Shown here: in pieces, positions 1 to 64,000 of the stretch
Layout: each line of letters starts with the position of its first letter
How positions within the stretch are numbered: the stretch's first letter is position 1
Source of the DNA: Arenicellales bacterium
GTDB taxonomy: Bacteria; Pseudomonadota; Gammaproteobacteria; Arenicellales; JAANXG01
DNA length: 64,000 bases
Direction: 5' to 3'
NCBI GenBank assembly: GCA_049583715.1
Contig: JBAUWJ010000279.1
Location: forward strand, 8,172 to 72,171
Program-made: the position numbers and the translations under genes
Notes under the pieces: model-generated
What the model was told of the DNA's origin: nothing
The model's input: only the letters and a program-made list of their open reading frames with translations
Database searches by the model: none

Positions 1-356
1 GGCGTCAGCGTTCCGGATGCACGCCCCGAGATTCCGCGGGTCCTGCACGCCGTCGAGAACCAGCACCAGCGGCCGCTCCGCCTGCTCCAGCCACCGGTAA
101 ACGGCCTTCTCGTCCAGCATCGGTGCCGGGCGCACCCGCGCCACCACCCCTTGGTGGACGCTCTCCCCCGCGAATCTCTCCAGCGTCCCTTTCCTGCAAT
201 CCTCGAACGCCAGCCCCACCGACGCCACCATCGCACGCAATCCATTCAGGCGCGCATCGGTCCGCCCCCCATCGAAGTAGACGTTCAACACCCGTTCCGG
301 CGCGCGCCTGAGCAAGGCCTCGACGACATGCCATCCATAAACGTAGCTATCGGTCA
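1..356 (-). CDS. rlmB: 23S rRNA (guanosine-2'-O)-methyltransferase RlmB, N-terminal part (gene runs off the window start)
   Basis: Absent from the ORF track because no stop lies inside the window. My translation of the minus strand from the ATG at 356 reads MTDSYVYGWHVVEALLRRAPERVLNVYFDGGRTDARLNGL...PLVLVLDGVQDPRNLGACIRNADA. This is a SpoU/TrmH-type N-terminus including the 'D..DPxNLGA..R' motif. It sits directly downstream of rnr, as in the E. coli rnr-rlmB pair. Confidence 0.8.
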
Positions 357-375
357 TACCTGAGCAATTTTCGTA

Positions 376-504
376 ACGAAGGGAGCAATGTGTCCGCATG
401 GGCTGGGGAACGTCTCCGTCGACCGCCTCGGAGAAGGGATGCGGAGAGCGAGCCTACAGGGACGTATTCATGGCGTGTCGACGGAGACGTTCCCCAGCCC
501 ATGC
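376..504 (+). repeat. ~127-129 nt palindromic intergenic repeat, copy A (perfect 28-bp stem 396-423 / 477-504, 53-nt central loop)
   Basis: Left arm gcatgggctggggaacgtctccgtcgac is the exact reverse complement of the right arm gtcgacggagacgttccccagcccatgc. It is homologous to copies at 4908-5034 and 11012-11138. It lies between rnr and rlmB. Confidence 0.85.
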
Positions 505-571
505 CGCCGAGGTCTATTCGCTTGGTCAAACGCCAAGGGAATGACGCCGATCTAGTCATACGCATGACCAC

Positions 572-2752
572 TCATCTCCTTCGCTTCTTCCCACGCTTCT
601 TTCGCCCCTGCCCCGCACTGCCGTCAACCAGCTCGAAATCGATCTTCGCCTGATCGATATCGACCCGCACGACCCGGACCCGCACGTCGACCCCGATCTG
701 AAACACCACCCCCGAGTGCTCGCCCGTCAGTCTCCGCTTCCTCGGATCATAATGGAAATAATCCTCCCCGAGCGCCGTCACGTGCACCAGACCCTCCACG
801 TACAGATCGTTGAGCTCGACGAACAGGCCGAACTCCGCCACGCTGGCGACGACGCCGTCGAACACCTCGCCGACCTTGTCCATCATGAACTCCGTCTTCA
901 GCCACTGGACGACGTCCCGCGTCGCGTCGTCCGCCCGCCGTTCGGTCACCGAGCAGTGCTCGGCCACGCGCTCGAGCTGCTCGTGGTCCACTGCCACCGC
1001 CTTGCCGTGGCCGATACGGTGCTTGATCAGACGATGCACCATGAGATCCGGATAGCGCCGGATGGGGGAAGTGAAATGCGTGTATCGCTCGAATCCGAGG
1101 GCGAAATGCTCCGACAGGTCCGCACTGTACTCCGCCTGCTTCAGGCTCCGCAGCAGGGTCACCTGGACGATATGGGAAAACGGCTGATCCCGGCACTGGG
1201 CCACGACCTTCGCGAAGTCCTTCGGGGTCGGCTCCCTGCCGCCCGGCAAAGTCAAACCGAACTCGGCGAGAAAGGCACGTGCGTCCTCGATCTTATCGCC
1301 ATCGGGTCTGTCGTGTATGCGGTAGATTCCGGGACCCCTGCTCTCCTCCAGAAAGTCCGCTGCGCACACGTTGGCCGCCAGCATGCACTCCTCGATCAAC
1401 CGGTGGGCATCGTTGCGGCGCGTGGGCTCGATACGCTGTATCTTCCGCTCCTCGTCGAAGACAATTCGCGTTTCCGGTATTTCCAGCTCGATCGTGCCGT
1501 GCTTCAGTCGGCGCGAGTTGAGGACCTTCGACAAGGCATGAAGATCCTTCAGGTTCGGCAGCAGCTCCATCGTACGGACTTCCACACCGTCCTCCCCGCC
1601 CGACAGTGCGGCCGCGACGCTCGTATAGGTCAGACGCGCGTGAGAGCGCATCACCGCGGGCTCGAACCGATACTCGAGGATCTCGCCGGATACGCTGATA
1701 CGCATCAGGCAGGCGAAGCACAGGCGGTCCACGTCGGGATTGAGCGAGCAGATGCCGTTCGACAACGCTTCCGGCAGCATCGGCACCACCCGCTCGGGGA
1801 AATAAACGGAATTACCGCGCAGGTGCGCTTCGCGATCGAGGGCGGCGGACTGCTCCACGTAATGGGAGACATCCGCGATGGCGACGATCAGATCCCACGA
1901 GCCGTCTCCCAGGCGGCGGGCGTATACCGCGTCGTCGAAATCCCTGGCGTCTTCCCCGTCGATCGTGACCAGCGGCAGGTCACGCAGGTCCCGGCGGCGG
2001 CCAATCTCGCCGGGAGACACCTCGCCGGGCACCCGGCGGGCCTCCTTTGAAACGGGCCCCGGCCATTGATGCGGAATATCGTACTTTCGTATGGCGATCT
2101 CGATCTCCATGCCGGGTTCCATATGCTCGCCGAGAACCTCTCGAATCTTCCCTACCGCCTGCATGCCCTTCTCCGGCTGGCGAGTGATCTCCACCACCAC
2201 GATCTGTCCGTGGGCGGCCTTCCCGCGCGCGTCTTCAGGGACGAAGATATCCTGACTGATCCGGGTGTTGTCCGGAATCACGAATGACAGCCGGTCCTCG
2301 ATGCAAAGCCGCCCCACCACCGTCTCGTTGCCGCGCTCGAGGACTTCGACGATGGCGCCCTCGGGTCTGCCTCGATGATCGATCCTCCGGACCTTGGCCA
2401 GCGCAGTGTCGCCGTGCAGCACCTTGCGCATCTCCTTCGCCGACAGGAACAGATCCTGACCACCGTGCTCAGGGATCAGAAAACCGTATCCGTCGGGGTG
2501 ACCCTGCACCCGGCCCCGTACCATGTCGGAGCGACCGGGGAGGAAATACCGGCCGACGCGGTCTACGAGCACCTGCCCATCCGCCATCATGCGCTCCAGG
2601 CGGCCGAGCAGCTCGTCACGGTTGGCACCCTTGCGCACGGCGAACTCCTGGAAGAGCGTGTGCTCGGGAACGGGCTTTCCGCGTCTCTCCAGGTATCTCA
2701 GGATCTCTTTACGCGGCGGGGCGGGCGCATTGCGGGCTTGCTTCGTTGACAT
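572..2752 (-). CDS. rnr: Ribonuclease R (3'-5' exoribonuclease, RNB domain plus C-terminal S1 domain and basic tail)
   Basis: 726-aa ORF. Features: N-terminal HTH/cold-shock-like region, RNB core (…DGEDARDFDDAVYA…, …HFALGFERYTHFTSPIRRYPDLMVHR…), S1 domain (GVVASVAEFGLFVEL…) and a Lys/Arg-rich tail (GRKKRGKKRRR). Confidence 0.95.
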   Translation of the reverse strand: MSTKQARNAPAPPRKEILRYLERRGKPVPEHTLFQEFAVRKGANRDELLGRLERMMADGQVLVDRVGRYFLPGRSDMVRGRVQGHPDGYGFLIPEHGGQDLFLSAKEMRKVLHGDTALAKVRRIDHRGRPEGAIVEVLERGNETVVGRLCIEDRLSFVIPDNTRISQDIFVPEDARGKAAHGQIVVVEITRQPEKGMQAVGKIREVLGEHMEPGMEIEIAIRKYDIPHQWPGPVSKEARRVPGEVSPGEIGRRRDLRDLPLVTIDGEDARDFDDAVYARRLGDGSWDLIVAIADVSHYVEQSAALDREAHLRGNSVYFPERVVPMLPEALSNGICSLNPDVDRLCFACLMRISVSGEILEYRFEPAVMRSHARLTYTSVAAALSGGEDGVEVRTMELLPNLKDLHALSKVLNSRRLKHGTIELEIPETRIVFDEERKIQRIEPTRRNDAHRLIEECMLAANVCAADFLEESRGPGIYRIHDRPDGDKIEDARAFLAEFGLTLPGGREPTPKDFAKVVAQCRDQPFSHIVQVTLLRSLKQAEYSADLSEHFALGFERYTHFTSPIRRYPDLMVHRLIKHRIGHGKAVAVDHEQLERVAEHCSVTERRADDATRDVVQWLKTEFMMDKVGEVFDGVVASVAEFGLFVELNDLYVEGLVHVTALGEDYFHYDPRKRRLTGEHSGVVFQIGVDVRVRVVRVDIDQAKIDFELVDGSAGQGRKKRGKKRRR

Positions 2753-2812
2753 AATTATGGGCAGTCGGTAGAGTTCGGCCGCTTCGTACCGTTGTGGAAC
2801 GAAGGATACTGT

Positions 2813-2899
2813 GCCGAGGTGGCGGAATTGGTAGACGCGCTAGCTTCAGGTGCTAGTGGGGGCAACCCCGTGGAGGTTCAAGTCCTCTCCTCGGTACCA
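2813..2899 (+). tRNA. tRNA-Leu (anticodon CAG), CCA encoded
   Basis: GCCGAGGTGGCGGAATTGGTAGACGCGCTAGCTTCAGGTGCTAGT…GGTTCAAGTCCTCTCCTCGGTACCA. The anticodon loop is TTCAGGT, and there is a long variable arm. It is nearly identical in its 5' half to E. coli tRNA-Leu(CAG). Confidence 0.9.
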
Positions 2900-2980
2900 G
2901 CGTTCGAATCTCTCCTTCATTGCAACGTTTCTTGATTTCAGAATCCGGTCTGCGCCACTCCGCGGGGAGCTGCGGCACAC

Positions 2981-4411
2981 ATGTTGAGTGAGCTGCTGCG
3001 CGAACCCCTCGAGAGCGCCCTCTCCGGCCCCGACACCTGCCTGGAGCGGGCCCGTCAGGTCGGCGAATCCTACAGGCTGCTGAACCGCGAACAGGTCGGC
3101 GCCGCCGATCTGCTCGAGCTGAAGTTCGCGAGCATGAATTGGCGGCGAAACCTGCTGGCGCGCCTCGGCGAGGATCCGCCGCCCTGGTTGAGCACCGATG
3201 ATAGCACCTTGGGCGACATCGTCGGCGCGCTCAATTGCCGCCTCACCGACGAGGCCATCGTCAAGCTGGCCCGGAAGACGGGCCCGAAGCCGGCCCATTA
3301 CCTGCTGGCCCTTCAAGGTGAACGCTCCGCCAATGCCCCCGAACATCACGCTCTCGCCGGTCCGGGGATCACCCTGAAGATACAGGCCAACCGCAACTCC
3401 GCCTGGCCGTTCGAGCGGTGGAAGCGCAAACCCGAGTTCAGCGTATACGAATTCGCGGACGGCGGCGTGAATTTCCGCGGCGTCCATTTCCTGCCCGGCG
3501 ACGTGCTGTTGTCGAACGTCAATATCGACGGCAACGGCGTGTACACGACCCTGAGCGACCCCACCCGCTTCTCTTCTCACGCCGCGGTTTTCGCCATTCT
3601 CGAGGACGGCGGCAGGCGCTACCCCGCGGTTGTAGAGACCTACGAGAAGGGCGTGCGCGCGGTGCCCCTGAACGTCTTTCTCGGCCCCCGGTTCTGCGCC
3701 TATGTCGAAGTCTACCGGCACAAGGACCTCGAGGCCTCTCACGGCGCTGCCATCAACCGCGCGGCCATCGAGATGATGAGCCGGGCCCGCGGTTACAACT
3801 TCGACTCCAGATCCGACGACCCGGACTACGTCTCCTGCTGCAGTGTCGGCCGGCAGATTCATCTCGACGCGGGCCTTCGACCCGTCCGGCCCAGAAGCAC
3901 CATAGAGAACCCCGCCATCCGCGCCAACCTGGAGAAGCTCGAGTTCACCTTCTTCGATTTCTTTGCACCGGTGGACTACCTCCTCGACGATAACTTCAAG
4001 TGCGTGGGCTGGGTCGACAACCACCAGTTCCCGGACCTGCTCGCTCGCGAGCTGGTCGAGGCTTACTTCCGCGAGCTCTTCGCGACCCGCACGTTGAACC
4101 CGAAGCGTCTGCCGCTGATGGGCCATATCAATCGCTGGGGTATTGGTCACATCCGCCGGCAAACCGTCCTGGGCAAGGCCATCAGCGCCGTGGAAGGGTT
4201 CGATGACGTCTCACTCCCGCGGGGCCCCGCCCCGCTGATGGCCGTCATCACCATTGTCGAGGCACAGCTCGGCAAAGTCGTCAAGCAGACCCGGCGTTGG
4301 CTGGACAGCGTCGAGCTGCCGGAAGGCTACTTCTCCCTCTCCGAGTTCTCCCGCCGGCCGGCCGTACGCCATCACCTCGAATCGAGTCTCAAGCTCGCCT
4401 GGCTGGAATGA
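2981..4411 (+). CDS. Hypothetical protein with a central YiiX/C92-family permuted papain-like amidase domain
   Basis: 476-aa ORF with high third-position GC in this frame. The central region has the permuted His-then-Cys order and motifs resembling E. coli YiiX. These are PGDVLLSNV (cf. GDIIFQ), SSHAAVF (cf. YSHTGM) and GYNFDSRSDDPDYVSCCSVG (cf. PYDFSFSWSDDRQYCSEVV). The ~165-aa N-terminal and ~170-aa C-terminal regions are not recognised. Confidence 0.6.
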   Translation: MLSELLREPLESALSGPDTCLERARQVGESYRLLNREQVGAADLLELKFASMNWRRNLLARLGEDPPPWLSTDDSTLGDIVGALNCRLTDEAIVKLARKTGPKPAHYLLALQGERSANAPEHHALAGPGITLKIQANRNSAWPFERWKRKPEFSVYEFADGGVNFRGVHFLPGDVLLSNVNIDGNGVYTTLSDPTRFSSHAAVFAILEDGGRRYPAVVETYEKGVRAVPLNVFLGPRFCAYVEVYRHKDLEASHGAAINRAAIEMMSRARGYNFDSRSDDPDYVSCCSVGRQIHLDAGLRPVRPRSTIENPAIRANLEKLEFTFFDFFAPVDYLLDDNFKCVGWVDNHQFPDLLARELVEAYFRELFATRTLNPKRLPLMGHINRWGIGHIRRQTVLGKAISAVEGFDDVSLPRGPAPLMAVITIVEAQLGKVVKQTRRWLDSVELPEGYFSLSEFSRRPAVRHHLESSLKLAWLE

Positions 4412-4480
4412 TCCCGGCCCAAGCGCGACTCGGGTTCCGGACTTCGTCCCACCTCCTGCGCCCCTGGAGTTGTCCCGCCA

Positions 4481-4507
4481 GCGGGAGAGGGAATGCCGAA
4501 GCGCATC
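4481..4507 (+). repeat. 27-nt direct repeat, copy 1 (gcgggagagggaatgccgaagcgcatc)
   Basis: Repeated at 4857-4883 with 1 mismatch. A related sequence precedes palindrome copy C at ~10940-10968. Confidence 0.7.
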
Positions 4508-4536
4508 CGGGGAAACTCTGACTAATCGTTTACGTT

Positions 4537-4622
4537 GTCATTGCGAGCGCAGCGAAGCAACCCAGGATGCCTGCCATTGCACGCTTTCTGGATTGCTTCG
4601 TCGCGTCGCTCCTCGCAATGAC
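4537..4622. repeat. Imperfect inverted repeat / REP-like hairpin element ('cattgcgagc…gaagcaa' type)
   Basis: Left arm gtcattgcgagcgcagcgaagcaacccag (4537-4565) pairs with right arm ctggattgcttcgtcgcgtcgctcctcgcaatgac (4588-4622). Confidence 0.7.
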
Positions 4623-4720
4623 AGCATCAATCAGAGCTTCCCTAGTGTACTCCGTCAAACAGTCTGTAACTTATCGGGACTTGCCGTTGCGGATTGAACT
4701 GTTCCATGGAGCATCGAAAG

Positions 4721-4787
4721 GGTGTCGCCAGGGTCTTTTTCACCAAGCGAGTATCGGGGAGCGACTGAAAAAGACCCCGGCGACGCC
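4721..4787. repeat. Inverted repeat hairpin element (ggtgtcgccagggtcttttt … aaaaagaccccggcgacgcc)
   Basis: ~20-bp arms with one mismatch flank a ~26-nt loop. The element is intergenic. Confidence 0.65.
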
Positions 4788-4856
4788 CGTTTCCGGATCG
4801 GGGCTACCGTCATCCCGGCCTGAAGTAATTTGCATTATTTCTGGCGGGGTACACTA

Positions 4857-4883
4857 GCGGGAGAGTGAATGCCGAAGCGCATC
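4857..4883 (+). repeat. 27-nt direct repeat, copy 2 (gcgggagagtgaatgccgaagcgcatc)
   Basis: Matches 4481-4507. It lies immediately upstream of palindrome copy B. Confidence 0.7.
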
Positions 4884-4907
4884 GAGCCTGGCCAACACGT
4901 TCCCGAA

Positions 4908-5034
4908 ACGAAGGGAGCGGTGTTCAGGCATGGGCTGGGGACAGTCTTTGTCGACCGTCTCGGGGCAGGAGCCGAGAGCGAGCCTACACGGACGTACTTG
5001 CGGCGTGGCGACAAAGACTGTCCCCAGGCCATGC
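4908..5034 (+). repeat. ~127 nt palindromic intergenic repeat, copy B
   Basis: Arms 4928-4955 and 5007-5034 pair at 26 of 28 positions. The central loop is nearly identical to copy C. It lies upstream of the DMGDH-like gene. Confidence 0.85.
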
Positions 5035-5154
5035 TTTCCCATGGCCCCTTCAACTACCCGGGACTCGCTACTACAATAACCCGCTATTGCGTCCTCTGAC
5101 CAGCATCATTAGAAGAGCCTTTCAAACCATCCATCTTCCATTCCCGGAGACCTC

Positions 5155-7581
5155 ATGAAATCTCATGCCAGAGTCGTCATCATCGGCGGCGGCGTCGTTG
5201 GTTGCAGCGTCCTTTACCACCTCGCGCGTGCCGGGTGGACCGACGCCGTGCTGCTGGAGCGCTCCGAGTTGACGTCAGGCTCGACCTGGCATGCCGCCGG
5301 CGGCGTTCACACCCTCAACGGCGACCCGAACGTGGCGAAACTGCAGCAGTACACCATCGAGCTGTACAAAGAGATCGAGCAGATGTCCGGCCAGTCCTGC
5401 GGATTGCACCTCACCGGCGGCATCATGCTGGCAGGCACCGAGGAGCGGCTCGACTGGCTGAAGATGGCCCATGCACGCGGTCGCTACCTCGGCATGGAGA
5501 CGGAGATTATCTCTGTGTCCGAAGCCGTCGAGATGATGCCTCTCGTAGAGCCGAAGTACTTTGTCGGCGGCATGTTCGACAGGCACGAAGGTCATCTCGA
5601 TCCGTCCGGCGTCACCCACGCCTACGCCAAGTCCGCCCGCAAGCTCGGTGCCACCATCCATACCCAGACCCGGGTCGAGCACATCGAGCAGGGGCCAGAC
5701 GATAGCTGGCTGCTGCATACCAACCAGGGCTCGATTCACTGCGAGCATGTCGTGAATGCCGGCGGTCTGTGGGCCCGGGAAGTGGGACGAATGGTGGGTA
5801 TCGAGCTTCCCGTTCTGGCGATGGAGCATATGTACCTGCTCACCGACGAGATGCCCGAAGTGGTGGAGTTCGACCGGGCTGCCGGCCGCGAGCTGCCCCA
5901 CGTCATCGACTTCGAGGGCGAGCTGTACCTGCGTCAGGAGAGAACCGGCATGCTGATGGGCACCTATGAAAAGGCCTGCCGCCCGTGGTCCGAGGACACC
6001 ACGCCCTGGAACTTCGATACCGAGTTGCTCCAGCCGGATCTCGACCGTATCGCCCCCTCGCTCGAGGTCGGCTTCGAGCACTTCCCGGCGTTCGCCACCG
6101 CCGGCATACGTCAGGTCATCAACGGGCCGTTCACGTTCGCGCCGGACGGCAACCCCCTGATCGGGCCGGTCAAGGGGTTGCACAACTACTGGGCAGCCTG
6201 CGGCGTCATGGCAGGCTTCAGCCAGGGCGGCGGCGTCGGCCTCGCCCTGTCCAACTGGATGGTGCACGGCGACCCGGGTTTCGACGTGTGGGCCATGGAC
6301 GTGTCTCGCTATGGAGACTGGATACGGCCGGCGTACACCAACGCCAAGGTCCGCGAGAACTACTCACGCCGTTTCCGGATCCAGTTCCCCAACGAAGAGC
6401 TGCCGGCCGGCCGGCCCCTGAAGACCACCCCGATCTACGACGAGTTGAAGCGCCGCCATGCCGTCTTCGGCGATTCCTGGGGCCTGGAGCACGCTCTTTG
6501 GTTTGCGCCGGACGCCGACAGCGCCCGGGACGTATTCAGCTTCAAGCGTTCCAACGACTTCGAGCACGTGGGCGAGGAATGCAAAGCCGTTCGCGAGCAC
6601 GTGGGCATGCTGGAGATCTCGAACTTCGCCAACTACGAAGTCTCGGGTCGCGGCGCGGCCGCGTGGCTGGACCGGCTCCTGGCGAACAAGCTGCCGAAGC
6701 GCGGCCGCATGGCGCTGTGCCCGATGCTCAACCATGACGGGCGCATCATCGGAGATTTCACCCTCGCCAGGCTCGACGACAACCATTTTTATCTCACGGG
6801 ATCGGGCGTCGCCGAGCAGTACCATATGCGCTGGTTCCTCGAGCAGCTCCCGGACGATGGCGTGCAGCTCACGAGCCGCAGCATGGATATGCTCGGACTT
6901 CAGATCGCCGGTCCCCAGGCGCGGCGGCTGCTGCAGCGCCTGACGAAGCGCGACGTCTCGGCCGGGGCTCTCAGGTTCATGGCGTTCGACCGGTTCGACA
7001 TCGGCATGGTGCCCGCTCTCGTGGGACGGGTCAGCTTTACCGGCGAGCTGGGCTACGAGATCTGGGTCCGCCCGGAATACCAGCGTACCCTCTTCCACTC
7101 GTTATGGGATACCGGTCAGGATCTCGGGCTGCGCCTGTTCGGTGGGCGCGCCCTCAACAGTCTCAGGCTCGAAAAGAGCTGGGGTGCATGGGCCACCGAG
7201 TACCGGCCCATCTACACGCCCTTCGAGGCCGGTATGGAGCGCTTCATCGATCTGGACAAGGGCGATTTCATCGGCAGGGAAGCCGCCCTGCGTGCCCGCG
7301 GCGAGCCGCTCCAGCAGAAGCTGGTCACCCTCGTGGTGGACGCGGCGGACGCGGACGTCATCGGCGACGAGCCGATATTGCGCGGCAGCGAGGCGGTTGG
7401 CTGGGTCACCTCCGGAGGCTATGCGCACTACACGCGCAAGTCGGTGGCCATGGGATACATACGGGTGGCGCATCTCGACGAGGATGCGCCATACGCGGTG
7501 GAGATCCTGGGCGACATGCGGCCGGCGAGAATCCAGGCACAGCCGCTATACGATCCCAGCGCCGCCAGGATGCGCGGTTGA
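5155..7581 (+). CDS. Dimethylglycine/sarcosine dehydrogenase-family enzyme (FAD-dependent oxidoreductase fused to a GcvT-like folate-binding aminomethyltransferase domain)
   Basis: 808 aa. It has an N-terminal dinucleotide-binding motif (VVIIGGGVVGCSVLYHLA). The C-terminal half has GcvT-type features (…SFTGELGYEIWV…, …GWVTSGGYAHYTRKSVAMGY…). A GGAGA Shine-Dalgarno sequence lies 5 nt before the ATG. Confidence 0.9.
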   Translation: MKSHARVVIIGGGVVGCSVLYHLARAGWTDAVLLERSELTSGSTWHAAGGVHTLNGDPNVAKLQQYTIELYKEIEQMSGQSCGLHLTGGIMLAGTEERLDWLKMAHARGRYLGMETEIISVSEAVEMMPLVEPKYFVGGMFDRHEGHLDPSGVTHAYAKSARKLGATIHTQTRVEHIEQGPDDSWLLHTNQGSIHCEHVVNAGGLWAREVGRMVGIELPVLAMEHMYLLTDEMPEVVEFDRAAGRELPHVIDFEGELYLRQERTGMLMGTYEKACRPWSEDTTPWNFDTELLQPDLDRIAPSLEVGFEHFPAFATAGIRQVINGPFTFAPDGNPLIGPVKGLHNYWAACGVMAGFSQGGGVGLALSNWMVHGDPGFDVWAMDVSRYGDWIRPAYTNAKVRENYSRRFRIQFPNEELPAGRPLKTTPIYDELKRRHAVFGDSWGLEHALWFAPDADSARDVFSFKRSNDFEHVGEECKAVREHVGMLEISNFANYEVSGRGAAAWLDRLLANKLPKRGRMALCPMLNHDGRIIGDFTLARLDDNHFYLTGSGVAEQYHMRWFLEQLPDDGVQLTSRSMDMLGLQIAGPQARRLLQRLTKRDVSAGALRFMAFDRFDIGMVPALVGRVSFTGELGYEIWVRPEYQRTLFHSLWDTGQDLGLRLFGGRALNSLRLEKSWGAWATEYRPIYTPFEAGMERFIDLDKGDFIGREAALRARGEPLQQKLVTLVVDAADADVIGDEPILRGSEAVGWVTSGGYAHYTRKSVAMGYIRVAHLDEDAPYAVEILGDMRPARIQAQPLYDPSAARMRG

Positions 7582-7611
7582 CGAAAGGGGTGCGGGTGAG
7601 CGCCCGCGGCG

Positions 7612-8469
7612 TCAGTAGCGCAGCACGTCCTGGTCGGGCACCCTCACCATGCGCTTCGACTTCGCGATGAACCAGGCCATGACGAGCCCCGCCGACAGGT
7701 TGCCGTCCTTCTTGACCAACGGGCTGTCCGAGAAGACCGCGTCGCTGACGTTGTCATAGCGGACAAAGGCGCCTATCCAGCTCTTCCCGAGACGGCCCAC
7801 GGCGCTCAAGGTGAAGCGCGTGCCGGCATAGCCACCCGCGGCGTTGTACGCCGGCCTGGTGGGCGTAGCGAACCTCGGGGCAACGGTATAGAAGTAGTCG
7901 TGCAGCTCGTTCGAGCCGAGCTCGATCCCGCCGGTCATCGACACGCGCCAGAACCGTTCCGCAAAACGCACGTTGCGCTGGTACGTCAGCTTGGGCGACG
8001 ATGCGAAGCCGATCTGGTCGAGTCCCGAGTTCACCGCGAAGACGCTGCGCACCGGGAGGGTGAGCAAGAGCCGCTGCTCGTGCCGCGGCTTGTCCCACAG
8101 GTCGATCGTCACAGACGGTCCGAGCTGAAAGGTGAGACCCAGGCTCGGCATGCCTTCCCTGCCCTTGACGTCCCCCTTGGATGCCGGCACCGTGCCGTCG
8201 GCACTGAAATCCAGTATGAATCGGTCCGATTTCAAAAACAGGCCGCGCACCCCCTGCTCGTCGACCTTGAAGATCTTGCCGTGATACAGCGGGTATACGA
8301 ACGGCACCGGCAGCACACGATTATCCGCCGCACCGCGGTAGTACGGCAGGTCGAGCACTCCCGCACCCACGCCGATCTCCCACAGGGGCCGCTCCGCGGC
8401 TCGCGCGGTCACGCCGTAGACGGCGCACAGGAACGCCAGGGCGGCGACCATCAGTCGAAAGGGCTTCAC
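7612..8469 (-). CDS. MipA/OmpV-family outer-membrane protein
   Basis: The C-terminal 285 aa of the 491-aa track ORF carry a signal peptide (KPFRLMVAALAFLCAVYGVTARA) followed by a beta-barrel-like sequence (WEIGVGAGVLDLPYYRGA…) ending in …RY. I placed the start at the GTG at 8469; the ATG at 8451 is an alternative. The upstream extension overlaps the SDR gene and is Arg/Gly/Pro-rich junk. Confidence 0.75.
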   Translation of the reverse strand: MKPFRLMVAALAFLCAVYGVTARAAERPLWEIGVGAGVLDLPYYRGAADNRVLPVPFVYPLYHGKIFKVDEQGVRGLFLKSDRFILDFSADGTVPASKGDVKGREGMPSLGLTFQLGPSVTIDLWDKPRHEQRLLLTLPVRSVFAVNSGLDQIGFASSPKLTYQRNVRFAERFWRVSMTGGIELGSNELHDYFYTVAPRFATPTRPAYNAAGGYAGTRFTLSAVGRLGKSWIGAFVRYDNVSDAVFSDSPLVKKDGNLSAGLVMAWFIAKSKRMVRVPDQDVLRY

Positions 8470-8489
8470 GAAGGCTCGCGCTCCCCGGC

Positions 8490-9257
8490 TCAGTCTACCG
8501 GCACCGTATAGTTCAGCCCCAGACGTCCGCCATCGGCATAGATAGTCTCGCCGGTGATATAGGACGCATCGTTGGAGGCCAGGAAAGACGCAATGGACGC
8601 CACTTCGCTCGGCATGCCGATCCGGCTGAGCGGCGTGCGTGACAGGATCTTCTTCTTGGCGGCTTCGTTGGTGGACACCACCGTTTCCAGCATCTCGGTC
8701 AGGATGCTGCCGGGGCCGATGGCGTTTACGCGTATATTGTGCTTGGCCAGGCTCAGGGCCATTACCTTGGTCAGTTGTGATACACCGCCCTTGGCCACGA
8801 CGTACGGGACCTGGTCGGGAATCGCGACCACGGCGTTGATCGAGGACATATTGATGATCGCGCCCCCGGTCTCCTGCTTCACCATCTGCCGGGCCGCCGC
8901 CTGGCCGAACAGGAACATGCCCTTCAGGTTGACCCGCATCACCCGGTCGAAGTCCTGCTCCTCGATGTCCAGAAAGTCCGCTCCGTGCACGATCGCCGCG
9001 TTGTTCATGGCGATGTTCAGCGCTCCAAAATGGCTGACCACCTGTCTGACGGCGTCGTTGACCGCCGACCCGTCGCCCACGTCGCACTGGATGAACATCG
9101 TGCCTTGTCCCAGTCTCGATGCGGCTTCGCCGCCCTTCTCCTTGTTGATGTCGAGGATCGCAACCTTGCAGCCATCCTCCACGAACCGTTCCGCGCAGGC
9201 CAGGCCGATGCCCTGCGCGCCTCCGGTGACCGCTGCGACTTGATCTTTGAGCTTCAT
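8490..9257 (-). CDS. SDR-family NAD(P)-dependent oxidoreductase
   Basis: 255 aa with the TGGAQGIG cofactor motif, an NNAA motif and the catalytic Y..AKGG (YxxxK) motif. Confidence 0.9.
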   Translation of the reverse strand: MKLKDQVAAVTGGAQGIGLACAERFVEDGCKVAILDINKEKGGEAASRLGQGTMFIQCDVGDGSAVNDAVRQVVSHFGALNIAMNNAAIVHGADFLDIEEQDFDRVMRVNLKGMFLFGQAAARQMVKQETGGAIINMSSINAVVAIPDQVPYVVAKGGVSQLTKVMALSLAKHNIRVNAIGPGSILTEMLETVVSTNEAAKKKILSRTPLSRIGMPSEVASIASFLASNDASYITGETIYADGGRLGLNYTVPVD

Positions 9258-9432
9258 AGTACCCTCCCTCTACATGTGTGGCTGACCGGGACTGAACAGC
9301 TATGACGATAACGTTTCAAATGGAGGCCGGCAACGTCGCGACAGACGGGTGCTCAGTCGCCGCGAGTATAGCAGGAACCGCCCGTGACTCTTATCATGCC
9401 TGGTACGTCAAGCCATCGATGGAATCGCACCC

Positions 9433-10806
9433 ATGTCGATCAGCGTTTTCGATCTCTTCAAGGTGGGCATCGGACCGTCCAGCTCCCACACCGTCGGACC
9501 CATGCTCTCCGCCTGGATGTTCGCCGCCCGCCTGCGGGACGATTCACTGCTCGACCAGGTCGCCCGCCTGGGCGTCGAGCTGTTCGGTTCGCTGGGAGCC
9601 ACCGGGAAGGGCCACGGCAGTGACTGGGCGGTCATGCTGGGCCTGGAGGGCGCCCGACCGGACACCATCGACCCGGCATCAGTGGGCCCCGCGGTATCGA
9701 GAATTCGCAGCGACCGGAAGCTGACCCTGCCCGGGAACAGGGCCATCCGGTTCGTGGAAGCCGAGGACCTCGCGTTTCACAAGCGCCGGACCCTGCCGAC
9801 GCACCCCAATGGTATGCAATTCACGGCTTACGACGCCGGCGGGGCGGTGCTTCTGCAGAAGCAGTACTATTCCATCGGGGGCGGCTTCGTGGTCGACGAT
9901 ACGGTTTCCGGCAGCGACAGGATCAAACCCGACGACACCGAGCTGCCGTGCGCGTTCACAACCGGCGCCCAGATGCTCACACAGTGCCACCGGCACGACC
10001 TGCCGATTTCGGCCGTGATGATGAAGAACGAAACGAGCTGGCGCTCCGAAGAAGAGACTCGCCGGGGACTCCTGCACATCTGGTCCGTGATGCGCGAATG
10101 CGTGGTCAACGGCTGTCGCAACGAGGGCCACCTGCCGGGCAAGTTGCAGGTGCGAAGACGCGCGCCCGAGCTCCTCCGGCGCCTGCAGAAAGGCAAGGAG
10201 TCGGACGCGCCCTTCGCCGTCTTCGACTGGACCAACCTCTATGCACTGGCGGTCAACGAAGAGAATGCCGCGGGCGGTCGAGTGGTCACCGCGCCGACCA
10301 ACGGCGCCGCGGGCATCGTCCCGGCCGTACTGCACTACTACGCCAACTTCATCCCCGATGCGGACGACGACGGGGTAGTCCGGTTCCTCCTGACTGCGGG
10401 CGCGATCGGCATCCTGTATAAGGAAAACGCCTCGATCTCGGGCGCCGAGGTGGGATGCCAGGGCGAGGTCGGCTCGGCCTGCTCCATGGCCGCCGGTGCC
10501 CTTGCGGAAGTCCTCGGCGGCACACCCGAGCAGGTGGAGAACGCCGCGGAGATCGCCATGGAGCACAATCTGGGCCTCACCTGCGACCCGGTGGGAGGCC
10601 TGGTTCAGATCCCCTGCATCGAGCGCAACGGCATCGCCGCCACCAAGGCCATCAACGCCGCCCGCCTGGCCCTGCACGGCGACGGCCGCCACTACGTCTC
10701 CCTCGACAAGGTCATCAGAACCATGCGCCAGACCGGCGCCGACATGAAAACCAAGTACAAGGAAACCTCCCGCGGCGGTCTGGCGGTAAACGTCATCGAG
10801 TGTTGA
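9433..10806 (+). CDS. sdaA: L-serine ammonia-lyase (iron-sulfur dependent, single chain)
   Basis: 457 aa. The N-terminus [24 protein letters not shown] is characteristic. The alpha-domain motif …[13 protein letters not shown]… is present. Confidence 0.95.
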
Positions 10807-10912
10807 GTGCGTTTCACTCTACCTCGATATGGAGCCATGAGGGAGCCCCTTCTGCCCCTGAGAGCAAAAGGGCAGGTTGAGGGGTGGCGGCGTAGCCGCC
10901 TGGTTTCCACCA

Positions 10913-10953
10913 CCCTCACCCCAACCCTCTCCCGCGAGCGAGAGAGGGAACGC
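10913..10953 (+). repeat. 'ccctcaccccaaccctctccc…gagaggg' REP-like hairpin element
   Basis: ccctcaccccaaccctctcccgcgagcgagagagggaacgc. A related copy lies in the opposite orientation at 28895-28933, and a related hairpin at ~4468-4492. Confidence 0.55.
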
Positions 10954-11011
10954 TGAAACCGCCCGAGGTGCTGATTGGTGCTGCCTCGGGCTTCGTCAGT
11001 GCTTTCCCCGA

Positions 11012-11138
11012 ACAAAGGGAGCGGCGTGTCCACATGGGCTGGGGAAGGTCTTTGTCGACCGTCTCGAGGCAGGAGCCGAGAGCGAGCCTACATGGACGTA
11101 CTTGCGGCGTGTCGACAAAGGCCTTCCCCAGCCCATGC
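11012..11138 (+). repeat. ~127 nt palindromic intergenic repeat, copy C
   Basis: Arms 11033-11059 and 11111-11137 pair at 26 of 27 positions; the single exception is a G:T. It lies between the convergent sdaA and purA genes. Confidence 0.85.
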
Positions 11139-11222
11139 TCTCCCGGGACCCGCCCACTGGCACATACGTCCTGGTACGTCGGTCAGAACGGTCAGTGCCC
11201 CGAATTGAACGTCGGACGCATG

Positions 11223-13705
<2,483 letters not shown>

Positions 13706-13718
13706 TGCAAAAGATCGG

Positions 13719-13913
13719 CTAGAAACGCACGATGTACAGCAAGACTGCCCCGACGCATATCAGGATCAGGCCCATGCCACGAAGCTGACCATCGTTGAGA
13801 CCCCGAATCAACTCCACTGTCTGCCTCCAGCGCTCCGGGTTGAGGAACGGCAGCAGGCCCTCGAAGATCAACACCAGTGCCAGCGCGGCGCCCAAGTCCT
13901 GCCAGCTGATCAT
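13719..13913 (-). CDS. DUF2065 (YjeT-like) small membrane protein
   Basis: 64 aa: MISWQDLGAALALVLIFEGLLPFLNPERWRQ…. It has two predicted TM segments and sits immediately after hflC, as yjeT does in E. coli. Confidence 0.8.
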   Translation of the reverse strand: MISWQDLGAALALVLIFEGLLPFLNPERWRQTVELIRGLNDGQLRGMGLILICVGAVLLYIVRF

Positions 13914-13930
13914 GCCGATGCGCGATGGAC

Positions 13931-14839
13931 CTACTGCACAGGGCTCGCCGGACGCTCGGCGTCCTTGGGCGGTGTGGCGTTGTTGAAATACTGGAAGAAC
14001 TGGGAGTCCGGCTGCAGCACCAGCAGATCGCCCTTGTTGCTGAACGCCTTGTCATAGGCATTCAGGCTGCGATAGAGCTTGTAGAACTCCTCGTCCTGAC
14101 CGAACGCCTTTGCGTAGATATGCGTCGCCTCGGCATCGCCCTCGCCACGGAGCATCTGTCCCTGGCGCTTCGCATTGGCGATGATGATGCGCCTCTGCCG
14201 ATCCGCATCCGCGCGTATCTTCTCGGCCTCTTCGGCGCCCTTGGCCCTGAGCTCCTTGGCAACCCGGGAGCGTTCGGCCTCCATACGCCGATAGACCCGC
14301 TCGCTGACCTCATCGACCAGATCCACGCGCTTCAACCTGACATCGACGATCTCCACACCGATCTCCTGCGCCTGCTCATTCGTAGCCTTCTGCACGAGAT
14401 CCATGATCTTGGAGCGGTCTCCGGAAACGACCTCCTGAACGGTGCGCTTCCCGAACTGCTCCCGCAGGCTGTCATTCACCCGCTGCGCCAGGCGCCGCTC
14501 AGCCGCCGCCTTGTTGCCGCCCACGGTGACATAGTAGCGGGCGACGTCAGCCACGCGCCACTTGACGAAGGAGTCCACCACGAGGTTCTTCTTCTCGTCG
14601 GTCAGATACTTCTGCGGACTGGCATCCATGGTCTGGATCCGCGCGTCGAACTTCTTGACGTTGTTCACGAACGGAATCTTCCAGTGCAGGCCGGGCTTGT
14701 CGTTCGACCGCACGATCTCGCCGAACTTGAACACAATGGCCTTCTGACGTTCATCGACGGTGTACATGGAAGACGACACGAGCACCACTATACCCACGAG
14801 AATGATCAGGGTAAGCACGGCTTTCCCACTCATGATCAC
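13931..14839 (-). CDS. hflC: Protease modulator HflC (SPFH/band-7)
   Basis: 302 aa with an N-terminal TM segment followed by an SPFH domain (…YTVDERQKAIVFKFGEIV…). It overlaps the hflK stop by 4 nt. Confidence 0.93.
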   Translation of the reverse strand: MIMSGKAVLTLIILVGIVVLVSSSMYTVDERQKAIVFKFGEIVRSNDKPGLHWKIPFVNNVKKFDARIQTMDASPQKYLTDEKKNLVVDSFVKWRVADVARYYVTVGGNKAAAERRLAQRVNDSLREQFGKRTVQEVVSGDRSKIMDLVQKATNEQAQEIGVEIVDVRLKRVDLVDEVSERVYRRMEAERSRVAKELRAKGAEEAEKIRADADRQRRIIIANAKRQGQMLRGEGDAEATHIYAKAFGQDEEFYKLYRSLNAYDKAFSNKGDLLVLQPDSQFFQYFNNATPPKDAERPASPVQ

Positions 14840-16059
14840 TCCTCCCTCTGGCGCAGATTCAGCCGGCTGCGTGCGTCCCGCACGTCGGACCCGCTTTGAT
14901 CCGACGACGCCGACGACGACGATGATGACGACGACGAGGACGGCGACACACCTCCAGTGCTGCTCGAATTCGAGCGTCGCTCCTTGAGCAGCTGATCCAG
15001 GGGCAGATACATCACGTTGTTTCCGGCCTTCTGGTCGATCAGGATCTTGCTGGAGTTCGTCAATACCTTTTCCATCTTTTCCAGGTAGAGACGTTGGCGC
15101 GTGATTTCCGGGGCCTTCTTGTATTCCTTCAGAATCTGTTCGAAGCGCGACGTGTCGCCTTCCGCCCCGGCGATGGTCGCTTCCTTGTAGCCTTCGGCAT
15201 CCTGGATCTCGCGTGCCGCCGCTCCTCGCGCGCGGGGCAGGATGTCGTTCCGGTACGCCTCCGCCAAGTTGATGATCCGGGCCTGGTCCTCCCGCGCCTT
15301 GACGGCGTCGTCGAATGCCGGCTTGACTTCCGCCGGCGGCTGCGCATCCTGCATTTCAACCGCGATAATGTTGATGCCGGTCAGGTAACGATCGAGTATC
15401 TTCTGCAGAAGATCCTTTGTCTTCGCCACGATGTCGGCGCGGCCCTCGGTGAGCGTAAAGTCCATCGTATTGGTGCCCACGACCTCGCGAAGCGCACTTT
15501 CGGTCGCGCCTCGAACGACGTTCTGCGTTGGATCCGCCACGTGAAAGACGAGATCCTCCGGATTCTTGATGTCGTATTGCACGGCCAGCTTGACGTCCAC
15601 GATGTTCTCGTCCTTGGTCAGCATCAAGGCCTCATGCGGCACCGACTGCTCCTGTCCTTCCCCCGTGCTCCGGTAACCGATTTCGACCGTGTTTACCTGC
15701 TGGACATTGACCGGAACCACCTGCTCGACGGGCCAGGGGATATGCCACTGCAGGCCGGGCATGGTGGTCGTCTGGAACTTGCCGAAGCGCAATACGACTC
15801 CGCGCGTGCCCTGGTCGACCACGTAGAACCCGGTCAACGCCCAGACCACGATCGCGACCACGATGATCGCGACGATGCCGGCCGCACCCGGGAACGAAGT
15901 ACCGCCGCCGCCGGACCCGCCGCCCGAGCCCCCGCCGAAGAACCCCTTCAGCGTCCTTTGAACGTTCTTGACGATCTCGTCCAGATCGGGCGGGCCACCC
16001 TGCCCACCCTTCTGGCCCCACGGGTCGTTACCGCCAGGCCCGGGTTGATTCCAGGACAT
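14836..16059 (-). CDS. hflK: Protease modulator HflK (SPFH/band-7)
   Basis: 407 aa. The N-terminus MSWNQPGPGGNDPWGQKGGQGGPPDLDEI… followed by a Gly-rich linker is typical of HflK. An SPFH domain is present, and the C-terminal tail is Ser-rich. Confidence 0.93.
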   Translation of the reverse strand: MSWNQPGPGGNDPWGQKGGQGGPPDLDEIVKNVQRTLKGFFGGGSGGGSGGGGTSFPGAAGIVAIIVVAIVVWALTGFYVVDQGTRGVVLRFGKFQTTTMPGLQWHIPWPVEQVVPVNVQQVNTVEIGYRSTGEGQEQSVPHEALMLTKDENIVDVKLAVQYDIKNPEDLVFHVADPTQNVVRGATESALREVVGTNTMDFTLTEGRADIVAKTKDLLQKILDRYLTGINIIAVEMQDAQPPAEVKPAFDDAVKAREDQARIINLAEAYRNDILPRARGAAAREIQDAEGYKEATIAGAEGDTSRFEQILKEYKKAPEITRQRLYLEKMEKVLTNSSKILIDQKAGNNVMYLPLDQLLKERRSNSSSTGGVSPSSSSSSSSSSASSDQSGSDVRDARSRLNLRQREE

Positions 16060-16206
16060 GAAAATATGCTCCTAAGCTGAGAGTATGGGAGACTGGTGTA
16101 AGGGAAGATCCTATCAGCTTACGCGTCGAGGAACGAATCGAGCCCTGATTCTAACAGACCGCAAACAGCGCTTGCTGGCCGAAATCATCGCTTCGACGCC
16201 GCCTTC

Positions 16207-17526
16207 TCAGCCCGCCAGCGCCGCGGCAAACCCATCCTCCAGCACCGAGCAGAGGCTGAACTCGGCGAGTTGGCCCGCTCGGCCCCACTGGGCCGCATCG
16301 ATATCCACGTCCAGCATCCAACCTCCCTCACCGTCGAGCTGCTCGTGCACCACGACCGAATGATCGTAGAGAAACGCCCTCACCCTCGCCGCCTGGGGCG
16401 GCACCCTCAGCCGCTCGTGCCGGCTGCCGCGAAACACGATGTACTCCAGCGCCCGGGACAATGCTTCGATGCCGTCGCCGCGCCGCGCCGATATCCACAC
16501 CGCGTTGGGCTGTCCATCGCCGGCGCGCTCCACCCGCGCCCGGATGCCGTCGCCGCAGTCGATCTTGTTGTACACCAGGAGGCGCGGCACGTCGGCGGCG
16601 CCGATCTCCTCCAGCACCTCATTGACGCGCCGGATGCGCTCGTCTCGATCGTCGGCCACGCTGTCCACCACGTGCAGCAACAGGGACGCGTTGGAGACTT
16701 CCTCCAGGGTCGAGTGGAACGCCTGCACGAGAGAGTGTGGGAGCTGTCGTATGAACCCCACCGTATCAGAGAGAACGATCTCGCGCCGGTCCGGCAGTAC
16801 GAGCTTGCGCATGGTCGGGTCGAGCGTCGCGAACAACAGGTCCTCGACGTAAAGACTCTCGCCCGTCAGCCGGTTGAACAAGGAAGACTTCCCGGCGTTG
16901 GTATAGCCGACCAGGCACACGGTCGGGATGGGCACCTTGCGCCGGGACCTTCTGCGCAGCTCTCGCTGCGCGGATACCCGTTCGAGGCGCTTGTTCAAGT
17001 ACTTGATGCGCTGACCGATCAAGCGCCGGTCCGTCTCGAGCTGCGTCTCGCCCGGGCCGCGCAGGCCGATGCCGCCCTTCTGGCGCTCGAGATGGGTCCA
17101 ACCCCGCACCAGCCGGGTCGAGAGATGACGTAGCTGCGCCAGCTCGACCTGCAGCTTGCCTTCCCGGGTTTCCGCACGCTGGGCAAAGATGTCCAGGATC
17201 AACCCGGTCCGGTCCAGCACGCGGCAGGACAACGCCTTTTCCAGGTTGCGTTCCTGGATCGGGCTCAAGGCGTGGTCGAAGATCACCAGCTCTCCCTGGT
17301 GCCGTTCCGCGGACTGCCGGAGCTCCTCCAGCTTTCCCTTGCCAATGAAGGTCGCAGGGTCCGGTGTGCGGCGCACGCCGGTGATGCGATCCCGAACCTC
17401 GGCTCCGGCGCTCCTGGCCAGCAGGGCAAGCTCCTCGATCGAGTCGCTGCGCTCGCCCGTCCGCGAATACTGATGGACGAGAAGCGTCCGCTCGGGTTGC
17501 CGCCCGGACGCGCTTCTCACAGGCAC
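16207..17526 (-). CDS. hflX: GTPase HflX
   Basis: 439 aa with G1 (GYTNAGKSSLFN), G3 (DTVGF) and G4 (NKID) motifs. It lies downstream of hfq. Confidence 0.93.
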   Translation of the reverse strand: MPVRSASGRQPERTLLVHQYSRTGERSDSIEELALLARSAGAEVRDRITGVRRTPDPATFIGKGKLEELRQSAERHQGELVIFDHALSPIQERNLEKALSCRVLDRTGLILDIFAQRAETREGKLQVELAQLRHLSTRLVRGWTHLERQKGGIGLRGPGETQLETDRRLIGQRIKYLNKRLERVSAQRELRRRSRRKVPIPTVCLVGYTNAGKSSLFNRLTGESLYVEDLLFATLDPTMRKLVLPDRREIVLSDTVGFIRQLPHSLVQAFHSTLEEVSNASLLLHVVDSVADDRDERIRRVNEVLEEIGAADVPRLLVYNKIDCGDGIRARVERAGDGQPNAVWISARRGDGIEALSRALEYIVFRGSRHERLRVPPQAARVRAFLYDHSVVVHEQLDGEGGWMLDVDIDAAQWGRAGQLAEFSLCSVLEDGFAAALAG

Positions 17527-17549
17527 TTCGATCTCATGCGCTTCGGGTG

Positions 17550-17801
17550 CTACTCCTCGAGGCCGTCACCGCCATCGTCGTAGGGGATCTTCACCGATTT
17601 CGCCGGCACGATGGTCGAAATAGCGTGCTTGTAGATCATCTGGCTCACGCTGTTCTTCAGCAAAACCACGAATTGATCGAACGATTCGACCTGCCCTTGC
17701 AGCTTGATTCCGTTCACGAGATAGATCGAAACCGGTACTCGCTCCTTGCGCAAGATGTTCAAAAACGGGTCTTGTAGGGCCGTGCCCTTCTGTTGAGCCA
17801 T
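17550..17801 (-). CDS. hfq: RNA chaperone Hfq
   Basis: 83 aa: …[42 protein letters not shown]…[13 protein letters not shown], covering the Sm1 and Sm2 motifs. Confidence 0.97.
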
Positions 17802-17869
17802 TTCTTACTCCTCATTGTTATACATAATGCAGCGTCTTTGCCTGGGAATGCGGCTTCAATTACCGGATT

Positions 17870-18838
17870 TCAAGCTTCACCCAGTCCCGGAAACACCGCC
17901 ATAAACGGATGCGCCCCCAGGTACGTACGGACTCCATCGACGGCTCCACGATTGTCACTGTCAATCCAGGTGACCGCCGATTGCCTGCGCAGCCATGTCA
18001 ACTGCCGCTTGGCCAAGCGTCTCGTGGCAGCAATGCTTGCTTCCATCATGCGATTATACCCGAGCCTGCCGCTCAAATAGTCTGCTACTTGTCGGTATCC
18101 GACCATCTTCAGCGACGGCGGTTCCGTGCCCCCCCCGTACGCCTTCAGCAACCCGGCCACCTCCGTCACCAGCCCCCGCTCGAGCATCTGTTCGAAGCGC
18201 ACCTCGATGCGCCGATGCAGGTTCTCCCGCAGGGCCGGGGCCAGGGCGAGCTTGATCAAAGGCCGGGGCCCGGGCAAACACAAGGCGCCATTGCTCCCAA
18301 GCCGCCTTGCAACGTTTCGACCCGTCAGGACGTTGACCTCCAGCGCGCGCTGTATTCGTTGCCTGTCATTGGGGGAGATCTCCGCCGCCCGGCGGGGGTC
18401 CCGCTCCGCGAGCTCCCGGTGGAGCGCGGGCCACCCGCACTGCCGGGCGCGGGATGCGATCTCCGCCCGCAGGCGAGGATCGGATGGAGGCAGCTCGGGC
18501 AGTCCGTGGAGCAAGGCGTCGAAGTAGAACATAGTGCCGCCGGTGAGCAGCGGAAGACGGCCACGGGCACGCACCTCCTCGATCAGGCGCAGCGCGTCCT
18601 CGCGGAACTGCGCCGCGGAGTAGGCCTGGTCCGGGTCCTTGATGTCGATCAGATGATGACGGCAGGCCTCCCTCTCCTCGGCGCCGGCCTTCGCCGTTCC
18701 GATATCGAGCCCCCGGTAGACCTGCGCGGCGTCCACATTGATGATTTCCGCCGGATAGCGCCGGGCCAGGGCGCAGGCCATCGCCGTCTTCCCCGACGCC
18801 GTGGGACCCATCAGGAATATCACCGGGATCATCATCAC
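17870..18838 (-). CDS. miaA: tRNA dimethylallyltransferase
   Basis: 322 aa with the P-loop GPTASGKT, plus …IINVDAAQVYRGLDIGTAK… and a position upstream of hfq. Confidence 0.93.
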   Translation of the reverse strand: MMMIPVIFLMGPTASGKTAMACALARRYPAEIINVDAAQVYRGLDIGTAKAGAEEREACRHHLIDIKDPDQAYSAAQFREDALRLIEEVRARGRLPLLTGGTMFYFDALLHGLPELPPSDPRLRAEIASRARQCGWPALHRELAERDPRRAAEISPNDRQRIQRALEVNVLTGRNVARRLGSNGALCLPGPRPLIKLALAPALRENLHRRIEVRFEQMLERGLVTEVAGLLKAYGGGTEPPSLKMVGYRQVADYLSGRLGYNRMMEASIAATRRLAKRQLTWLRRQSAVTWIDSDNRGAVDGVRTYLGAHPFMAVFPGLGEA

Positions 18839-18860
18839 CGCCCGCCAGTTTCCGGATCCA

Positions 18861-20630
18861 TCAGCGGCCCCGCAGAAACCATCCGTCGAGCTCCTTCAAC
18901 TCCAATTGCACCCAGGTCGGACGCCCATGATTGCATTCGCCGCTTCGCTCGGTCTCCTCCATCTGCCGCAACAGGGCGTTCATCTCGTCCAGCGTCAGTG
19001 ACCGGTGGGCACGGACGGAGCCGTGGCAGGCTACGGTGGACAGGAGCCGATCCGACAGCGCCTGTACGCGCTCGGTGCGACCGTGTTCCGCGAGGTCGGA
19101 CAGCACATCCCGCACCACGGCCGCCACATCGGCGTCCTGAATGGCCGCCGGAACGCTGCGGACCGCGAGTGTACGCTCCCCGAGCTGCTCGACCTCGAGG
19201 CCCAGGGATTCGAACAGGTCGCGCTGGCGCTCCCACACGCCCAGCTCCGCGTCGCCGACCTCCAGGGTCACCGGCACCAGGAGGGGCTGCCGGGCGAGGA
19301 CTCCGGATGCCTGTTGGAGCTTCAGCTTCTCATAGGTGATCCGCTCGTGGGCGGCATGCATGTCCACCACCACCAGTCCTTTGTCGTTCTGCGCCAGGAT
19401 ATAGACGCCATGCAGTTGTGCGACCGCGTAGCCCAGCGCCGGACCGGGAGCGGCCTGCTCCGCGGCCCCGGACGCACCCGCCGGCGAGACCTGGGCCAGA
19501 TGGCGATAGGCACCGAGCTGCTCATGCACCCGTGCGGGGAAAATCATGTCGGTCTGCCTGGTCGCCGGGACCCCCGCCGTCGTCCCGCCTGTCCTGCGGA
19601 TGTGGGCGCCGGCAGGGACGGTCTGCCCTGCCGGTCGTGAAACCTGTCGCTTCACGACCCCATGCACGAAGTCGTGGACACCGCGGCCGTCGCGGAACCT
19701 GACTTCATGCTTGGTGGGATGCACGTTCACGTCGACGAGGGCTGGGTCCACCTCCAGGTACAACACGAACGCCGGCTGCCGGCCGTGATGCATGACGTCC
19801 TGGTAAGCCATCCGAATCGCATGGGCGACGGTCTTGTCCCGAACGGCGCGTCCGTTGACGAAGAAGTACTGCAGCGTCGCCTGGGGTCTGGAAAAGGTGG
19901 GCAGACCGGACCAGCCCCACAGCCGCATGCCGAGGGCCTCCTCGTCGAGGAACACGGATTGCGCCAGGAAATCCCCGCTGCATACGGCGGCGACCCTTTC
20001 CGCGCGCTGATCGTGCGTCAGGGCCCGCGGATACCGGCTCGCCCGACCCCCGTTGTGCTGGAATGAGAGCTCGACGTCGAAGCGGCTCAAAGCGAGGCGC
20101 TTGACGGCCTGGTCGATATGCTTGAGCTCCGTTGTTTCGGCCTTCAGGAACTTCCGGCGCGCGGGTGTGTTGAAAAAGAGGTCCGAAACCTCGACTGTCG
20201 TCCCCACCGGGCGCGCGGCGGGTGCCGGACCGCTCAGCGGGCCGCCGCCTTCGCTGCTCACCCGCCAGGCCTGGTCATCGTCCCGGGTTCTGGAGGTCAG
20301 GGACAGCCGCGATACCGAAGCGATGCTCGGCAGGGCTTCGCCCCGGAATCCCAGTGAAACGACTCGTTCCAGGTCTGTCAGACTTCGCAGTTTGCTGGTG
20401 GCATGGCGGGCCAGCGCCAGAGGCATCTCTTCGTGCGCGATGCCCGTGCCGTCATCCGCGACCTTGACGCGCTTCACGCCGCCGCGTTCGACTTCGACGT
20501 CGATACGGGTGGACTGCGCATCCAGGCTGTTCTCCAGAATCTCCTTCACCACGGCCGCCGGGCGTTCGACGACCTCGCCTGCCGCGATCTGGTTGACGAG
20601 CTGCGAATCCAGGATCTGTATCGTCGCCAC
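18861..20630 (-). CDS. mutL: DNA mismatch repair endonuclease MutL
   Basis: The GTG at 20630 gives (M)ATIQILDSQLVNQIAAGEVVERPAAVVKEILENSLDA…, the canonical MutL N-terminus. This start is 5 nt after the amiB stop. The track ORF's upstream 146 codons overlap amiB and were rejected. Confidence 0.9.
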   Translation of the reverse strand: MATIQILDSQLVNQIAAGEVVERPAAVVKEILENSLDAQSTRIDVEVERGGVKRVKVADDGTGIAHEEMPLALARHATSKLRSLTDLERVVSLGFRGEALPSIASVSRLSLTSRTRDDDQAWRVSSEGGGPLSGPAPAARPVGTTVEVSDLFFNTPARRKFLKAETTELKHIDQAVKRLALSRFDVELSFQHNGGRASRYPRALTHDQRAERVAAVCSGDFLAQSVFLDEEALGMRLWGWSGLPTFSRPQATLQYFFVNGRAVRDKTVAHAIRMAYQDVMHHGRQPAFVLYLEVDPALVDVNVHPTKHEVRFRDGRGVHDFVHGVVKRQVSRPAGQTVPAGAHIRRTGGTTAGVPATRQTDMIFPARVHEQLGAYRHLAQVSPAGASGAAEQAAPGPALGYAVAQLHGVYILAQNDKGLVVVDMHAAHERITYEKLKLQQASGVLARQPLLVPVTLEVGDAELGVWERQRDLFESLGLEVEQLGERTLAVRSVPAAIQDADVAAVVRDVLSDLAEHGRTERVQALSDRLLSTVACHGSVRAHRSLTLDEMNALLRQMEETERSGECNHGRPTWVQLELKELDGWFLRGR

Positions 20631-20635
20631 GGGCT

Positions 20636-21907
20636 TCAACTCCTCGGTATACGCAGCTTCTGGCCCACGCGTACCGTGTCGCTCCTCATGCCGTTGAGCT
20701 TCTTGAGGCTGTGGACACTGGTTCGGTAGCGCTGGGCGATCTCCGACAGCGTGTCGCCGCGCCTGACAACGTAAACGGAGGGACGCGCGCCTGGGTGATG
20801 GCGCTCGTAGTAACGTCGAATGCCCCCGTAGATGGCGCTGGCAATCTTGCGTCGGTACGAGCGTGTCCGCAGCAGCCTTTCCTCGTGCGGATTCGACAGG
20901 AATGCGGTTTCGACCAGCACCGAAGGAATATCCGGGGATTTCAACACCACGAAGCCCGCATACTCCACCCGGTTGATGTGGACCCTGCCCACGTGGTGCA
21001 GCTCGTGCAGGATGTCCGCCGCCAGCTCCCGGCTGTCGCTGATGCTCTTGTTCATCGACAGGTCCCACAGGACCTTGGCCACGGTATCGTCCTTGTCACG
21101 CAGGCTGACGCCGCCGATCAGGTCCGCGGCATTCTCTTTGTCGGACAGCCACCTGGCTTCCTCGCTGGACGCGCCCCGGGTCGACAAGGTGTAGACGGAG
21201 GACCCGCGCGCCGACCGCTGCGGAAAAGCGTCCGCATGGATGGAGACGAACAGATTGGCCTGCGCGGACCGGGCGATCGCTGTCCGTCGCCTCAGCGAGA
21301 CGTAATAGTCGCCTTTTCTGGTCATAATGGCCTTCATTTCCGGATCGCGCGCCACAAGGGCCTTCAAATCTTTGCCGATCGCCAGTGTGATGTCCTTTTC
21401 GTGCGTCCCGCCGTGCCCTGTCGTGCCGGGATCCTCGCCTCCGTGGCCTGGATCAATGGCGACGACAAACTGCTTGGAACTGCGCCGGGCGGTGAGCACG
21501 GCGCGGCCGTCCACGTGCCCCCTGCGGTACAGGTCGACCACCAGCCGGTTGCCGTACAGCGCGTTCGGCTCGAGAAGGAACGCGTTGGGCTTGACGGCCG
21601 TCTTCAGGTTGAACACCACGCGGAGCACGCCCGGCCTCGGTGTTCCACTGCGTACGCCCGCGATAAACCGCCCGTCGTCCTTCACGGGCGGCAAGTCCCG
21701 CGCCAGTCTCGCGTTCGGCAGGTCCAGGTAAACGCGGTGCGGGTGGCTCAGGACACCCAGCTTGTAGTGAACCGGAGCACTCAAGTCCAACACCGCACGG
21801 GTGTGATCCGGCGCCTGCCACATGCGCAGATCCTTCACCATCACCTGCGCCGCCCCGGCGCTGCAGAACTCGAACGCCAACAGTAGCGCGATCGCTACCC
21901 GGTACAA
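20636..21907 (-). CDS. amiB: N-acetylmuramoyl-L-alanine amidase (AMIN domain + amidase_3 + C-terminal LysM)
   Basis: 423 aa with a signal peptide and an AMIN-like N-terminus (VKDLRMWQAPDHTRAVLDL…). The catalytic region contains (VVAIDPGHGGEDPGT…SIHADA…). The LysM domain is (YVVRRGDTLSEIAQRYRTSVHSLKKLNGM…). The symbol is assigned by synteny (tsaE-amiB-mutL). Confidence 0.88.
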   Translation of the reverse strand: MYRVAIALLLAFEFCSAGAAQVMVKDLRMWQAPDHTRAVLDLSAPVHYKLGVLSHPHRVYLDLPNARLARDLPPVKDDGRFIAGVRSGTPRPGVLRVVFNLKTAVKPNAFLLEPNALYGNRLVVDLYRRGHVDGRAVLTARRSSKQFVVAIDPGHGGEDPGTTGHGGTHEKDITLAIGKDLKALVARDPEMKAIMTRKGDYYVSLRRRTAIARSAQANLFVSIHADAFPQRSARGSSVYTLSTRGASSEEARWLSDKENAADLIGGVSLRDKDDTVAKVLWDLSMNKSISDSRELAADILHELHHVGRVHINRVEYAGFVVLKSPDIPSVLVETAFLSNPHEERLLRTRSYRRKIASAIYGGIRRYYERHHPGARPSVYVVRRGDTLSEIAQRYRTSVHSLKKLNGMRSDTVRVGQKLRIPRS

Positions 21908-22362
21908 AAGCCCTCCCCCATCCGGGTCCGGCTCTCGAGTCGCACTGTCCGCGCCCCGTCCTCATCGATGGCGATGTGAACCTCGCAATCCGCCGGGGGC
22001 AGGCCGTCCTCGGCCCGCTCCGGCCACTCCACCAGCAATACCGATTGTTCCCCGAGGTAATCTCTGATGGCAAGCTGCTCGAGCTCGGTGGCCCCGTCCA
22101 GGCGGTACAAATCCAGGTGCGCCACCTTCAGCCCCCGCACATCGTAGGTTTCCAGCAACGTGAATGTCGGACTGGGCACCACCCCCTCGTAGCCGAGCGC
22201 ACCCAGCAGGCCGCGCACCAGGGTAGTCTTGCCCGAACCCAGGTCGCCCCGCAGAAATATCACCGACCCGCCGCGCAGTCTTGCGGTGAGACCCCCACCG
22301 AAATCCTCCATGGCTTCGACCGAGGCTATTCGGTGCACCACGCTGGTCTCGAGAGCGGTCAC
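21895..22362 (-). CDS. tsaE: tRNA t6A37 biosynthesis ATPase TsaE
   Basis: 155 aa from the GTG at 22362, which forms a GTGA overlap with the nnr stop. It has the Walker A motif GDLGSGKTTLVRGL, plus …SPTFTLLETY… and …HLDLYRL…. The upstream 230 codons of the track ORF overlap nnr and were rejected. Confidence 0.88.
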   Translation of the reverse strand: MTALETSVVHRIASVEAMEDFGGGLTARLRGGSVIFLRGDLGSGKTTLVRGLLGALGYEGVVPSPTFTLLETYDVRGLKVAHLDLYRLDGATELEQLAIRDYLGEQSVLLVEWPERAEDGLPPADCEVHIAIDEDGARTVRLESRTRMGEGFCTG

Positions 22363-23831
22363 GCTGCCGGCGCCCCCACGACGTCCGCCAGGGCATCGCC
22401 CAGGGCACCGGCCGTCAGGCCCACCAGGCCCCGGGGTGCGGCGAGGTCGCCTGCCCGGGCGTGGCACCAGACTCCGTAGCAGGCCGCGTCCTCGGCGACC
22501 ATCCCCTGGCCGCGCAGCGCCGCGATGACGCCGGTGAGAACATCGCCCATGCCGCCGCTCGCCATACCGGCATTGCCCCCGTCGCACACGTGCAGCGACT
22601 CTCCGAGAACCAGCGTGCCGGGACCCTTGAGGACGATGACACCGCCGTAGCGGTCTCTCAACGCGCGCGCCGCCGACACCCGGTCGGCCTGTACTTCGGC
22701 GGTTCCGATCCCCAGCAGCGCCGCGGCTTCGCCCGGATGCGGCGTGAGAACCCAGTCCTCCCTGCGGATCGGCGACGCGGCCAGGAAATACAGCGCGTCC
22801 GCGTCGACCACCAACGGGCGGCCGCCGGCGATCACCGCCTGCCACACCGCGCCGGCCCAGGGGTCGCGGCCGAGTCCCGGACCGATCGCGACGACGTCGG
22901 CTTTCTCCATCATCGACGCCAGGCCGTCCGCGGACTCTAGGCAATAGGCGATGGACTCGAGCGTGTTCGTCACCAGGTTCTCCGGCTTCGACCGGGTTGC
23001 AAGATAGACCAGACCGGCGCCGCTGCGGTGCGCGGCGCGCGCCGCCATGCACGGCGCCCCCGGCATACCGTGATTGCCGCCCACCACCAGCACGCGCCCC
23101 GCATCGCCCTTATGCGCGACCGGAGACCGGGCACGAACGAAGGTTGCGAAAGGCGCCGGGTCTATCAGGGTCGCGACACACTCGACATGATCGTAGATCT
23201 CGCCGGGAACGCCCAGGTCGTCGAAATGCAGGCGCCCGACGACAGCGCGGCCGTCGCCGGTGAAGCAGCCAAGCTTGCGCCCGATGAAGGTCGCGGTGGC
23301 CCCGGCGCGCACACAGGGCTCGAGCGCCGTGCCGGTATCCGCGTGCAGTCCCGAGGGAATGTCGAGCGCAATCACCGGCCTGTGCGAAGCGTTGATCCGC
23401 GCTATGGCCGCACCGTACTCGCCGGCCGGGGCCTTTTCGAGTCCGGTCCCGAGCAAGGCATCGACGATCACTTCGGTTCCGGCGGGTACTTCGTGGGTGC
23501 CGTTCTTCACCATGCCCCCCGCCGCGCGAAACTCGGCCAGCGCCCGCCGGGCTTCCGCGGACTTCGGCTGCCCCGTCGCGACCAGCTCGACTTCCATCCC
23601 TCTTTCTCGAGCAAGAGCGGCCAGCACGTAGCCGTCCCCGCCGTTGTTGCCGCCGCCGCAGAAGACCGCGATCCTCCGTGCGCGGGGAAAAGCGTGGCGC
23701 ATGAGGCGGTAGCCGACGAGTCCCGCGCGCCTCATCAGCTCCCAGGCATCGATTCCGCACTCCTCGATCGCGACGCGATCGAGCTCCCTCACCCCGGCGG
23801 CGGTGTACAGGCGCTGCGCAGCTCTGCTCAT
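22359..23831 (-). CDS. nnr: Bifunctional NAD(P)H-hydrate repair enzyme (epimerase/ADP-dependent dehydratase)
   Basis: The ATG at 23831 gives MSRAAQRLYTAAGVRELDRVAIEE…. It has the YjeF_N motif CGGGNNGGDGYV and a C-terminal carbohydrate-kinase domain (…GPGLG…GMASGGMGDVLTG…). Confidence 0.9.
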   Translation of the reverse strand: MSRAAQRLYTAAGVRELDRVAIEECGIDAWELMRRAGLVGYRLMRHAFPRARRIAVFCGGGNNGGDGYVLAALARERGMEVELVATGQPKSAEARRALAEFRAAGGMVKNGTHEVPAGTEVIVDALLGTGLEKAPAGEYGAAIARINASHRPVIALDIPSGLHADTGTALEPCVRAGATATFIGRKLGCFTGDGRAVVGRLHFDDLGVPGEIYDHVECVATLIDPAPFATFVRARSPVAHKGDAGRVLVVGGNHGMPGAPCMAARAAHRSGAGLVYLATRSKPENLVTNTLESIAYCLESADGLASMMEKADVVAIGPGLGRDPWAGAVWQAVIAGGRPLVVDADALYFLAASPIRREDWVLTPHPGEAAALLGIGTAEVQADRVSAARALRDRYGGVIVLKGPGTLVLGESLHVCDGGNAGMASGGMGDVLTGVIAALRGQGMVAEDAACYGVWCHARAGDLAAPRGLVGLTAGALGDALADVVGAPAA

Positions 23832-23847
23832 ATCGTTATGATAACAA

Positions 23848-24948
23848 GTGTCAATGTCATCCCAAGGCCAACATGGCGAGCCGCGAGAGCCCATCGACTA
23901 CCGGTCGCTGGCGGCACGCATCAAACAATGGGCGAGCGAGCTCGGGTTCGAGGCAACCGGCATTACCGACACCGATCTCGCCCGGGCCGGCTCGCGGCTG
24001 AAGGAATGGCTGGCCGCGGGCCGCCACGGCGAGATGCAGTACATGGCCGCCCACGGAAACAGGAGAACCGAGCCTGCGTCGCTGGTACCGGGCACACTGC
24101 GTGTCATCTGCGTGCGGATGAGATACTGGCCGGGCGACTCCGCCTTGCCCCCGGATACCGCGCTCGCCGATCGTGGTGCCGGGTACGTCGCCCGCTACGC
24201 CCTGGGGAAGGACTATCACAAAGTGCTGCGTCGCAGGCTGCAGAAGCTCGCCGACCGGATCCAGGAGCAGGTTGGCTCCTTCGGCTACCGGGCTTTTGCG
24301 GACAGCGCACCGGTCATGGAAAAGCCGCTGGCAGAGAAAGCCGGTCTCGGTTGGATTGGAAAGCACACGAACCTGATCGACAAGACGCAAGGCTCCTGGT
24401 TCTTCCTCGGAGAGCTCTTCACCGACCTCCCACTGCCCGTCGACGAGGCGGCGGAGAACCATTGCGGAAGCTGTCGCGCCTGCCTCGATGCCTGCCCCAC
24501 CGGCGCGATCACGGCCCCTTACCAGCTCGATGCCCGGCGATGCATCTCCTATCTCACCATCGAGCTGCGCGGCAGTATCCCGGAACTCCTCCGGCCGCTC
24601 ATGGGAAACCGGATATTCGGCTGCGACGACTGCCAGGCGGTATGCCCCTGGAACCGTTTCGCACGCGTCTCCACCCTGCCGGAGCTCCGTCCCCGCACGG
24701 CGGTGACGGACCGCGAGCTCGAGTGGTTCGCCTCCTGGACCGAGGAAGAGTTCGATCGACATACCGCTGGCTCGGCGATCCGGCGCGCCGGCTACGAGGG
24801 CTTCCTCAGGAACGTCGCGGTCGCCCTCGGCAACGCTCCGGCCTCTTCCGCCGTCCTCGCCTCCATCGAGAAGCTGGTCAGGCACTCCTCGCCGCTGGTC
24901 CGGGAGCACGCCGAATGGGCCCGGGCGCGCCACTGCCGCGCCGCCTGA
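23848..24948 (+). CDS. queG: Epoxyqueuosine reductase
   Basis: 366 aa. …IKQWASELGFEATGITDTDL…GRHGEMQYMA…GTLRVICVRMRYWP… aligns by eye with E. coli QueG. 4Fe-4S Cys clusters are present (CGSCRACLDACPTGA, CDDCQAVCPWN). Confidence 0.92.
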   Translation: MSMSSQGQHGEPREPIDYRSLAARIKQWASELGFEATGITDTDLARAGSRLKEWLAAGRHGEMQYMAAHGNRRTEPASLVPGTLRVICVRMRYWPGDSALPPDTALADRGAGYVARYALGKDYHKVLRRRLQKLADRIQEQVGSFGYRAFADSAPVMEKPLAEKAGLGWIGKHTNLIDKTQGSWFFLGELFTDLPLPVDEAAENHCGSCRACLDACPTGAITAPYQLDARRCISYLTIELRGSIPELLRPLMGNRIFGCDDCQAVCPWNRFARVSTLPELRPRTAVTDRELEWFASWTEEEFDRHTAGSAIRRAGYEGFLRNVAVALGNAPASSAVLASIEKLVRHSSPLVREHAEWARARHCRAA

Positions 24949-24957
24949 GCACGCGCC

Positions 24958-25500
24958 TCACACCCGCAGGAAGTGGGTGCGGTAGTAGCGCAGCTCTTCT
25001 ATGGATTCGCGAATATCGTCGAGTGCGCGGTGGTTGCTCTGCTTGTCCAAGCCGGCGAGGTCGGGATGCCAGCGCTTCGCCAGCTCCTTCACGGTGCTGA
25101 CATCGAGGTTCCTGTAATGCAGATAGCTCTCCAGCTCGCGCATGTACCGCGCGAGGAAGCGCCGGTCCTGGCAGATGCTGTTGCCGCACAACGGTGATTT
25201 GTTCCTCGGGACGTAGCTCTGAATGAACCGAAGGGTTTCGAGCTCTGCACGGCGCTCGTCAATCTCCGACGCCAGGACCTTGTCCACCAGGCCGCTGGCG
25301 GTATGGGTGCGGGTATTCCATTCGTCCATGCCCGCCAGCATCGCCTCGGACTGCTTGATGACCAGCACGGGGCCCTCGGCGAGTACTTCGAGGTTCGAGT
25401 CCGTAATGATGGTCGCGATCTCGATGATTCGGTCCCGTTCCGGTGACAGGCCGGTCATTTCGAGATCGATCCATACCAGCGCGTTGGGATCCTGGGTCAT
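24958..25500 (-). CDS. orn: Oligoribonuclease
   Basis: The ATG at 25500 gives [34 protein letters not shown]… (DEDDh exonuclease), 180 aa. Confidence 0.93.
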
Positions 25501-25544
25501 GGGTCTCGGAGTTCCGTGATAGTTTGTTTGACTCGCCGACCGTG

Positions 25545-26141
25545 TCACCATGGCCGCCGGTCGGCAAACGCCTGGGATAATGTGCCGTGGTCGATGTACT
25601 CGAGCTCGCCTCCCACCGGCACACCGCGGGCCAGGCGTGTGATGCTCACTGAATGACCTTCAAGGAGCTGTCGCAGGTAATCAGCGGTCGCCTCCCCCTC
25701 CGTGGTCAGGTTGGTGGCGATGATCAGCTCGTCGATCTGCTCATTGTCCATCAGGCTCTTCAACCGCTCGAATCCGAGCTCGTCCGGTCCGATGCCGTCC
25801 AGCGGGGACAGACGCCCCATCAACACGAAATACATTCCCTGGTAGGCCCCCGTCTGCTCCACGGCCTCCAGGTCCGCCGGCGTCTCGACGACACACACCG
25901 TCCTCGAATCCCGCCTGGCGGAGGCACAGATGTCGCAAAGCTCCGTCTCGCTGAAGTTGTTGCATCGCCGGCATCGAATCACCGTCTTCAAGGCGCGCTG
26001 CAGGGCCTCGGCTATGACCCGGGCACCGTCCTGGTCGCGCTCGAGCAGGTGGAACGCCATCCGCTGCGCCGTTTTCGGTCCCACGCCCGGCAAACGGCGA
26101 AGGGCTTCCCGCAGCTGGTCGATCGCCTGGGAATGAGACAC
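25545..26141 (-). CDS. recR: Recombination protein RecR
   Basis: 198 aa with an HhH region ([14 protein letters not shown]), a C4 zinc finger ([16 protein letters not shown]) and a Toprim domain. Confidence 0.95.
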
Positions 26142-26144
26142 TTT

Positions 26145-26465
26145 TTAGAGCGGCAGATTCAACCCGGGGATGTTGAGACCGGCGGTCAGGCCCGACATCT
26201 TCTCCTGGGCGGCCTGCTCCGCCTTTCGCACGGCGTCGTTCATCGCCGCCGCAACCAGATCCTCCAGTACCTCCTTGTCGTCGTTCATGAGGGCGTCGTC
26301 GATCTCTACCCGCTTCACGTCATGCCGGCAGCTCATGACGACGGACACCATGCCGCCTCCGGCCTGTCCGGTCACTTCCATGCCCGCCAGCTCCTCCTGG
26401 GCCTTGCGCATGTTCTCCTGCATTTCCTGTGCCTGCTTCATCAAGTTGCCTAAGCCACCCTTCAT
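26145..26465 (-). CDS. ybaB: YbaB/EbfC-family nucleoid-associated protein
   Basis: The ATG at 26465 gives [26 protein letters not shown]…, 106 aa, located between dnaX and recR. Confidence 0.9.
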
Positions 26466-26494
26466 ATCAACCTCTTGCACGTTTACGCCACGAT

Positions 26495-28072
26495 TCATCG
26501 CCTTGGACGGACGGAGTCTTCCACCAAGGTCGCGTCGAACTGCTCGATCAGATCCTTGACGTCGGGATCGTTTCTGATGGCCCGCTCGGCCTCTGACTGC
26601 CTGTCGGATTTCTCGCGTTCCACGGATTGTACCGGTGTTTCGTTACTGGGTTCCGACAATCGTATTTTGACCTCGGCCGTCTCTCCCGTTCGCTCGGAGA
26701 TGGCTCTGGACACCTGGTCGGTCCTCTCGGCATTGACCAGGTGCTCATGCTGAGGGTTCAACTCGAATGACCAGATGCCGTTCTCTCGGGTCCGAAGGGC
26801 CAGGTTCATGGCCAGCTCCTGGGCCCAGCCCTTGAGGGGAAGCTCCCTGGCAAGCCGTCGCCAGTCGAGCGCTGATTCCGGCGCTTCCCGGGGTTTCCCG
26901 GCCGGCGCCGCGTCCACGGTGCTCTTGCGACCGGAGCCTGCGGCAGCCGAGCGCCTGGCCCCCCCGTCCACCGGTCGCCGCGCCGAGTCTCCGGGTTGAA
27001 AGGCCAGAAGTCGCAGCATCACCATCTCGAACCCGGTCCGCGGATCAGGAGCGAGGGGCAGATCCCGCTTGCCGATCAACACGATCTGATAGTAGAGCTG
27101 CAGCTCCTCCTCCCCGAACATACCAGCCGCGTCCGGGTGCCAGGGGCTCGGATCCTGCCTCGCCTGGAGGAGCTCCGGGCTGCGCTTGTACAGGGAAAGA
27201 CAAAAGAGCTCCGTCAACAGGTCGTCAAGCAGGGGCGCGTAGGCGTTGGAACGCTGCGCCACGGCGTCGATCACGCGGAATACCGCCCCGACGTCGGCCT
27301 TCGCCAACGCTTCGAGCAGCTCGCGCGCGTAGTCGGTATCCATCAGCCCCAGCATCTGGCGCACGGTCTCCGCGCTCACCCGGCCGTCGCCCTGGGCGAT
27401 GGCCTGGTCCAGCAGGCTCAGGCCGTCGCGCATGCTTCCATCAGCCGAGCGAGCCAGCAGGTGCAGCGCGTCGTCCTCGAAGGCTACGCCCTCCGACTCG
27501 ACGATCTTCTTCAACTGGGCTTCGATCTCCTCGACGCGCAACAGCTTCAAATTGAACTGCAGACAGCGCGACAGGATGGTGACCGGAAGCTTCTGGGGAT
27601 CCGTGGTCGCAAACAGGAACTTCACGTGCGGCGGCGGCTCTTCGAGGGTCTTCAGCAAGGCGTTGAAGCTGTGATTCGACAGCATGTGCACCTCGTCCAC
27701 GAGGTACACCTTGAAGCGGCCGGACGTCGGGGCGTACTGAACATTGTCCAGGAGCTCACGCGTGTCCGCCACCTGGGTGCGCGAAGCGGCATCTACCTCT
27801 ATCAAATCCACGAACCGTCCTTCGTCGATGGCCCGGCAGGCGTCGCATTCGTTGCAGGGTTTCGAGCTCACGCCCTTCTCGCAATTCAGGCACTTGGCGA
27901 GAATCCGGGCCAGGGTGGTCTTACCGATGCCGCGCGTACCCGTGAACAGGAACCCATGGTGAACGCGGTCGCTGTCCAGCGCGTGCGTCAACGCCGCCAC
28001 GATGTGCTCCTGGCCCACCAGCTCCTCGAACGAGCGTGGACGCCATTTGCGTGCTAATGCCTGATAAGTCAT
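26495..28072 (-). CDS. dnaX: DNA polymerase III subunit gamma/tau
   Basis: 525 aa. [25 protein letters not shown]…[16 protein letters not shown]…[10 protein letters not shown]… is near-collinear with E. coli DnaX. Confidence 0.95.
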
Positions 28073-28087
28073 GGTGTTTCGAATTAA

Positions 28088-28205
28088 GGTGGCGGATCAG
28101 GCCGGCCCGGCCCCGGGCACCCGAATCGGCTGCTGCGGCTGCTTCCTTCCGGACCTGACCGGGTTCACAACCTATCGTCGGCCGGGAAGGCCGGCCCTCA
28201 CCGCC
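28088..28205 (-). ncRNA. ffs: Signal recognition particle RNA (4.5S-type)
   Basis: The minus strand reads GGCGGTGAGGGCCGGCC…CCCGGTCAGGTCCGGAAGGAAGCAGCCGCAGCAGCC…GGCCGGCCTGATCCGCCACC. It contains the invariant domain-IV motif CAGGUCCGGAAGGAAGCAGCC, and its 5' and 3' ends pair. It lies directly upstream of dnaX. End positions are approximate (±5 nt). Confidence 0.88.
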
Positions 28206-28262
28206 ATTGAACCTGTGAATCGGGTATTTTAGTGGTTTTCGGGGGCTGAGGCACTTCGCGAT

Positions 28263-28375
28263 TGGCGGAGAGGGAGGGATTATTCCGCACATCCGTGTGC
28301 TCCACCCCTTCGGGGCCGGTGCGCAAAGCGCACCGTTCCGCAGCGCTCCCGGCGCTGCTGGTCGAACCCTGGAGG
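28263..28375 (-). pseudogene. tRNA-Ser-derived 3' fragment (T-arm + acceptor 3' strand + CCA) carrying an 81-nt insertion in the T-loop
   Basis: The plus strand reads tggcggagagggagggatt[81 nt]cgaaccctggagg. The flanks match the 3' end of tRNA-Ser(GGA) at 28437-28526. The insert (28282-28362) is homologous to the insert at 28649-27. Confidence 0.7.
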
Positions 28376-28400
28376 ACTCGTCCACACGCCCTGTCGGCCA

Positions 28401-28436
28401 GATCAAAAAGCGGCCACGCCGGACCGCTTTTTGATC
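28401..28436 (-). terminator. Intrinsic (bidirectional) terminator hairpin immediately after tRNA-Ser(GGA)
   Basis: gatcaaaaagcgg-ccacgccgga-ccgctttttgatc forms a 13-bp stem with T/A runs on both sides. It abuts the tRNA 3' end. Confidence 0.75.
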
Positions 28437-28526
28437 TGGCGGAGAGGGAGGGATTCGAACCCTCGATACGGGTTAACGTATACACGCTTTCCAGGCGTGC
28501 GCCTTCAACCGCTCGGCCACCTCTCC
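28437..28526 (-). tRNA. tRNA-Ser (anticodon GGA), CCA encoded
   Basis: Minus strand: GGAGAGGTGGCCGAGCGGTTGAAGGCGCACGCCTGGAAAGCGTGTATACGTTAACCCGTATCGAGGGTTCGAATCCCTCCCTCTCCGCCA. The anticodon loop is CTGGAAA. It has a long variable arm and a full cloverleaf. Confidence 0.92.
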
Positions 28527-28537
28527 GGAGCTGCCGG

Positions 28538-28566
28538 AATCTAAACCACGCGGACATGCCTTGCAA
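28538..28566 (-). promoter_or_regulatory. Putative sigma70 promoter of tRNA-Ser(GGA)
   Basis: Minus strand TTGCAA-17 nt-TAGATT, with the -10 element ending ~11 nt before the mature tRNA 5' end. Confidence 0.6.
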
Positions 28567-28629
28567 ATTCGCCGGCCCGAACACTACCCGGCTCACGATG
28601 CGGGCGGGCCTTCAGCCCGGCTTGTCCTC

Positions 28630-28801
28630 TGGCGGAGAGGGAGGGATTGCTCGGCTCATCCCTGAGCCTCGCCCTTCGGGCCGGCGCACACTGCGCGCCG
28701 TTCGGCAACGCTCCCGGCGTTGCTCGTCGAACCCTCGATACGGGTTAGCGTATATACGCTTTCCTTCCCGTGCGCCTTCAACCGCTCGGCCACCTCTTTC
28801 G
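28630..28801 (-). pseudogene. tRNA-Ser paralog / pseudo-tRNA with a 79-nt T-loop insertion and a disrupted anticodon arm
   Basis: It is collinear with tRNA-Ser(GGA) over its whole length, including the variable arm and D-arm. Three differences stand out: the insert at 28649-28727 lies between GGGTTCG and AATCCC, the anticodon region (CACGGGAAGGAAAGCGT) has +1 nt and cannot pair, and the 5' acceptor strand has +1 nt. Confidence 0.7.
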
Positions 28802-28811
28802 GAGCTGCCGG

Positions 28812-28840
28812 AATCTAAACCACCAGGACACGCCTTGCAA
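28812..28840 (-). promoter_or_regulatory. Duplicated copy of the tRNA-Ser promoter upstream of the pseudo-tRNA
   Basis: The same TTGCAA-17 nt-TAGATT architecture is preserved; the spacer differs at a few positions. Confidence 0.5.
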
Positions 28841-28894
28841 ATCCACATCTTCACGCCGCCCCACCCTGTCCTTTCAACAGGGTGTCGCAAAAGA

Positions 28895-28933
28895 CACCCT
28901 CTCCCCCGCACGCGGGGGGCTGGGGTGAGGGGG
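28895..28933 (-). repeat. 'ccctcacccc…gggagaggg' REP-like hairpin element (inverted orientation relative to 10913-10953)
   Basis: The reverse complement reads ccctcaccccagccccccgcgtgcgggggagagggtg. Confidence 0.5.
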
Positions 28934-29106
28934 CGGCGTGGTTTGGCGTTGCATTCGGGTCCTTCCCGGTTTCCGGCGGGCAGGGGTACCAACCGGCCCG
29001 TGCCGAACGTACATTCCATCGCTCTCAACATGGCCCGCCAGCGCGAGAGGGGACCTGAATAAACCGCGCCGTGTCCGGCGACCACGCGCAGGCTACCTCC
29101 CTGCTC

Positions 29107-30474
29107 TCACTGCTCGCGGAGCGCCACCGTCACCGGCACCACGGCGGCCCGGACCGCCGGGAACAGGCCGCCCACGAAACCGATGGCCAACGCCCACTCC
29201 AGACCTCGCAGCAGCAGGCCGGGCTTCACCTGGAACTGGAAGACAACCTGGCTGAAGTTCGAGCCCAGGGTGGAAACCGTGTAGCCATTGAACACGGCCC
29301 AGGCGACACCCGCACCCAGGGCACCCCCGAGCAGCGCCAACAGCATGGACTCGAGCAGAACAGCCACGACCACCGGCACCCCCGTGAATCCCAGCGCCCT
29401 CAGCGTCGCGATCTCCCTCGCGCGCGACGCCACGGCCGCGTACATGGTGTTCAAGGCGCCGAAGACGGCACCGATGGCCATGATGATCGCGACCCCCGTC
29501 CCCAGCACACGGATGGTGCGGGTCAGCCGTTCCGATTGCTTGTTGTAGTAGTCGCGAGTGGTGTCGACGTCGACCTTCAGCCGCGGGTCGGCCGCGACCG
29601 CGGCCTTCAAACGATCGAAGGCCAGTGGGCCCGCCAGTCGTACCGTGACCGACTGGAAGGCGTTGCGGCGATAGGCGGCCGCCACGGACTCGTTGTCCCC
29701 CCACAGCTCCGAATCGTGCGCGTCTCCCGACTTGAACACGCCGACCACCCGCCACTGCTGGTTGTTCAGCCGCACCGTGCCTCCGAGGGCGAGGCCCCGG
29801 AACTGCGCCAGCGCGCCGCTTCCCACCACCAGCTCCCGCAGCCCCGGCCGGAAGCGCCGCCCGGCGACGATCCGCACGTTGGGCCTCAACGACCAGACCT
29901 CGGCGCCCACACCCCGGACCTCGACGTTCGAATCGGAGCCGGTGGAGCGCTTGGGCAGGTTGGCGACCACCACCACCTCGCTGGAGGCGATGGGGACGTC
30001 GTTGTGGTCGCGGAGAATTCCAGGCTCCTGCCGGATCAAGGTGACCGTGCTCCGATCCAGACCCGAGGACAGCTCCGCGTTGGCGCCGGCACGCAGTACG
30101 ATGGCCGTGTCGTCGCTGCCCGCCTGCTGCAGAGTCGCCTGGAATCCTTCTGCCATGGCCAGCAGGGCAATCAGCACCCCGACGACCCCCCCGATACCCA
30201 CCACGATGACCGACGTGGCGCCGAGCCGTTGCGGCACGGTGGACAAGCCGGTTCGTGCAATGGCGAGGGCCTGACGGCCCGTGCGCGACCCGACCAACCA
30301 GGCGGTGAAGACACCCGCAAGCGCGAGCACCAACAGGGGCGCGGTCAGCCAGACGGTCACCCCGAGCGCCGTGCAGGCGATCAGAACGAGGCTGCGCAGC
30401 AGCGACCGTCCGCTCCTCATGCCGCCGGCCTCAGCGCCCCGCCAGCGCATCGACGATGCGCAGGCGCATGGCAT
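29107..30474 (-). CDS. ABC transporter permease, FtsX/MacB-type (permease 2), with an N-terminal hydrophobic extension
   Basis: 455-aa ORF. It has a MacB-like periplasmic domain, a C-terminal FtsX 3-TM bundle (…AREIATLRALGFTG…) and an extra ~60-aa N-terminal hydrophobic region. The start is uncertain: ATG at 30474, 30450 or 30420. Confidence 0.85.
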   Translation of the reverse strand: MPCACASSMRWRGAEAGGMRSGRSLLRSLVLIACTALGVTVWLTAPLLVLALAGVFTAWLVGSRTGRQALAIARTGLSTVPQRLGATSVIVVGIGGVVGVLIALLAMAEGFQATLQQAGSDDTAIVLRAGANAELSSGLDRSTVTLIRQEPGILRDHNDVPIASSEVVVVANLPKRSTGSDSNVEVRGVGAEVWSLRPNVRIVAGRRFRPGLRELVVGSGALAQFRGLALGGTVRLNNQQWRVVGVFKSGDAHDSELWGDNESVAAAYRRNAFQSVTVRLAGPLAFDRLKAAVAADPRLKVDVDTTRDYYNKQSERLTRTIRVLGTGVAIIMAIGAVFGALNTMYAAVASRAREIATLRALGFTGVPVVVAVLLESMLLALLGGALGAGVAWAVFNGYTVSTLGSNFSQVVFQFQVKPGLLLRGLEWALAIGFVGGLFPAVRAAVVPVTVALREQ

Positions 30475-31591
30475 GAACGGCCGGCGGCAGACCGACCAGA
30501 AGACCGATGACCAGCATCAAGACCAGCCCGAGAGCCCAGGTCGAGAGAGTCAGCGGCAGGGTGAACTGTCCTTGGGTGGCCGCCGCCATGACCGGCAGCA
30601 GGAGCCGCGCCAGACCGAGACCCGCCAGCCCGCCGAGAGTCAACAGCAGCATGGACTCGCCGAGCACCAGCAGCAGCACGGTACGGTTGCTGAAACCGAT
30701 CGTCTTCAGGACCGCGAGCTCCGGAATACGATCGCGTATGGATTGGGCCATGGTATTACCGGTGAGCAGCACCAGAGTGAAGAACACCGCGCCCATGATG
30801 GCCGATACGATCAGGCCGATGTCCCCGATCTGCTTGGCGAAGGAGAGCTGAAACTGGTGCTCGCTCTCCGTCTTGGTCTCGTCCGCCGAGTTGGCGAACA
30901 AGTGATCGATGTCGCGCGCGACCCGGTCCGCTCGGCTGGCATCGGAGACCTCCACCACGTACCAGCCGACGGTGCCCTGGCCGAACTGGCGGGCCTCGTC
31001 GAAGTAGTCGTAGTGGAACAGCATCTGCTGCTCGATGCCCCGCAGCGCCGGGTCGGAAGCGTGAAAGATCCCGACGAGATCGAATGTCCAGATGTTGCTC
31101 CCATCCTTCTTGGGGAAGATCGTGGCCTGAAGAGGGATGCGGTCGCCCAGGTGCCAGCCGAAACGCTCCGCCAGCGTCTCTCCGGCGATGGCCCCCGTCC
31201 GGGTATTCAGGAAAGCCCGGCGCTGCCGCGGCGGCAGCACGATCTCCGGGTGCACGTCCAGGTATGGCGCCGGGCTCACCGCCATATTGGCGAAGAAATT
31301 CTTCGGATCCTGGTATATGCCTCCGAACCAGTTCGCGTACGCCACCTCGCGGACCCCGGGCACGCGCCGGATACGCGTCAAGTCCGAATACGGCAGGGGC
31401 TGGATGATGGAGAAGCGCGAAGCGACGATGAGCCGGTCGATGCCGGCGACGCTGCCGGGCGCGTTGAAGGCGACGCGCACCGCATCCAGCATACCGAACA
31501 GCGCGAAGGCCGCCATCACCGACAGCAGGGTCAGCACCGTGCGAGCCTTCTTGCGGAACAGCGCGGACCACAGCAGGTGCAGGTACTTCAC
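30431..31591 (-). CDS. ABC transporter permease, FtsX/MacB-type (permease 1)
   Basis: 386 aa. [33 protein letters not shown]… is followed by a periplasmic domain and an FtsX domain (…IPELAVLKTIGFSN…). It overlaps the ATPase stop as ATGA-type coupling (31591/31588). Confidence 0.9.
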   Translation of the reverse strand: MKYLHLLWSALFRKKARTVLTLLSVMAAFALFGMLDAVRVAFNAPGSVAGIDRLIVASRFSIIQPLPYSDLTRIRRVPGVREVAYANWFGGIYQDPKNFFANMAVSPAPYLDVHPEIVLPPRQRRAFLNTRTGAIAGETLAERFGWHLGDRIPLQATIFPKKDGSNIWTFDLVGIFHASDPALRGIEQQMLFHYDYFDEARQFGQGTVGWYVVEVSDASRADRVARDIDHLFANSADETKTESEHQFQLSFAKQIGDIGLIVSAIMGAVFFTLVLLTGNTMAQSIRDRIPELAVLKTIGFSNRTVLLLVLGESMLLLTLGGLAGLGLARLLLPVMAAATQGQFTLPLTLSTWALGLVLMLVIGLLVGLPPAVHAMRLRIVDALAGR

Positions 31592-32277
31592 GCCAGTGCC
31601 TGCTGCTCGACCAGCGTCCCCTTGTCCAGGTGCAGGGTACGGCGGGCGTACTCCGCGGCCTTCGGATCATGCGTGACCATGACCATGGTCTTGCCGAATT
31701 GACGATTGAGCCGCTGCAGCAGGCCCAGAACCTCCTCCGCGGAGTGCCGGTCGAGGTCACCGGTGGGCTCGTCGCAGACCAGCAGCGTCGGGTCCGACAC
31801 GATCGCCCGGGCGATCGCGACCCGCTGCTGCTGCCCCCCGGACAGCTCGCCCGGCTTGTGGCTCGCCCGGTCCTCCAGCCCCACCAGCTTCAGGGCGATC
31901 GCGGCGTTGCGGCGCCGTTGGGAAGCCGACAGCCGGGTCAGCAGCAAAGGCAGCTCCACGTTGCGCAGCGCGGACAACATCGGCAGCAGGTTGTAGAACT
32001 GAAACACGAAACCCACGTGTGCCGCCCGCCAGCGAGCCTGGTCGCCCGAGGAGAGCCGGTCGATGCGTCGGCCGCCGACGGTGATGGCGCCCTCAGAGGG
32101 CGTGTCCAGCCCCGCGACGAGGTTGAGCAGCGTGGTCTTGCCGGACCCCGACGGTCCCATCAAGGCCAGAAAGTCTCCCTCCGGTATGTCCAGGTCAACC
32201 TTGTGCAGGACCTCCACCCTCTGCCGTCCGCGCTCGTAGATCTTGCTGACACCGCGTACCTGAACCAGCTCAGTCAT
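31588..32277 (-). CDS. ABC transporter ATP-binding protein (MacB/LolD-like)
   Basis: 229 aa with Walker A (GPSGSGKTT), the signature motif ([14 protein letters not shown]) and Walker B ([12 protein letters not shown]). Confidence 0.95.
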
Positions 32278-33511
32278 CTCCGCTTCCCGCTGAAACGGCT
32301 TTCGCTTTCACCCGCGTGCCGTCCGCCAGGCGCGGGGGCGGGTCGCGGACGACCCGGGCACCGGCGCTCAGGCCTTTGTCGACGACCCGAAGGTCGCCGT
32401 AGCTGTCCCCTACCGTCACGATGCGCAGTCGAGCCCGCTCGCCCTCGACGACGAATGCCACTCTGTTGCCGTTGCGCTCCACGAGGGCGGATGACGGCAC
32501 CAGCACCGCGCCTGCCGGGCGCCCGTCGGCGTTCGCCTTGTCCTCGAGGAACGACACCCGCACCCCCATGTCCGGGACGATCCGCGTGTCATGCGCCTCG
32601 ATGGCGATGCGCACCTTCACGGTCGCCTTGCTGCGGTCGGCCGTCGGGATGATTGCGATGACCTTGGCGGGTATCTTCCAGTCCGGGTAGGCATCCAGGA
32701 CCGCCGTCGCCGGTTGTTGCGGTTGAACCCGGTTGATATACGCCTCGTTGACGTCGACCTCGATCTCCAGAGAGCCCATGTCGACGATGGTGCAGATCCC
32801 GGTTCGCGTAAAACCTCCACCTCCGGAGATCGGCGAGACGATCTCGCCCGGCTGGGCCGCCTTGTCCACCACTACGCCCGTAAATGGCGCGCGGATGACG
32901 GTGTCGTCTTCGTTTACCTTGGCGATGTTGAGCTGGGCCTCCGCCACTGAGACCTGGCTGCGCTGGGCGTCGAGCTGGGCGGAGAGGGACTCGACCTTGG
33001 TCTTCGCGTCCTCCAGAGCCTGCTCGGCCGCGAGCCCGCGGCTGCTGAGTGCCTGCTGGCGCTTGAGATCGCGCCGGGCCTGCGCGAGCTGCGCCTGGAG
33101 CGAACCGAGCTGGCTCCGGGCTGCCGCGACCTGGGCTTGTGCGAGAGCGAGCTGGGCCTGTTGATCGGTGTCGTCGAGGCGAGCCAGCACCTGGCCTTCC
33201 TGGACATGGTCTCCTTCCTCGATGGAAAGCGAGGCCAGTTTGCCGGTGATCTTCGACGACACGGTGGCTTGCCGGCGCGCCGTGACATATCCGGCCGCCT
33301 CCAGCACCGCCGAGTCGGCGCCTGAGGCCGGCTGCGCGACGATGGTCTCCACCTCCGTCGCGCGGGCTTTGAGCATCAAGACCGAGGCGCCGGCGCCGCC
33401 CAGCGCCAGCAGCACGGCGACCAGGATCCACGTCCAGCGACGCCGCCGTGGCCCACCGGCGCGCTGTTCCGGGTCTATGCGAAGCTGTGCAAGAGGGTCG
33501 GTATCGTTCAT
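32270..33511 (-). CDS. HlyD/MacA-family periplasmic adaptor (membrane fusion) protein
   Basis: The ATG at 33511 gives MNDTDPLAQLRIDPEQRAGGPRRRRWTWILVAVLLALGG…. This includes a TM anchor, a long coiled-coil (QAQLALAQAQVAAARSQL…) and lipoyl/beta-barrel domains. The track ORF's first 32 codons run through tRNA-Ser(CGA) and were rejected. Confidence 0.88.
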   Translation of the reverse strand: MNDTDPLAQLRIDPEQRAGGPRRRRWTWILVAVLLALGGAGASVLMLKARATEVETIVAQPASGADSAVLEAAGYVTARRQATVSSKITGKLASLSIEEGDHVQEGQVLARLDDTDQQAQLALAQAQVAAARSQLGSLQAQLAQARRDLKRQQALSSRGLAAEQALEDAKTKVESLSAQLDAQRSQVSVAEAQLNIAKVNEDDTVIRAPFTGVVVDKAAQPGEIVSPISGGGGFTRTGICTIVDMGSLEIEVDVNEAYINRVQPQQPATAVLDAYPDWKIPAKVIAIIPTADRSKATVKVRIAIEAHDTRIVPDMGVRVSFLEDKANADGRPAGAVLVPSSALVERNGNRVAFVVEGERARLRIVTVGDSYGDLRVVDKGLSAGARVVRDPPPRLADGTRVKAKAVSAGSGDD

Positions 33512-33560
33512 TCGGGGGGCTCGGTTCCGGCAAGCCGATCGATCGGGATGCTTCTCGAAG

Positions 33561-33650
<90 letters not shown>

Positions 33651-33740
33651 GGCAGGCGCGAAAGACTAAACCAGCCTCAATATTGTTGCAAATGTATATG
33701 ACCAGCCTGACAGCCGAAATATCACGCCGCCCAACGCTCC

Positions 33741-35204
33741 GTGCTGGCCAGGCGTTCGATACCGGTTAGAATGCGAACCATGGCCGGCCCGCAGCTCAAG
33801 TTTCGGCACTGGCTGCCCGTGCTGCTAATCGCGGGGGGACTGGCAACCCTGCCCCTGTTCATGGTGCTCGACCGCCATCCAGTCGCCGATATTGCCCACG
33901 TCAAGCGCACGGGCAAGCTTCGGGTGCTCACGATCGAGGGACCGACCACCTATTACCGGACGCCCGATGGCCCGTCGGGCTTCGAGTACGACCTTCTCAA
34001 CGCCTTCGCGAAGAAGCTCGGCGTGCGCCTCGAGCTGGATGTTGCGGACAGCCTCGCCTCCATCTTCCCCCGGTTGCTGCGGGGGGACGCCAACTTCGCC
34101 GCCGCGGCTTTGAACGTCACCCCGGCTCGTGAGCAGATAGTGCGCTTCTCGATGCCGTACGAAACCATCAACACACGGGTAATCTACAGGCTTGGAGATC
34201 CCCGGCCTCAAGGGCTTCAGGACCTGGTCGGCCGGCGGGTCGTGGTACCGGCGGGCAGTGTCTACGCCCAGTTCCTGAGAGCCAGTCGGGCAGCGCATCC
34301 CGGACTTCGCTGGTCCGAGACCAGCAGCGAGACGCCGGAGGATCTTCTCGACGACGTCTGGGAACGGAACATCGACGTCACCTTCTCTCCTTCCAACCTG
34401 TTCACCATCGTCCGCCAGTACCAGCCCGACCTTCGAATCGGTTTCAGCCTGCCATCGAAGAGCCAGTTGGCCTGGGCGTTCCGGCCGGACGGCGATGACA
34501 CGCTGGTTCGTGCCGCCAACGACTTCCTGGAAGAGATGCGCCGCAGCGGCGAGCTGGCCCGCCTGATCGATAGATATTACGGCCCGGCCAGCAAGTTCGA
34601 TTACGTGAACGTCAAGACCTTCCGGCAGCGGATCGGGGCCGTCCTCCCCCGCTACGAGCAGCTCTTCAAACGTGCGGCGGCGGAGAACGATCTCGACTGG
34701 CGCCTGCTCGCCGCCCAGTCGTACCAGGAGTCCTACTGGGAGCCCGGAGCGGTGTCGCCGACCGGGGTACGCGGATTGATGCAGCTCACCGAGGCCACGG
34801 CCAGCCTCATAGAAGTAAAGGACCGCTCCGACCCCCGACAGAGTGTCCTTGGCGGCGCCCGCTACCTCCACAGCATTGTTCAGCGTATCGATGGCTCCGC
34901 TCCCGAGCCCGATCGCACCTGGCTCGCCCTGGCGGCCTACAACGTGGGCCTGGGGCACCTTCTGGACGCGCAGCGTCTGGCACGCGAGCAGCACAAGAAC
35001 CCGGACCAGTGGGCGGACGTCAAGACGACGCTGCCGCTCCTGACGGACCCCGAATGGTACAAGAAGACGAAGCACGGCTTTGCACGGGGTAACGAGGCGG
35101 TCGCCTACGTCACCAGGATCCGCACCTTCTTTGACATACTCGCCAGGCTCGAGCCCGACCCGTTGAAGGCGAATGACATGAAGATGGACGTGCCCGCTCT
35201 GTAG
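33741..35204 (+). CDS. mltF: Membrane-bound lytic murein transglycosylase F
   Basis: 487 aa. The N-terminal half is an SBP_bac_3-like domain (…GKLRVLTIEGPTTYYRTPDGPSGFEYDLLNAFAKKLGV…). The C-terminal half is an SLT domain (…QSYQESYWEPGAVSPTGVRGLMQL…AAYNVGLGHL…). The start may be an internal Met (33771 or 33780). Confidence 0.9.
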   Translation: MLARRSIPVRMRTMAGPQLKFRHWLPVLLIAGGLATLPLFMVLDRHPVADIAHVKRTGKLRVLTIEGPTTYYRTPDGPSGFEYDLLNAFAKKLGVRLELDVADSLASIFPRLLRGDANFAAAALNVTPAREQIVRFSMPYETINTRVIYRLGDPRPQGLQDLVGRRVVVPAGSVYAQFLRASRAAHPGLRWSETSSETPEDLLDDVWERNIDVTFSPSNLFTIVRQYQPDLRIGFSLPSKSQLAWAFRPDGDDTLVRAANDFLEEMRRSGELARLIDRYYGPASKFDYVNVKTFRQRIGAVLPRYEQLFKRAAAENDLDWRLLAAQSYQESYWEPGAVSPTGVRGLMQLTEATASLIEVKDRSDPRQSVLGGARYLHSIVQRIDGSAPEPDRTWLALAAYNVGLGHLLDAQRLAREQHKNPDQWADVKTTLPLLTDPEWYKKTKHGFARGNEAVAYVTRIRTFFDILARLEPDPLKANDMKMDVPAL

Positions 35205-35216
35205 CGCTCTTCGTGC

Positions 35217-35684
35217 TTACCTGTTCTTCTTTCGTTTCTCCAGGAAGAATTCGCTCAGCAGCTGCCCGCAGGACTCCCGCAGGACTCCGCCCGTCACCAG
35301 GCTACGATGGTTGAACAGCCGCGGTTTGAAGAGATCCGTGACGCTGCCCGCCGCACCGGACTTGTCGTCGAAGGCGCCGAATACGAGCCGCTTGATCCGG
35401 GCGTTGACGACGGCCCCCGCGCACATCGGGCAGGGCTCCAGGGTGACGTAGAGGGTCGTTCCCGGTAAGCGATAGTTCGACTTGCGGGCGGCGGCTTGCC
35501 GGATGGCCAGGATCTCGGCATGGGCCGTCGGATCGTCCAGGGACACCGGCGAATTGAAACCCTCGCCGATCACCTCGCCGTCTTCCACCAGCACCGCGCC
35601 GACGGGCACCTCTCCACGCTCCCGGCCGAGCCGCGCCAGAGCCAGGGCGTGCTCCATCCAGTGTTTGTCCGTCTCTACTCCCAC
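35217..35684 (-). CDS. tadA: tRNA adenosine(34) deaminase
   Basis: CDA fold with HAEILAIR…PCPMCAGA zinc motifs. I placed the start at the GTG at 35684, which overlaps the guaA stop and gives (M)[16 protein letters not shown]…. The ATG at 35657 is an alternative. Confidence 0.85.
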
Positions 35685-37249
35685 TCGATGGTGGCCGGCG
35701 GCTTGCTCGATATGTCGTAAGTCACCCTGCTGATTCCGGGCACCTCGTTGATGATGCGGTTGGATACCCGCGCCAGAAGATCGTAGGGAAGCTGGGCCCA
35801 TCGTGCGGTCATGAAATCCGTGGTCTCCACCGCGCGCAGCGCGATCACGTGCTCATAGGCGCGATTGTCCCCCACGACGCCGACCGACTTGACCGGCAGG
35901 AACACCGCGAAGGCCTGGCTGACCTTGTCGTACCAGTCGCTTTGGCGCAGCTCGCTGATGAAGATGTGATCCGCCAGGCGCAGGGTGTCGGCGTAGTCCC
36001 GGCGCACCTCGCCGAGTATCCGCACCCCGAGGCCCGGCCCGGGAAACGGGTGGCGCATCACCATGTGCTCCGGCAGCCCCAGGGTGAGGCCGACCCGCCG
36101 CACCTCGTCCTTGAACAGCTCCCGGAGCGGCTCGAGCAGCTCGAGCCGCATGTCCTCGGGGAGACCGCCGACGTTGTGATGGGATTTGATCACCTGCGCC
36201 GTGCCGGTCTTCGCCGCCGCGGACTCGATGACGTCCGGGTAGATCGTGCCCTGGGCCAGCCATCGCGCGTCGGCAATCTTTCCGGCCTCCCGCTCGAACA
36301 CCCGGATGAAGACGTTGCCGATGGCCTTGCGCTTCTCCTCCGGGTCCGAGACTCCCTTCAGGTGTTCGAGGAACTCGTCCCCCGCATCCACCCTGATCAC
36401 CCGGATACCCATGTGCTCGGCGAATGTCGACATGACCTCGCCTGCTTCGTTCAGGCGCAGTAAGCCGTTGTCGACGAATATGCACGTCAGTTGATCGCCG
36501 ATGGCCTCATGCAGCAGCGCCGCAACCACGCTCGAATCCACGCCGCCCGACAGGCCCAGTATCACCCTCTCGGCGCCGACCGTCCGCCGGATGTCGCTCA
36601 CAGTCTGGTCCACGATATTCGCGGGGGTCCAGTCGGGTCGGCAGCCGCAGACATGGATCACGAAATTGAAGAGAATCCGGTCGCCGTGCTCGGTGTGCGT
36701 CACCTCCGGATGGAATTGCAGCCCGTAAATCCTTCTGGACTCGTCGCAAATGGCCGCGTGGGGCGAGTTGTCGCTGACCGCGACCGTCGTGAACCCCGGT
36801 GGAAGCTCCGTGACCGCGTCGCCGTGGCTCATCCAGACCGAAATGGTCGATGCTCCGGGCGTCGACCCGGCCCCGGAGAGGCCTTCGAACAGCGCGCATT
36901 TGCCCTCGAGGCGAACGTCCGCGTGACCGTATTCGCGCTTTCCGGCCTGTTCGACCGAGCCGCCGAGGGAATCCGCCAGGCACTGCAAACCGTAGCAGAT
37001 GCCGAGGACCGGCAGGCCGAGGTCGTAAAGGCCCGCCGCCGGTCTCGGCGCGGGGTCCACGGTAACCGTGGCGGGTCCGCCGGAGAGCACTACACCCTTG
37101 GGGCTGAAGGCGTTCACGTCGGCGAGCGACATATCCCAGGGATGGATCTCGCAATACACGTTCATCTCGCGGATCCGGCGGGCGATGAGCTGGGTGTACT
37201 GCGAGCCGAAGTCCAGGATCAGGATTCGATCCACGTATCCCGACATCAT
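35675..37249 (-). CDS. guaA: GMP synthase (glutamine-hydrolysing)
   Basis: 524 aa with a GATase domain (…GICYGLQ…), an ATP-PPase motif (SGGVDSSV) and the C-terminal ending …PPATIEWE. Confidence 0.97.
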
Positions 37250-37322
37250 GCGTACCGGCAGGCCGGGCCGGGAACCCGTCCGGCTGCCCTGCCCGAAGCT
37301 GGGAAAGGCCTCCCGGGCCTCG

Positions 37323-38795
37323 TCATTTGCTGTTGCTGATCTGGTAGTTGGGCGCCTCTTTGACGATCGTCACGTCATGCACGTGACTCTCGCGGATACC
37401 GGCGTTGGTGATCCTGACGAATCTCGTTCGCGTACGCAGGTCCTCCAGCGTAGCGCTGCCCGTGTATCCCATGCTCGCTCGTACGCCGCCGATGAGCTGG
37501 TGGATGATATTGACGGCGGGGCCCTTATAGGGCACACGGCCCTCGATCCCCTCCGGCACCAGCTTCTGGGGATTGTCGGTGCCTTCCTGAAAGTAGCGGT
37601 CACGGGAGCCTGTTTCCATCGCGCCCAGCGACCCCATGCCGCGATAGGACTTGTACGAGCGGCCCTGGTAGATCTCTATCTCCCCGGGCGCTTCCTCGGT
37701 GCCCCCGAGCAGGCCGCCCACCATGACGCTGTGCGCGCCCGCGGCGATAGCCTTGGCGATATCACCCGAAAAACGGATGCCTCCGTCCGCGATGACGGGG
37801 ATGCCTTCCGGCCCCGCTACGCTCACCACATCCATGACGGCGGTGACCTGCGGCACACCGACCCCGGCCACCATGCGCGTCGTGCAGATCGAGCCCGGTC
37901 CAATGCCGACCTTCAAGGCGTCCACTCCCACGTCGATGAGGTCGCGCGCGGCTTCCGGCGTGGCGATGTTGCCGGCGACCACCTGCAGCTCGCCGTACTG
38001 TCTCTTGATCAAACGCACCCGGTCTATGACGCTGTTCGAGTGCCCGTGGGCCGTATCGACCACGATCGCATCGATCCCTTCCTGCACCAGGATGTCGACA
38101 CGCTCCTCGGTGTCGGCGCCGACGCCGACGGCAGCGGCCACCAGCAGGCGGCCATCCGCGTCCTTGCAGGCGTTGGGATGCTCGGTGGATTTCTGGATGT
38201 CCTTGACGGTGATCAGCCCCTTGAGACCGAAGTCGTCGTCGACCACCAGGATTTTCTCTATCCTGTGGGCGTGCAGCAGCCGCTCGATCTCCTTCCTCGA
38301 GGCGCCTTCCTTCACGGTGACGAGCTTTTCGCGCGGCGTCATCACACTGCGAACGGGCTCGTTCATGCGCGTCTCGAAGCGCAGGTCGCGGTTGGTGACG
38401 ATGCCCGCCAGACCCCCGCCATCCAGGACGGGCACGCCGGAGATATGATGTCTCCTGGTCAGCGCCAGCACCTCGGCGATGCTCGTCGAGGCATCCACCG
38501 TGATCGGGTCGATGATCACGCCGGTCTCGTATTTCTTCACCCGACGCACCTCTTCGCCCTGGCGGGCGGGCTTCATATTGCGGTGGATCACTCCGATACC
38601 GCCTTCCTGGGCGAGGCAGATGGCGGTGTCCGCCTCCGTAACCGTGTCCATGGCCGCCGAGACCAGGGGTATGTGGAGGGTGAGGGAGCGCGTGAAGCGG
38701 GTATCCAGGGATACCTGGTGGGGAAGGACATCCGACGCCGCCGGCACCAGCAGGACGTCATCGAACGTCAAAGCTTCATTTATAGTATGTTCCAT
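37323..38795 (-). CDS. guaB: IMP dehydrogenase
   Basis: The ATG at 38795 gives [25 protein letters not shown]…. A CBS pair is present, as is the catalytic loop [11 protein letters not shown]. Length is 490 aa. Confidence 0.96.
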
Positions 38796-38959
38796 TGGCG
38801 GATTATACGGAAAATCATTCGACGTGTTAACTTTCGCCCACCGCTCCTCTCGAACGAGGTTCGGTCGGTGCAGGCCCATACGTAGTCGAGTCGTGGCACG
38901 TATGGTCGATGCCTGTTGGATCACCTACAGACAACCCGAGATTATTCGCAACGCCGCCC

Positions 38960-40330
38960 ATGCGCGAATTTCCAGCCGCCACCCCCAGCGATCGGCCCCG
39001 GCGCGAGGTCTTCTCCGTGTCGGCCCTGAACCGCCGCCTCAAGGACCTGCTCGAGAGCGGGTTTCCCCAAGTGTGGGTGGAAGGCGAGATCTCGAACCTC
39101 TCGCGCCCCGGCTCGGGGCACGTCTATTTCTCGCTCAAGGACGACCGGGGCCAGATACGCTGCGCGCTGTTCCGCGGCCGCGGCCAGTACGTCAACGTGG
39201 ATCTCATCGACGGTGCCCGGGTGCTGGTGCGGGCGAGACTGACCCTGTACGAGCTTCGCGGCGACGTTCAACTGGTCGTGCAGCACGTCGAGGATGCCGG
39301 CGAGGGCGCCCTTCGTCGAGCCTTCGAGGCCCTCAAGCGCAGGCTCCGGGACGAGGGGCTGTTCGACGAACGGCACAAGCAGCAGATCCCGGTGCTACCG
39401 GCAAGAGTCGGTATCATCACCTCCCCCACCGGTGCCGCCGTACGCGACATCCTCGCGACCTTTCGGCGCCGATTCCCGGCGATCCCCTTGCTGATACACC
39501 CGGTTTCGGTGCAGGGCTTCAAGGCTGTCGACGAGATCTGCGAGGCGCTGCGCATCGCGTCGGGGCGGCGCGAATGTGACGTATTGATACTCGCCCGCGG
39601 CGGGGGCTCGCTGGAAGACCTCCAGGCTTTCAACGACGAGCGGGTGGCACGGGCGGTCTTCCAGTGCACCGTCCCGGTGGTGTGCGGGGTGGGCCACGAA
39701 ACGGATTTGACGATCTGCGATTTCGTTGCCGACCGGCGTGCGCCCACTCCCACGGCCGCGGCCGAGCTGGTCAGCCCGAACGCGCAGGAATGGCTCCAGA
39801 ATGTGTCGCAGATGGGCGCGCGGCTCGCGACTCTCGTGAGCCGCCGGCTCGAGCAGATGTCCCAGCACGTGGACTGGCTGAGCCGTCTCATCACCCACCC
39901 GCGGCGCCAGCTACGCGCCCGCGGCGACCGACTGCAGGCCTCTTTCAACGCCCTCACCGGGGCAATGCGCTCGGAGCTGCAAGCGCACAGGCTCCATGCA
40001 ATGTCGGTGTCCAACCGGTTGATCCACGACAACCCCGGCGCGCGCGCGGCATCGCTTTCCCATCGCGTCGCCCTGCTCGAGGAGCGCGCCCGCCAGCGAA
40101 TACGCCTCGGCCAGACCACTCGCCGGCAGCGGCTCGAGCACGCCGTGTCTCGACTGAACGGCCTCAGTCCGCTCGCCGTACTGGGACGCGGATACGCCGT
40201 CGTCACCGACCCGCGATCCCGTAAGCTGATCAAGAGCGTCGACCAGACGGCGGTCGAAGGCGATGTCGACGTCCGTCTCCTGGACGGCAGCCTCGGATGC
40301 GTCGTCAAGAGCAAGAGACCCAATGACTGA
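38960..40330 (+). CDS. xseA: Exodeoxyribonuclease VII large subunit
   Basis: The ATG at 38960 gives MREFPAATPSDRPRREVFSVSALNRRLKDLLESGFPQVWVEGEISNLSRPGSGHVYFSLKDD…, which is collinear with E. coli XseA. It is divergent from guaB, as in E. coli. Confidence 0.92.
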   Translation: MREFPAATPSDRPRREVFSVSALNRRLKDLLESGFPQVWVEGEISNLSRPGSGHVYFSLKDDRGQIRCALFRGRGQYVNVDLIDGARVLVRARLTLYELRGDVQLVVQHVEDAGEGALRRAFEALKRRLRDEGLFDERHKQQIPVLPARVGIITSPTGAAVRDILATFRRRFPAIPLLIHPVSVQGFKAVDEICEALRIASGRRECDVLILARGGGSLEDLQAFNDERVARAVFQCTVPVVCGVGHETDLTICDFVADRRAPTPTAAAELVSPNAQEWLQNVSQMGARLATLVSRRLEQMSQHVDWLSRLITHPRRQLRARGDRLQASFNALTGAMRSELQAHRLHAMSVSNRLIHDNPGARAASLSHRVALLEERARQRIRLGQTTRRQRLEHAVSRLNGLSPLAVLGRGYAVVTDPRSRKLIKSVDQTAVEGDVDVRLLDGSLGCVVKSKRPND

Positions 40331-41189
40331 CCGGGAATCGCGAGCGTGCGGCCGAGCGTCCGTTGCGCGTCGCGGGCGATGGTTTACCGCCGCGGCAGTG
40401 CTGCTGCTGTGCTGTGTTCCGTGCGCGGCCCAGGTCACGCTCGACTCGGTGCCCGGAGGGCTGACGGAGATTCCCCTCGGCCCCCTGGATCGTCCCCGCC
40501 CAAGCGCGTACTTCGGTGAGAAACGCATCCTGGTGATGCCGTTCGCGAAACAGTGGGTGGGCCTGGTAGGGTTGCCGCTGACGCTGGTGCCGGGCGATTT
40601 CGTGATTCAGGCCCACCTCGAAAAGGGTGGGGACGCCATCACGCGCCAGTTCACGGTTTACCCGAGGCGACTCGGCAAGCAGACCGTCGTCGCCGTGCCT
40701 GCATCGCCTCTCGACAACCCCGAGATCCCATTCAAGTGGCGGGATGCGCTCGATGCGAAGCTGCCCCTTCAGGCGCCGGTGGCCGTCCCGGCGGAGCCTC
40801 TCTTCGGCCGCTATCGGCAGGTTTCCGGGGCCCAGTCCAGCTATGTGAGTTTCGTCTCCTTTCACATCAGATCGGATGTTTCGGTCAAGGCACCCGGCGA
40901 CGGACGCGTCGCCGCTGTAAAGGTGCACGGTCCCGGCGCCTACGTCTGGATAGACCACGGCATGTCCTTGTACAGCTGCGTCGGACCGGTACTGCGTCCG
41001 CCGTTGCACGAAGGGGACGCCGTCAAGGCGGGTCAGAGCATCGGCAGGGTGGTGGTGGAGACCGCGGACAAGCCCAGTACGATCTTCTGGGCGGTATACC
41101 TGAACGGCGCCGCGGTGGACCCGTTTCTCGTCTCCAGTATGGAAAAGGCCCGGCTTTCGACTCCCGGGAACGGTACGGGCCCGGGCTGA
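40323..41189 (+). CDS. LytM/M23-domain protein with an apparently degenerate active site (signal peptide)
   Basis: The ATG at 40323 overlaps the xseA end by 8 nt. A signal peptide is present (…WFTAAAVLLLCCVPCAAQV). The LytM core is FHIRSDVSVKAPGDGRVAAVK…AYVWIDHGMSLYSCVG…GDAVKAGQSIGRV…. The usual HxH motif position reads STIFWAVY. Confidence 0.7.
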   Translation: MTDRESRACGRASVARRGRWFTAAAVLLLCCVPCAAQVTLDSVPGGLTEIPLGPLDRPRPSAYFGEKRILVMPFAKQWVGLVGLPLTLVPGDFVIQAHLEKGGDAITRQFTVYPRRLGKQTVVAVPASPLDNPEIPFKWRDALDAKLPLQAPVAVPAEPLFGRYRQVSGAQSSYVSFVSFHIRSDVSVKAPGDGRVAAVKVHGPGAYVWIDHGMSLYSCVGPVLRPPLHEGDAVKAGQSIGRVVVETADKPSTIFWAVYLNGAAVDPFLVSSMEKARLSTPGNGTGPG

Positions 41190-41215
41190 CTCGAGCTGCC
41201 GCCGGGCCTGACTGG

Positions 41216-42208
41216 CTACTGCATAGCCGGAATGGCTTTCGCCTCCCGCTCCAGGTCCGCCTGCACCATCTCCGCGACCAGGCTGTGGAAACCGACCTCC
41301 GGGCGCCACCCGAGGGTAGCCTTGGCCTTCGCGCAGTTGCCCAACAGAACGTCGACTTCGGCCGGCCGGAAGAACCGCTCGTCCACGACCACGAACTGCT
41401 CGTAATTCAGTCCGACCTGCTCGAAGGCGCTCCTGGCGAATTCTCGAACCGAGTGCGCCTCCTCGGACGCGATCAGATAGTCGTCGGGCTCATCCTGTTG
41501 CAGCATCGACCACATGGCCTTCACGTAGTCCCTGGCATGGCCCCAGTCGCGCCTGGCTTCCAGGTTTCCCAGGCGCAGCTCGTTGGCGAGGCCCAGCTTG
41601 ATCCTGGCGACGTGCCGGGTGATCTTGCGGGTGACGAATTCGAAACCCCGTATCGGAGATTCATGGTTGTAGAGTATGCCGGACGATGCATGTATCCCGT
41701 AGGCTTCCCGGTAGTTCCTGGTCAAGTCGAAGCCCGCGACCTTCGAGATGCCGTAGGGTGAACGGGGATGAAACGGGGTGTCCTCCGTCTGGGGAACGTC
41801 ATGGACCTTGCCGAACATCTCGCTGGATCCGGCGAAGTAGAATCGACAGTCCGGCTGGCACTCCTTGAGCGCGGCCAGAACGTAGTGCGTCCCGTTGATA
41901 TTCGTGTTCAAGGTGGAGAACTCGTCCTCGAACGAGTAGCTCACGAAGCTCTGGGCCGCGAGATGATAGAGCTCTTCGGGCTCCACCGTTTGCACAGCCT
42001 TGAAAATGCTCGGAAAACTTTCCAAAGACGCGGCATGGAGAACGACGTCGTCCAACAGATGCCGGATTCTCCACATGCGGTGATCGGGATCCTCCAGCGC
42101 GACGCGCCGCACCAGGCCGTGGACTTCGTAATTCTTGCCGAGGAGAAATTCCGCCAGGTACGCGCCGTCCTGGCCCGTAATGCCGGTTATCAAGGCGCGC
42201 TTAGCCAA
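41216..42208 (-). CDS. gmd: GDP-mannose 4,6-dehydratase
   Basis: …KRALITGITGQDGAYLAEFLLGKNYEVHG…SSEMFG…SPYGISKVAG…ILYNHESPIRG.EFVTRKIT… are canonical Gmd motifs. I placed the start at the TTG at 42208, giving (M)AKRALITG, with AAGAGG 9 nt upstream. The track ORF's 34 extra codons look non-coding. Confidence 0.9.
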   Translation of the reverse strand: MAKRALITGITGQDGAYLAEFLLGKNYEVHGLVRRVALEDPDHRMWRIRHLLDDVVLHAASLESFPSIFKAVQTVEPEELYHLAAQSFVSYSFEDEFSTLNTNINGTHYVLAALKECQPDCRFYFAGSSEMFGKVHDVPQTEDTPFHPRSPYGISKVAGFDLTRNYREAYGIHASSGILYNHESPIRGFEFVTRKITRHVARIKLGLANELRLGNLEARRDWGHARDYVKAMWSMLQQDEPDDYLIASEEAHSVREFARSAFEQVGLNYEQFVVVDERFFRPAEVDVLLGNCAKAKATLGWRPEVGFHSLVAEMVQADLEREAKAIPAMQ

Positions 42209-42248
42209 CTCAGGATGCCTCTTGTGTGCTGCGTACTGCGTCGAGTGG

Positions 42249-43238
42249 TTACAGCAGTCCGTGCTCCCGGTACCAGTCGGCCGTCGCCGCTGCGCCGGTC
42301 CGGAAATCAACTTCCGCCGAATAGCCTAGTATCCGCCCCGCTTTATCGCTGGACAAGGTGAAGCTCTTCTTGAAGAAATCCAGGCGGCGCCGGTGCAGTG
42401 GCGGTTGGATGCCGAGGGGTCGCAACACGCCCTCCAGAACGCAGGCTGCGATCGTGAACGGAAACAGCGGCACCCGCCAGGCGGGTACGCTCTTGCCGAG
42501 GGCCGCCGCGATCGTGTCGGCCATCTCGCGGGTGGTCAACGGGCGCTCCCCGGCCAGAAGGAAGACCTCGCCCGGGGCGCCTTCAGCCTCGGAAGCCCTG
42601 ACCATGCCTTTGATGAGGTCGTCGATATACACCAGATGGTGAAGGTTCCGGCCGCTGCCGATCACGAAGAACATTCCCTTGTCGATGGCGCGAAACAGCT
42701 TCAGCAGCCTGCGATCCCCGGGTCCGTACGTCTCCGAGATCCTGATGGCGACCACGGGCAGCCTGTCGCCGTAGGACAGTACGAGCCGCTCGCCCTCCAG
42801 CTTGGTGACGCCGTAGATGTTGTCGGGGGCGGGGCTCGTGGTCTCGTCGATCACGCCCTCTTTCGAGCCGTACACGCCGATCGTGCTCCCGTGGACGAAC
42901 CGCCGCACGCCGCTTTCAACGCAGACGTCGAGCAAGCGCCGGGTCCCTTCGACGTTCACGTCCCGGAAGTGTTGATCCGGAACGTTCGCTTCGTGCTGGG
43001 CGGCCGCCAGATGGTAAACGACATCCCGGCCCTTGACCCGGTCGGCGAGCCGGTCCCGGTCCGCCATCGACACCAGATCCACTTCGATGCCTTCCCGGAC
43101 GAGGAGGTTCCTGTTGTCCTCCTCGGCGGCCGTGTTGGCCTGCCCCAGAACGAGCACATCCTGTCCCGCATTCCGGCAATGAAGCGCGAGCCGCGAGCCG
43201 ATGAAGCCCGTACCGCCTGTGATCAGTGCCCGTGTCAT
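42249..43238 (-). CDS. NAD-dependent epimerase/dehydratase-family SDR (extended SDR)
   Basis: The ATG at 43238 forms an ATGA overlap with the upstream stop and gives MTRALITGGTGFIGSRLAL…. The catalytic motif YGVTK (YxxxK) is present. Length is 329 aa. Confidence 0.88.
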   Translation of the reverse strand: MTRALITGGTGFIGSRLALHCRNAGQDVLVLGQANTAAEEDNRNLLVREGIEVDLVSMADRDRLADRVKGRDVVYHLAAAQHEANVPDQHFRDVNVEGTRRLLDVCVESGVRRFVHGSTIGVYGSKEGVIDETTSPAPDNIYGVTKLEGERLVLSYGDRLPVVAIRISETYGPGDRRLLKLFRAIDKGMFFVIGSGRNLHHLVYIDDLIKGMVRASEAEGAPGEVFLLAGERPLTTREMADTIAAALGKSVPAWRVPLFPFTIAACVLEGVLRPLGIQPPLHRRRLDFFKKSFTLSSDKAGRILGYSAEVDFRTGAAATADWYREHGLL

Positions 43239-44968
43239 GCGGAGGCCGCCTGCTCCATTGCCGCAACGGAGCCGAGATGCCGGAACAGGCTTTCGACCTC
43301 TTCGACTTCCCGGCGTATGCGCTCGCCGCTCCACCCCAGCTCGCGCCCGAGGACCTGCGCACTGCGCTCTATCGCCGCGCGGCCGGGATGGCCTCCCGTG
43401 CCCAGGTCCGTGCGCCGGAAGACGACGTCCGAAAGCTTGACGGCCATCTCTTCACGAGCTGCGTAAATTACCTCTTCCTCCACGACATGACTGCCCGCCA
43501 GGAGGCGTGCCGCCGACCCGGCAGGGTTCCCTGCGGCCAGCACCCGCTCGGAGGCTATCCCATGATTTCGCGCCAGTGCGTCGCGCGTTGGAAGCGGCAG
43601 GGCCGGCCAGCGGGCCTGGATATCCGCCAGGAGATCCTCGAAACGCCCAAACCCGCTTCCGTACACATCGGTGATGTGGGTCTTCGACGCCACCCGGCCC
43701 GTGCCCAGCTTTGCCACCACCATGTCGACGGCCCTCTTCGCGTCGCTGCGGGCCATGGTATACCGGATCCCGATCAGCGAAACCAGATTGTCGATGCCAT
43801 GGGTGGTCTGGTGGTCCACGAGCCGTGAACGCTTGCCGTAGCTCAGATTTCTGGCGTCCGCCTGCCTGTCTCCGAACAGCACCAGGCCGGCGTTCCACTG
43901 CGTGACGTCTTCGAGTGAGAGATCCAGAGGCGGGTAAGCCCCGTTGATCTCGTCAATGAAACGAGCGAGGTCCTCCCGGGACACCGTGACCGCGTCCGGG
44001 TCGCCCCGGTAAACAACGTGCCAGACGCCGATGATGCTGTACTCGCGCCAAGGCACGATGAACAGGTGGCGTGCCTGGCGGCTCAACAGCGCATCGGGAT
44101 CCCGGTTTCGCGCCTGGACCGCCAGGGTATACGGGGAATCGAGGCGACGGCGCACGATGAAATAAGCGTCGCGCGAAAACGTGCTCGCCGGCGTCAGCGG
44201 CGTTGGGAGGCTTCTCGACAGAAGCCGCTCGGCCCACGGTCCCGCCGCGTTGATGAATGCGCGCCCGCGGATCACGAGCTCCGCACCACTCAGCTTGTCC
44301 CGCGCCTTCACCGCCTTGACGGAGCCGCCGGCACGCTCGAGGCCGGCGGCCTCCACGTAGTTCGCCGCATCCAGCCCGGCCGCGCACGCCGCCCGCAGGA
44401 ACGCCATGGCGAGCCGCGGCGGGCTGTACATCTGGGCATCGTGGAACAACACCCCGCCGGTCAGACCCGGATCGTCGAAACCGTCGAAATGCTCCAGGAG
44501 CTCGGACCGGGAGAGTTTGCGGGCGGCGGGGATCCTCCGCGAGGGATCATGAATGCCGCGGTTGCGATCCAGTGTCAATGCGTCGTAGGCCAGCGTGGCG
44601 GCGCGGAGAATCTCCTTGCCGTTCCTGCCGTGCCCGAACGTCGGGACCACGATGGGCAGCGGCGTGACCAAGTGGGGCGCAATCCGCAGCAGGATGCTGC
44701 GTTCGCGGGCGGACTCGCGCAGCCTGACGAGATCTCCGTGCTGCAGGTAGCGTATGCCGCCGTGCACCATCTTGTAGCAATTGGCGGACGCGGCGCCGGC
44801 GAAATCGCCGCGCTCGATCAGCGCCACCTTGAACCCCCGCAACACGGCGTCCCATGCCGCGCAGATTCCGAAAATGCCGCCGCCGATCACTACCACGTCG
44901 TAGCTGGTCGACGACAATGCGTCGAGGTCCCTCTTCATGGGCTCATAGACGCCGGCCATGTGACTCAA
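43235..44968 (-). CDS. FAD-dependent oxidoreductase, glycerol-3-phosphate dehydrogenase/oxidase (GlpD/DAO)-like
   Basis: 577 aa. The sequence …YDVVVIGGGIFGICAAWDAVLRGFKVALIERGDFAGAASANCYKMVHGGIRYLQHGD… is a typical GlpD-type N-terminus. Confidence 0.85.
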   Translation of the reverse strand: MSHMAGVYEPMKRDLDALSSTSYDVVVIGGGIFGICAAWDAVLRGFKVALIERGDFAGAASANCYKMVHGGIRYLQHGDLVRLRESARERSILLRIAPHLVTPLPIVVPTFGHGRNGKEILRAATLAYDALTLDRNRGIHDPSRRIPAARKLSRSELLEHFDGFDDPGLTGGVLFHDAQMYSPPRLAMAFLRAACAAGLDAANYVEAAGLERAGGSVKAVKARDKLSGAELVIRGRAFINAAGPWAERLLSRSLPTPLTPASTFSRDAYFIVRRRLDSPYTLAVQARNRDPDALLSRQARHLFIVPWREYSIIGVWHVVYRGDPDAVTVSREDLARFIDEINGAYPPLDLSLEDVTQWNAGLVLFGDRQADARNLSYGKRSRLVDHQTTHGIDNLVSLIGIRYTMARSDAKRAVDMVVAKLGTGRVASKTHITDVYGSGFGRFEDLLADIQARWPALPLPTRDALARNHGIASERVLAAGNPAGSAARLLAGSHVVEEEVIYAAREEMAVKLSDVVFRRTDLGTGGHPGRAAIERSAQVLGRELGWSGERIRREVEEVESLFRHLGSVAAMEQAASA

Positions 44969-45123
44969 ATGGATTCGGGGAGGCTGTTAAAGGCGCGGTA
45001 TCATAACGGCAAACGGATCGAAACGCACGCGAACCCGGGCCAAAGAGGGAGACGCACCCGCGTGCACGGCATCATCGACCGGCATCGAGACCGCCGTTCA
45101 ATGGCGGATCCGCGAATGGGGCC

Positions 45124-46692
45124 TCAGTGCGGTTGTCTCCCCTCGAAGATGAGCACCCGGTCGCCGTCCTTGTTCCAGAAGGTCTTCACCGGGTCCCGAT
45201 GCAGCTTGTACGCGACGTACTGCGCCCGCTCCGGGTCGTTGTGGGAAACATTCAGCGCCAGATAGTCATAGTGGCGCCACCGGCCGCTCCAGATCTCGTG
45301 CATCGCCTCGTCCCACGAGTACGCGGCGCCGCTGCGAAATGCCGACTCGGCACCCGCGTAATAGATCACCCGGCGCTCGTTGCTGTAGAGATTCGATCCC
45401 GTGCTCATGTGCGCCCGCAGCCAGAGCCCGGCTTCCCTCAGATAGTACTTGTTGGTGTCTATGGAAAGTCCCTTGATACCCGCTGCAAGGACGAGCAACG
45501 CCAGGGCCGGAGCCAGCCATCGAACGTGCCTCCGAGCACCCGCCGAGGAGAAGGAGCTCCACAGTCTCTCCAGGGTGAATGGGACACATGCCAGCAAGGT
45601 GAGCCCGAGGGCGAACGGATACCGATCCGTCAGGAAGAAGTTGATGAATGCGAATCCGCACAGGTATCCAAGGTTGATCGCGACCACGGCCCACCAGTAG
45701 CCGTCGACCCGGCGGCACGGGAAGAGCCGGCCCCCGGCAAGGCCATAGCCCACGAGAATGGAATACGTCACCGAGGTCGCCCTCACAATCTTGACGACCA
45801 CCATCCACCCCAGGGTGATCAGAAACGTCGGCCAGGCGACCAGGAAGGAAATGTGCCCGGGGAATTCCCGGCCGAGCGCCTCCAGCCTCGAGGTCACGTC
45901 CCGACCCACGCCAACCCAACCCGCATACAGCCGCTCCGTCAAAGTCGACGCTGCGCTGCTCGAGTCGGGCACGTGCTGCCAGAACACGGCCGAGCCTATC
46001 ATGAGCGCGCCCACTGTTGCCGCGGCGGCCACCACCACCCATCGGACGGCCCCGCGCGTTCGGGCCGCGACCAGCGAAAATGGCAACAGCACCAGAAACG
46101 CGAGTCCCTCGACGCGAAACAAGGCGGCCAGCGTCGTCGCCGCGGCCCATAGCACCAGGGATGATGTGGCTCCCGAGCGCACGTGGGAAAAGAAATACGC
46201 GAGTCCCCACAGGTAAAACGCCCAGAACCCGATGTCACGAATGACGAAAGATCGGTATTCGTTGAGACTGGGGTGCAAAAGGAGGACGATGGCGCCGAGA
46301 ACGAGCACGCGCCCTTCACCGCCAAGCGCCTGGAGAAGCGCCAGGAAGCCCCAGACCAGAAGCACGTACAGCGCGGCATTCACGCCGTAGGCGGCCTGAG
46401 CCGCCGTCAGGCCCGTGACCTTGGCGGTTGCGGCCGTCACCATGGAATAGAAAGGCCATTTGTAGACCTCGAATCCCTGGTGCCACTCGCCGCCCAGGAA
46501 ATACCCGGCGGCGCGGACGTACTGCGTGCCGTCGTTGTTGATGATGGGGTCGGCGTGCCATGCCCAGAGGGACAGCAGTATGCTGGCAAGAGCGGCGGCC
46601 GCGCACAGCCAGGGCCGCTGCACCAGGACTCGGTGGGGGTCCCGGGACACCCTGGCCGCGGGCGTGCTCAGAGAAACAGGAACAACCGCCAC
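45124..46692 (-). CDS. GT-C fold polytopic membrane glycosyltransferase, GT39/ArnT-like
   Basis: 522 aa with ~10-12 hydrophobic segments. The first periplasmic loop is …ADPIINNDGTQYVRAAGYF…. A C-terminal soluble domain follows. The start overlaps the upstream gene by 25 nt, so the start is uncertain. Confidence 0.7.
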   Translation of the reverse strand: MAVVPVSLSTPAARVSRDPHRVLVQRPWLCAAAALASILLSLWAWHADPIINNDGTQYVRAAGYFLGGEWHQGFEVYKWPFYSMVTAATAKVTGLTAAQAAYGVNAALYVLLVWGFLALLQALGGEGRVLVLGAIVLLLHPSLNEYRSFVIRDIGFWAFYLWGLAYFFSHVRSGATSSLVLWAAATTLAALFRVEGLAFLVLLPFSLVAARTRGAVRWVVVAAAATVGALMIGSAVFWQHVPDSSSAASTLTERLYAGWVGVGRDVTSRLEALGREFPGHISFLVAWPTFLITLGWMVVVKIVRATSVTYSILVGYGLAGGRLFPCRRVDGYWWAVVAINLGYLCGFAFINFFLTDRYPFALGLTLLACVPFTLERLWSSFSSAGARRHVRWLAPALALLVLAAGIKGLSIDTNKYYLREAGLWLRAHMSTGSNLYSNERRVIYYAGAESAFRSGAAYSWDEAMHEIWSGRWRHYDYLALNVSHNDPERAQYVAYKLHRDPVKTFWNKDGDRVLIFEGRQPH

Positions 46693-48845
46693 AGCGCAAC
46701 CGCCGCGTAAGCATAGTAGGCGAACCTGATGCCCCTCGGTGCCCTCAGGACGACGCCGAGCAGCACCATGTTGGCCAGGACCAGCACGCCCATCGGTTGG
46801 TGATACACGATATCGGGAGGATGACGTCCGTAGTGCGCGAGTATCACGGCGACCATGGTCGCCACCGACATCCAGAGCAGGAAGCCGGTTCTATCGGGAG
46901 CCGTGTGTTCCACACCCGCGGGCTCCACGGTGTCCTGGGCGCTCCGACGGCGCAGGGCATAGACCCAGGCCACCACGGCAAACAGGGCGCCGGGATAAAG
47001 CACGTACGCCAGGAAGTTGAACTCCTCCTTGTCCCACTCCCTCAGAAGCCCGCGCAAGCCACGCTTGTGCAACGCAGCCTGAAACGTCGGGAGCTGCCCG
47101 AGTCGAAACGAGGTTTCGAGGTTGCTCAAGCGCCTAGAGTACTGTTGCTGAACAGTGGTGTGCTCGATGAACAGCCGGGCCGACGCCGCGAGTCCTCTCG
47201 GCGACGAGTACCCGTCGAGAAAATGGGTCTTGATCTCCGTGTACTCCTCGTTGAAGTAGAGATGCTTCACGACGGCCCAGGGCGCGATCGCGGCCGCGAA
47301 CACGAGGACCAGCACCATGGGCCCGGCCAGTGCTCGAATCGACAGGAATCCCCGTTCCCGGAATCCCCGCCAGAGCGCCCACAGGTAGAAGAACGGGATC
47401 CCGAGGACGGCGCCCGCGTGAAGGTTGGCGCCAAGCCCGAACAACAGCCCGGATCTCGCCCACCCTCCCGCCGATACCCGTCTGCGGAGAAGGTAGTACA
47501 GGCCGCTCAGAAACAATGCGCCGGCGCTCATCTTGAACCAGGTGATCAGGTAGTTGCCGATCATGAACGCATTCGCGCTCACCAGCATCAGCAGGAGGAA
47601 AGTGTTCGAGACACCCAGGAATCGACGGGCGATGGCGGCTGCCGGGAACACGATCATCAGGTTCATCGCCACTCCCAGCATTGTGTAGACGAAATAGGAA
47701 CCCGCCAGAGTGCTCGACAGTGGAGCCACTATGGATCGTATCGCACCGTAGACGATCCCGGGGAGCATTTCCCTGTCCGCGACGCCGTAGATGAGCTGAC
47801 CACCGCCGTAGTATTTCTCAAAGGGGGTATTGTCGGCGATGGCCAAGCCGTTGACGTATTGCAGCATTCCGTCGTGGGCGAAGAAGGCACCGAAAGTCTT
47901 CGGCCCCGCGACATGCCTGAAATACATGTTTTGAAGGGGCAGGTTCGCGTCATGGACCAGAATCACACACAGTGCCAGCAGCAGCACCATGTAGGCGGCG
48001 ACCTCCTGCCAGGAGCCGCGCACCAGCCCTGCCACGTCTCCCCAGGCGCGCCTCCTCGAGATTTCCATTAGAAGGATCGACAGGAGTCCAGCGGCGAAAA
48101 CCAGCGTATACAGGTGGGCCCGGGACGGTGACTGGCCCAGCGCCAGCACACCGGTCAGGCACAGATAAACGACGATGTAGAACACAAGGGAGCCGGCGAA
48201 GACCCACACCTGGAGCCCCGATTCCGAGAGCGCGCGCCGGCGCAGGAGCACATAGAGCAGAGCGCCGGGAAGAAGCAACAGAACCGCGACGCCCAGGGTG
48301 ATCGCATAGGGCCACGCCCGGTAGTCCCACGGACCCAGCGGCCGCACTTTGATCGATTCGAGCACGGCATCGCCACGTTCGTTGCGGCTCCGGAAGGTCA
48401 GCCGAATCCGGCCATAGTTGCCGTCGGGTATTCGTGCGTAGTACACGGTGCCGGCGCGGTTAGGCACATCGACATTGATCCGCGCCCGTCCCAGGAACCG
48501 TTGGCCCCGCGGGGCGAAATCGACGAGGAAGTAACGGAAGTTGTCCAGACGCCGGAAACGGAATTCGAGCTTCTCGCCGCTCACACGGCGAGGGAAAGGT
48601 ATGACGAAACCGGCGTCCATATCCTGCGCCTGGATCCGGGCGCCTCCGTCGGGCAGGGGCGTATAGGCGTATACCCCATAGAAACCCGATGCCTTGGCCA
48701 GCGGCAGGCCATGGCTCGACGACTGGTCGGCGGCCATCGCGGGCGCGGCAGCAATGCCCGGCAGCAACCGTACCGCAGCGACCAGCACACAGAGCAGTAC
48801 GATGACCGGACCACGACATCGAAGAGCGTGTACGCAAGTCTTCAT
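46668..48845 (-). CDS. Large polytopic membrane protein with an N-terminal periplasmic domain (function unknown; possible GT-C-type transferase/polymerase)
   Basis: 725 aa. It has a signal/anchor sequence and a ~150-aa soluble region (…KLEFRFRRLDNFRYFLVDF…GRIRLTFRSRNERGDAVLESIKVRPL). More than 12 hydrophobic helices follow. No catalytic family was recognised by eye. Confidence 0.6.
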   Translation of the reverse strand: MKTCVHALRCRGPVIVLLCVLVAAVRLLPGIAAAPAMAADQSSSHGLPLAKASGFYGVYAYTPLPDGGARIQAQDMDAGFVIPFPRRVSGEKLEFRFRRLDNFRYFLVDFAPRGQRFLGRARINVDVPNRAGTVYYARIPDGNYGRIRLTFRSRNERGDAVLESIKVRPLGPWDYRAWPYAITLGVAVLLLLPGALLYVLLRRRALSESGLQVWVFAGSLVFYIVVYLCLTGVLALGQSPSRAHLYTLVFAAGLLSILLMEISRRRAWGDVAGLVRGSWQEVAAYMVLLLALCVILVHDANLPLQNMYFRHVAGPKTFGAFFAHDGMLQYVNGLAIADNTPFEKYYGGGQLIYGVADREMLPGIVYGAIRSIVAPLSSTLAGSYFVYTMLGVAMNLMIVFPAAAIARRFLGVSNTFLLLMLVSANAFMIGNYLITWFKMSAGALFLSGLYYLLRRRVSAGGWARSGLLFGLGANLHAGAVLGIPFFYLWALWRGFRERGFLSIRALAGPMVLVLVFAAAIAPWAVVKHLYFNEEYTEIKTHFLDGYSSPRGLAASARLFIEHTTVQQQYSRRLSNLETSFRLGQLPTFQAALHKRGLRGLLREWDKEEFNFLAYVLYPGALFAVVAWVYALRRRSAQDTVEPAGVEHTAPDRTGFLLWMSVATMVAVILAHYGRHPPDIVYHQPMGVLVLANMVLLGVVLRAPRGIRFAYYAYAAVALWRLFLFL

Positions 48846-49053
48846 GAATTACCCCAAGACAAGGGATCGGTCCGGCAGAGAAAGAAGGTACGAACAAGGG
48901 AAGCGTTCGTCGGCGCCTCGACGCCGGCTTGCGAGCCCGGCGAGCGAACAATTACCACATCAAGCAGGCCCGCGCAAATTGCCAGGGAGCGGCGCCTGGG
49001 CGAGAGCACCAACAATGAGCGGCCTCAACTTCCGATACGGCCGTGCTCTGACC

Positions 49054-50040
49054 TCAACTTCGAGAGATCTGATGGACCGGTATATAGAGACTCGGCGTCC
49101 AATCATCCTCGTCGTCGAAGGTCAGTCGCACCCGTTCCGCCTGAGGAGCCCCCCGCCGCCAGATGTAGATTTCTCTCCTGCCCCACATGGCACCGCCGAT
49201 CAGTACCTTGCCGTCGAACACGACCCAGTGACCGTCGGCAGAAACCCTGGCGTCGTACGCATAGTATCGAAACAAGCTGTCGAGGCCCACGAGGAACTTG
49301 GAAGGGCCGATGGCGCCGCTTTCGAAATCGAAGGGCGCCGCGACAATCGGCCTGTCCGCTGTGCGGGCAGTGCTGAATATCTCCCTGCCATCGAAGGACC
49401 AGGAAGGCGCACAGTCTCCGCGCTTCATCTGTTCGTTGGCGAGGATCCGGCCTCTTCGAAGATCCACGACGAAGCTCGCGTGGCCGGGCCGCTCGCGGAA
49501 CATCAGCAGGTATCGCCCCCGGGGATGCAGCTCGGCCGCCTGCGAGACGGGTTGACCGTTTCCCGGGGCTCTCCGTGCATCGAAAATCACCCGCGTCCCA
49601 CCGTCGCCGAGATCGTGGAGCACGACCTGGTAGCCCCCTCCCACGATGGCGGTGACACCTTTTCCATCGCCTGTCCAGTCCGCCGTGTGAGCGTTTCGAA
49701 GCAGTCGCCGCCTGTGCGAGAAGTCCGCGTCCATCACCCAGATCTCCCGGCCCTGGCCGTAGACGATCCGTTCTCCGGCCGGGGACCAGCGCGGCCGGTC
49801 GGCCTTGACTCCCTCCGGGGTCAGCGCCCGCGGATCCCAATGGTCGAGGCGGGTGTGGTAGATACGCCCGCCGCCTACCCACAGCAGACGCGCCTGTGGC
49901 AGGCTCGCGCCGATTCGGCGGCGGGCTCTGCGGTCGTCGGGGGACATTCTCAGGGCAGCGGCACCGCTCTCGCCCGTTCGTCCCATCAGCACGGATGCCG
50001 CAGCGGCGCCGGCCAAACGTATGACTGTTCGCCGCCTCAT
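49054..50040 (-). CDS. PD40/TolB-like beta-propeller repeat protein, secreted
   Basis: 328 aa. The N-terminus MRRRTVIRLAGAAAASVLMG is a signal peptide, possibly Tat-type. Repeated …P.WSPDG…I.F…-like blades are present (RPRWSPAGERIVY, APSWSFDGREIFS, ARVSADGHWVVF). Confidence 0.7.
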   Translation of the reverse strand: MRRRTVIRLAGAAAASVLMGRTGESGAAALRMSPDDRRARRRIGASLPQARLLWVGGGRIYHTRLDHWDPRALTPEGVKADRPRWSPAGERIVYGQGREIWVMDADFSHRRRLLRNAHTADWTGDGKGVTAIVGGGYQVVLHDLGDGGTRVIFDARRAPGNGQPVSQAAELHPRGRYLLMFRERPGHASFVVDLRRGRILANEQMKRGDCAPSWSFDGREIFSTARTADRPIVAAPFDFESGAIGPSKFLVGLDSLFRYYAYDARVSADGHWVVFDGKVLIGGAMWGRREIYIWRRGAPQAERVRLTFDDEDDWTPSLYIPVHQISRS

Positions 50041-50140
50041 GCCTTCAAATCGTTGCCGGGCCGGTCACTGCCCACACACACCCCGGTCCTCGCCCGGATC
50101 CTCGCTCCGCCACCGGTACGGCCCACTTCGGTTGGAGCCA

Positions 50141-51145
50141 TCAAGGTCCTCCCGCCGCCACCGTCGGACGGCCGATCTTTCCCCTCTCGATTACGTAGGC
50201 CAGCCACCACGGCAGCCACGATACAACCTGCAGAATCCGGCCTATCAGAGCGATCGCAATGGATGCCTCGGGCGGCACGCCGGCCAGCGACATCAAGGCG
50301 GCGAAAACGCCTTCGAACAGCCCGAGCCCGTTGATCGAGATCGGGAGCTGGGATACGAGCACCGCCAGAGGCAGCGCTCCGGCCACGTAAAGCAGTCCGA
50401 CGTCGACTCCGAGTCCCCGTGCGATGATCCAGGCGAAGAGGATGGTGAGCATCTGCTCGGCCAGCGTCATCCCGAAGAACTTCACCAGACCTGCCCGGCC
50501 GCTTTCGTAGCTCATGTATGTCGAGTGGACGTCCCGTATCCGCTTGAACACGCCCATGTGCTGCAGCCTGGAAAAAAGCCTGTCGTGAAGAAGCTCGTAA
50601 GGTTTATGACTGAAGGACGCCGCAAACAGCATCGCCGCCCCCAGCAGCACGAGGCCACCCATCCACAGCACGCCCTGAAGCTGTGGGCCGAGACTGGTGA
50701 GCTGCGACAGCAGGACGACTCCGACGAGGCCGAGAACGAGGGCCGACAGGAACCCGATCATCCTCTCTATCACGATGGACGCCACCACCTCCTTATAATC
50801 GAGCCCCGCCCGTGACGTGCAGACCGCACGGATCACATCGGATCCGATGGTCGAGGGTAGAAAGGAGCTCCATATCATGGCGGCACAGTAGATCTTCATA
50901 CCCTTGAAGAGCGGCAGCAACACCCCCCGACCCTTGAGCAGCCACACCCACTTGAAGGTCATCAAGGCGCGGTCCGCAGTGCTCACGGCCACGGCCAGTA
51001 TCACGTAGCGGACGTCGATCCCCGCCATGACACGAAGCAGCTTGTCGATTCCCCCGAACATCCAAACGATGCCGGCGAGCAAACCCAGGGAAATCAACAG
51101 CTTGATTACGAGGCTCATGACCTTCCGCCGATCACGCGCTCCCAC
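50141..51145 (-). CDS. Lysylphosphatidylglycerol-synthase-TM-region family ('flippase-like', UPF0104) membrane protein, paralog 1
   Basis: 334 aa. …VIKLLISLGLLAGIVWMF…LMTFKWVWLLKGRG…MIWSSFLPSTIGSDVIRA… matches the family pattern R/KW..LL…F.N..LP…GGD..R. Confidence 0.75.
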   Translation of the reverse strand: MGARDRRKVMSLVIKLLISLGLLAGIVWMFGGIDKLLRVMAGIDVRYVILAVAVSTADRALMTFKWVWLLKGRGVLLPLFKGMKIYCAAMIWSSFLPSTIGSDVIRAVCTSRAGLDYKEVVASIVIERMIGFLSALVLGLVGVVLLSQLTSLGPQLQGVLWMGGLVLLGAAMLFAASFSHKPYELLHDRLFSRLQHMGVFKRIRDVHSTYMSYESGRAGLVKFFGMTLAEQMLTILFAWIIARGLGVDVGLLYVAGALPLAVLVSQLPISINGLGLFEGVFAALMSLAGVPPEASIAIALIGRILQVVSWLPWWLAYVIERGKIGRPTVAAGGP

Positions 51146-51155
51146 GGCAAGGGGT

Positions 51156-52604
51156 CTACAGGGCGGCCACGAACAGCACGGCCGCCGCGGCGACCACGAC
51201 CCAGGTTACCGGATCGCGCACGGCGAAGACCAGCGGATCATCGTGCATCCGGTCCCGGATGGTAGCCAGCCACAGGCTGCACTGCCAGAACAGGATGAGC
51301 GGCACGACCAGCAGCAGGGACGAGGGCCGGGAATAGAGCTGGTGCACGTCCGGGCTCGTGGTGTAGAGGCCGAAGACCACGGCCGCGGTGACGCTGCAGG
51401 CGATTCCGAGCGGCAGCAGCAACTGCTCGTCGCCGGTGCGATATCCCCGCCCCGCGGCGACGGTCTTCCCGCTGGCACCCAAGGCGCGCACCTCCGTAAC
51501 CCGCTTCATTACCGCCAGCGCGAAGAACAGGAACAGCGCAAAGCCGATCAACCAGTAGGACAGATGAATCCCCGTCGCCACACCGCCGGCCAGGATCCGG
51601 GTGCTGTAAAGAACGGTCAGAGTCAGGATATCGAGCAAGGCGATGCGCTTGAGCACGATGGAGTACAGCGTGGTGAGGATGAAGTACCCGAGGAGCACGA
51701 CCGCGACCCTCGAAGAGAGCAGCAAGCTGACCGCCCCACCGGCGAGCAGCAGCGCCGGAAACAGCGACCAGGCCAGGAGCTGCGGAACCGAGCCGGACGC
51801 GATGGGCCGGTGCCGCTTCCGCGGATGGACGCGATCGTATTCGACGTCGAGCAGATCGTTGAGCACGTAAGCCGACGACGCGATCAGGCAGAAGGCGACG
51901 AACACAGCGACCGTGTGCAGTACGACGCCGCTTTCCGCCCATCGGTGTCCTGCCACCACCGGCAGAAACACCAGTCCGTTCTTCAGCCACTGGTGGGGAC
52001 GGACCAGATGTACCAGGGCCGCTACCGAGGACCTCACGGGCGCCGCCCCCGGCAGCGGCTCGACCGCTCCGCCCCCCGCGCCGGCCCGGCGTGCCAGCCG
52101 TTCCGCGTACGGACCGACCGTCCACGCCCGCCTGGCTGCCGCGAACAAAGGCATGTCGGCGTCGGAATCCCCTATGTAGTCGAAACCATCCGGAGCCTCG
52201 TCCAGAAGAACGGCGCGCTTACGCGCCCCCTTGACGTTGTCGTGATCGGTGGTCGCGATGACTCGATCAAAAAGCCCGAGGTGCCCCGCAACGATGTCGG
52301 CCAGACTCCGGTGCGACGCCGTCGCGAGCCATATGGGCCGGCCGCGCGCGTGCTCGGCGCGAAGAAATTCAACGACAGTCTCGTTCCACGGCAGGGAGGC
52401 CGGATCGATTTCGGCCTCCCTCGCTACGCGGGCCTTCAGGGCCGCACGGCCCCGCAACAGTGCGAACAGCAGCCCGGGAAGCCGCCAGGGACGCTGCCGC
52501 AGTATCTGGAGCACACCCTCCGACAGGAGATCCGCACGGATGAGGGTGCCGTCCAGATCGGTGACTAGAGGTCTCGTACTCTCGCTGAACGTGTCGCGCG
52601 TCAC
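51156..52604 (-). CDS. Fusion protein: HAD-IB phosphatase domain + UbiA-family polyprenyl-phosphate phosphoribosyltransferase (DPPR-synthase-like) domain
   Basis: The N-terminal domain has HAD motifs I (VTDLDGTL), II (LATAS), III (K in NVKGARK) and IV (GDSDADMPLF). The C-terminal domain reads LVRPHQWLKNGLVFLPVV…LNDLLDVEYDRVHPRKRHRPIASG…. This is the Asp-rich motif and the context I recall for the decaprenyl-phosphate phosphoribosyltransferase (Rv3806c-like) branch of UbiA. I placed the start at the GTG at 52604, which forms a GTGA overlap with the asnB-like stop. The track ORF start at 52727 would overlap by 127 nt. Confidence 0.8.
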   Translation of the reverse strand: MTRDTFSESTRPLVTDLDGTLIRADLLSEGVLQILRQRPWRLPGLLFALLRGRAALKARVAREAEIDPASLPWNETVVEFLRAEHARGRPIWLATASHRSLADIVAGHLGLFDRVIATTDHDNVKGARKRAVLLDEAPDGFDYIGDSDADMPLFAAARRAWTVGPYAERLARRAGAGGGAVEPLPGAAPVRSSVAALVHLVRPHQWLKNGLVFLPVVAGHRWAESGVVLHTVAVFVAFCLIASSAYVLNDLLDVEYDRVHPRKRHRPIASGSVPQLLAWSLFPALLLAGGAVSLLLSSRVAVVLLGYFILTTLYSIVLKRIALLDILTLTVLYSTRILAGGVATGIHLSYWLIGFALFLFFALAVMKRVTEVRALGASGKTVAAGRGYRTGDEQLLLPLGIACSVTAAVVFGLYTTSPDVHQLYSRPSSLLLVVPLILFWQCSLWLATIRDRMHDDPLVFAVRDPVTWVVVAAAAVLFVAAL

Positions 52605-54556
52605 GCCGCTGCGGATGCGGGTTGCGCCCGTCGCGGCGCCATGGAGTGAATGAGATCGTCTATCTCCTGCTCCGACTGCCCGTCTATGTGCATCCGGTAC
52701 CAGACCTCGGCGTTGCAGAGCTGCCACAGCCGCTGGCCATGGTCGGACCGCCCGTTCAGATGGGCCGCCAGCATGTCATCCACCGCCGGCTTGTGGAAGT
52801 ATCCGGATGCCACCAGCCTGGAATCCTTGAGCAGGGAGCGATAGAGCAGCCGGAATTCGTCCGCCAGCAGATACGTGAGGGGCGAGGAGAATCCCTGCTT
52901 CTTGCGCTTGATCAGGGCTTCGGGCAGATATCGTTCCGCCACGCGGGTCTGGATGTAACGCAGGTGATGGCCGCGTACCTTGTAGCGTGCCGGGATCATG
53001 GCGCAGAATTCCGCGAGCTCATGGTCCATGAACGGTGATCGCGCCTCCAGCCCGTGGGCCATCGTCATGCGGTCGAGAATCATGACGGGATGGTCGGGCA
53101 TTCTGATCATGCTGTCCGCGTACAGCATTCTGTCCACGAGGTCCCTGGCGTTGTCAGCGGCGAAGTAATGTTTGATGGACGCATCCGGATCGAACGCACC
53201 TATGCTTCGTTTGAAGCCGTCGGTGTACAGCCGGTCCCTGTAGCTTTCGGAGAAATAGAAATAGCCGAGGCTCTTTGCGTAGCGCTCACCGGCGGAGTAG
53301 CGGGCCATCTGGTCGACCCATTGCAGCCGATGGCTCATGCTCCGGTACCAGTATCCCTCCGGCACCATCTTGAGAAGCGGCGAGATCACACGCCGCCGAA
53401 GGGCTTCCGGAAGCAGCGCATAATACGAAACGTAGCGGTTTCCGTAGTACCGGTCATAACCACCGAACAACTCATCGCCGCCATCGCCTCCCAGGACCAC
53501 CTTCACATGCCGGCGCGCCAGCTCGGCGATATGATAGAGGCAGGTCGACAAAGGATCCGAGGGCTCGTCCAGATACCGCACCAGCTTCGGCAGCGCCCGG
53601 GCCACGGAGGGCATGATCGTCAGCTCGTGCGCTTCGGTATGGTACTTCCCGGCCACCATCCGCGCGTAGGGAAGCTCGCTGTACGTGTCGTAGGGCACGT
53701 CCCCCGAGAAGGTCTTGAAGGTCCCGCCACCGTGACGACTCATCATTGAGACGACGAGGCTGGAGTCCAGCCCGCCGCTCAGGAACGCACCCACCGGCAC
53801 ATCGCTGACCATGTGGTAGCCGACCGCCTCCTCGATCTTGGCCTCGAGACCGGAAAGCAGGTCGTCGAAGGCGATCTTGTGCTTGGGTTCGTAACGCAGC
53901 TCCCAGTAGCGGCGCAGCTCCACCTCGCCGCCGGCATCGCGCACCATCAGGTGTCCCGGAGGGAGCTTGTGCACACCGCGGAACATCGACCGCGGCGGCG
54001 TGATGATCCGCAGGCTGAGATATTCGTGCAGCGCCGCGTCGTCGACCTCGCGCAGCCGGGGATTCAGAGCCAGCAGAGCCTTGATCTCGGAGGCAAACGC
54101 AACCTCACCGTCCTGGTCCGTGTAATACAGCGGCTTCTGTCCGAGATGATCCCTCGCCACGAGCAGGCGACGCCTTCGAAAATCGTAAATCGCGAACGCG
54201 AACATCCCTCGCAGATGGCTGACGCAGGCATCCCCGTATTCCTCGTAGAGGTGGATGATCGCCTCCGTGTCGCTCTTTGTCCGGAACGAATACCGCGGCT
54301 CGAGGCGGCTGCGAAGCTCCCGGTAGTTGTAGATCTCGCCGTTGAACGTGATCCACACACTGCCGTCGGCATTCGACATGGGCTGGCGCCCGCCGTCCAG
54401 ATCGATGATCGACAGCCGCCGGTGTCCCAGGCCGACGCCCTCCCTGACGAACATTCCCTCCCCGTCCGGCCCCCGATGGCTGATGGCGTCGCTCATGAGC
54501 CGGATCTCGGCTTCACTGACCACCCCGGAGCGAACGATTCCCGCGATTCCGCACAT
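52601..54556 (-). CDS. Asparagine synthase (glutamine-hydrolysing)-family amidotransferase
   Basis: 651 aa. The N-terminus MCGIAGIV has the Ntn Cys2. …HRGPDGEG…GHRRLSIIDL… is present, along with the PP-loop SGGLDSS. Confidence 0.9.
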   Translation of the reverse strand: MCGIAGIVRSGVVSEAEIRLMSDAISHRGPDGEGMFVREGVGLGHRRLSIIDLDGGRQPMSNADGSVWITFNGEIYNYRELRSRLEPRYSFRTKSDTEAIIHLYEEYGDACVSHLRGMFAFAIYDFRRRRLLVARDHLGQKPLYYTDQDGEVAFASEIKALLALNPRLREVDDAALHEYLSLRIITPPRSMFRGVHKLPPGHLMVRDAGGEVELRRYWELRYEPKHKIAFDDLLSGLEAKIEEAVGYHMVSDVPVGAFLSGGLDSSLVVSMMSRHGGGTFKTFSGDVPYDTYSELPYARMVAGKYHTEAHELTIMPSVARALPKLVRYLDEPSDPLSTCLYHIAELARRHVKVVLGGDGGDELFGGYDRYYGNRYVSYYALLPEALRRRVISPLLKMVPEGYWYRSMSHRLQWVDQMARYSAGERYAKSLGYFYFSESYRDRLYTDGFKRSIGAFDPDASIKHYFAADNARDLVDRMLYADSMIRMPDHPVMILDRMTMAHGLEARSPFMDHELAEFCAMIPARYKVRGHHLRYIQTRVAERYLPEALIKRKKQGFSSPLTYLLADEFRLLYRSLLKDSRLVASGYFHKPAVDDMLAAHLNGRSDHGQRLWQLCNAEVWYRMHIDGQSEQEIDDLIHSMAPRRAQPASAAA

Positions 54557-55629
54557 CAGCTTTCGGTCTCCGAACCAAAACCCCCGGCCGCATCTTCGCC
54601 TTCATGCGCGCGGCCGTGCTGTTTGTCAAAGAAGTAGAGGAGCCCGCCGGTCAGGCTGATGGGCAACGTCATTGCCCTCTGCAACAGTACCGTGGTGAGC
54701 GCCGTCTCGTAGCTCACCCCGTAGAACCCGACAAGGTATATAAAGGCACCGTCGACCAGCCCCAGTCCGTTGATGGACAGCGGAATCACCGCGACGACAC
54801 TCAGCACGGCGCAGACCACCGCCAGCTCGTAGTACTGTATCGAGCCGCCGGCCGCCGTAATGAGCAGCATCAGCCACCACACGGTAAACAGATGAAATCC
54901 AAACGACACGAAGATGGCCAGCCGCGTTTTCGCCGGTTGTCGACGGTAGTCGCCCAGATAATCGATCACGTTGCGCAGCAATTCCGGAAACCTCTTCCAG
55001 GCCATCAGCCAGGCGAGGAAACGGCGGTTGGTCACCAACAGCAGAATCGGCGTGCCGCCGGCGATGCCGGTCACGCCCACGAGCACCGCCATGTGCGACA
55101 AGGTATTCGCCTGCAGGGAGTGCCCGATCACAGCGGCTACGAACCCGATAACGAGCAAGGACAGGATCCCGCTCAGACGCTCCATGAATACCGCCAGAAA
55201 CGCGACGGTCTTCGATCGCTGGTTCTTCAGGGTCCGATAGATCCGGTAGCCGTCGCCCCCGATGCTGGTGGGCAGGAAATTATTGAAGAACATGGCGGTA
55301 AAATACAAACGGTGCAACCGCCCGAAATTGAAGCGCGCGCCGTGAATACGCAGCAGGAGCTGCCACTTGTAAGTGCTGATCGTCACACACAGCACGGTGC
55401 AAACGAATACCACGGCCACGAGAAATCCGTCGGCGTCCTCGAGACTCTGCCAGATCCTGCTCCAATTGGCATGCCACACGATCAGGCCGCACAGCAGCGC
55501 CGTAACGACCAGCTTGACGATCAGCAGCAGGCGGGCGCGCCGCGACCCGGAAACGTCCTCTGCCACCGTCGTACGGCTTTGGGCCGCGAAAGAATCTGAA
55601 TCTTTGCTATACACGTCGATTTCGAACAA
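54556..55629 (-). CDS. Lysylphosphatidylglycerol-synthase-TM-region family ('flippase-like', UPF0104) membrane protein, paralog 2
   Basis: 357 aa. The sequence is …LIVKLVVTALLCGLIVW…ISTYKWQLLLRIHG…FFNNFLPTSIGGDGYRIYR…. Its stop overlaps the asnB-like ATG (TGATG). Confidence 0.78.
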   Translation of the reverse strand: MFEIDVYSKDSDSFAAQSRTTVAEDVSGSRRARLLLIVKLVVTALLCGLIVWHANWSRIWQSLEDADGFLVAVVFVCTVLCVTISTYKWQLLLRIHGARFNFGRLHRLYFTAMFFNNFLPTSIGGDGYRIYRTLKNQRSKTVAFLAVFMERLSGILSLLVIGFVAAVIGHSLQANTLSHMAVLVGVTGIAGGTPILLLVTNRRFLAWLMAWKRFPELLRNVIDYLGDYRRQPAKTRLAIFVSFGFHLFTVWWLMLLITAAGGSIQYYELAVVCAVLSVVAVIPLSINGLGLVDGAFIYLVGFYGVSYETALTTVLLQRAMTLPISLTGGLLYFFDKQHGRAHEGEDAAGGFGSETES

Positions 55630-56353
55630 CCTTTGCCGGCACCCCTACGGCGATACCATTGTCCGGTATATCTTTATTTACCAGCGCCGCCGCCCCCACT
55701 ACCGCGCCCGCGCCTACCGACACCCCGTCCAGCACTATGACGCCGGTTCCCAGCCAGGCGCCGGAACCGATGCGAATGGGACCCTTGGAGTAGGCTCCGG
55801 CGTCCATGACCACCTCGGACACATTGTCTACATTGTAGGAGCCGGCGCTCAAATAGCAATTACCGGCCAGCAGTGCGGCCTCGCCGACCTCCACGCCGCT
55901 CAAGGACACGATGGCGGAGTTGCTCCCGATCGTCGTTCGCCTGGAGATGTGTACGGGTCCATTCTTCGCAAGAATCATGCATCCCCGATTCAGGATCACG
56001 CCATCCCCGAGCACGACCCCCGCATCTCCCGCACCGCGCGCGTCGATGATGCAATTCTCGTCAATCGTCACGTTGTCTCCCAGCATGATGCGGCCCGGGT
56101 GCCGAAGGCTCACGTTGCGGCCGACGATGAGCCCTTTCCCCACTTTGCCGAACAGCAGGGGATAAAGCTTCTTACGAAGATAGAAGCCCAGGCCTCCCGG
56201 CATCGGCGCCACCAGCATGATCAAGGCCTCGTACAACAGCAGGTATCCGATGCCCCCTTCCCCCACCGTGAGCTTCCGGTACGTCCTGAAGGGCGAATCC
56301 CGTCCTTCGGCCAGGGTGTCGCGAATGAACGTGCCTTTTTCGATGTCAGCCAT
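55607..56353 (-). CDS. Hexapeptide-repeat (LbH) acyl/acetyltransferase
   Basis: The left-handed beta-helix repeats are (…LIVGRNVSLRHPGRIMLGDNVTIDENCIIDARG…IGSGAWLGTGVIVLDGVSVGAGAVVGAAALV…). I chose the start ATG at 56353 (MADIEKGTFIRD…) over the track start at 56455 because the extra 34 codons are His/Cys/Arg-rich. The start remains uncertain. Confidence 0.8.
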   Translation of the reverse strand: MADIEKGTFIRDTLAEGRDSPFRTYRKLTVGEGGIGYLLLYEALIMLVAPMPGGLGFYLRKKLYPLLFGKVGKGLIVGRNVSLRHPGRIMLGDNVTIDENCIIDARGAGDAGVVLGDGVILNRGCMILAKNGPVHISRRTTIGSNSAIVSLSGVEVGEAALLAGNCYLSAGSYNVDNVSEVVMDAGAYSKGPIRIGSGAWLGTGVIVLDGVSVGAGAVVGAAALVNKDIPDNGIAVGVPAKVVRNRRV

Positions 56354-56461
56354 AGGCTCCAGATCGCATGCCAGCCAGGTGAGCGGATGATAGCAAATCA
56401 GCCGCCGTCGTCCCTGGAGGGCATGGAGGTGTCGGTCGTGGCCGACGCACGACACTGTCCG

Positions 56462-57697
56462 TCACGAAGCGAGAGCCCCCTGGAATACTTCGAGATGACG
56501 TTCGATGAACCGGTCCAGGTAGAAGTTCTTGACATACGCCGCGTTGTGGCTGCTGATTTTGGCGCGTTCGCCGCTGTCCTCATAAAGACGGCAGCAGCAG
56601 CGCGTGAACTCCTCCGTATTCGACAGCGCGATGACACAGCCGGTGCGGCCGTCGCTCAGAAAATCCGTCTGTCCGCCGCGATCATAGCAGACCACGGGCA
56701 GCCCGCATTCCATGGCCTCGAGAAACACGATACCAAAGCCCTCGTGCAACGCCGTGGAAACGTAGATATCCGCCGTTTTCAACAGCTCGAACTTGCGCCG
56801 TTCCGTCACCCTGCCCGCGAACCTCACGGAATCCTCGAGCCCCAGGGCCGCCGCCCGCTGCGCCAGGGCCTGCCCTTCCGGGCCCTCGCCCACGACCAGG
56901 AGCCGGCAGGGAACGCGCGTGCGTATCTTACCCAGTATGTCCAGGAGTTCCGAGACATTTTTCCGCCTGATCAGTCTGCCGACAGTGATCAACACGAACT
57001 CGTCCTCCTTCAAACCCAGGCTCGCGCGGTCCGCGCGAGCCTGGGCATTCGGCTTGACGGCGAGAGGAATGATATCCATCCCCCTTCTTATCCCGTAGTG
57101 GCGGCGCGCCTTCTTCTCGATGTCCGTCGATTCCGCCACCACCCTGTCGGCCGACTCGACCATCTTCTTTACGGTCGCCCTCAACAGCGGCGTCCGGTGT
57201 GGGGAAAGAACCTTGCTGGGATCGTAGATATCGCCTCCCAGGATATGCAGAACGTTCGGGATGGTGAACTTGCGCGACAGGTAGTTCCCGGCCGGTCCCG
57301 ATGGAACGGCGAAGTAGCTGTTGAGGAGGTCGAAGCCGCCGTCTGCGAGCACACGCCCTCCCCGGTTGATCGCCAGTGGAACGTAGCTCAGCATCGATGC
57401 CATGGACGCCACGTTCTGCTGGCGCCGGAACAACACCGGGACCCGATGCAGGGACACACCGTTCATTGTCTCGATCGACGGGCTGTCACGAAATTGCGAC
57501 GTGATCACCGCTACCTCATGCCCTTTCTCAACCAGGCCTTCGGCAAGGTCCCGGCACAGCACGCCCCCTCCACCACCGACGGGCGGGTACTCGTAGTTGA
57601 TCATAAGGATTCTCAAGAGGCGTTGCCCGCGGGCCCGGGCTTCTTCGGCCCGGCTCGTTCGGTCATGCAGGAAACTGTTCAATGGACCCCTCGCCAT
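56462..57697 (-). CDS. Glycosyltransferase family 4 (GT-B, retaining)
   Basis: Motifs present: …ILMINYEYPPVGGGGGV… and …EGFGIVFLEAMECGLPVV…. The true start is probably internal (TTG at 57618 giving MRILMINYEYPP, or ATG at 57606). The longest ORF is given here. Confidence 0.85.
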   Translation of the reverse strand: MARGPLNSFLHDRTSRAEEARARGQRLLRILMINYEYPPVGGGGGVLCRDLAEGLVEKGHEVAVITSQFRDSPSIETMNGVSLHRVPVLFRRQQNVASMASMLSYVPLAINRGGRVLADGGFDLLNSYFAVPSGPAGNYLSRKFTIPNVLHILGGDIYDPSKVLSPHRTPLLRATVKKMVESADRVVAESTDIEKKARRHYGIRRGMDIIPLAVKPNAQARADRASLGLKEDEFVLITVGRLIRRKNVSELLDILGKIRTRVPCRLLVVGEGPEGQALAQRAAALGLEDSVRFAGRVTERRKFELLKTADIYVSTALHEGFGIVFLEAMECGLPVVCYDRGGQTDFLSDGRTGCVIALSNTEEFTRCCCRLYEDSGERAKISSHNAAYVKNFYLDRFIERHLEVFQGALAS

Positions 57698-57758
57698 GCG
57701 ACCCGGCCGCCCGCTCGTCGTTGGCTCGAAACGGACGTCCCGGACGCGAGCGGCCCGT

Positions 57759-58634
57759 TCAACGGGTCGCCACGATGTTCAGGTTCGCGTTAGGCTCTTC
57801 GGCGGCCGCCAGAATGGACGACGCGGCGCCTGGCACTCCTCCCCGGCCGTCCGGCTCAACCGGACGCAAGGTGTAACCCTCTGACACGAGGGAGTCCAGA
57901 AAAGTTGCGGGATCCTCGCCCAGCGCCCGAAGGTGCCCCGGCACGAACTCGAACAGCATGACCTGCGGCTTGAATCGACCCAATCCCGAGATGACCTGGG
58001 GCTCCGCGCCTTCCACGTCAATCTTGGCGACCCGGGGCTCGAAGGCCAGCTCCTCGAGCACCTCCTCCCCCCGCCTGACGGGGACGCTGACAGACCTCCC
58101 CGTTCCCCCCAGGTCGGCGAAGCTCAAATTCCCGCGGTTGTCGTCGGCCTGGAACAGTCCCGCCTCCCCGGACACCGTCCCCAGCGCGAAAGGCAGCACG
58201 ATCACGTTGTCGCAGTGGTTGGCTTCGAGGTTTGCCCTCAACAGCGCGAGATTGTCGGGATCGGGCTCCACGGCGAGCACCTTGCCGGCCGGCCCGACCG
58301 CGCGCGACAGGTACAGTGAATAGATCCCGATATTGGCCCCCACGTCCATGACCCGGTCGCCCGGCCTGACCAGGGAGCACAGAAGCTCGATCTCCCGTTC
58401 CTCGTAGGCACCGTAGAGGATGATCTTCTTTGCGATGACCCGGTCGCGCATGTCGACGCGTACCCGGAACGGCCCGACGTCGACTTCGTCCCCTTTGTGC
58501 AGCGATATCGCGAGCCTGCCATGGACACGATTCAGCAAGGGTATTCGCGCCAGGGGCGTGTGGCGCAGCCTCGAGCCCATCGCCGCCATTATCCTCAGAA
58601 GCAGCGACACGGCGTTTTCCGGACGCGCAGGCAC
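57759..58634 (-). CDS. FkbM-family SAM-dependent methyltransferase
   Basis: 291 aa with …VMDVGANIGIYSLYLSR…VLAVEPDPDNLALLRANLEAN…AKIDVEGAE…. Confidence 0.85.
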   Translation of the reverse strand: MPARPENAVSLLLRIMAAMGSRLRHTPLARIPLLNRVHGRLAISLHKGDEVDVGPFRVRVDMRDRVIAKKIILYGAYEEREIELLCSLVRPGDRVMDVGANIGIYSLYLSRAVGPAGKVLAVEPDPDNLALLRANLEANHCDNVIVLPFALGTVSGEAGLFQADDNRGNLSFADLGGTGRSVSVPVRRGEEVLEELAFEPRVAKIDVEGAEPQVISGLGRFKPQVMLFEFVPGHLRALGEDPATFLDSLVSEGYTLRPVEPDGRGGVPGAASSILAAAEEPNANLNIVATR

Positions 58635-58664
58635 CGGTTCATCGATGAAGGCCCATACCCGGCG

Positions 58665-60548
58665 CTACCTGCCGATGTCGATCTTTCCGAGCGACAGATT
58701 GCTCACACTGACGGTCGTCGCCGCGATCCCCGGATCGATCCTGAGCTGCGAGCAGATCGGAACATCGAACACGACCACCAGGTCGCTCCTACCTGCAGGA
58801 TACCGCACTTCGTAAGAGTCCTCTTCGTTGAATCCACTGCCCTTGTTTACGTATACCTTGAAAATGCCCCGCTCCCCCGAATCTATCTTCGCCTGAAGCA
58901 GATTGTGTCCCTGGAAGAGGGTGCACATCCTCTCATCCGAGATGCTGACTATGAACCATGGATCGGTCCCCTCCGACACCAGGCGAAATCCCGTGGGTGT
59001 CATCGAGAAATCGCTGATCTCGTGTTTGCGAAGCACATCCTGCGGCGGGATGTTGATGGGTTGAAGGCCGCGATGAAGCCGTATCGGGTAAACCGGCGGC
59101 CGGTAGAAGGGCACGACGTAGTTCACGAGTCCATCGATGTGCACGCCCAGCAGCACGACCGCCGTGCCGAGTATCGTGGCCCTCTGCACGGTCCGCCCGT
59201 TGAGAATGACCGCGCCGGGCTCCCGCTCCATCAGCGACGGTGCCACGCGGGACACGACCGCCCTCACCGCACTGGTCCCCAGCAGCACCGGTGCCAGCAG
59301 GACGGGAAGCAGGTACTTGCCCTGAAGCTGAATGTCGTTGTGCATGTTGGCCCACACGTACATGCAGAACTGGAACAGAACGGCGAAAACCAGCAGCGTC
59401 TCGAACACCACCTCGCGGTCCCTCGACGAGTCCTCACCGGTGACTGTTCTCCTGTACAGAAGCGCACCGACTCTCGCCACCACGTAAATACCGCCGACCA
59501 GGAACAAGGCCAGATACAAGCCGTACTGCAGGGGGCCGAGCCGTATCCGCAGCCAATCGAGGTTCCCTATCGTGGAGGCGATGGTCTTGCCCCAGAAGTT
59601 GTCATGGTCATTGAGCAGCAGGTCGGCATACCCCACCCCCTTCGCGGCGTAGCCGAACTCCTTGCCCGGCGGAAATCTGCTGTGCCTGGCCTCCAGGGCG
59701 GCTTCGGTCCGACCGACGAAGGGATCGCCCGGTCCGTAGTGGTACATATTGAACAGAATCCACCAGCCACCGGACAGGACCAGCACCACCAGCGCGACGG
59801 ATGCATACTTCCACAGCGCGGCCCAGTGGGCGCGCACGTACAGCGCGAGGAATATCAGTACCGTCGGCGCCAGCAGCCAGGCCGTCGGCTTGGACAGGAT
59901 GACCAGTCCACCCGCGATTCCCAGCACAATGGCGTTGACCCAGTTCGTCCCGCCCCGCAGGATCCTGACCAGCACGCACAACATCAAGCTCGCGGAGAAG
60001 ATCGCACCGGAATCGTCATTGTTGTAAGAGGCGATGAACGCGAACTGCGGCAGGAGACCAAACAGCAGCGCCACGATGACTCCGGCGCCAAAGCTGTTGA
60101 AATACAACACCCCCGTATAGAAAGCGATCGCCACCGTAGCCGCCGCCAGCAGCGCGGATCCTTTGCGAAAGAGAATGAACGAGTTCGCGATCCACGGTCG
60201 CAGCACCCTCGCAGCCACCGCCGACACGATATACGACAAGGGCGGTCGCAGAGCACGGGTGTCCCCGTAGTCGGAATATCGGATCTTGTTTTCATCCCTG
60301 GGAACGACGGCCAGTCGGTGATACGTGTATATGAATCGTACCGCGTCGTTGTTCGTCGTATAGTCCGGACCCGCACCGGCAGGCAACAGGCTGGACGTGA
60401 TGAAGTAGTACAGCGCGAATACGGCGAATATGATCAGGGAGAAATAAATGCAGCGCTGATGGCGATGCGGGTCACCGTCCTCGCCAAGTATCCGGGGAGG
60501 TTCGCCGTCCTGCCCGATGTTGCCTGCTCCGGCGTAAGGCTGGATCAT
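58665..60548 (-). CDS. GT-C-like polytopic membrane protein with a C-terminal periplasmic beta-sandwich-like domain
   Basis: The ATG at 60548 forms an ATGA overlap with the upstream GT4 stop. It has ~12 hydrophobic segments. The first loop, …PDYTTNNDAVRFIYTY…, resembles that of 45124-46692. The C-terminal ~150 aa are soluble and end …QLRIDPGIAATTVSVSNLSLGKIDIGR. Confidence 0.65.
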   Translation of the reverse strand: MIQPYAGAGNIGQDGEPPRILGEDGDPHRHQRCIYFSLIIFAVFALYYFITSSLLPAGAGPDYTTNNDAVRFIYTYHRLAVVPRDENKIRYSDYGDTRALRPPLSYIVSAVAARVLRPWIANSFILFRKGSALLAAATVAIAFYTGVLYFNSFGAGVIVALLFGLLPQFAFIASYNNDDSGAIFSASLMLCVLVRILRGGTNWVNAIVLGIAGGLVILSKPTAWLLAPTVLIFLALYVRAHWAALWKYASVALVVLVLSGGWWILFNMYHYGPGDPFVGRTEAALEARHSRFPPGKEFGYAAKGVGYADLLLNDHDNFWGKTIASTIGNLDWLRIRLGPLQYGLYLALFLVGGIYVVARVGALLYRRTVTGEDSSRDREVVFETLLVFAVLFQFCMYVWANMHNDIQLQGKYLLPVLLAPVLLGTSAVRAVVSRVAPSLMEREPGAVILNGRTVQRATILGTAVVLLGVHIDGLVNYVVPFYRPPVYPIRLHRGLQPINIPPQDVLRKHEISDFSMTPTGFRLVSEGTDPWFIVSISDERMCTLFQGHNLLQAKIDSGERGIFKVYVNKGSGFNEEDSYEVRYPAGRSDLVVVFDVPICSQLRIDPGIAATTVSVSNLSLGKIDIGR

Positions 60549-61666
60549 TGCTGCGGCATCTGCACTTCGGCCTGCTCCAGGACCTCGAGCGTCTCCCTGG
60601 CGCACTTCTCCCAGCTGAAATCCCCGGCGCGCTTGTGCCCGGCCTCGATCAAACGGCGGCGAAGCTGCTGGTCGTCGATCACCTGTTCGATGCCCTCGGC
60701 GATGCTGTCCACATGGTCCGGGTCCACCAGCAGAGCGGCGCCGCCCGCGATCTCGGCGGCGCCGTAGCAGTCGGAAGTGACCACCGGACAGCCGCTCGAC
60801 ATCGCTTCGACGATGGGTGTTCCGAAAGACTCGTATAAGGAAGGGAGCACCAGGGCCTCCGCCAGCCTGTAGAAAGCCGGAAGGTCGCCCCGCCCGATCC
60901 AGCCCGGCCGCACGACCCAGTCGCCGAGGCCCAGCTTGTCTATGAGGGCGATCTCATCTTCACAGAGCCAGGTATGGCTGCCGGCCACCACCAAGGAGAT
61001 TCCCTGCGGCGGGCCGACCCTGGCATAGGCCTGGATCAGGCGACCGAAGTTCTTGGGAGGATAGATCTGCCCGCAATACAGGAGAAAGCGCTCGGGCAGG
61101 CCGTACCTGCGCCTCACCTCCTCCAGGCGCTCGGGCGCTACGGGCAGCGAAAAGGCTTCGTCCACTCCGTGATATACGGTGTGGACGCGACTCTCCTCGG
61201 CATGCAGATATTCGATCATGTTCTGGCGGGCCGTCTCCGAGACGGCAATGATGGCCGCTGCCTTCTTCGTGTAGCGGGGTATCAGCAGTCGGTGGTTGAT
61301 CCGGTCCAGCGGTCTGGATCCCCAGGGCATGATATACCAGTCCAGGCCGTGGCAAACGAATACGCCGCGACAATTCGACATCAAAGGCAGCGAATACTTG
61401 GGGTTGAAGATGATGTCCAGATGCTCTCTGCGCGCGGCCTGCCAGGCGGCCCACTGGTCCCACATCAGGGTCGGGGCCCTGCCCAGTACCAGCTCCCGGA
61501 CCTGCGCACCGCGGCCGTACGCACCAACCCGGGTGTCATCCGAGTGAAGCAGCACGAATTCGTGGCCGGTATCCATGGCCAGGAGCCGTCTGAGGAGACT
61601 CTCGGTGTACACCAGCACGCCCCCGCCATGCTGGCCCAGATGCCGCAGCATTATCCCGATCTTCAT
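60545..61666 (-). CDS. Glycosyltransferase family 4 (GT-B, retaining)
   Basis: 373 aa starting MKIGIMLRHLG…, with …PSLYESFGTPIVEAMSSGCPVVTSD… (E-x7-E region). Confidence 0.88.
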   Translation of the reverse strand: MKIGIMLRHLGQHGGGVLVYTESLLRRLLAMDTGHEFVLLHSDDTRVGAYGRGAQVRELVLGRAPTLMWDQWAAWQAARREHLDIIFNPKYSLPLMSNCRGVFVCHGLDWYIMPWGSRPLDRINHRLLIPRYTKKAAAIIAVSETARQNMIEYLHAEESRVHTVYHGVDEAFSLPVAPERLEEVRRRYGLPERFLLYCGQIYPPKNFGRLIQAYARVGPPQGISLVVAGSHTWLCEDEIALIDKLGLGDWVVRPGWIGRGDLPAFYRLAEALVLPSLYESFGTPIVEAMSSGCPVVTSDCYGAAEIAGGAALLVDPDHVDSIAEGIEQVIDDQQLRRRLIEAGHKRAGDFSWEKCARETLEVLEQAEVQMPQQ

Positions 61667-61727
61667 GATGCTAGGTTCGGTGTGACCGGCTCTTTAGTCG
61701 ATAAGGTGACACACTAGGACAGTCCGT

Positions 61728-63566
61728 TCAATATGCGTCAATGCGCACTCCCGGCGTCGTTCGCTTCGCCGCCAGCTTGGTGAAGAGAAACCGGATCGCC
61801 TGCATGAAAGCATTGACCGAGAACACGTAACGTTTCCCGTCGACCAGGGTAACGTCCCCCGCGCAGGACGTGGTATGCAGCCCGCGCCCGTAGGGGCCAT
61901 GGATATCGGGCTCGACCACCGCCGCCGGCTCTTCGGCGAAGGCCGTCGTGCTGAGCTCGATGACGCGGTTGATGACCACTCGGCCGCCGTAGGTCCGCGA
62001 GCAGTCCTGTGCCGGCCGGTAAAGGCTGCCGGCATGCGTGAATGGGGTCCCCGCGGGGCGGCTGGAGGTGATGTCGAGCTTTACCGGATTCAAGGGGTGC
62101 GGCGCCCAAGGGCCCGCAATATCCGGCGCATGCCACAGCAGCAGCTTGTAGTACCTGCCGTCCGCCAGGTTGGTGCAGGCCAGCCACCATCTCCCATCAT
62201 GCTCGAAGACAGTGACGTCTACCGCGGGCAGATCGTCGATGAGCGTCGCCACCTTCACCCAGGATTCGGGGAAGCGCTCGGCCTTGTACAGGACCACCTC
62301 ACCCGACGCCGATGACTCCGGAATGCAATACACGTGGTCGAGGTGTTTCACCAGATACGGATAGGACATGTGAAACGCCCTCGTGAACGCGGGCCCCTTG
62401 CTCCGTATGGCCCCGCCTTCGGACACCTGCAGATGGGAGATGGTGCCCCTCATCGATTTGTAGTCGTAGTCCTCACACAGTACATGCAAGTGCCCGCCCT
62501 CGAAAATACCGAAGGGGTCGGCAAGAAAGGTTCCCCTCTTCGGATCCGGCAGCCATTGGACCTCCCGCTCGGCATTTTCGTTCAAGAGTGCATCGATAGG
62601 CTCTCTCACTATTCCGATGTTCCACTGCTCGTGCCGAAACAAGGAGCGAAACGTGACCGCGGCGAGGTTCTTGGCCAGTTTCGCCCACAACCTGGCCGTT
62701 TGGAAGTTGGTGGGCGGTCCGTATGCCGGCGGCGCGGCACGGGAAGGCGGGTCGTCGAGCGACGTCCGGCCGCCCTTGAGCAGGCTCATGCACACCTGCG
62801 CCGGCCATACGGCGGATTCTTCGAGAACCCGGCTCAGGTTGGCGCCATAGGAGTAGGCCACGGTGGGAAAGGACCCTTTCTTCAGAACGACTCTCCCTTC
62901 GGAGGTGAGCCTGCACAGGGCTGCTCCCGAAACTGGATCGCCGTTGTAGATTTCCCAGAAACACGGCGGCTCGCCGCGATATTTCGCGACGTCACCGTGT
63001 TGGAAGATCCATACACCGCACCGGGCGGCCCCTATCATGCCCCCTGCGAGCCGCTCGCCCGCGAGACCGAGAATGAAATCGAGATCCTTTGCCCTGACCG
63101 CACCGACATCGTCTTCGTTGAAGTCCGCATAGCGGCCGCGGCCACCCGCGACCGTGCATTCCAACGTCGGAACCCGGGCAAGCGCCGGCGACAGGTCCAT
63201 GGGCTTCAGAGCCGCACGTCTTGCGAGCGCCCGCCGGTAGAGTCGAAAGAGAAAGCTGCCGTTGGACACGCTTGCCGGCCCGGGCGAACACTCGGGACCC
63301 ACGCGTATCAGTAAGGCGGGCTCGAGGTTCTCGAGCGCCATCAAACGCCTGACGCAAGCCGCTTGCCAGCCCTCCAGCAAAGTATCCCGGCACAGGATCC
63401 CAAAGCGCAGCGCGCCCTGACCGGCACCCTTTCGGGTGTCGCTGTCGTAGTCAGTCACCACAAAGTACCTTCGAGACGCCGCTCGAGTCCGCTCCCGGTG
63501 GCTTCCGGTCAGGTCTTTGCGCGATCGACGGTTGTCCCCGCTTCGCGGGTCGAGGGCACCGGCCAT
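61728..63566 (-). CDS. Fusion protein: formyltransferase-like N-terminal domain + C-terminal beta-propeller-like domain (GH43-like / 'glucosamine inositolphosphorylceramide transferase'-type family)
   Basis: The N-terminal half reads …RFGILCRD…DLDFILGLAGERL…GVWIFQHGDVAKYRGEPPCFWEI…, a formyl_trans_N-like core (cf. H…RG of Fmt/PurN). The C-terminal half reads …WNIGIVREPI…FLADPF…FHMSYPYLV…VDVTVFEHDGRWWL…SRPAGTPF…. The start is uncertain; a GTG at 63461 with GAAGG upstream is an alternative. Confidence 0.6.
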   Translation of the reverse strand: MAGALDPRSGDNRRSRKDLTGSHRERTRAASRRYFVVTDYDSDTRKGAGQGALRFGILCRDTLLEGWQAACVRRLMALENLEPALLIRVGPECSPGPASVSNGSFLFRLYRRALARRAALKPMDLSPALARVPTLECTVAGGRGRYADFNEDDVGAVRAKDLDFILGLAGERLAGGMIGAARCGVWIFQHGDVAKYRGEPPCFWEIYNGDPVSGAALCRLTSEGRVVLKKGSFPTVAYSYGANLSRVLEESAVWPAQVCMSLLKGGRTSLDDPPSRAAPPAYGPPTNFQTARLWAKLAKNLAAVTFRSLFRHEQWNIGIVREPIDALLNENAEREVQWLPDPKRGTFLADPFGIFEGGHLHVLCEDYDYKSMRGTISHLQVSEGGAIRSKGPAFTRAFHMSYPYLVKHLDHVYCIPESSASGEVVLYKAERFPESWVKVATLIDDLPAVDVTVFEHDGRWWLACTNLADGRYYKLLLWHAPDIAGPWAPHPLNPVKLDITSSRPAGTPFTHAGSLYRPAQDCSRTYGGRVVINRVIELSTTAFAEEPAAVVEPDIHGPYGRGLHTTSCAGDVTLVDGKRYVFSVNAFMQAIRFLFTKLAAKRTTPGVRIDAY

Positions 63567-64000
63567 GCCCGCAGTCCGAGCCCGTCATCTCCCCGCCTGG
63601 TGTTGGTTGACCAGCTTCGACCTTGCATTATTGCTCCCCGTCTCGACTCGCTGCTGCAGCGATTGCCAATGATTGAACAGTATCCGACCCGGTATCCACC
63701 GGGCCCCACTCCCGTCGCGATGCGACCTGGTGTCCGAAAGACCACCCGGCACGATGCCGCCGAATATTAAACCACATATCCTGCGACAGGTTGCCAGCCA
63801 CTTCCTGCGAACGCCCCCGTGGCCGCAGGCGCCGGAGACACTTGCACGACGCCGGCGCAGCCGCTGATTGAGAAGCCGGGCGAAATGCCATACTATCGCG
63901 CTTTTCCCGGCTCCGCGTCATCGAGCGGGTGTCGCACGCGCTTTCGATAAGAGACTGTCTCAGTTGGCAAGTCCGGTAGGCCACATCATTATCGGGATTG

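Follow-up and report, generated by a model that had tools for sequence, protein, structure and literature searches.

A probable composite envelope-glycan locus with a predicted lipid-linked ribose donor synthase in an uncultured marine gammaproteobacterium

The sixteen-gene cluster examined here appears to be a composite envelope-glycan locus made up of at least two separable gene sets and lacking polymerisation and export genes of its own, an explanation to which, taken whole, we give slightly better than even odds (roughly 0.55). Judged from sequence relationships, one of these sets, which we call module A (g2, g4-g8, g10, g14 and g15), seems to recur in distant bacteria that have no PPPRS. 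The pentose-donor chemistry of the cluster was already described in 2024, and it is the mix of parts that is unusual.

Gene content and boundaries of the cluster

The window (the whole 64-kb stretch of DNA analysed) comes from a member of the Arenicellales, an uncultured marine gammaproteobacterium, and carries 16 co-directional genes, g1 to g16, in an operon-like arrangement on the minus strand (63566 to 41216). The original prediction of 16 minus-strand ORFs at these coordinates is confirmed by ORF positions, codon bias and gene calls in relatives. All 16 have coding-type codon usage (GC3 0.74-0.82 in a genome of 64% G+C), a pattern lacking from the shadow ORFs that overlap them, and independent gene calls on related contigs recovered all 16 genes in identical order. 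Synteny is conserved in two further related lineages. The four start/stop overlaps proposed earlier are real and also occur in relatives' gene calls: ATGA at g2/g3 (60548/60545) and g14/g15 (43238/43235), GTGA at g8/g9 (52604/52601) and TGATG at g7/g8 (54556). Pfam and NCBIfam models likewise matched the earlier domain calls for gmd (g16), the extended SDR (g15), two GT4 proteins (g2, g5), FkbM (g4), LbH (g6), AsnB (g8), HAD::UbiA (g9), a DAO/GlpD-like FAD enzyme (g14) and two LPG_synthase_TM proteins (g7, g10).

A family search found no Wzx, Wzy, Wzz, Wzm/Wzt or PGT families in the cluster or the window's other 41 kb, and the initial view that canonical polymerisation, export and initiating genes are missing thus holds across the whole 64 kb. 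Housekeeping genes make up the flanks and the remainder of the window; g16 is followed by a convergent M23 peptidase gene and then xseA, guaB and guaA. The approximately 430 bp upstream of g1 (63567-64000, no strand assigned) are non-coding and include no ORF that would extend the cluster. We read this leader as marking the cluster boundary and holding the promoter; promoter-like matches within it are at chance level only. As to the concern that O-antigen genes might lie beyond 64000, the upstream boundary was judged from one 56%-identical relative, where the locus does not run on into such genes; in L007, a relative, the matching stretch upstream of the cluster is a gap of ~530 bp, and beyond it comes a divergent YdjM gene.

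A predicted lipid-linked ribose donor synthase

The g9 gene (51156-52604) encodes a HAD(PRP)::UbiA(PPPRS) fusion, predicted to act as a polyprenyl-phosphate 5-phosphoribosyltransferase that carries its own phosphoribose phosphatase. It scores 550.6 bits against NCBIfam NF006088 (cut-off 351), the next NCBIfam matches being DPPRS models, and the start that gives 482 aa makes it the same length as NF006088. The best solved relative of the UbiA domain is M. tuberculosis DPPRS (8j8j, E = 3.6e-27; DGGGP synthase, 5e-5). By these matches the domain sides with polyprenyl-phosphate phosphoribosyltransferases and not with quinone/haem prenyltransferases. The HAD domain retains its catalytic DxD, and the residues invariant among 24 homologues, D16/D18, N249/D250/D253/D257 (NDxxDxxxD) and R368/E371, align with D18, N247/D248/D251/D255 and R366/E369 of C. 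youngae ORF15, with the numbering offset by two. It is these ORF15 residues that Kelly et al. 2024 (PMC11127046) had mutated. In that study ORF15, a PRP::PPPRS, made farnesyl-P-Ribf from PRPP, Ribf-5-P remained with the D18A mutant, and this HAD(PRP)::UbiA(PPPRS) architecture was characterised biochemically as the source of polyprenyl-P-ribofuranose in "three-component" systems for periplasmic pentofuranosylation, which were shown to be widespread.

The architecture and residues that g9 shares with ORF15 support polyprenyl-P-beta-D-ribofuranose as its predicted product, and they back the earlier proposal that the logic of a polyprenyl-phosphate-pentose donor is present here. The accompanying statement that such logic is only sporadic in Gram-negatives has been overtaken by the 2024 work. 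The HAD::UbiA family is itself widespread, and its neighbours (DprE1-like genes, together with GtrA, EamA, LPG_synthase_TM and GT-C-like genes) fit the "three-component" pattern of PMC11127046.

The flavoenzyme-SDR pair and the identity of the pentose

The original prediction envisaged a "DPA-like" (arabinose) donor, with an FAD oxidoreductase and an SDR performing the DprE1/E2 step. The oxidoreductase, g14 (43235-44959), is GlpD/GlpO-like, with DAO (E = 3.6e-39) and DAO_C domains and a match to PDB 2qcu (E = 9.6e-36). It keeps the GGxRYL motif, but the positions of EcGlpD H233 and R317 are Y and V in g14 and its orthologues, unlike GlpO 2rgh, which has H and R there. With these replacements and with GlpD models below their cut-offs, we rejected g14 as a canonical glycerol-3-phosphate dehydrogenase. 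Its partner g15 (42249-43238), whose start overlaps the g14 stop, is an extended SDR of the NAD-dependent epimerase/dehydratase family (Epimerase, E = 4e-41; HpnA, 129 bits, below cut-off), for which the best PDB matches are 3wj7, MoeE5, RmlB and UDP-GlcA 4-epimerase, not Rmd.

Relatives of g14 (36-55% identity) co-occur with g15-, g5-, g6-, g8- and LPG_synthase_TM-like genes without HAD::UbiA, and relatives of g15 (35-60%) directly follow g14-like genes in loci L092, L094 and L096. Five loci with long flanks carry module-A-type sets without HAD::UbiA, one of them in an organism of 31% GC whose proteins are 44-62% identical to those of the window. Conversely, in a neighbourhood survey of 80 genomic HAD::UbiA loci, 48 had a true DprE1-like gene and none had a g14-like gene. 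In this particular genome g14 and g15 could still epimerise the lipid-linked ribose, or g15 could do so alone in the manner of ORF13. Because relatives of the pair sit without PPPRS, whereas HAD::UbiA relatives pair with true DprE1/E2, the GlpD-like flavoenzyme and SDR are probably not a DprE1/E2 substitute. With no DprE1/E2 in the cluster, the transferred pentose is therefore by default ribofuranose rather than arabinose; the arabinose donor is unsupported.

Other members of module A

Two further members of module A are GT4 glycosyltransferases. The first, g2 (60545-61666), is retaining and nucleotide-sugar dependent (Glycos_transf_1, E = 2.5e-32; Glyco_transf_4), and has a 61% relative in L091, a module-A locus. 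The second, g5 (56462-57697), assigned by Pfam, is BshA-like, its closest solved relatives being BshA (PDB 6n1x/5d00, E ~1e-25) and then WaaG and PimA. BshA is a GlcNAc transferase to malate; g5 scores 141 bits against TIGR03999 BshA, below cut-off, and its relatives (42-52%) adjoin g14-like genes in L090-L093. An FkbM-family SAM methyltransferase is encoded by g4 (57759-58634; TIGR01444, E = 1.1e-28; Methyltransf_21), and a hexapeptide acyl/acetyltransferase of the left-handed beta-helix type, taken to be membrane-tethered and hydrophobic near its N-terminus (residues 30-56), by g6 (55607-56353; Hexapep, E = 9e-11; WcaF-family, 80 bits), which has relatives (30-56%) in L090-L092. The glutamine-dependent AsnB-like amidotransferase g8 (52601-54556; Asn_synthase, E = 2.6e-88; GATase_7; TIGR03108, 543 bits, below cut-off) has a 62% relative in L092, the locus of 31% GC, and probably amidates a sugar carboxylate.

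The MprF-type flippase-like membrane proteins are g7 (54556-55614; LPG_synthase_TM only, PF03706, E = 1.8e-40; TIGR00374), the frame of which overlaps by 8 nt at the g6 stop and by 1 nt at the g8 start, and g10 (50141-51118; PF03706, E = 2e-41; TIGR00374; weak HpnL match). Both had been counted in the pentose-donor toolkit; instead they group with module-A paralogues (115-136 bits for g10) and not with the LPG_synthase_TM subfamily adjacent to HAD::UbiA (37-42 bits for g10).

Candidate transferases

The 725-aa membrane protein g12 (46668-48845) belongs to a rare family with relatives in only 10 clusters. It has an N-terminal anchor, a CBM-like beta-sandwich (residues ~50-170) predicted to be periplasmic, and about 12 TM helices; residues 298-370 form a loop that is highly conserved. 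It had no Pfam, NCBIfam or PDB sequence match. Its AF2 model has a pLDDT of 59.5 overall and ~85 in the beta-sandwich, and Foldseek matched CBM6/35/4/32 with weak E-values. Homologues adjoin HAD::UbiA-DprE1-DprE2 in L088, a divergent HAD::UbiA in L104 and a stand-alone HAD in L106/107. Because the family thus accompanies HAD(::UbiA) genes in four arrangements that are independent of one another, this cluster included, g12 is a likely candidate for the pentofuranosyltransferase that uses the g9 product. A CBM-like domain, predicted in g12, is common to GT136 ORF12 and Emb proteins.

Three proteins had been called GT-C-like, a description that stands for two. g3 (58665-60548; 627 aa, 623-627 aa in relatives' gene calls) is a PMT_2/ArnT-like polytopic glycosyltransferase that matches PMT_2 directly (E = 1.4e-6, above the gathering score), with ~11 hydrophobic helices, a C-terminal soluble region of ~150 aa and a start overlapping the g2 stop. 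g13 (45124-46692), a polytopic protein of ~500-520 aa whose true start is probably at 46650 or 46623, belongs to a large PMT_2-related family (1367 representative relatives at E<=1e-3), in which 17 of 54 members match PMT_2 (best E = 2e-8) and N52/D54, just after TM1, are near-invariant. For g12 no sequence or profile link to GT-C was detectable.

Remaining genes

The first gene, g1 (61728-63566), absent from the earlier gene list, encodes a cytoplasmic two-domain protein with an N-terminal domain of formyltransferase fold and a C-terminal five-bladed beta-propeller (Pfam GINT1_N, E = 2.4e-37; AF2 pLDDT 91.9); in the NCBI annotation the protein has 577 aa and its start is at 63461. Foldseek matched Fmt/ArnA-N/WbkC and GH130/GH117, the propeller being GH130/GH117/GH43-like. 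The catalytic triad of the formyltransferase-fold domain is degenerate, and the family does not preserve the Asn/His positions of Fmt. A 33% homologue lies in a Sutcliffiella Wzx/Wzy/PGT locus, coupled to a GT4 gene.

g11 (49054-50040), previously described as a secreted PD40 propeller, has an Arg-rich signal-like N-terminus and no TM helices, and is probably exported. The propeller half of that description fares less well: the TolB/PD40-like signature is weak (TolB, E = 7.5e-6, where no single stretch passes by itself), and orthologues have faint PD40/Tricorn_N matches. The last gene, g16 (41216-42208), encodes a GDP-mannose 4,6-dehydratase (GDP_Man_Dehyd, E = 1.1e-115; TIGR01472, 395 bits).

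A proposed scheme

From the computed family and motif assignments and gene linkages we infer a donor, a flipping step, an order of steps and an acceptor as follows. On the cytoplasmic side of the inner membrane, g9 would transfer ribose-5-phosphate from PRPP to polyprenyl phosphate, probably undecaprenyl-P, and its fused HAD domain would strip the 5-phosphate to leave polyprenyl-P-ribofuranose. This would be flipped to the periplasm, for which g7 or g10 are the only candidates in the cluster; that they belong to an LPG_synthase_TM branch not tied to HAD::UbiA elsewhere counts against them. There g12 might use its CBM-like domain to hold an acceptor glycan and transfer ribofuranose to it, and g3 and g13, as PMT_2-type GT-C proteins, might add further sugars from lipid-linked donors. 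The presence of one lipid-linked-sugar synthase against three polytopic transferases counts against this scheme. Module A most likely builds and tailors the acceptor glycan or glycolipid by oxidation, amidation, acetylation and methylation, with g16 presumably providing a GDP-6-deoxyhexose precursor and g1 and g2 representing a pair that also occurs in ordinary polysaccharide loci. If so, the cluster joins a known type of lipid-linked ribose donor enzyme to another, uncharacterised set of sugar-tailoring genes.

Extent and genomic setting of the cluster

The 16 ORFs g1 to g16 run along the minus strand from 63566 down to 41216 and have GC3 values of 0.74–0.82 in DNA of 64% G+C, an excess that shadow ORFs lack. 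Their order and content are identical in the gene calls of independent contigs, and the start/stop overlaps originally read from the sequence (ATGA between g2 and g3 and between g14 and g15, TGATG between g7 and g8, GTGA between g8 and g9) recur with equal lengths where genes were called on related contigs. Inside the cluster the intergenic gaps are widest at g11-g12 (about 208 nt) and g13-g14 (about 164 nt). Scans with promoter and terminator consensus sequences gave nothing exceeding chance, and the base composition of the cluster is that of its surroundings.

On the 3' side, g16 is followed by a convergent M23 peptidase gene and then by xseA, guaB, guaA, tadA, mltF and macAB-like genes, and this housekeeping flank recurs in two relatives. 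Housekeeping genes also fill the window's first 29 kb (rnr, purA, hflKCX, miaA, mutL, amiC, queG, recR, dnaX and the SRP RNA gene). The small SRP RNA, adjoining dnaX, is encoded at 28098–28195 (minus strand), and tRNA genes are located at 2813–2899 (Leu-CAG, plus strand), 28437–28526 (Ser-GGA, minus strand) and 33561–33650 (Ser-CGA, minus strand). None of these RNA genes abuts the cluster, which therefore has no tRNA-linked island signature.

Pfam and NCBIfam searches agreed with the original prediction that Wzx, Wzy, Wzz, Wzm/Wzt and an initiating phosphoglycosyltransferase (PGT) are absent from the cluster, as they are from the rest of the 64 kb, and gave no Wzy_C or O-antigen-ligase match for the polytopic proteins g12 and g13. 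The cluster might nonetheless be the far end of an ordinary O-antigen or capsule locus, with Wzx/Wzy or Wzm/Wzt and the initiating transferase encoded just past position 64000. The window stops only 434 bp upstream of g1, on a source contig of 82.6 kb, and comparable genes do keep such company elsewhere: flippase-like, UbiA, FAD-binding and GtrA genes of Xanthomonas share an LPS cassette with wzm/wzt, and the three-component genes of C. youngae lie inside an O-antigen locus (PMC11127046). We judged the upstream boundary from those 434 bp, which carry no ORF on the cluster strand, and from a related locus (L007, g1 56% identical), where a divergent YdjM-family gene stands upstream of g1 beyond a gap of ~530 bp and the canonical export and initiation genes that might have been expected directly upstream were not found. 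Together with the downstream flank, which is housekeeping both here and in two relatives, this makes the tail of an ordinary locus very unlikely. Two sigma-70-like hexamer pairs in the gap upstream of g1 (63868–63992, plus strand) face away from the cluster; their count is no higher than expected by chance, but they would fit a divergent gene past 64000 like the YdjM-family gene of L007.

A predicted lipid-linked ribose synthase

The fused HAD::UbiA protein g9 matched NCBIfam model NF006088 at 550.6 bits (cut-off 351), followed by models of decaprenyl-phosphate phosphoribosyltransferase (DPPRS) at 129–156 bits, whereas models of heme O synthase, UbiA and DGGGPS scored only 35–65 bits. Among solved structures, M. 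tuberculosis Rv3806c (8j8j) is nearest to it (E = 3.6e-27, compared with 5e-5 for DGGGP synthase). The UbiA domain thus falls on the DPPRS side, as had been supposed, and not with the quinone and heme prenyltransferases. Public annotations of family members as '4-hydroxybenzoate polyprenyltransferase' would suit a g9 that is an aromatic prenyltransferase of the ubiquinone, menaquinone or heme O type, in a cluster unrelated to lipid-linked pentoses. The NCBIfam and PDB scores effectively refute this reading, to which we attach a negligible probability; in 48 of 80 loci a family member is also paired with DprE1/E2, and proteins of the same architecture have been shown biochemically to be polyprenyl-phosphate phosphoribosyltransferases (PPPRS; PMC11127046).

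That biochemical work (Kelly et al., PNAS 2024) established that C. youngae ORF15 combines an N-terminal HAD phosphatase with a C-terminal PPPRS and converts PRPP into farnesyl-P-ribofuranose. Working alongside a MATE flippase and a GT-C (GT136) that bears a CBM, it provides for the addition of alpha-pentofuranose side chains in the periplasm; xylofuranose (Xylf) is obtained through the SDR epimerase ORF13 and arabinofuranose (Araf) through DprE1/E2 (PMC11127046). Kelly et al. described such three-component systems as widespread, Xanthomonas and Bacillus having 'more elaborate' versions (PMC11127046), so that the earlier characterization of this donor logic as sporadic in Gram-negatives has been overtaken.

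The N-terminal HAD domain of g9 (Pfam E = 1.9e-11) has a DLDGT motif with D16 and D18 invariant. Across 24 homologs, N249, D250, D253 and D257 of the NDxxDxxxD motif, which aligns to Rv3806c, and R368 and E371 of the R..E motif are also invariant. D18, N249/D250/D253/D257 and R368/E371 correspond to D18, N247/D248/D251/D255 and R366/E369 of ORF15, the residues mutated by Kelly et al., and both cytoplasmic-loop motifs are needed for PPPRS/DPPRS activity (PMC11127046). At the level of sequence, g9 has every feature of the ORF15-type family, in which a phosphoribose phosphatase (PRP) is fused to the PPPRS, and it is predicted to make polyprenyl-P-ribofuranose (polyprenyl-P-Ribf).

Neighborhoods of HAD::UbiA genes in other genomes

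We compared 80 HAD::UbiA loci from species-representative genomes, spanning Mesorhizobium, Burkholderia, Xanthomonas, Stenotrophomonas, Pseudomonas, Acidobacteriota, Myxococcota, Planctomycetota and others; plasmids also commonly carry the family. A DprE1-like gene was present in 48 of these loci, mostly immediately downstream, and a DprE2-like gene in 34. Extended SDRs occurred in 18–32 loci and an LPG_synthase_TM protein in 11, mostly directly upstream. Further neighbors were GtrA, small EamA and GT87-like membrane proteins, an amine-oxidase-type flavoprotein and a class-III aminotransferase. Not one of the 80 loci had a relative of g14, g12, g13 or g1. One relative of g9 (60% identity) is grouped compactly with LPG_synthase_TM, DprE1-like and DprE2-like genes.

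Loci of Mesorhizobium and relatives (L009–L014, L017, L024, L030, L031, L041, L042, L047 and L086) have an arrangement of their own, in which HAD::UbiA, a DprE1-like gene and a small EamA transporter are accompanied by an extended SDR, a class-III aminotransferase and a GT87-like membrane protein. Most of these loci showed no DprE2-like gene; L021, from another Mesorhizobium, is of the DprE2-containing type. The combination of oxidase and aminotransferase in the Mesorhizobium-type loci hints at a lipid-linked amino-pentose donor.

The polytopic proteins g3, g12 and g13

Three GT-C-like proteins had been proposed. For g3 this holds directly through a PMT_2 match, and for g13 through its relatives, but g12 shows no family or profile link of this kind. 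Although g13 itself matches no family, an exhaustive search returned 1367 representative relatives, and 17 of 54 sampled ones match PMT_2, so that g13 can be assigned to the GT-Cs of PMT_2/ArnT type. N52 and D54, just past the first helix, are nearly invariant in its family. Neither g12 nor g13 had a meaningful sequence match in the PDB, nor did the g13 family profile, and g12 had none in Pfam or NCBIfam. The idea that the three are paralogous was rejected, as pairwise BLAST of g3, g12 and g13 and hhalign comparison of the g12 and g13 families revealed no relation or profile similarity.

Relatives of the 725-aa g12 were found in ten clusters. The AlphaFold2 model of g12 is weak overall (pLDDT 59.5), but its N-terminal beta-sandwich is confident and is followed by about 12 helices. 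Foldseek matched the sandwich weakly (E-values of 2e-3 and above) to CBM6/35/4/32 modules. The loop formed by residues 298–370 is strongly conserved and, from helix counting, would be periplasmic.

Genomic linkage of g12 to HAD(::UbiA) takes four arrangements. The full cluster is known from three lineages (that of the window, that of L003/L004/L089, and L100, which is partial). In L088 a g12 homolog lies directly upstream of HAD::UbiA-DprE1-DprE2-LbH, in L104 it adjoins HAD::UbiA in divergent orientation, and in L106/L107 it directly follows a stand-alone HAD gene. This repeated linkage, together with the periplasmic CBM-like domain and the conserved loop, points to g12 as the leading candidate pentofuranosyltransferase. 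The stand-alone HAD proteins of L106 (1292–1882) and L107 (169–759) have 196 aa and take the place of the HAD::UbiA fusion, an arrangement similar to the split PRP/PPPRS reported by Kelly et al. from a phage genome (PMC11127046).

The MprF-like proteins g7 and g10

Both of the MprF-type proteins that had been proposed are indeed encoded in the cluster, as stand-alone LPG_synthase_TM proteins, but they belong to a branch that is not tied to HAD::UbiA elsewhere: g7 and g10 score 72–136 bits against the LPG_synthase_TM proteins of loci carrying the tailoring genes discussed below as module A, and only 25–42 bits against the subfamily adjacent to HAD::UbiA. No MATE, SMR, EamA or GtrA domain was found in the 16 genes with Pfam or NCBIfam.

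The distinct MprF-type subfamily that adjoins HAD::UbiA-DprE1-DprE2 in 11 of the 80 genomes includes representatives in Xanthomonas albilineans and Stenotrophomonas. The LPG_synthase_TM gene is directly upstream of HAD::UbiA in L005, L008, L018, L021, L025, L026, L057, L060 and L065, and downstream in L019, L032 and L074. Its recurrence beside HAD::UbiA suggests a third class of candidate polyprenyl-P-pentose flippases besides MATE and SMR. We know of no stand-alone bacterial MprF-type member with demonstrated flippase activity. Kelly et al. named MATE and SMR transporters and did not list MprF-type proteins among them (PMC11127046). Characterized members of the MprF family flip modified phospholipids, and for COG0392, which comprises the MprF flippase domain and the C-terminal domain of archaeal AglD, flipping of lipid-linked glycans beside PMT/STT3-like enzymes was predicted by Makarova et al. 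in 2015 (PMC5898192).

The flavoenzyme-SDR pair and module A

The flavoenzyme g14 is similar to GlpD/GlpO (E of about 1e-35 in the PDB), with an NCBIfam score of 208 bits against an equivalog cut-off of 360. In the alignment it retains GGxRYL and two basic positions that we take to be phosphate-binding in GlpD, but His233 and Arg317 of E. coli GlpD (His and Arg also in GlpO 2rgh) are replaced by Tyr and Val in g14 and its orthologs. With its score under the cut-off and these two positions changed, g14 was rejected as a bona fide GlpD. Another flavoprotein of the window, an 808-aa fusion of DAO, FAO_M and GCV_T domains encoded at 5155–7581 (plus strand), is of the dimethylglycine/sarcosine dehydrogenase type and unrelated to g14.

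The closest solved relatives of the extended SDR g15 are an uncharacterized oxidoreductase, MoeE5, RmlB and UDP-GlcA 4-epimerase, with no Rmd among its best 60 PDB matches. It scores 62–72 bits alike against Rmd-like ORFs and against SDRs directly downstream of HAD::UbiA, and its orthologs occur without gmd. A role of g15 as Rmd (GDP-4-keto-6-deoxymannose reductase) is conceivable but not supported.

A metagenome scan with the g14 alignment yielded 12 loci with g14 relatives of 36–55% identity. Beside them we found g15-like SDRs (35–60%), g5-like GT4s (42–52%), g8-like AsnB proteins (up to 62%) and g6-like LbH proteins (up to 56%), as well as LPG_synthase_TM proteins, methyltransferases, carbamoyltransferases, a polysaccharide deacetylase and a FemAB-like acyltransferase. 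HAD::UbiA (within up to 10 kb), g12 and g13 are absent from these loci, including five with long flanks and one from an organism of 31% G+C. We refer to g5, g6, g7, g8, g10, g14 and g15 as module A, to which g2 and g4 probably also belong; the rest of the cluster comprises the pentose genes g9 and g12 together with g1, g3, g11, g13 and g16. The occurrence of module-A relatives without HAD::UbiA, combined with the affinities of g7 and g10, indicates that the cluster is composite. We put the probability that it is an envelope-glycan locus composed of a pentofuranose set and module A at roughly 0.55.

In L090–L097 the module-A set recurs in unrelated organisms without a lipid-pentose synthase and with two MprF-like proteins, and identities to window proteins are 44–62% in L092 (31% G+C). 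The carriers are metagenomic bins of 31% and of 60–67% G+C. By eye, some module-A loci also have a GMC oxidoreductase and a PaaK/CapK-like gene. A literature search found no paper on the module-A gene combination, nor any on Arenicellales glycans.

These results bear on the original prediction that the cluster makes a DPA-like polyprenyl-P-Araf donor, with g14 oxidizing the 2'-OH and g15 reducing the 2'-keto group as non-orthologous counterparts of DprE1 and DprE2, and three GT-Cs building an arabinan-like structure. DprE1, like GlpD, is a membrane-associated flavoenzyme, and the alcohol next to the phosphate ester in polyprenyl-P-ribose could mimic glycerol-3-phosphate. The retention of GGxRYL and the basic positions alongside the changes at H233 and R317 would fit another substrate with an alcohol beside a phosphate ester. 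Moreover, g14 and g15 are translationally coupled and kept in all three full-cluster lineages, and the distribution is complementary, in that full clusters have g14/g15 without DprE1/E2 and the closest HAD::UbiA/g12 relatives outside them have DprE1/E2 without g14. However, the g14 relatives, each with an adjoining g15-like SDR, live in loci without HAD::UbiA, g14-like genes are missing from all 80 genomic HAD::UbiA loci, and g15 has no special affinity to the SDRs that neighbor HAD::UbiA. The proposed DprE1/E2 step is thus weakened, and we regard the arabinose model as rather unlikely. DprE1 and DprE2 themselves were sought as FAD_binding_4 and adh_short proteins, respectively, of which the cluster has none, and by tblastn (for DprE1 with the DprE1-like query of L005), which matched nothing in the window. 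In view of this absence, ribofuranose is the default donor sugar; g14/g15, or g15 alone, might epimerize it, but we found no support for this.

Other genes and the question of a lipid anchor

Pfam and NCBIfam agreed with the original calls for g16 (gmd), g15 (SDR), g14 (DAO and DAO_C), g2 and g5 (GT4), g4 (FkbM), g6 (hexapeptide acyltransferase), g8 (AsnB), g7 and g10 (stand-alone LPG_synthase_TM) and g9 (HAD::UbiA). The 'PD40 propeller' proposed for g11 was recovered as a TolB/PD40 signal, albeit a faint one.

The product of g1 (61728–63566), a gene missing from the original list, was modeled by AlphaFold2 with a pLDDT of 91.9 as a formyltransferase fold followed by a five-bladed propeller that resembles GH130/GH117/GH43 enzymes (Foldseek); its sequence had no meaningful match in the PDB. 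The Asn and His of the formyltransferase triad are not conserved across the g1 family. Bacterial GINT1_N proteins in general join a formyltransferase-fold domain lacking the canonical Asn/His to a GH130/GH43-like propeller, in which many acidic, His and Arg residues are invariant. A g1 homolog of Sutcliffiella horikoshii (33% identical; L102, 10001–11671) has on one side a GT4, to which it is translationally coupled, and on the other a PGT, within a Wzz-Wzx-Wzy locus of textbook type, which suggests that the pairing of g1 with a GT4 is part of the ordinary chemistry of cytoplasmic repeat units.

Among solved structures g5 is closest to BshA, which has a soluble acceptor, and then to WaaG and PimA/PimB'; its NCBIfam matches, all under their cut-offs, include GlcNAc-PG synthase and MGlcDAG synthase. 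The acyltransferase g6 has a membrane anchor. These features might point to a self-contained lipoglycan or glycolipid pathway that dispenses with Wzx/Wzy/ABC, in which the GT4s glycosylate a membrane lipid (e.g. with a phosphatidylglycerol-type head group) on the cytoplasmic side, module A tailors the product, the MprF-like proteins flip it, much as MprF does with modified PG, and the three polytopic transferases extend it in the periplasm from polyprenyl-P-pentose, following PIM/LM/LAM logic in a Gram-negative. The lack of initiating PGT, polymerase and exporter genes in the 64 kb is in keeping with this, as are the resemblance of g14 to an enzyme acting on glycerol phosphate and the presence of two proteins from a family that flips modified phospholipids and is predicted to flip lipid-linked glycans (PMC5898192). 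On the other hand, the GT4 affinities are all weak, under family cut-offs and best for BshA; module-A loci elsewhere, with their carbamoyltransferase, polysaccharide deacetylase and FemAB-like genes, resemble decorated exopolysaccharide loci; and g1 relatives occur in ordinary Wzx/Wzy loci. Initiation and export genes of glycan loci are also often unlinked, as is wecA in the ABC-type O-antigen synthesis of enterobacteria. We find such a pathway improbable. A bolder form of it, to which we give slightly less credence, is a self-sufficient lipid-anchored envelope glycan that avoids the Wzx/Wzy, ABC-transporter and synthase routes alike, in which module A would make and tailor the glycolipid in the cytoplasm, g14 would act on a glycerol-phosphate-like moiety, MprF-type proteins would flip the product and the three polytopic transferases would lengthen it in the periplasm with polyprenyl-P-pentofuranose as donor; this would be a Gram-negative counterpart of lipoarabinomannan, with g12 founding a new transferase family.

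Proposed mechanism and comparison with known systems

For the composite locus that we favor, we infer the following steps from the computed family assignments. g9 would make polyprenyl-P-Ribf, which a flippase, possibly g7 or g10, would expose in the periplasm, where g12 might transfer the pentose onto a glycan held by its CBM-like domain, and g3 and g13 might attach other sugars from lipid-linked donors. The acceptor would be built and decorated by module A with g1, g2 and g16, while initiation, polymerization and export would be encoded elsewhere or be dispensable.

The three-component system of C. youngae O1/O2 consists of ORF15 (PRP::PPPRS), ORF14 (MATE), ORF12 (a GT136 GT-C with a CBM) and, optionally, the SDR epimerase ORF13 (PMC11127046). 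The window shares with it the HAD + UbiA architecture, with the catalytic Asp, NDxxDxxxD and R..E at nearly equal positions, a polytopic protein with a carbohydrate-binding-like domain that is genetically linked to the synthase (g12), a supply of GDP-mannose-derived 6-deoxyhexose, and GT4 enzymes in the locus. In contrast, the flippase candidates here are MprF-type proteins of a different lineage and not MATE or SMR, the CBM-like domain of g12 is N-terminal and no relation of g12 to a known GT-C family was found. There are also two extra PMT_2-type enzymes, no Wzm/Wzt, WbdD-type terminator or backbone polymerase, and the pentose genes are embedded in an unrelated tailoring module. Two features of the published system, a dedicated transporter of MATE or SMR/GtrA type and a home within a defined polysaccharide locus that has its own assembly and export genes, are missing here, judged from the window and, for the second, from the DNA directly upstream of g1 in a relative.

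The mycobacterial DPA pathway (Rv3806c DPPRS, Rv3807c, DprE1/DprE2, Rv3789 and the Aft/Emb GT-Cs) has the same first committed step, from PRPP and polyprenyl-P, and contains in Rv3806c the closest solved structure to g9. It also uses periplasmic CBM-bearing GT-C-type transferases that draw on a lipid-linked pentofuranose, as predicted here. It differs in having DprE1 (FAD_binding_4), DprE2 (a classical SDR) and the GtrA/SMR-type Rv3789, none of which is encoded in the window, and a PAP2 phosphatase where g9 has a fused HAD; nor is arabinose indicated here. In the pilin arabinosylation system of P. aeruginosa PA7/Pa5196, a PPPRS, DprE1/E2 homologs and the GT-C TfpW likewise join a lipid-linked pentofuranose to a GT-C in a Gram-negative, but its PPPRS lacks a fused HAD (PMC11127046), and the window has no pilin gene and no DprE1/E2.

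Gram-negative glycan loci with HAD::UbiA and LPG_synthase_TM have this combination in common with the window but differ in their true DprE1/DprE2, their distinct LPG_synthase_TM subfamily and their accompanying ABC-transporter genes; their function is known from annotation alone. Within the MprF/AglD family (COG0392), g7 and g10 are stand-alone members beside PMT_2-type GT-Cs and a polyprenyl-P-sugar synthase and, unlike MprF, have no aminoacyl-PG synthase domain.

Implications

The PRP::PPPRS chemistry predicted for g9 (PMC11127046) and the general flippase prediction (PMC5898192) are already known, and our results refine established concepts without changing them, while correcting the reading of the flavoenzyme and SDR as a DprE1/E2 replacement. 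The g12 family, the MprF-type subfamily associated with HAD::UbiA and the uncharacterized module A are worth following. Module A, with its GlpD-like flavoenzyme, SDR and AsnB, is a conserved tailoring set common to organisms of 31% and 64% G+C whose chemistry is not assigned. If our model holds, g12, from a rare family with a CBM-like domain, would represent a new family of pentofuranosyltransferases, the stand-alone MprF-type proteins of 11 of the 80 loci would be a suggested third class of lipid-linked-sugar flippases beyond MATE and SMR, and the strategy of periplasmic pentofuranosylation would reach an uncultured marine order of gammaproteobacteria.
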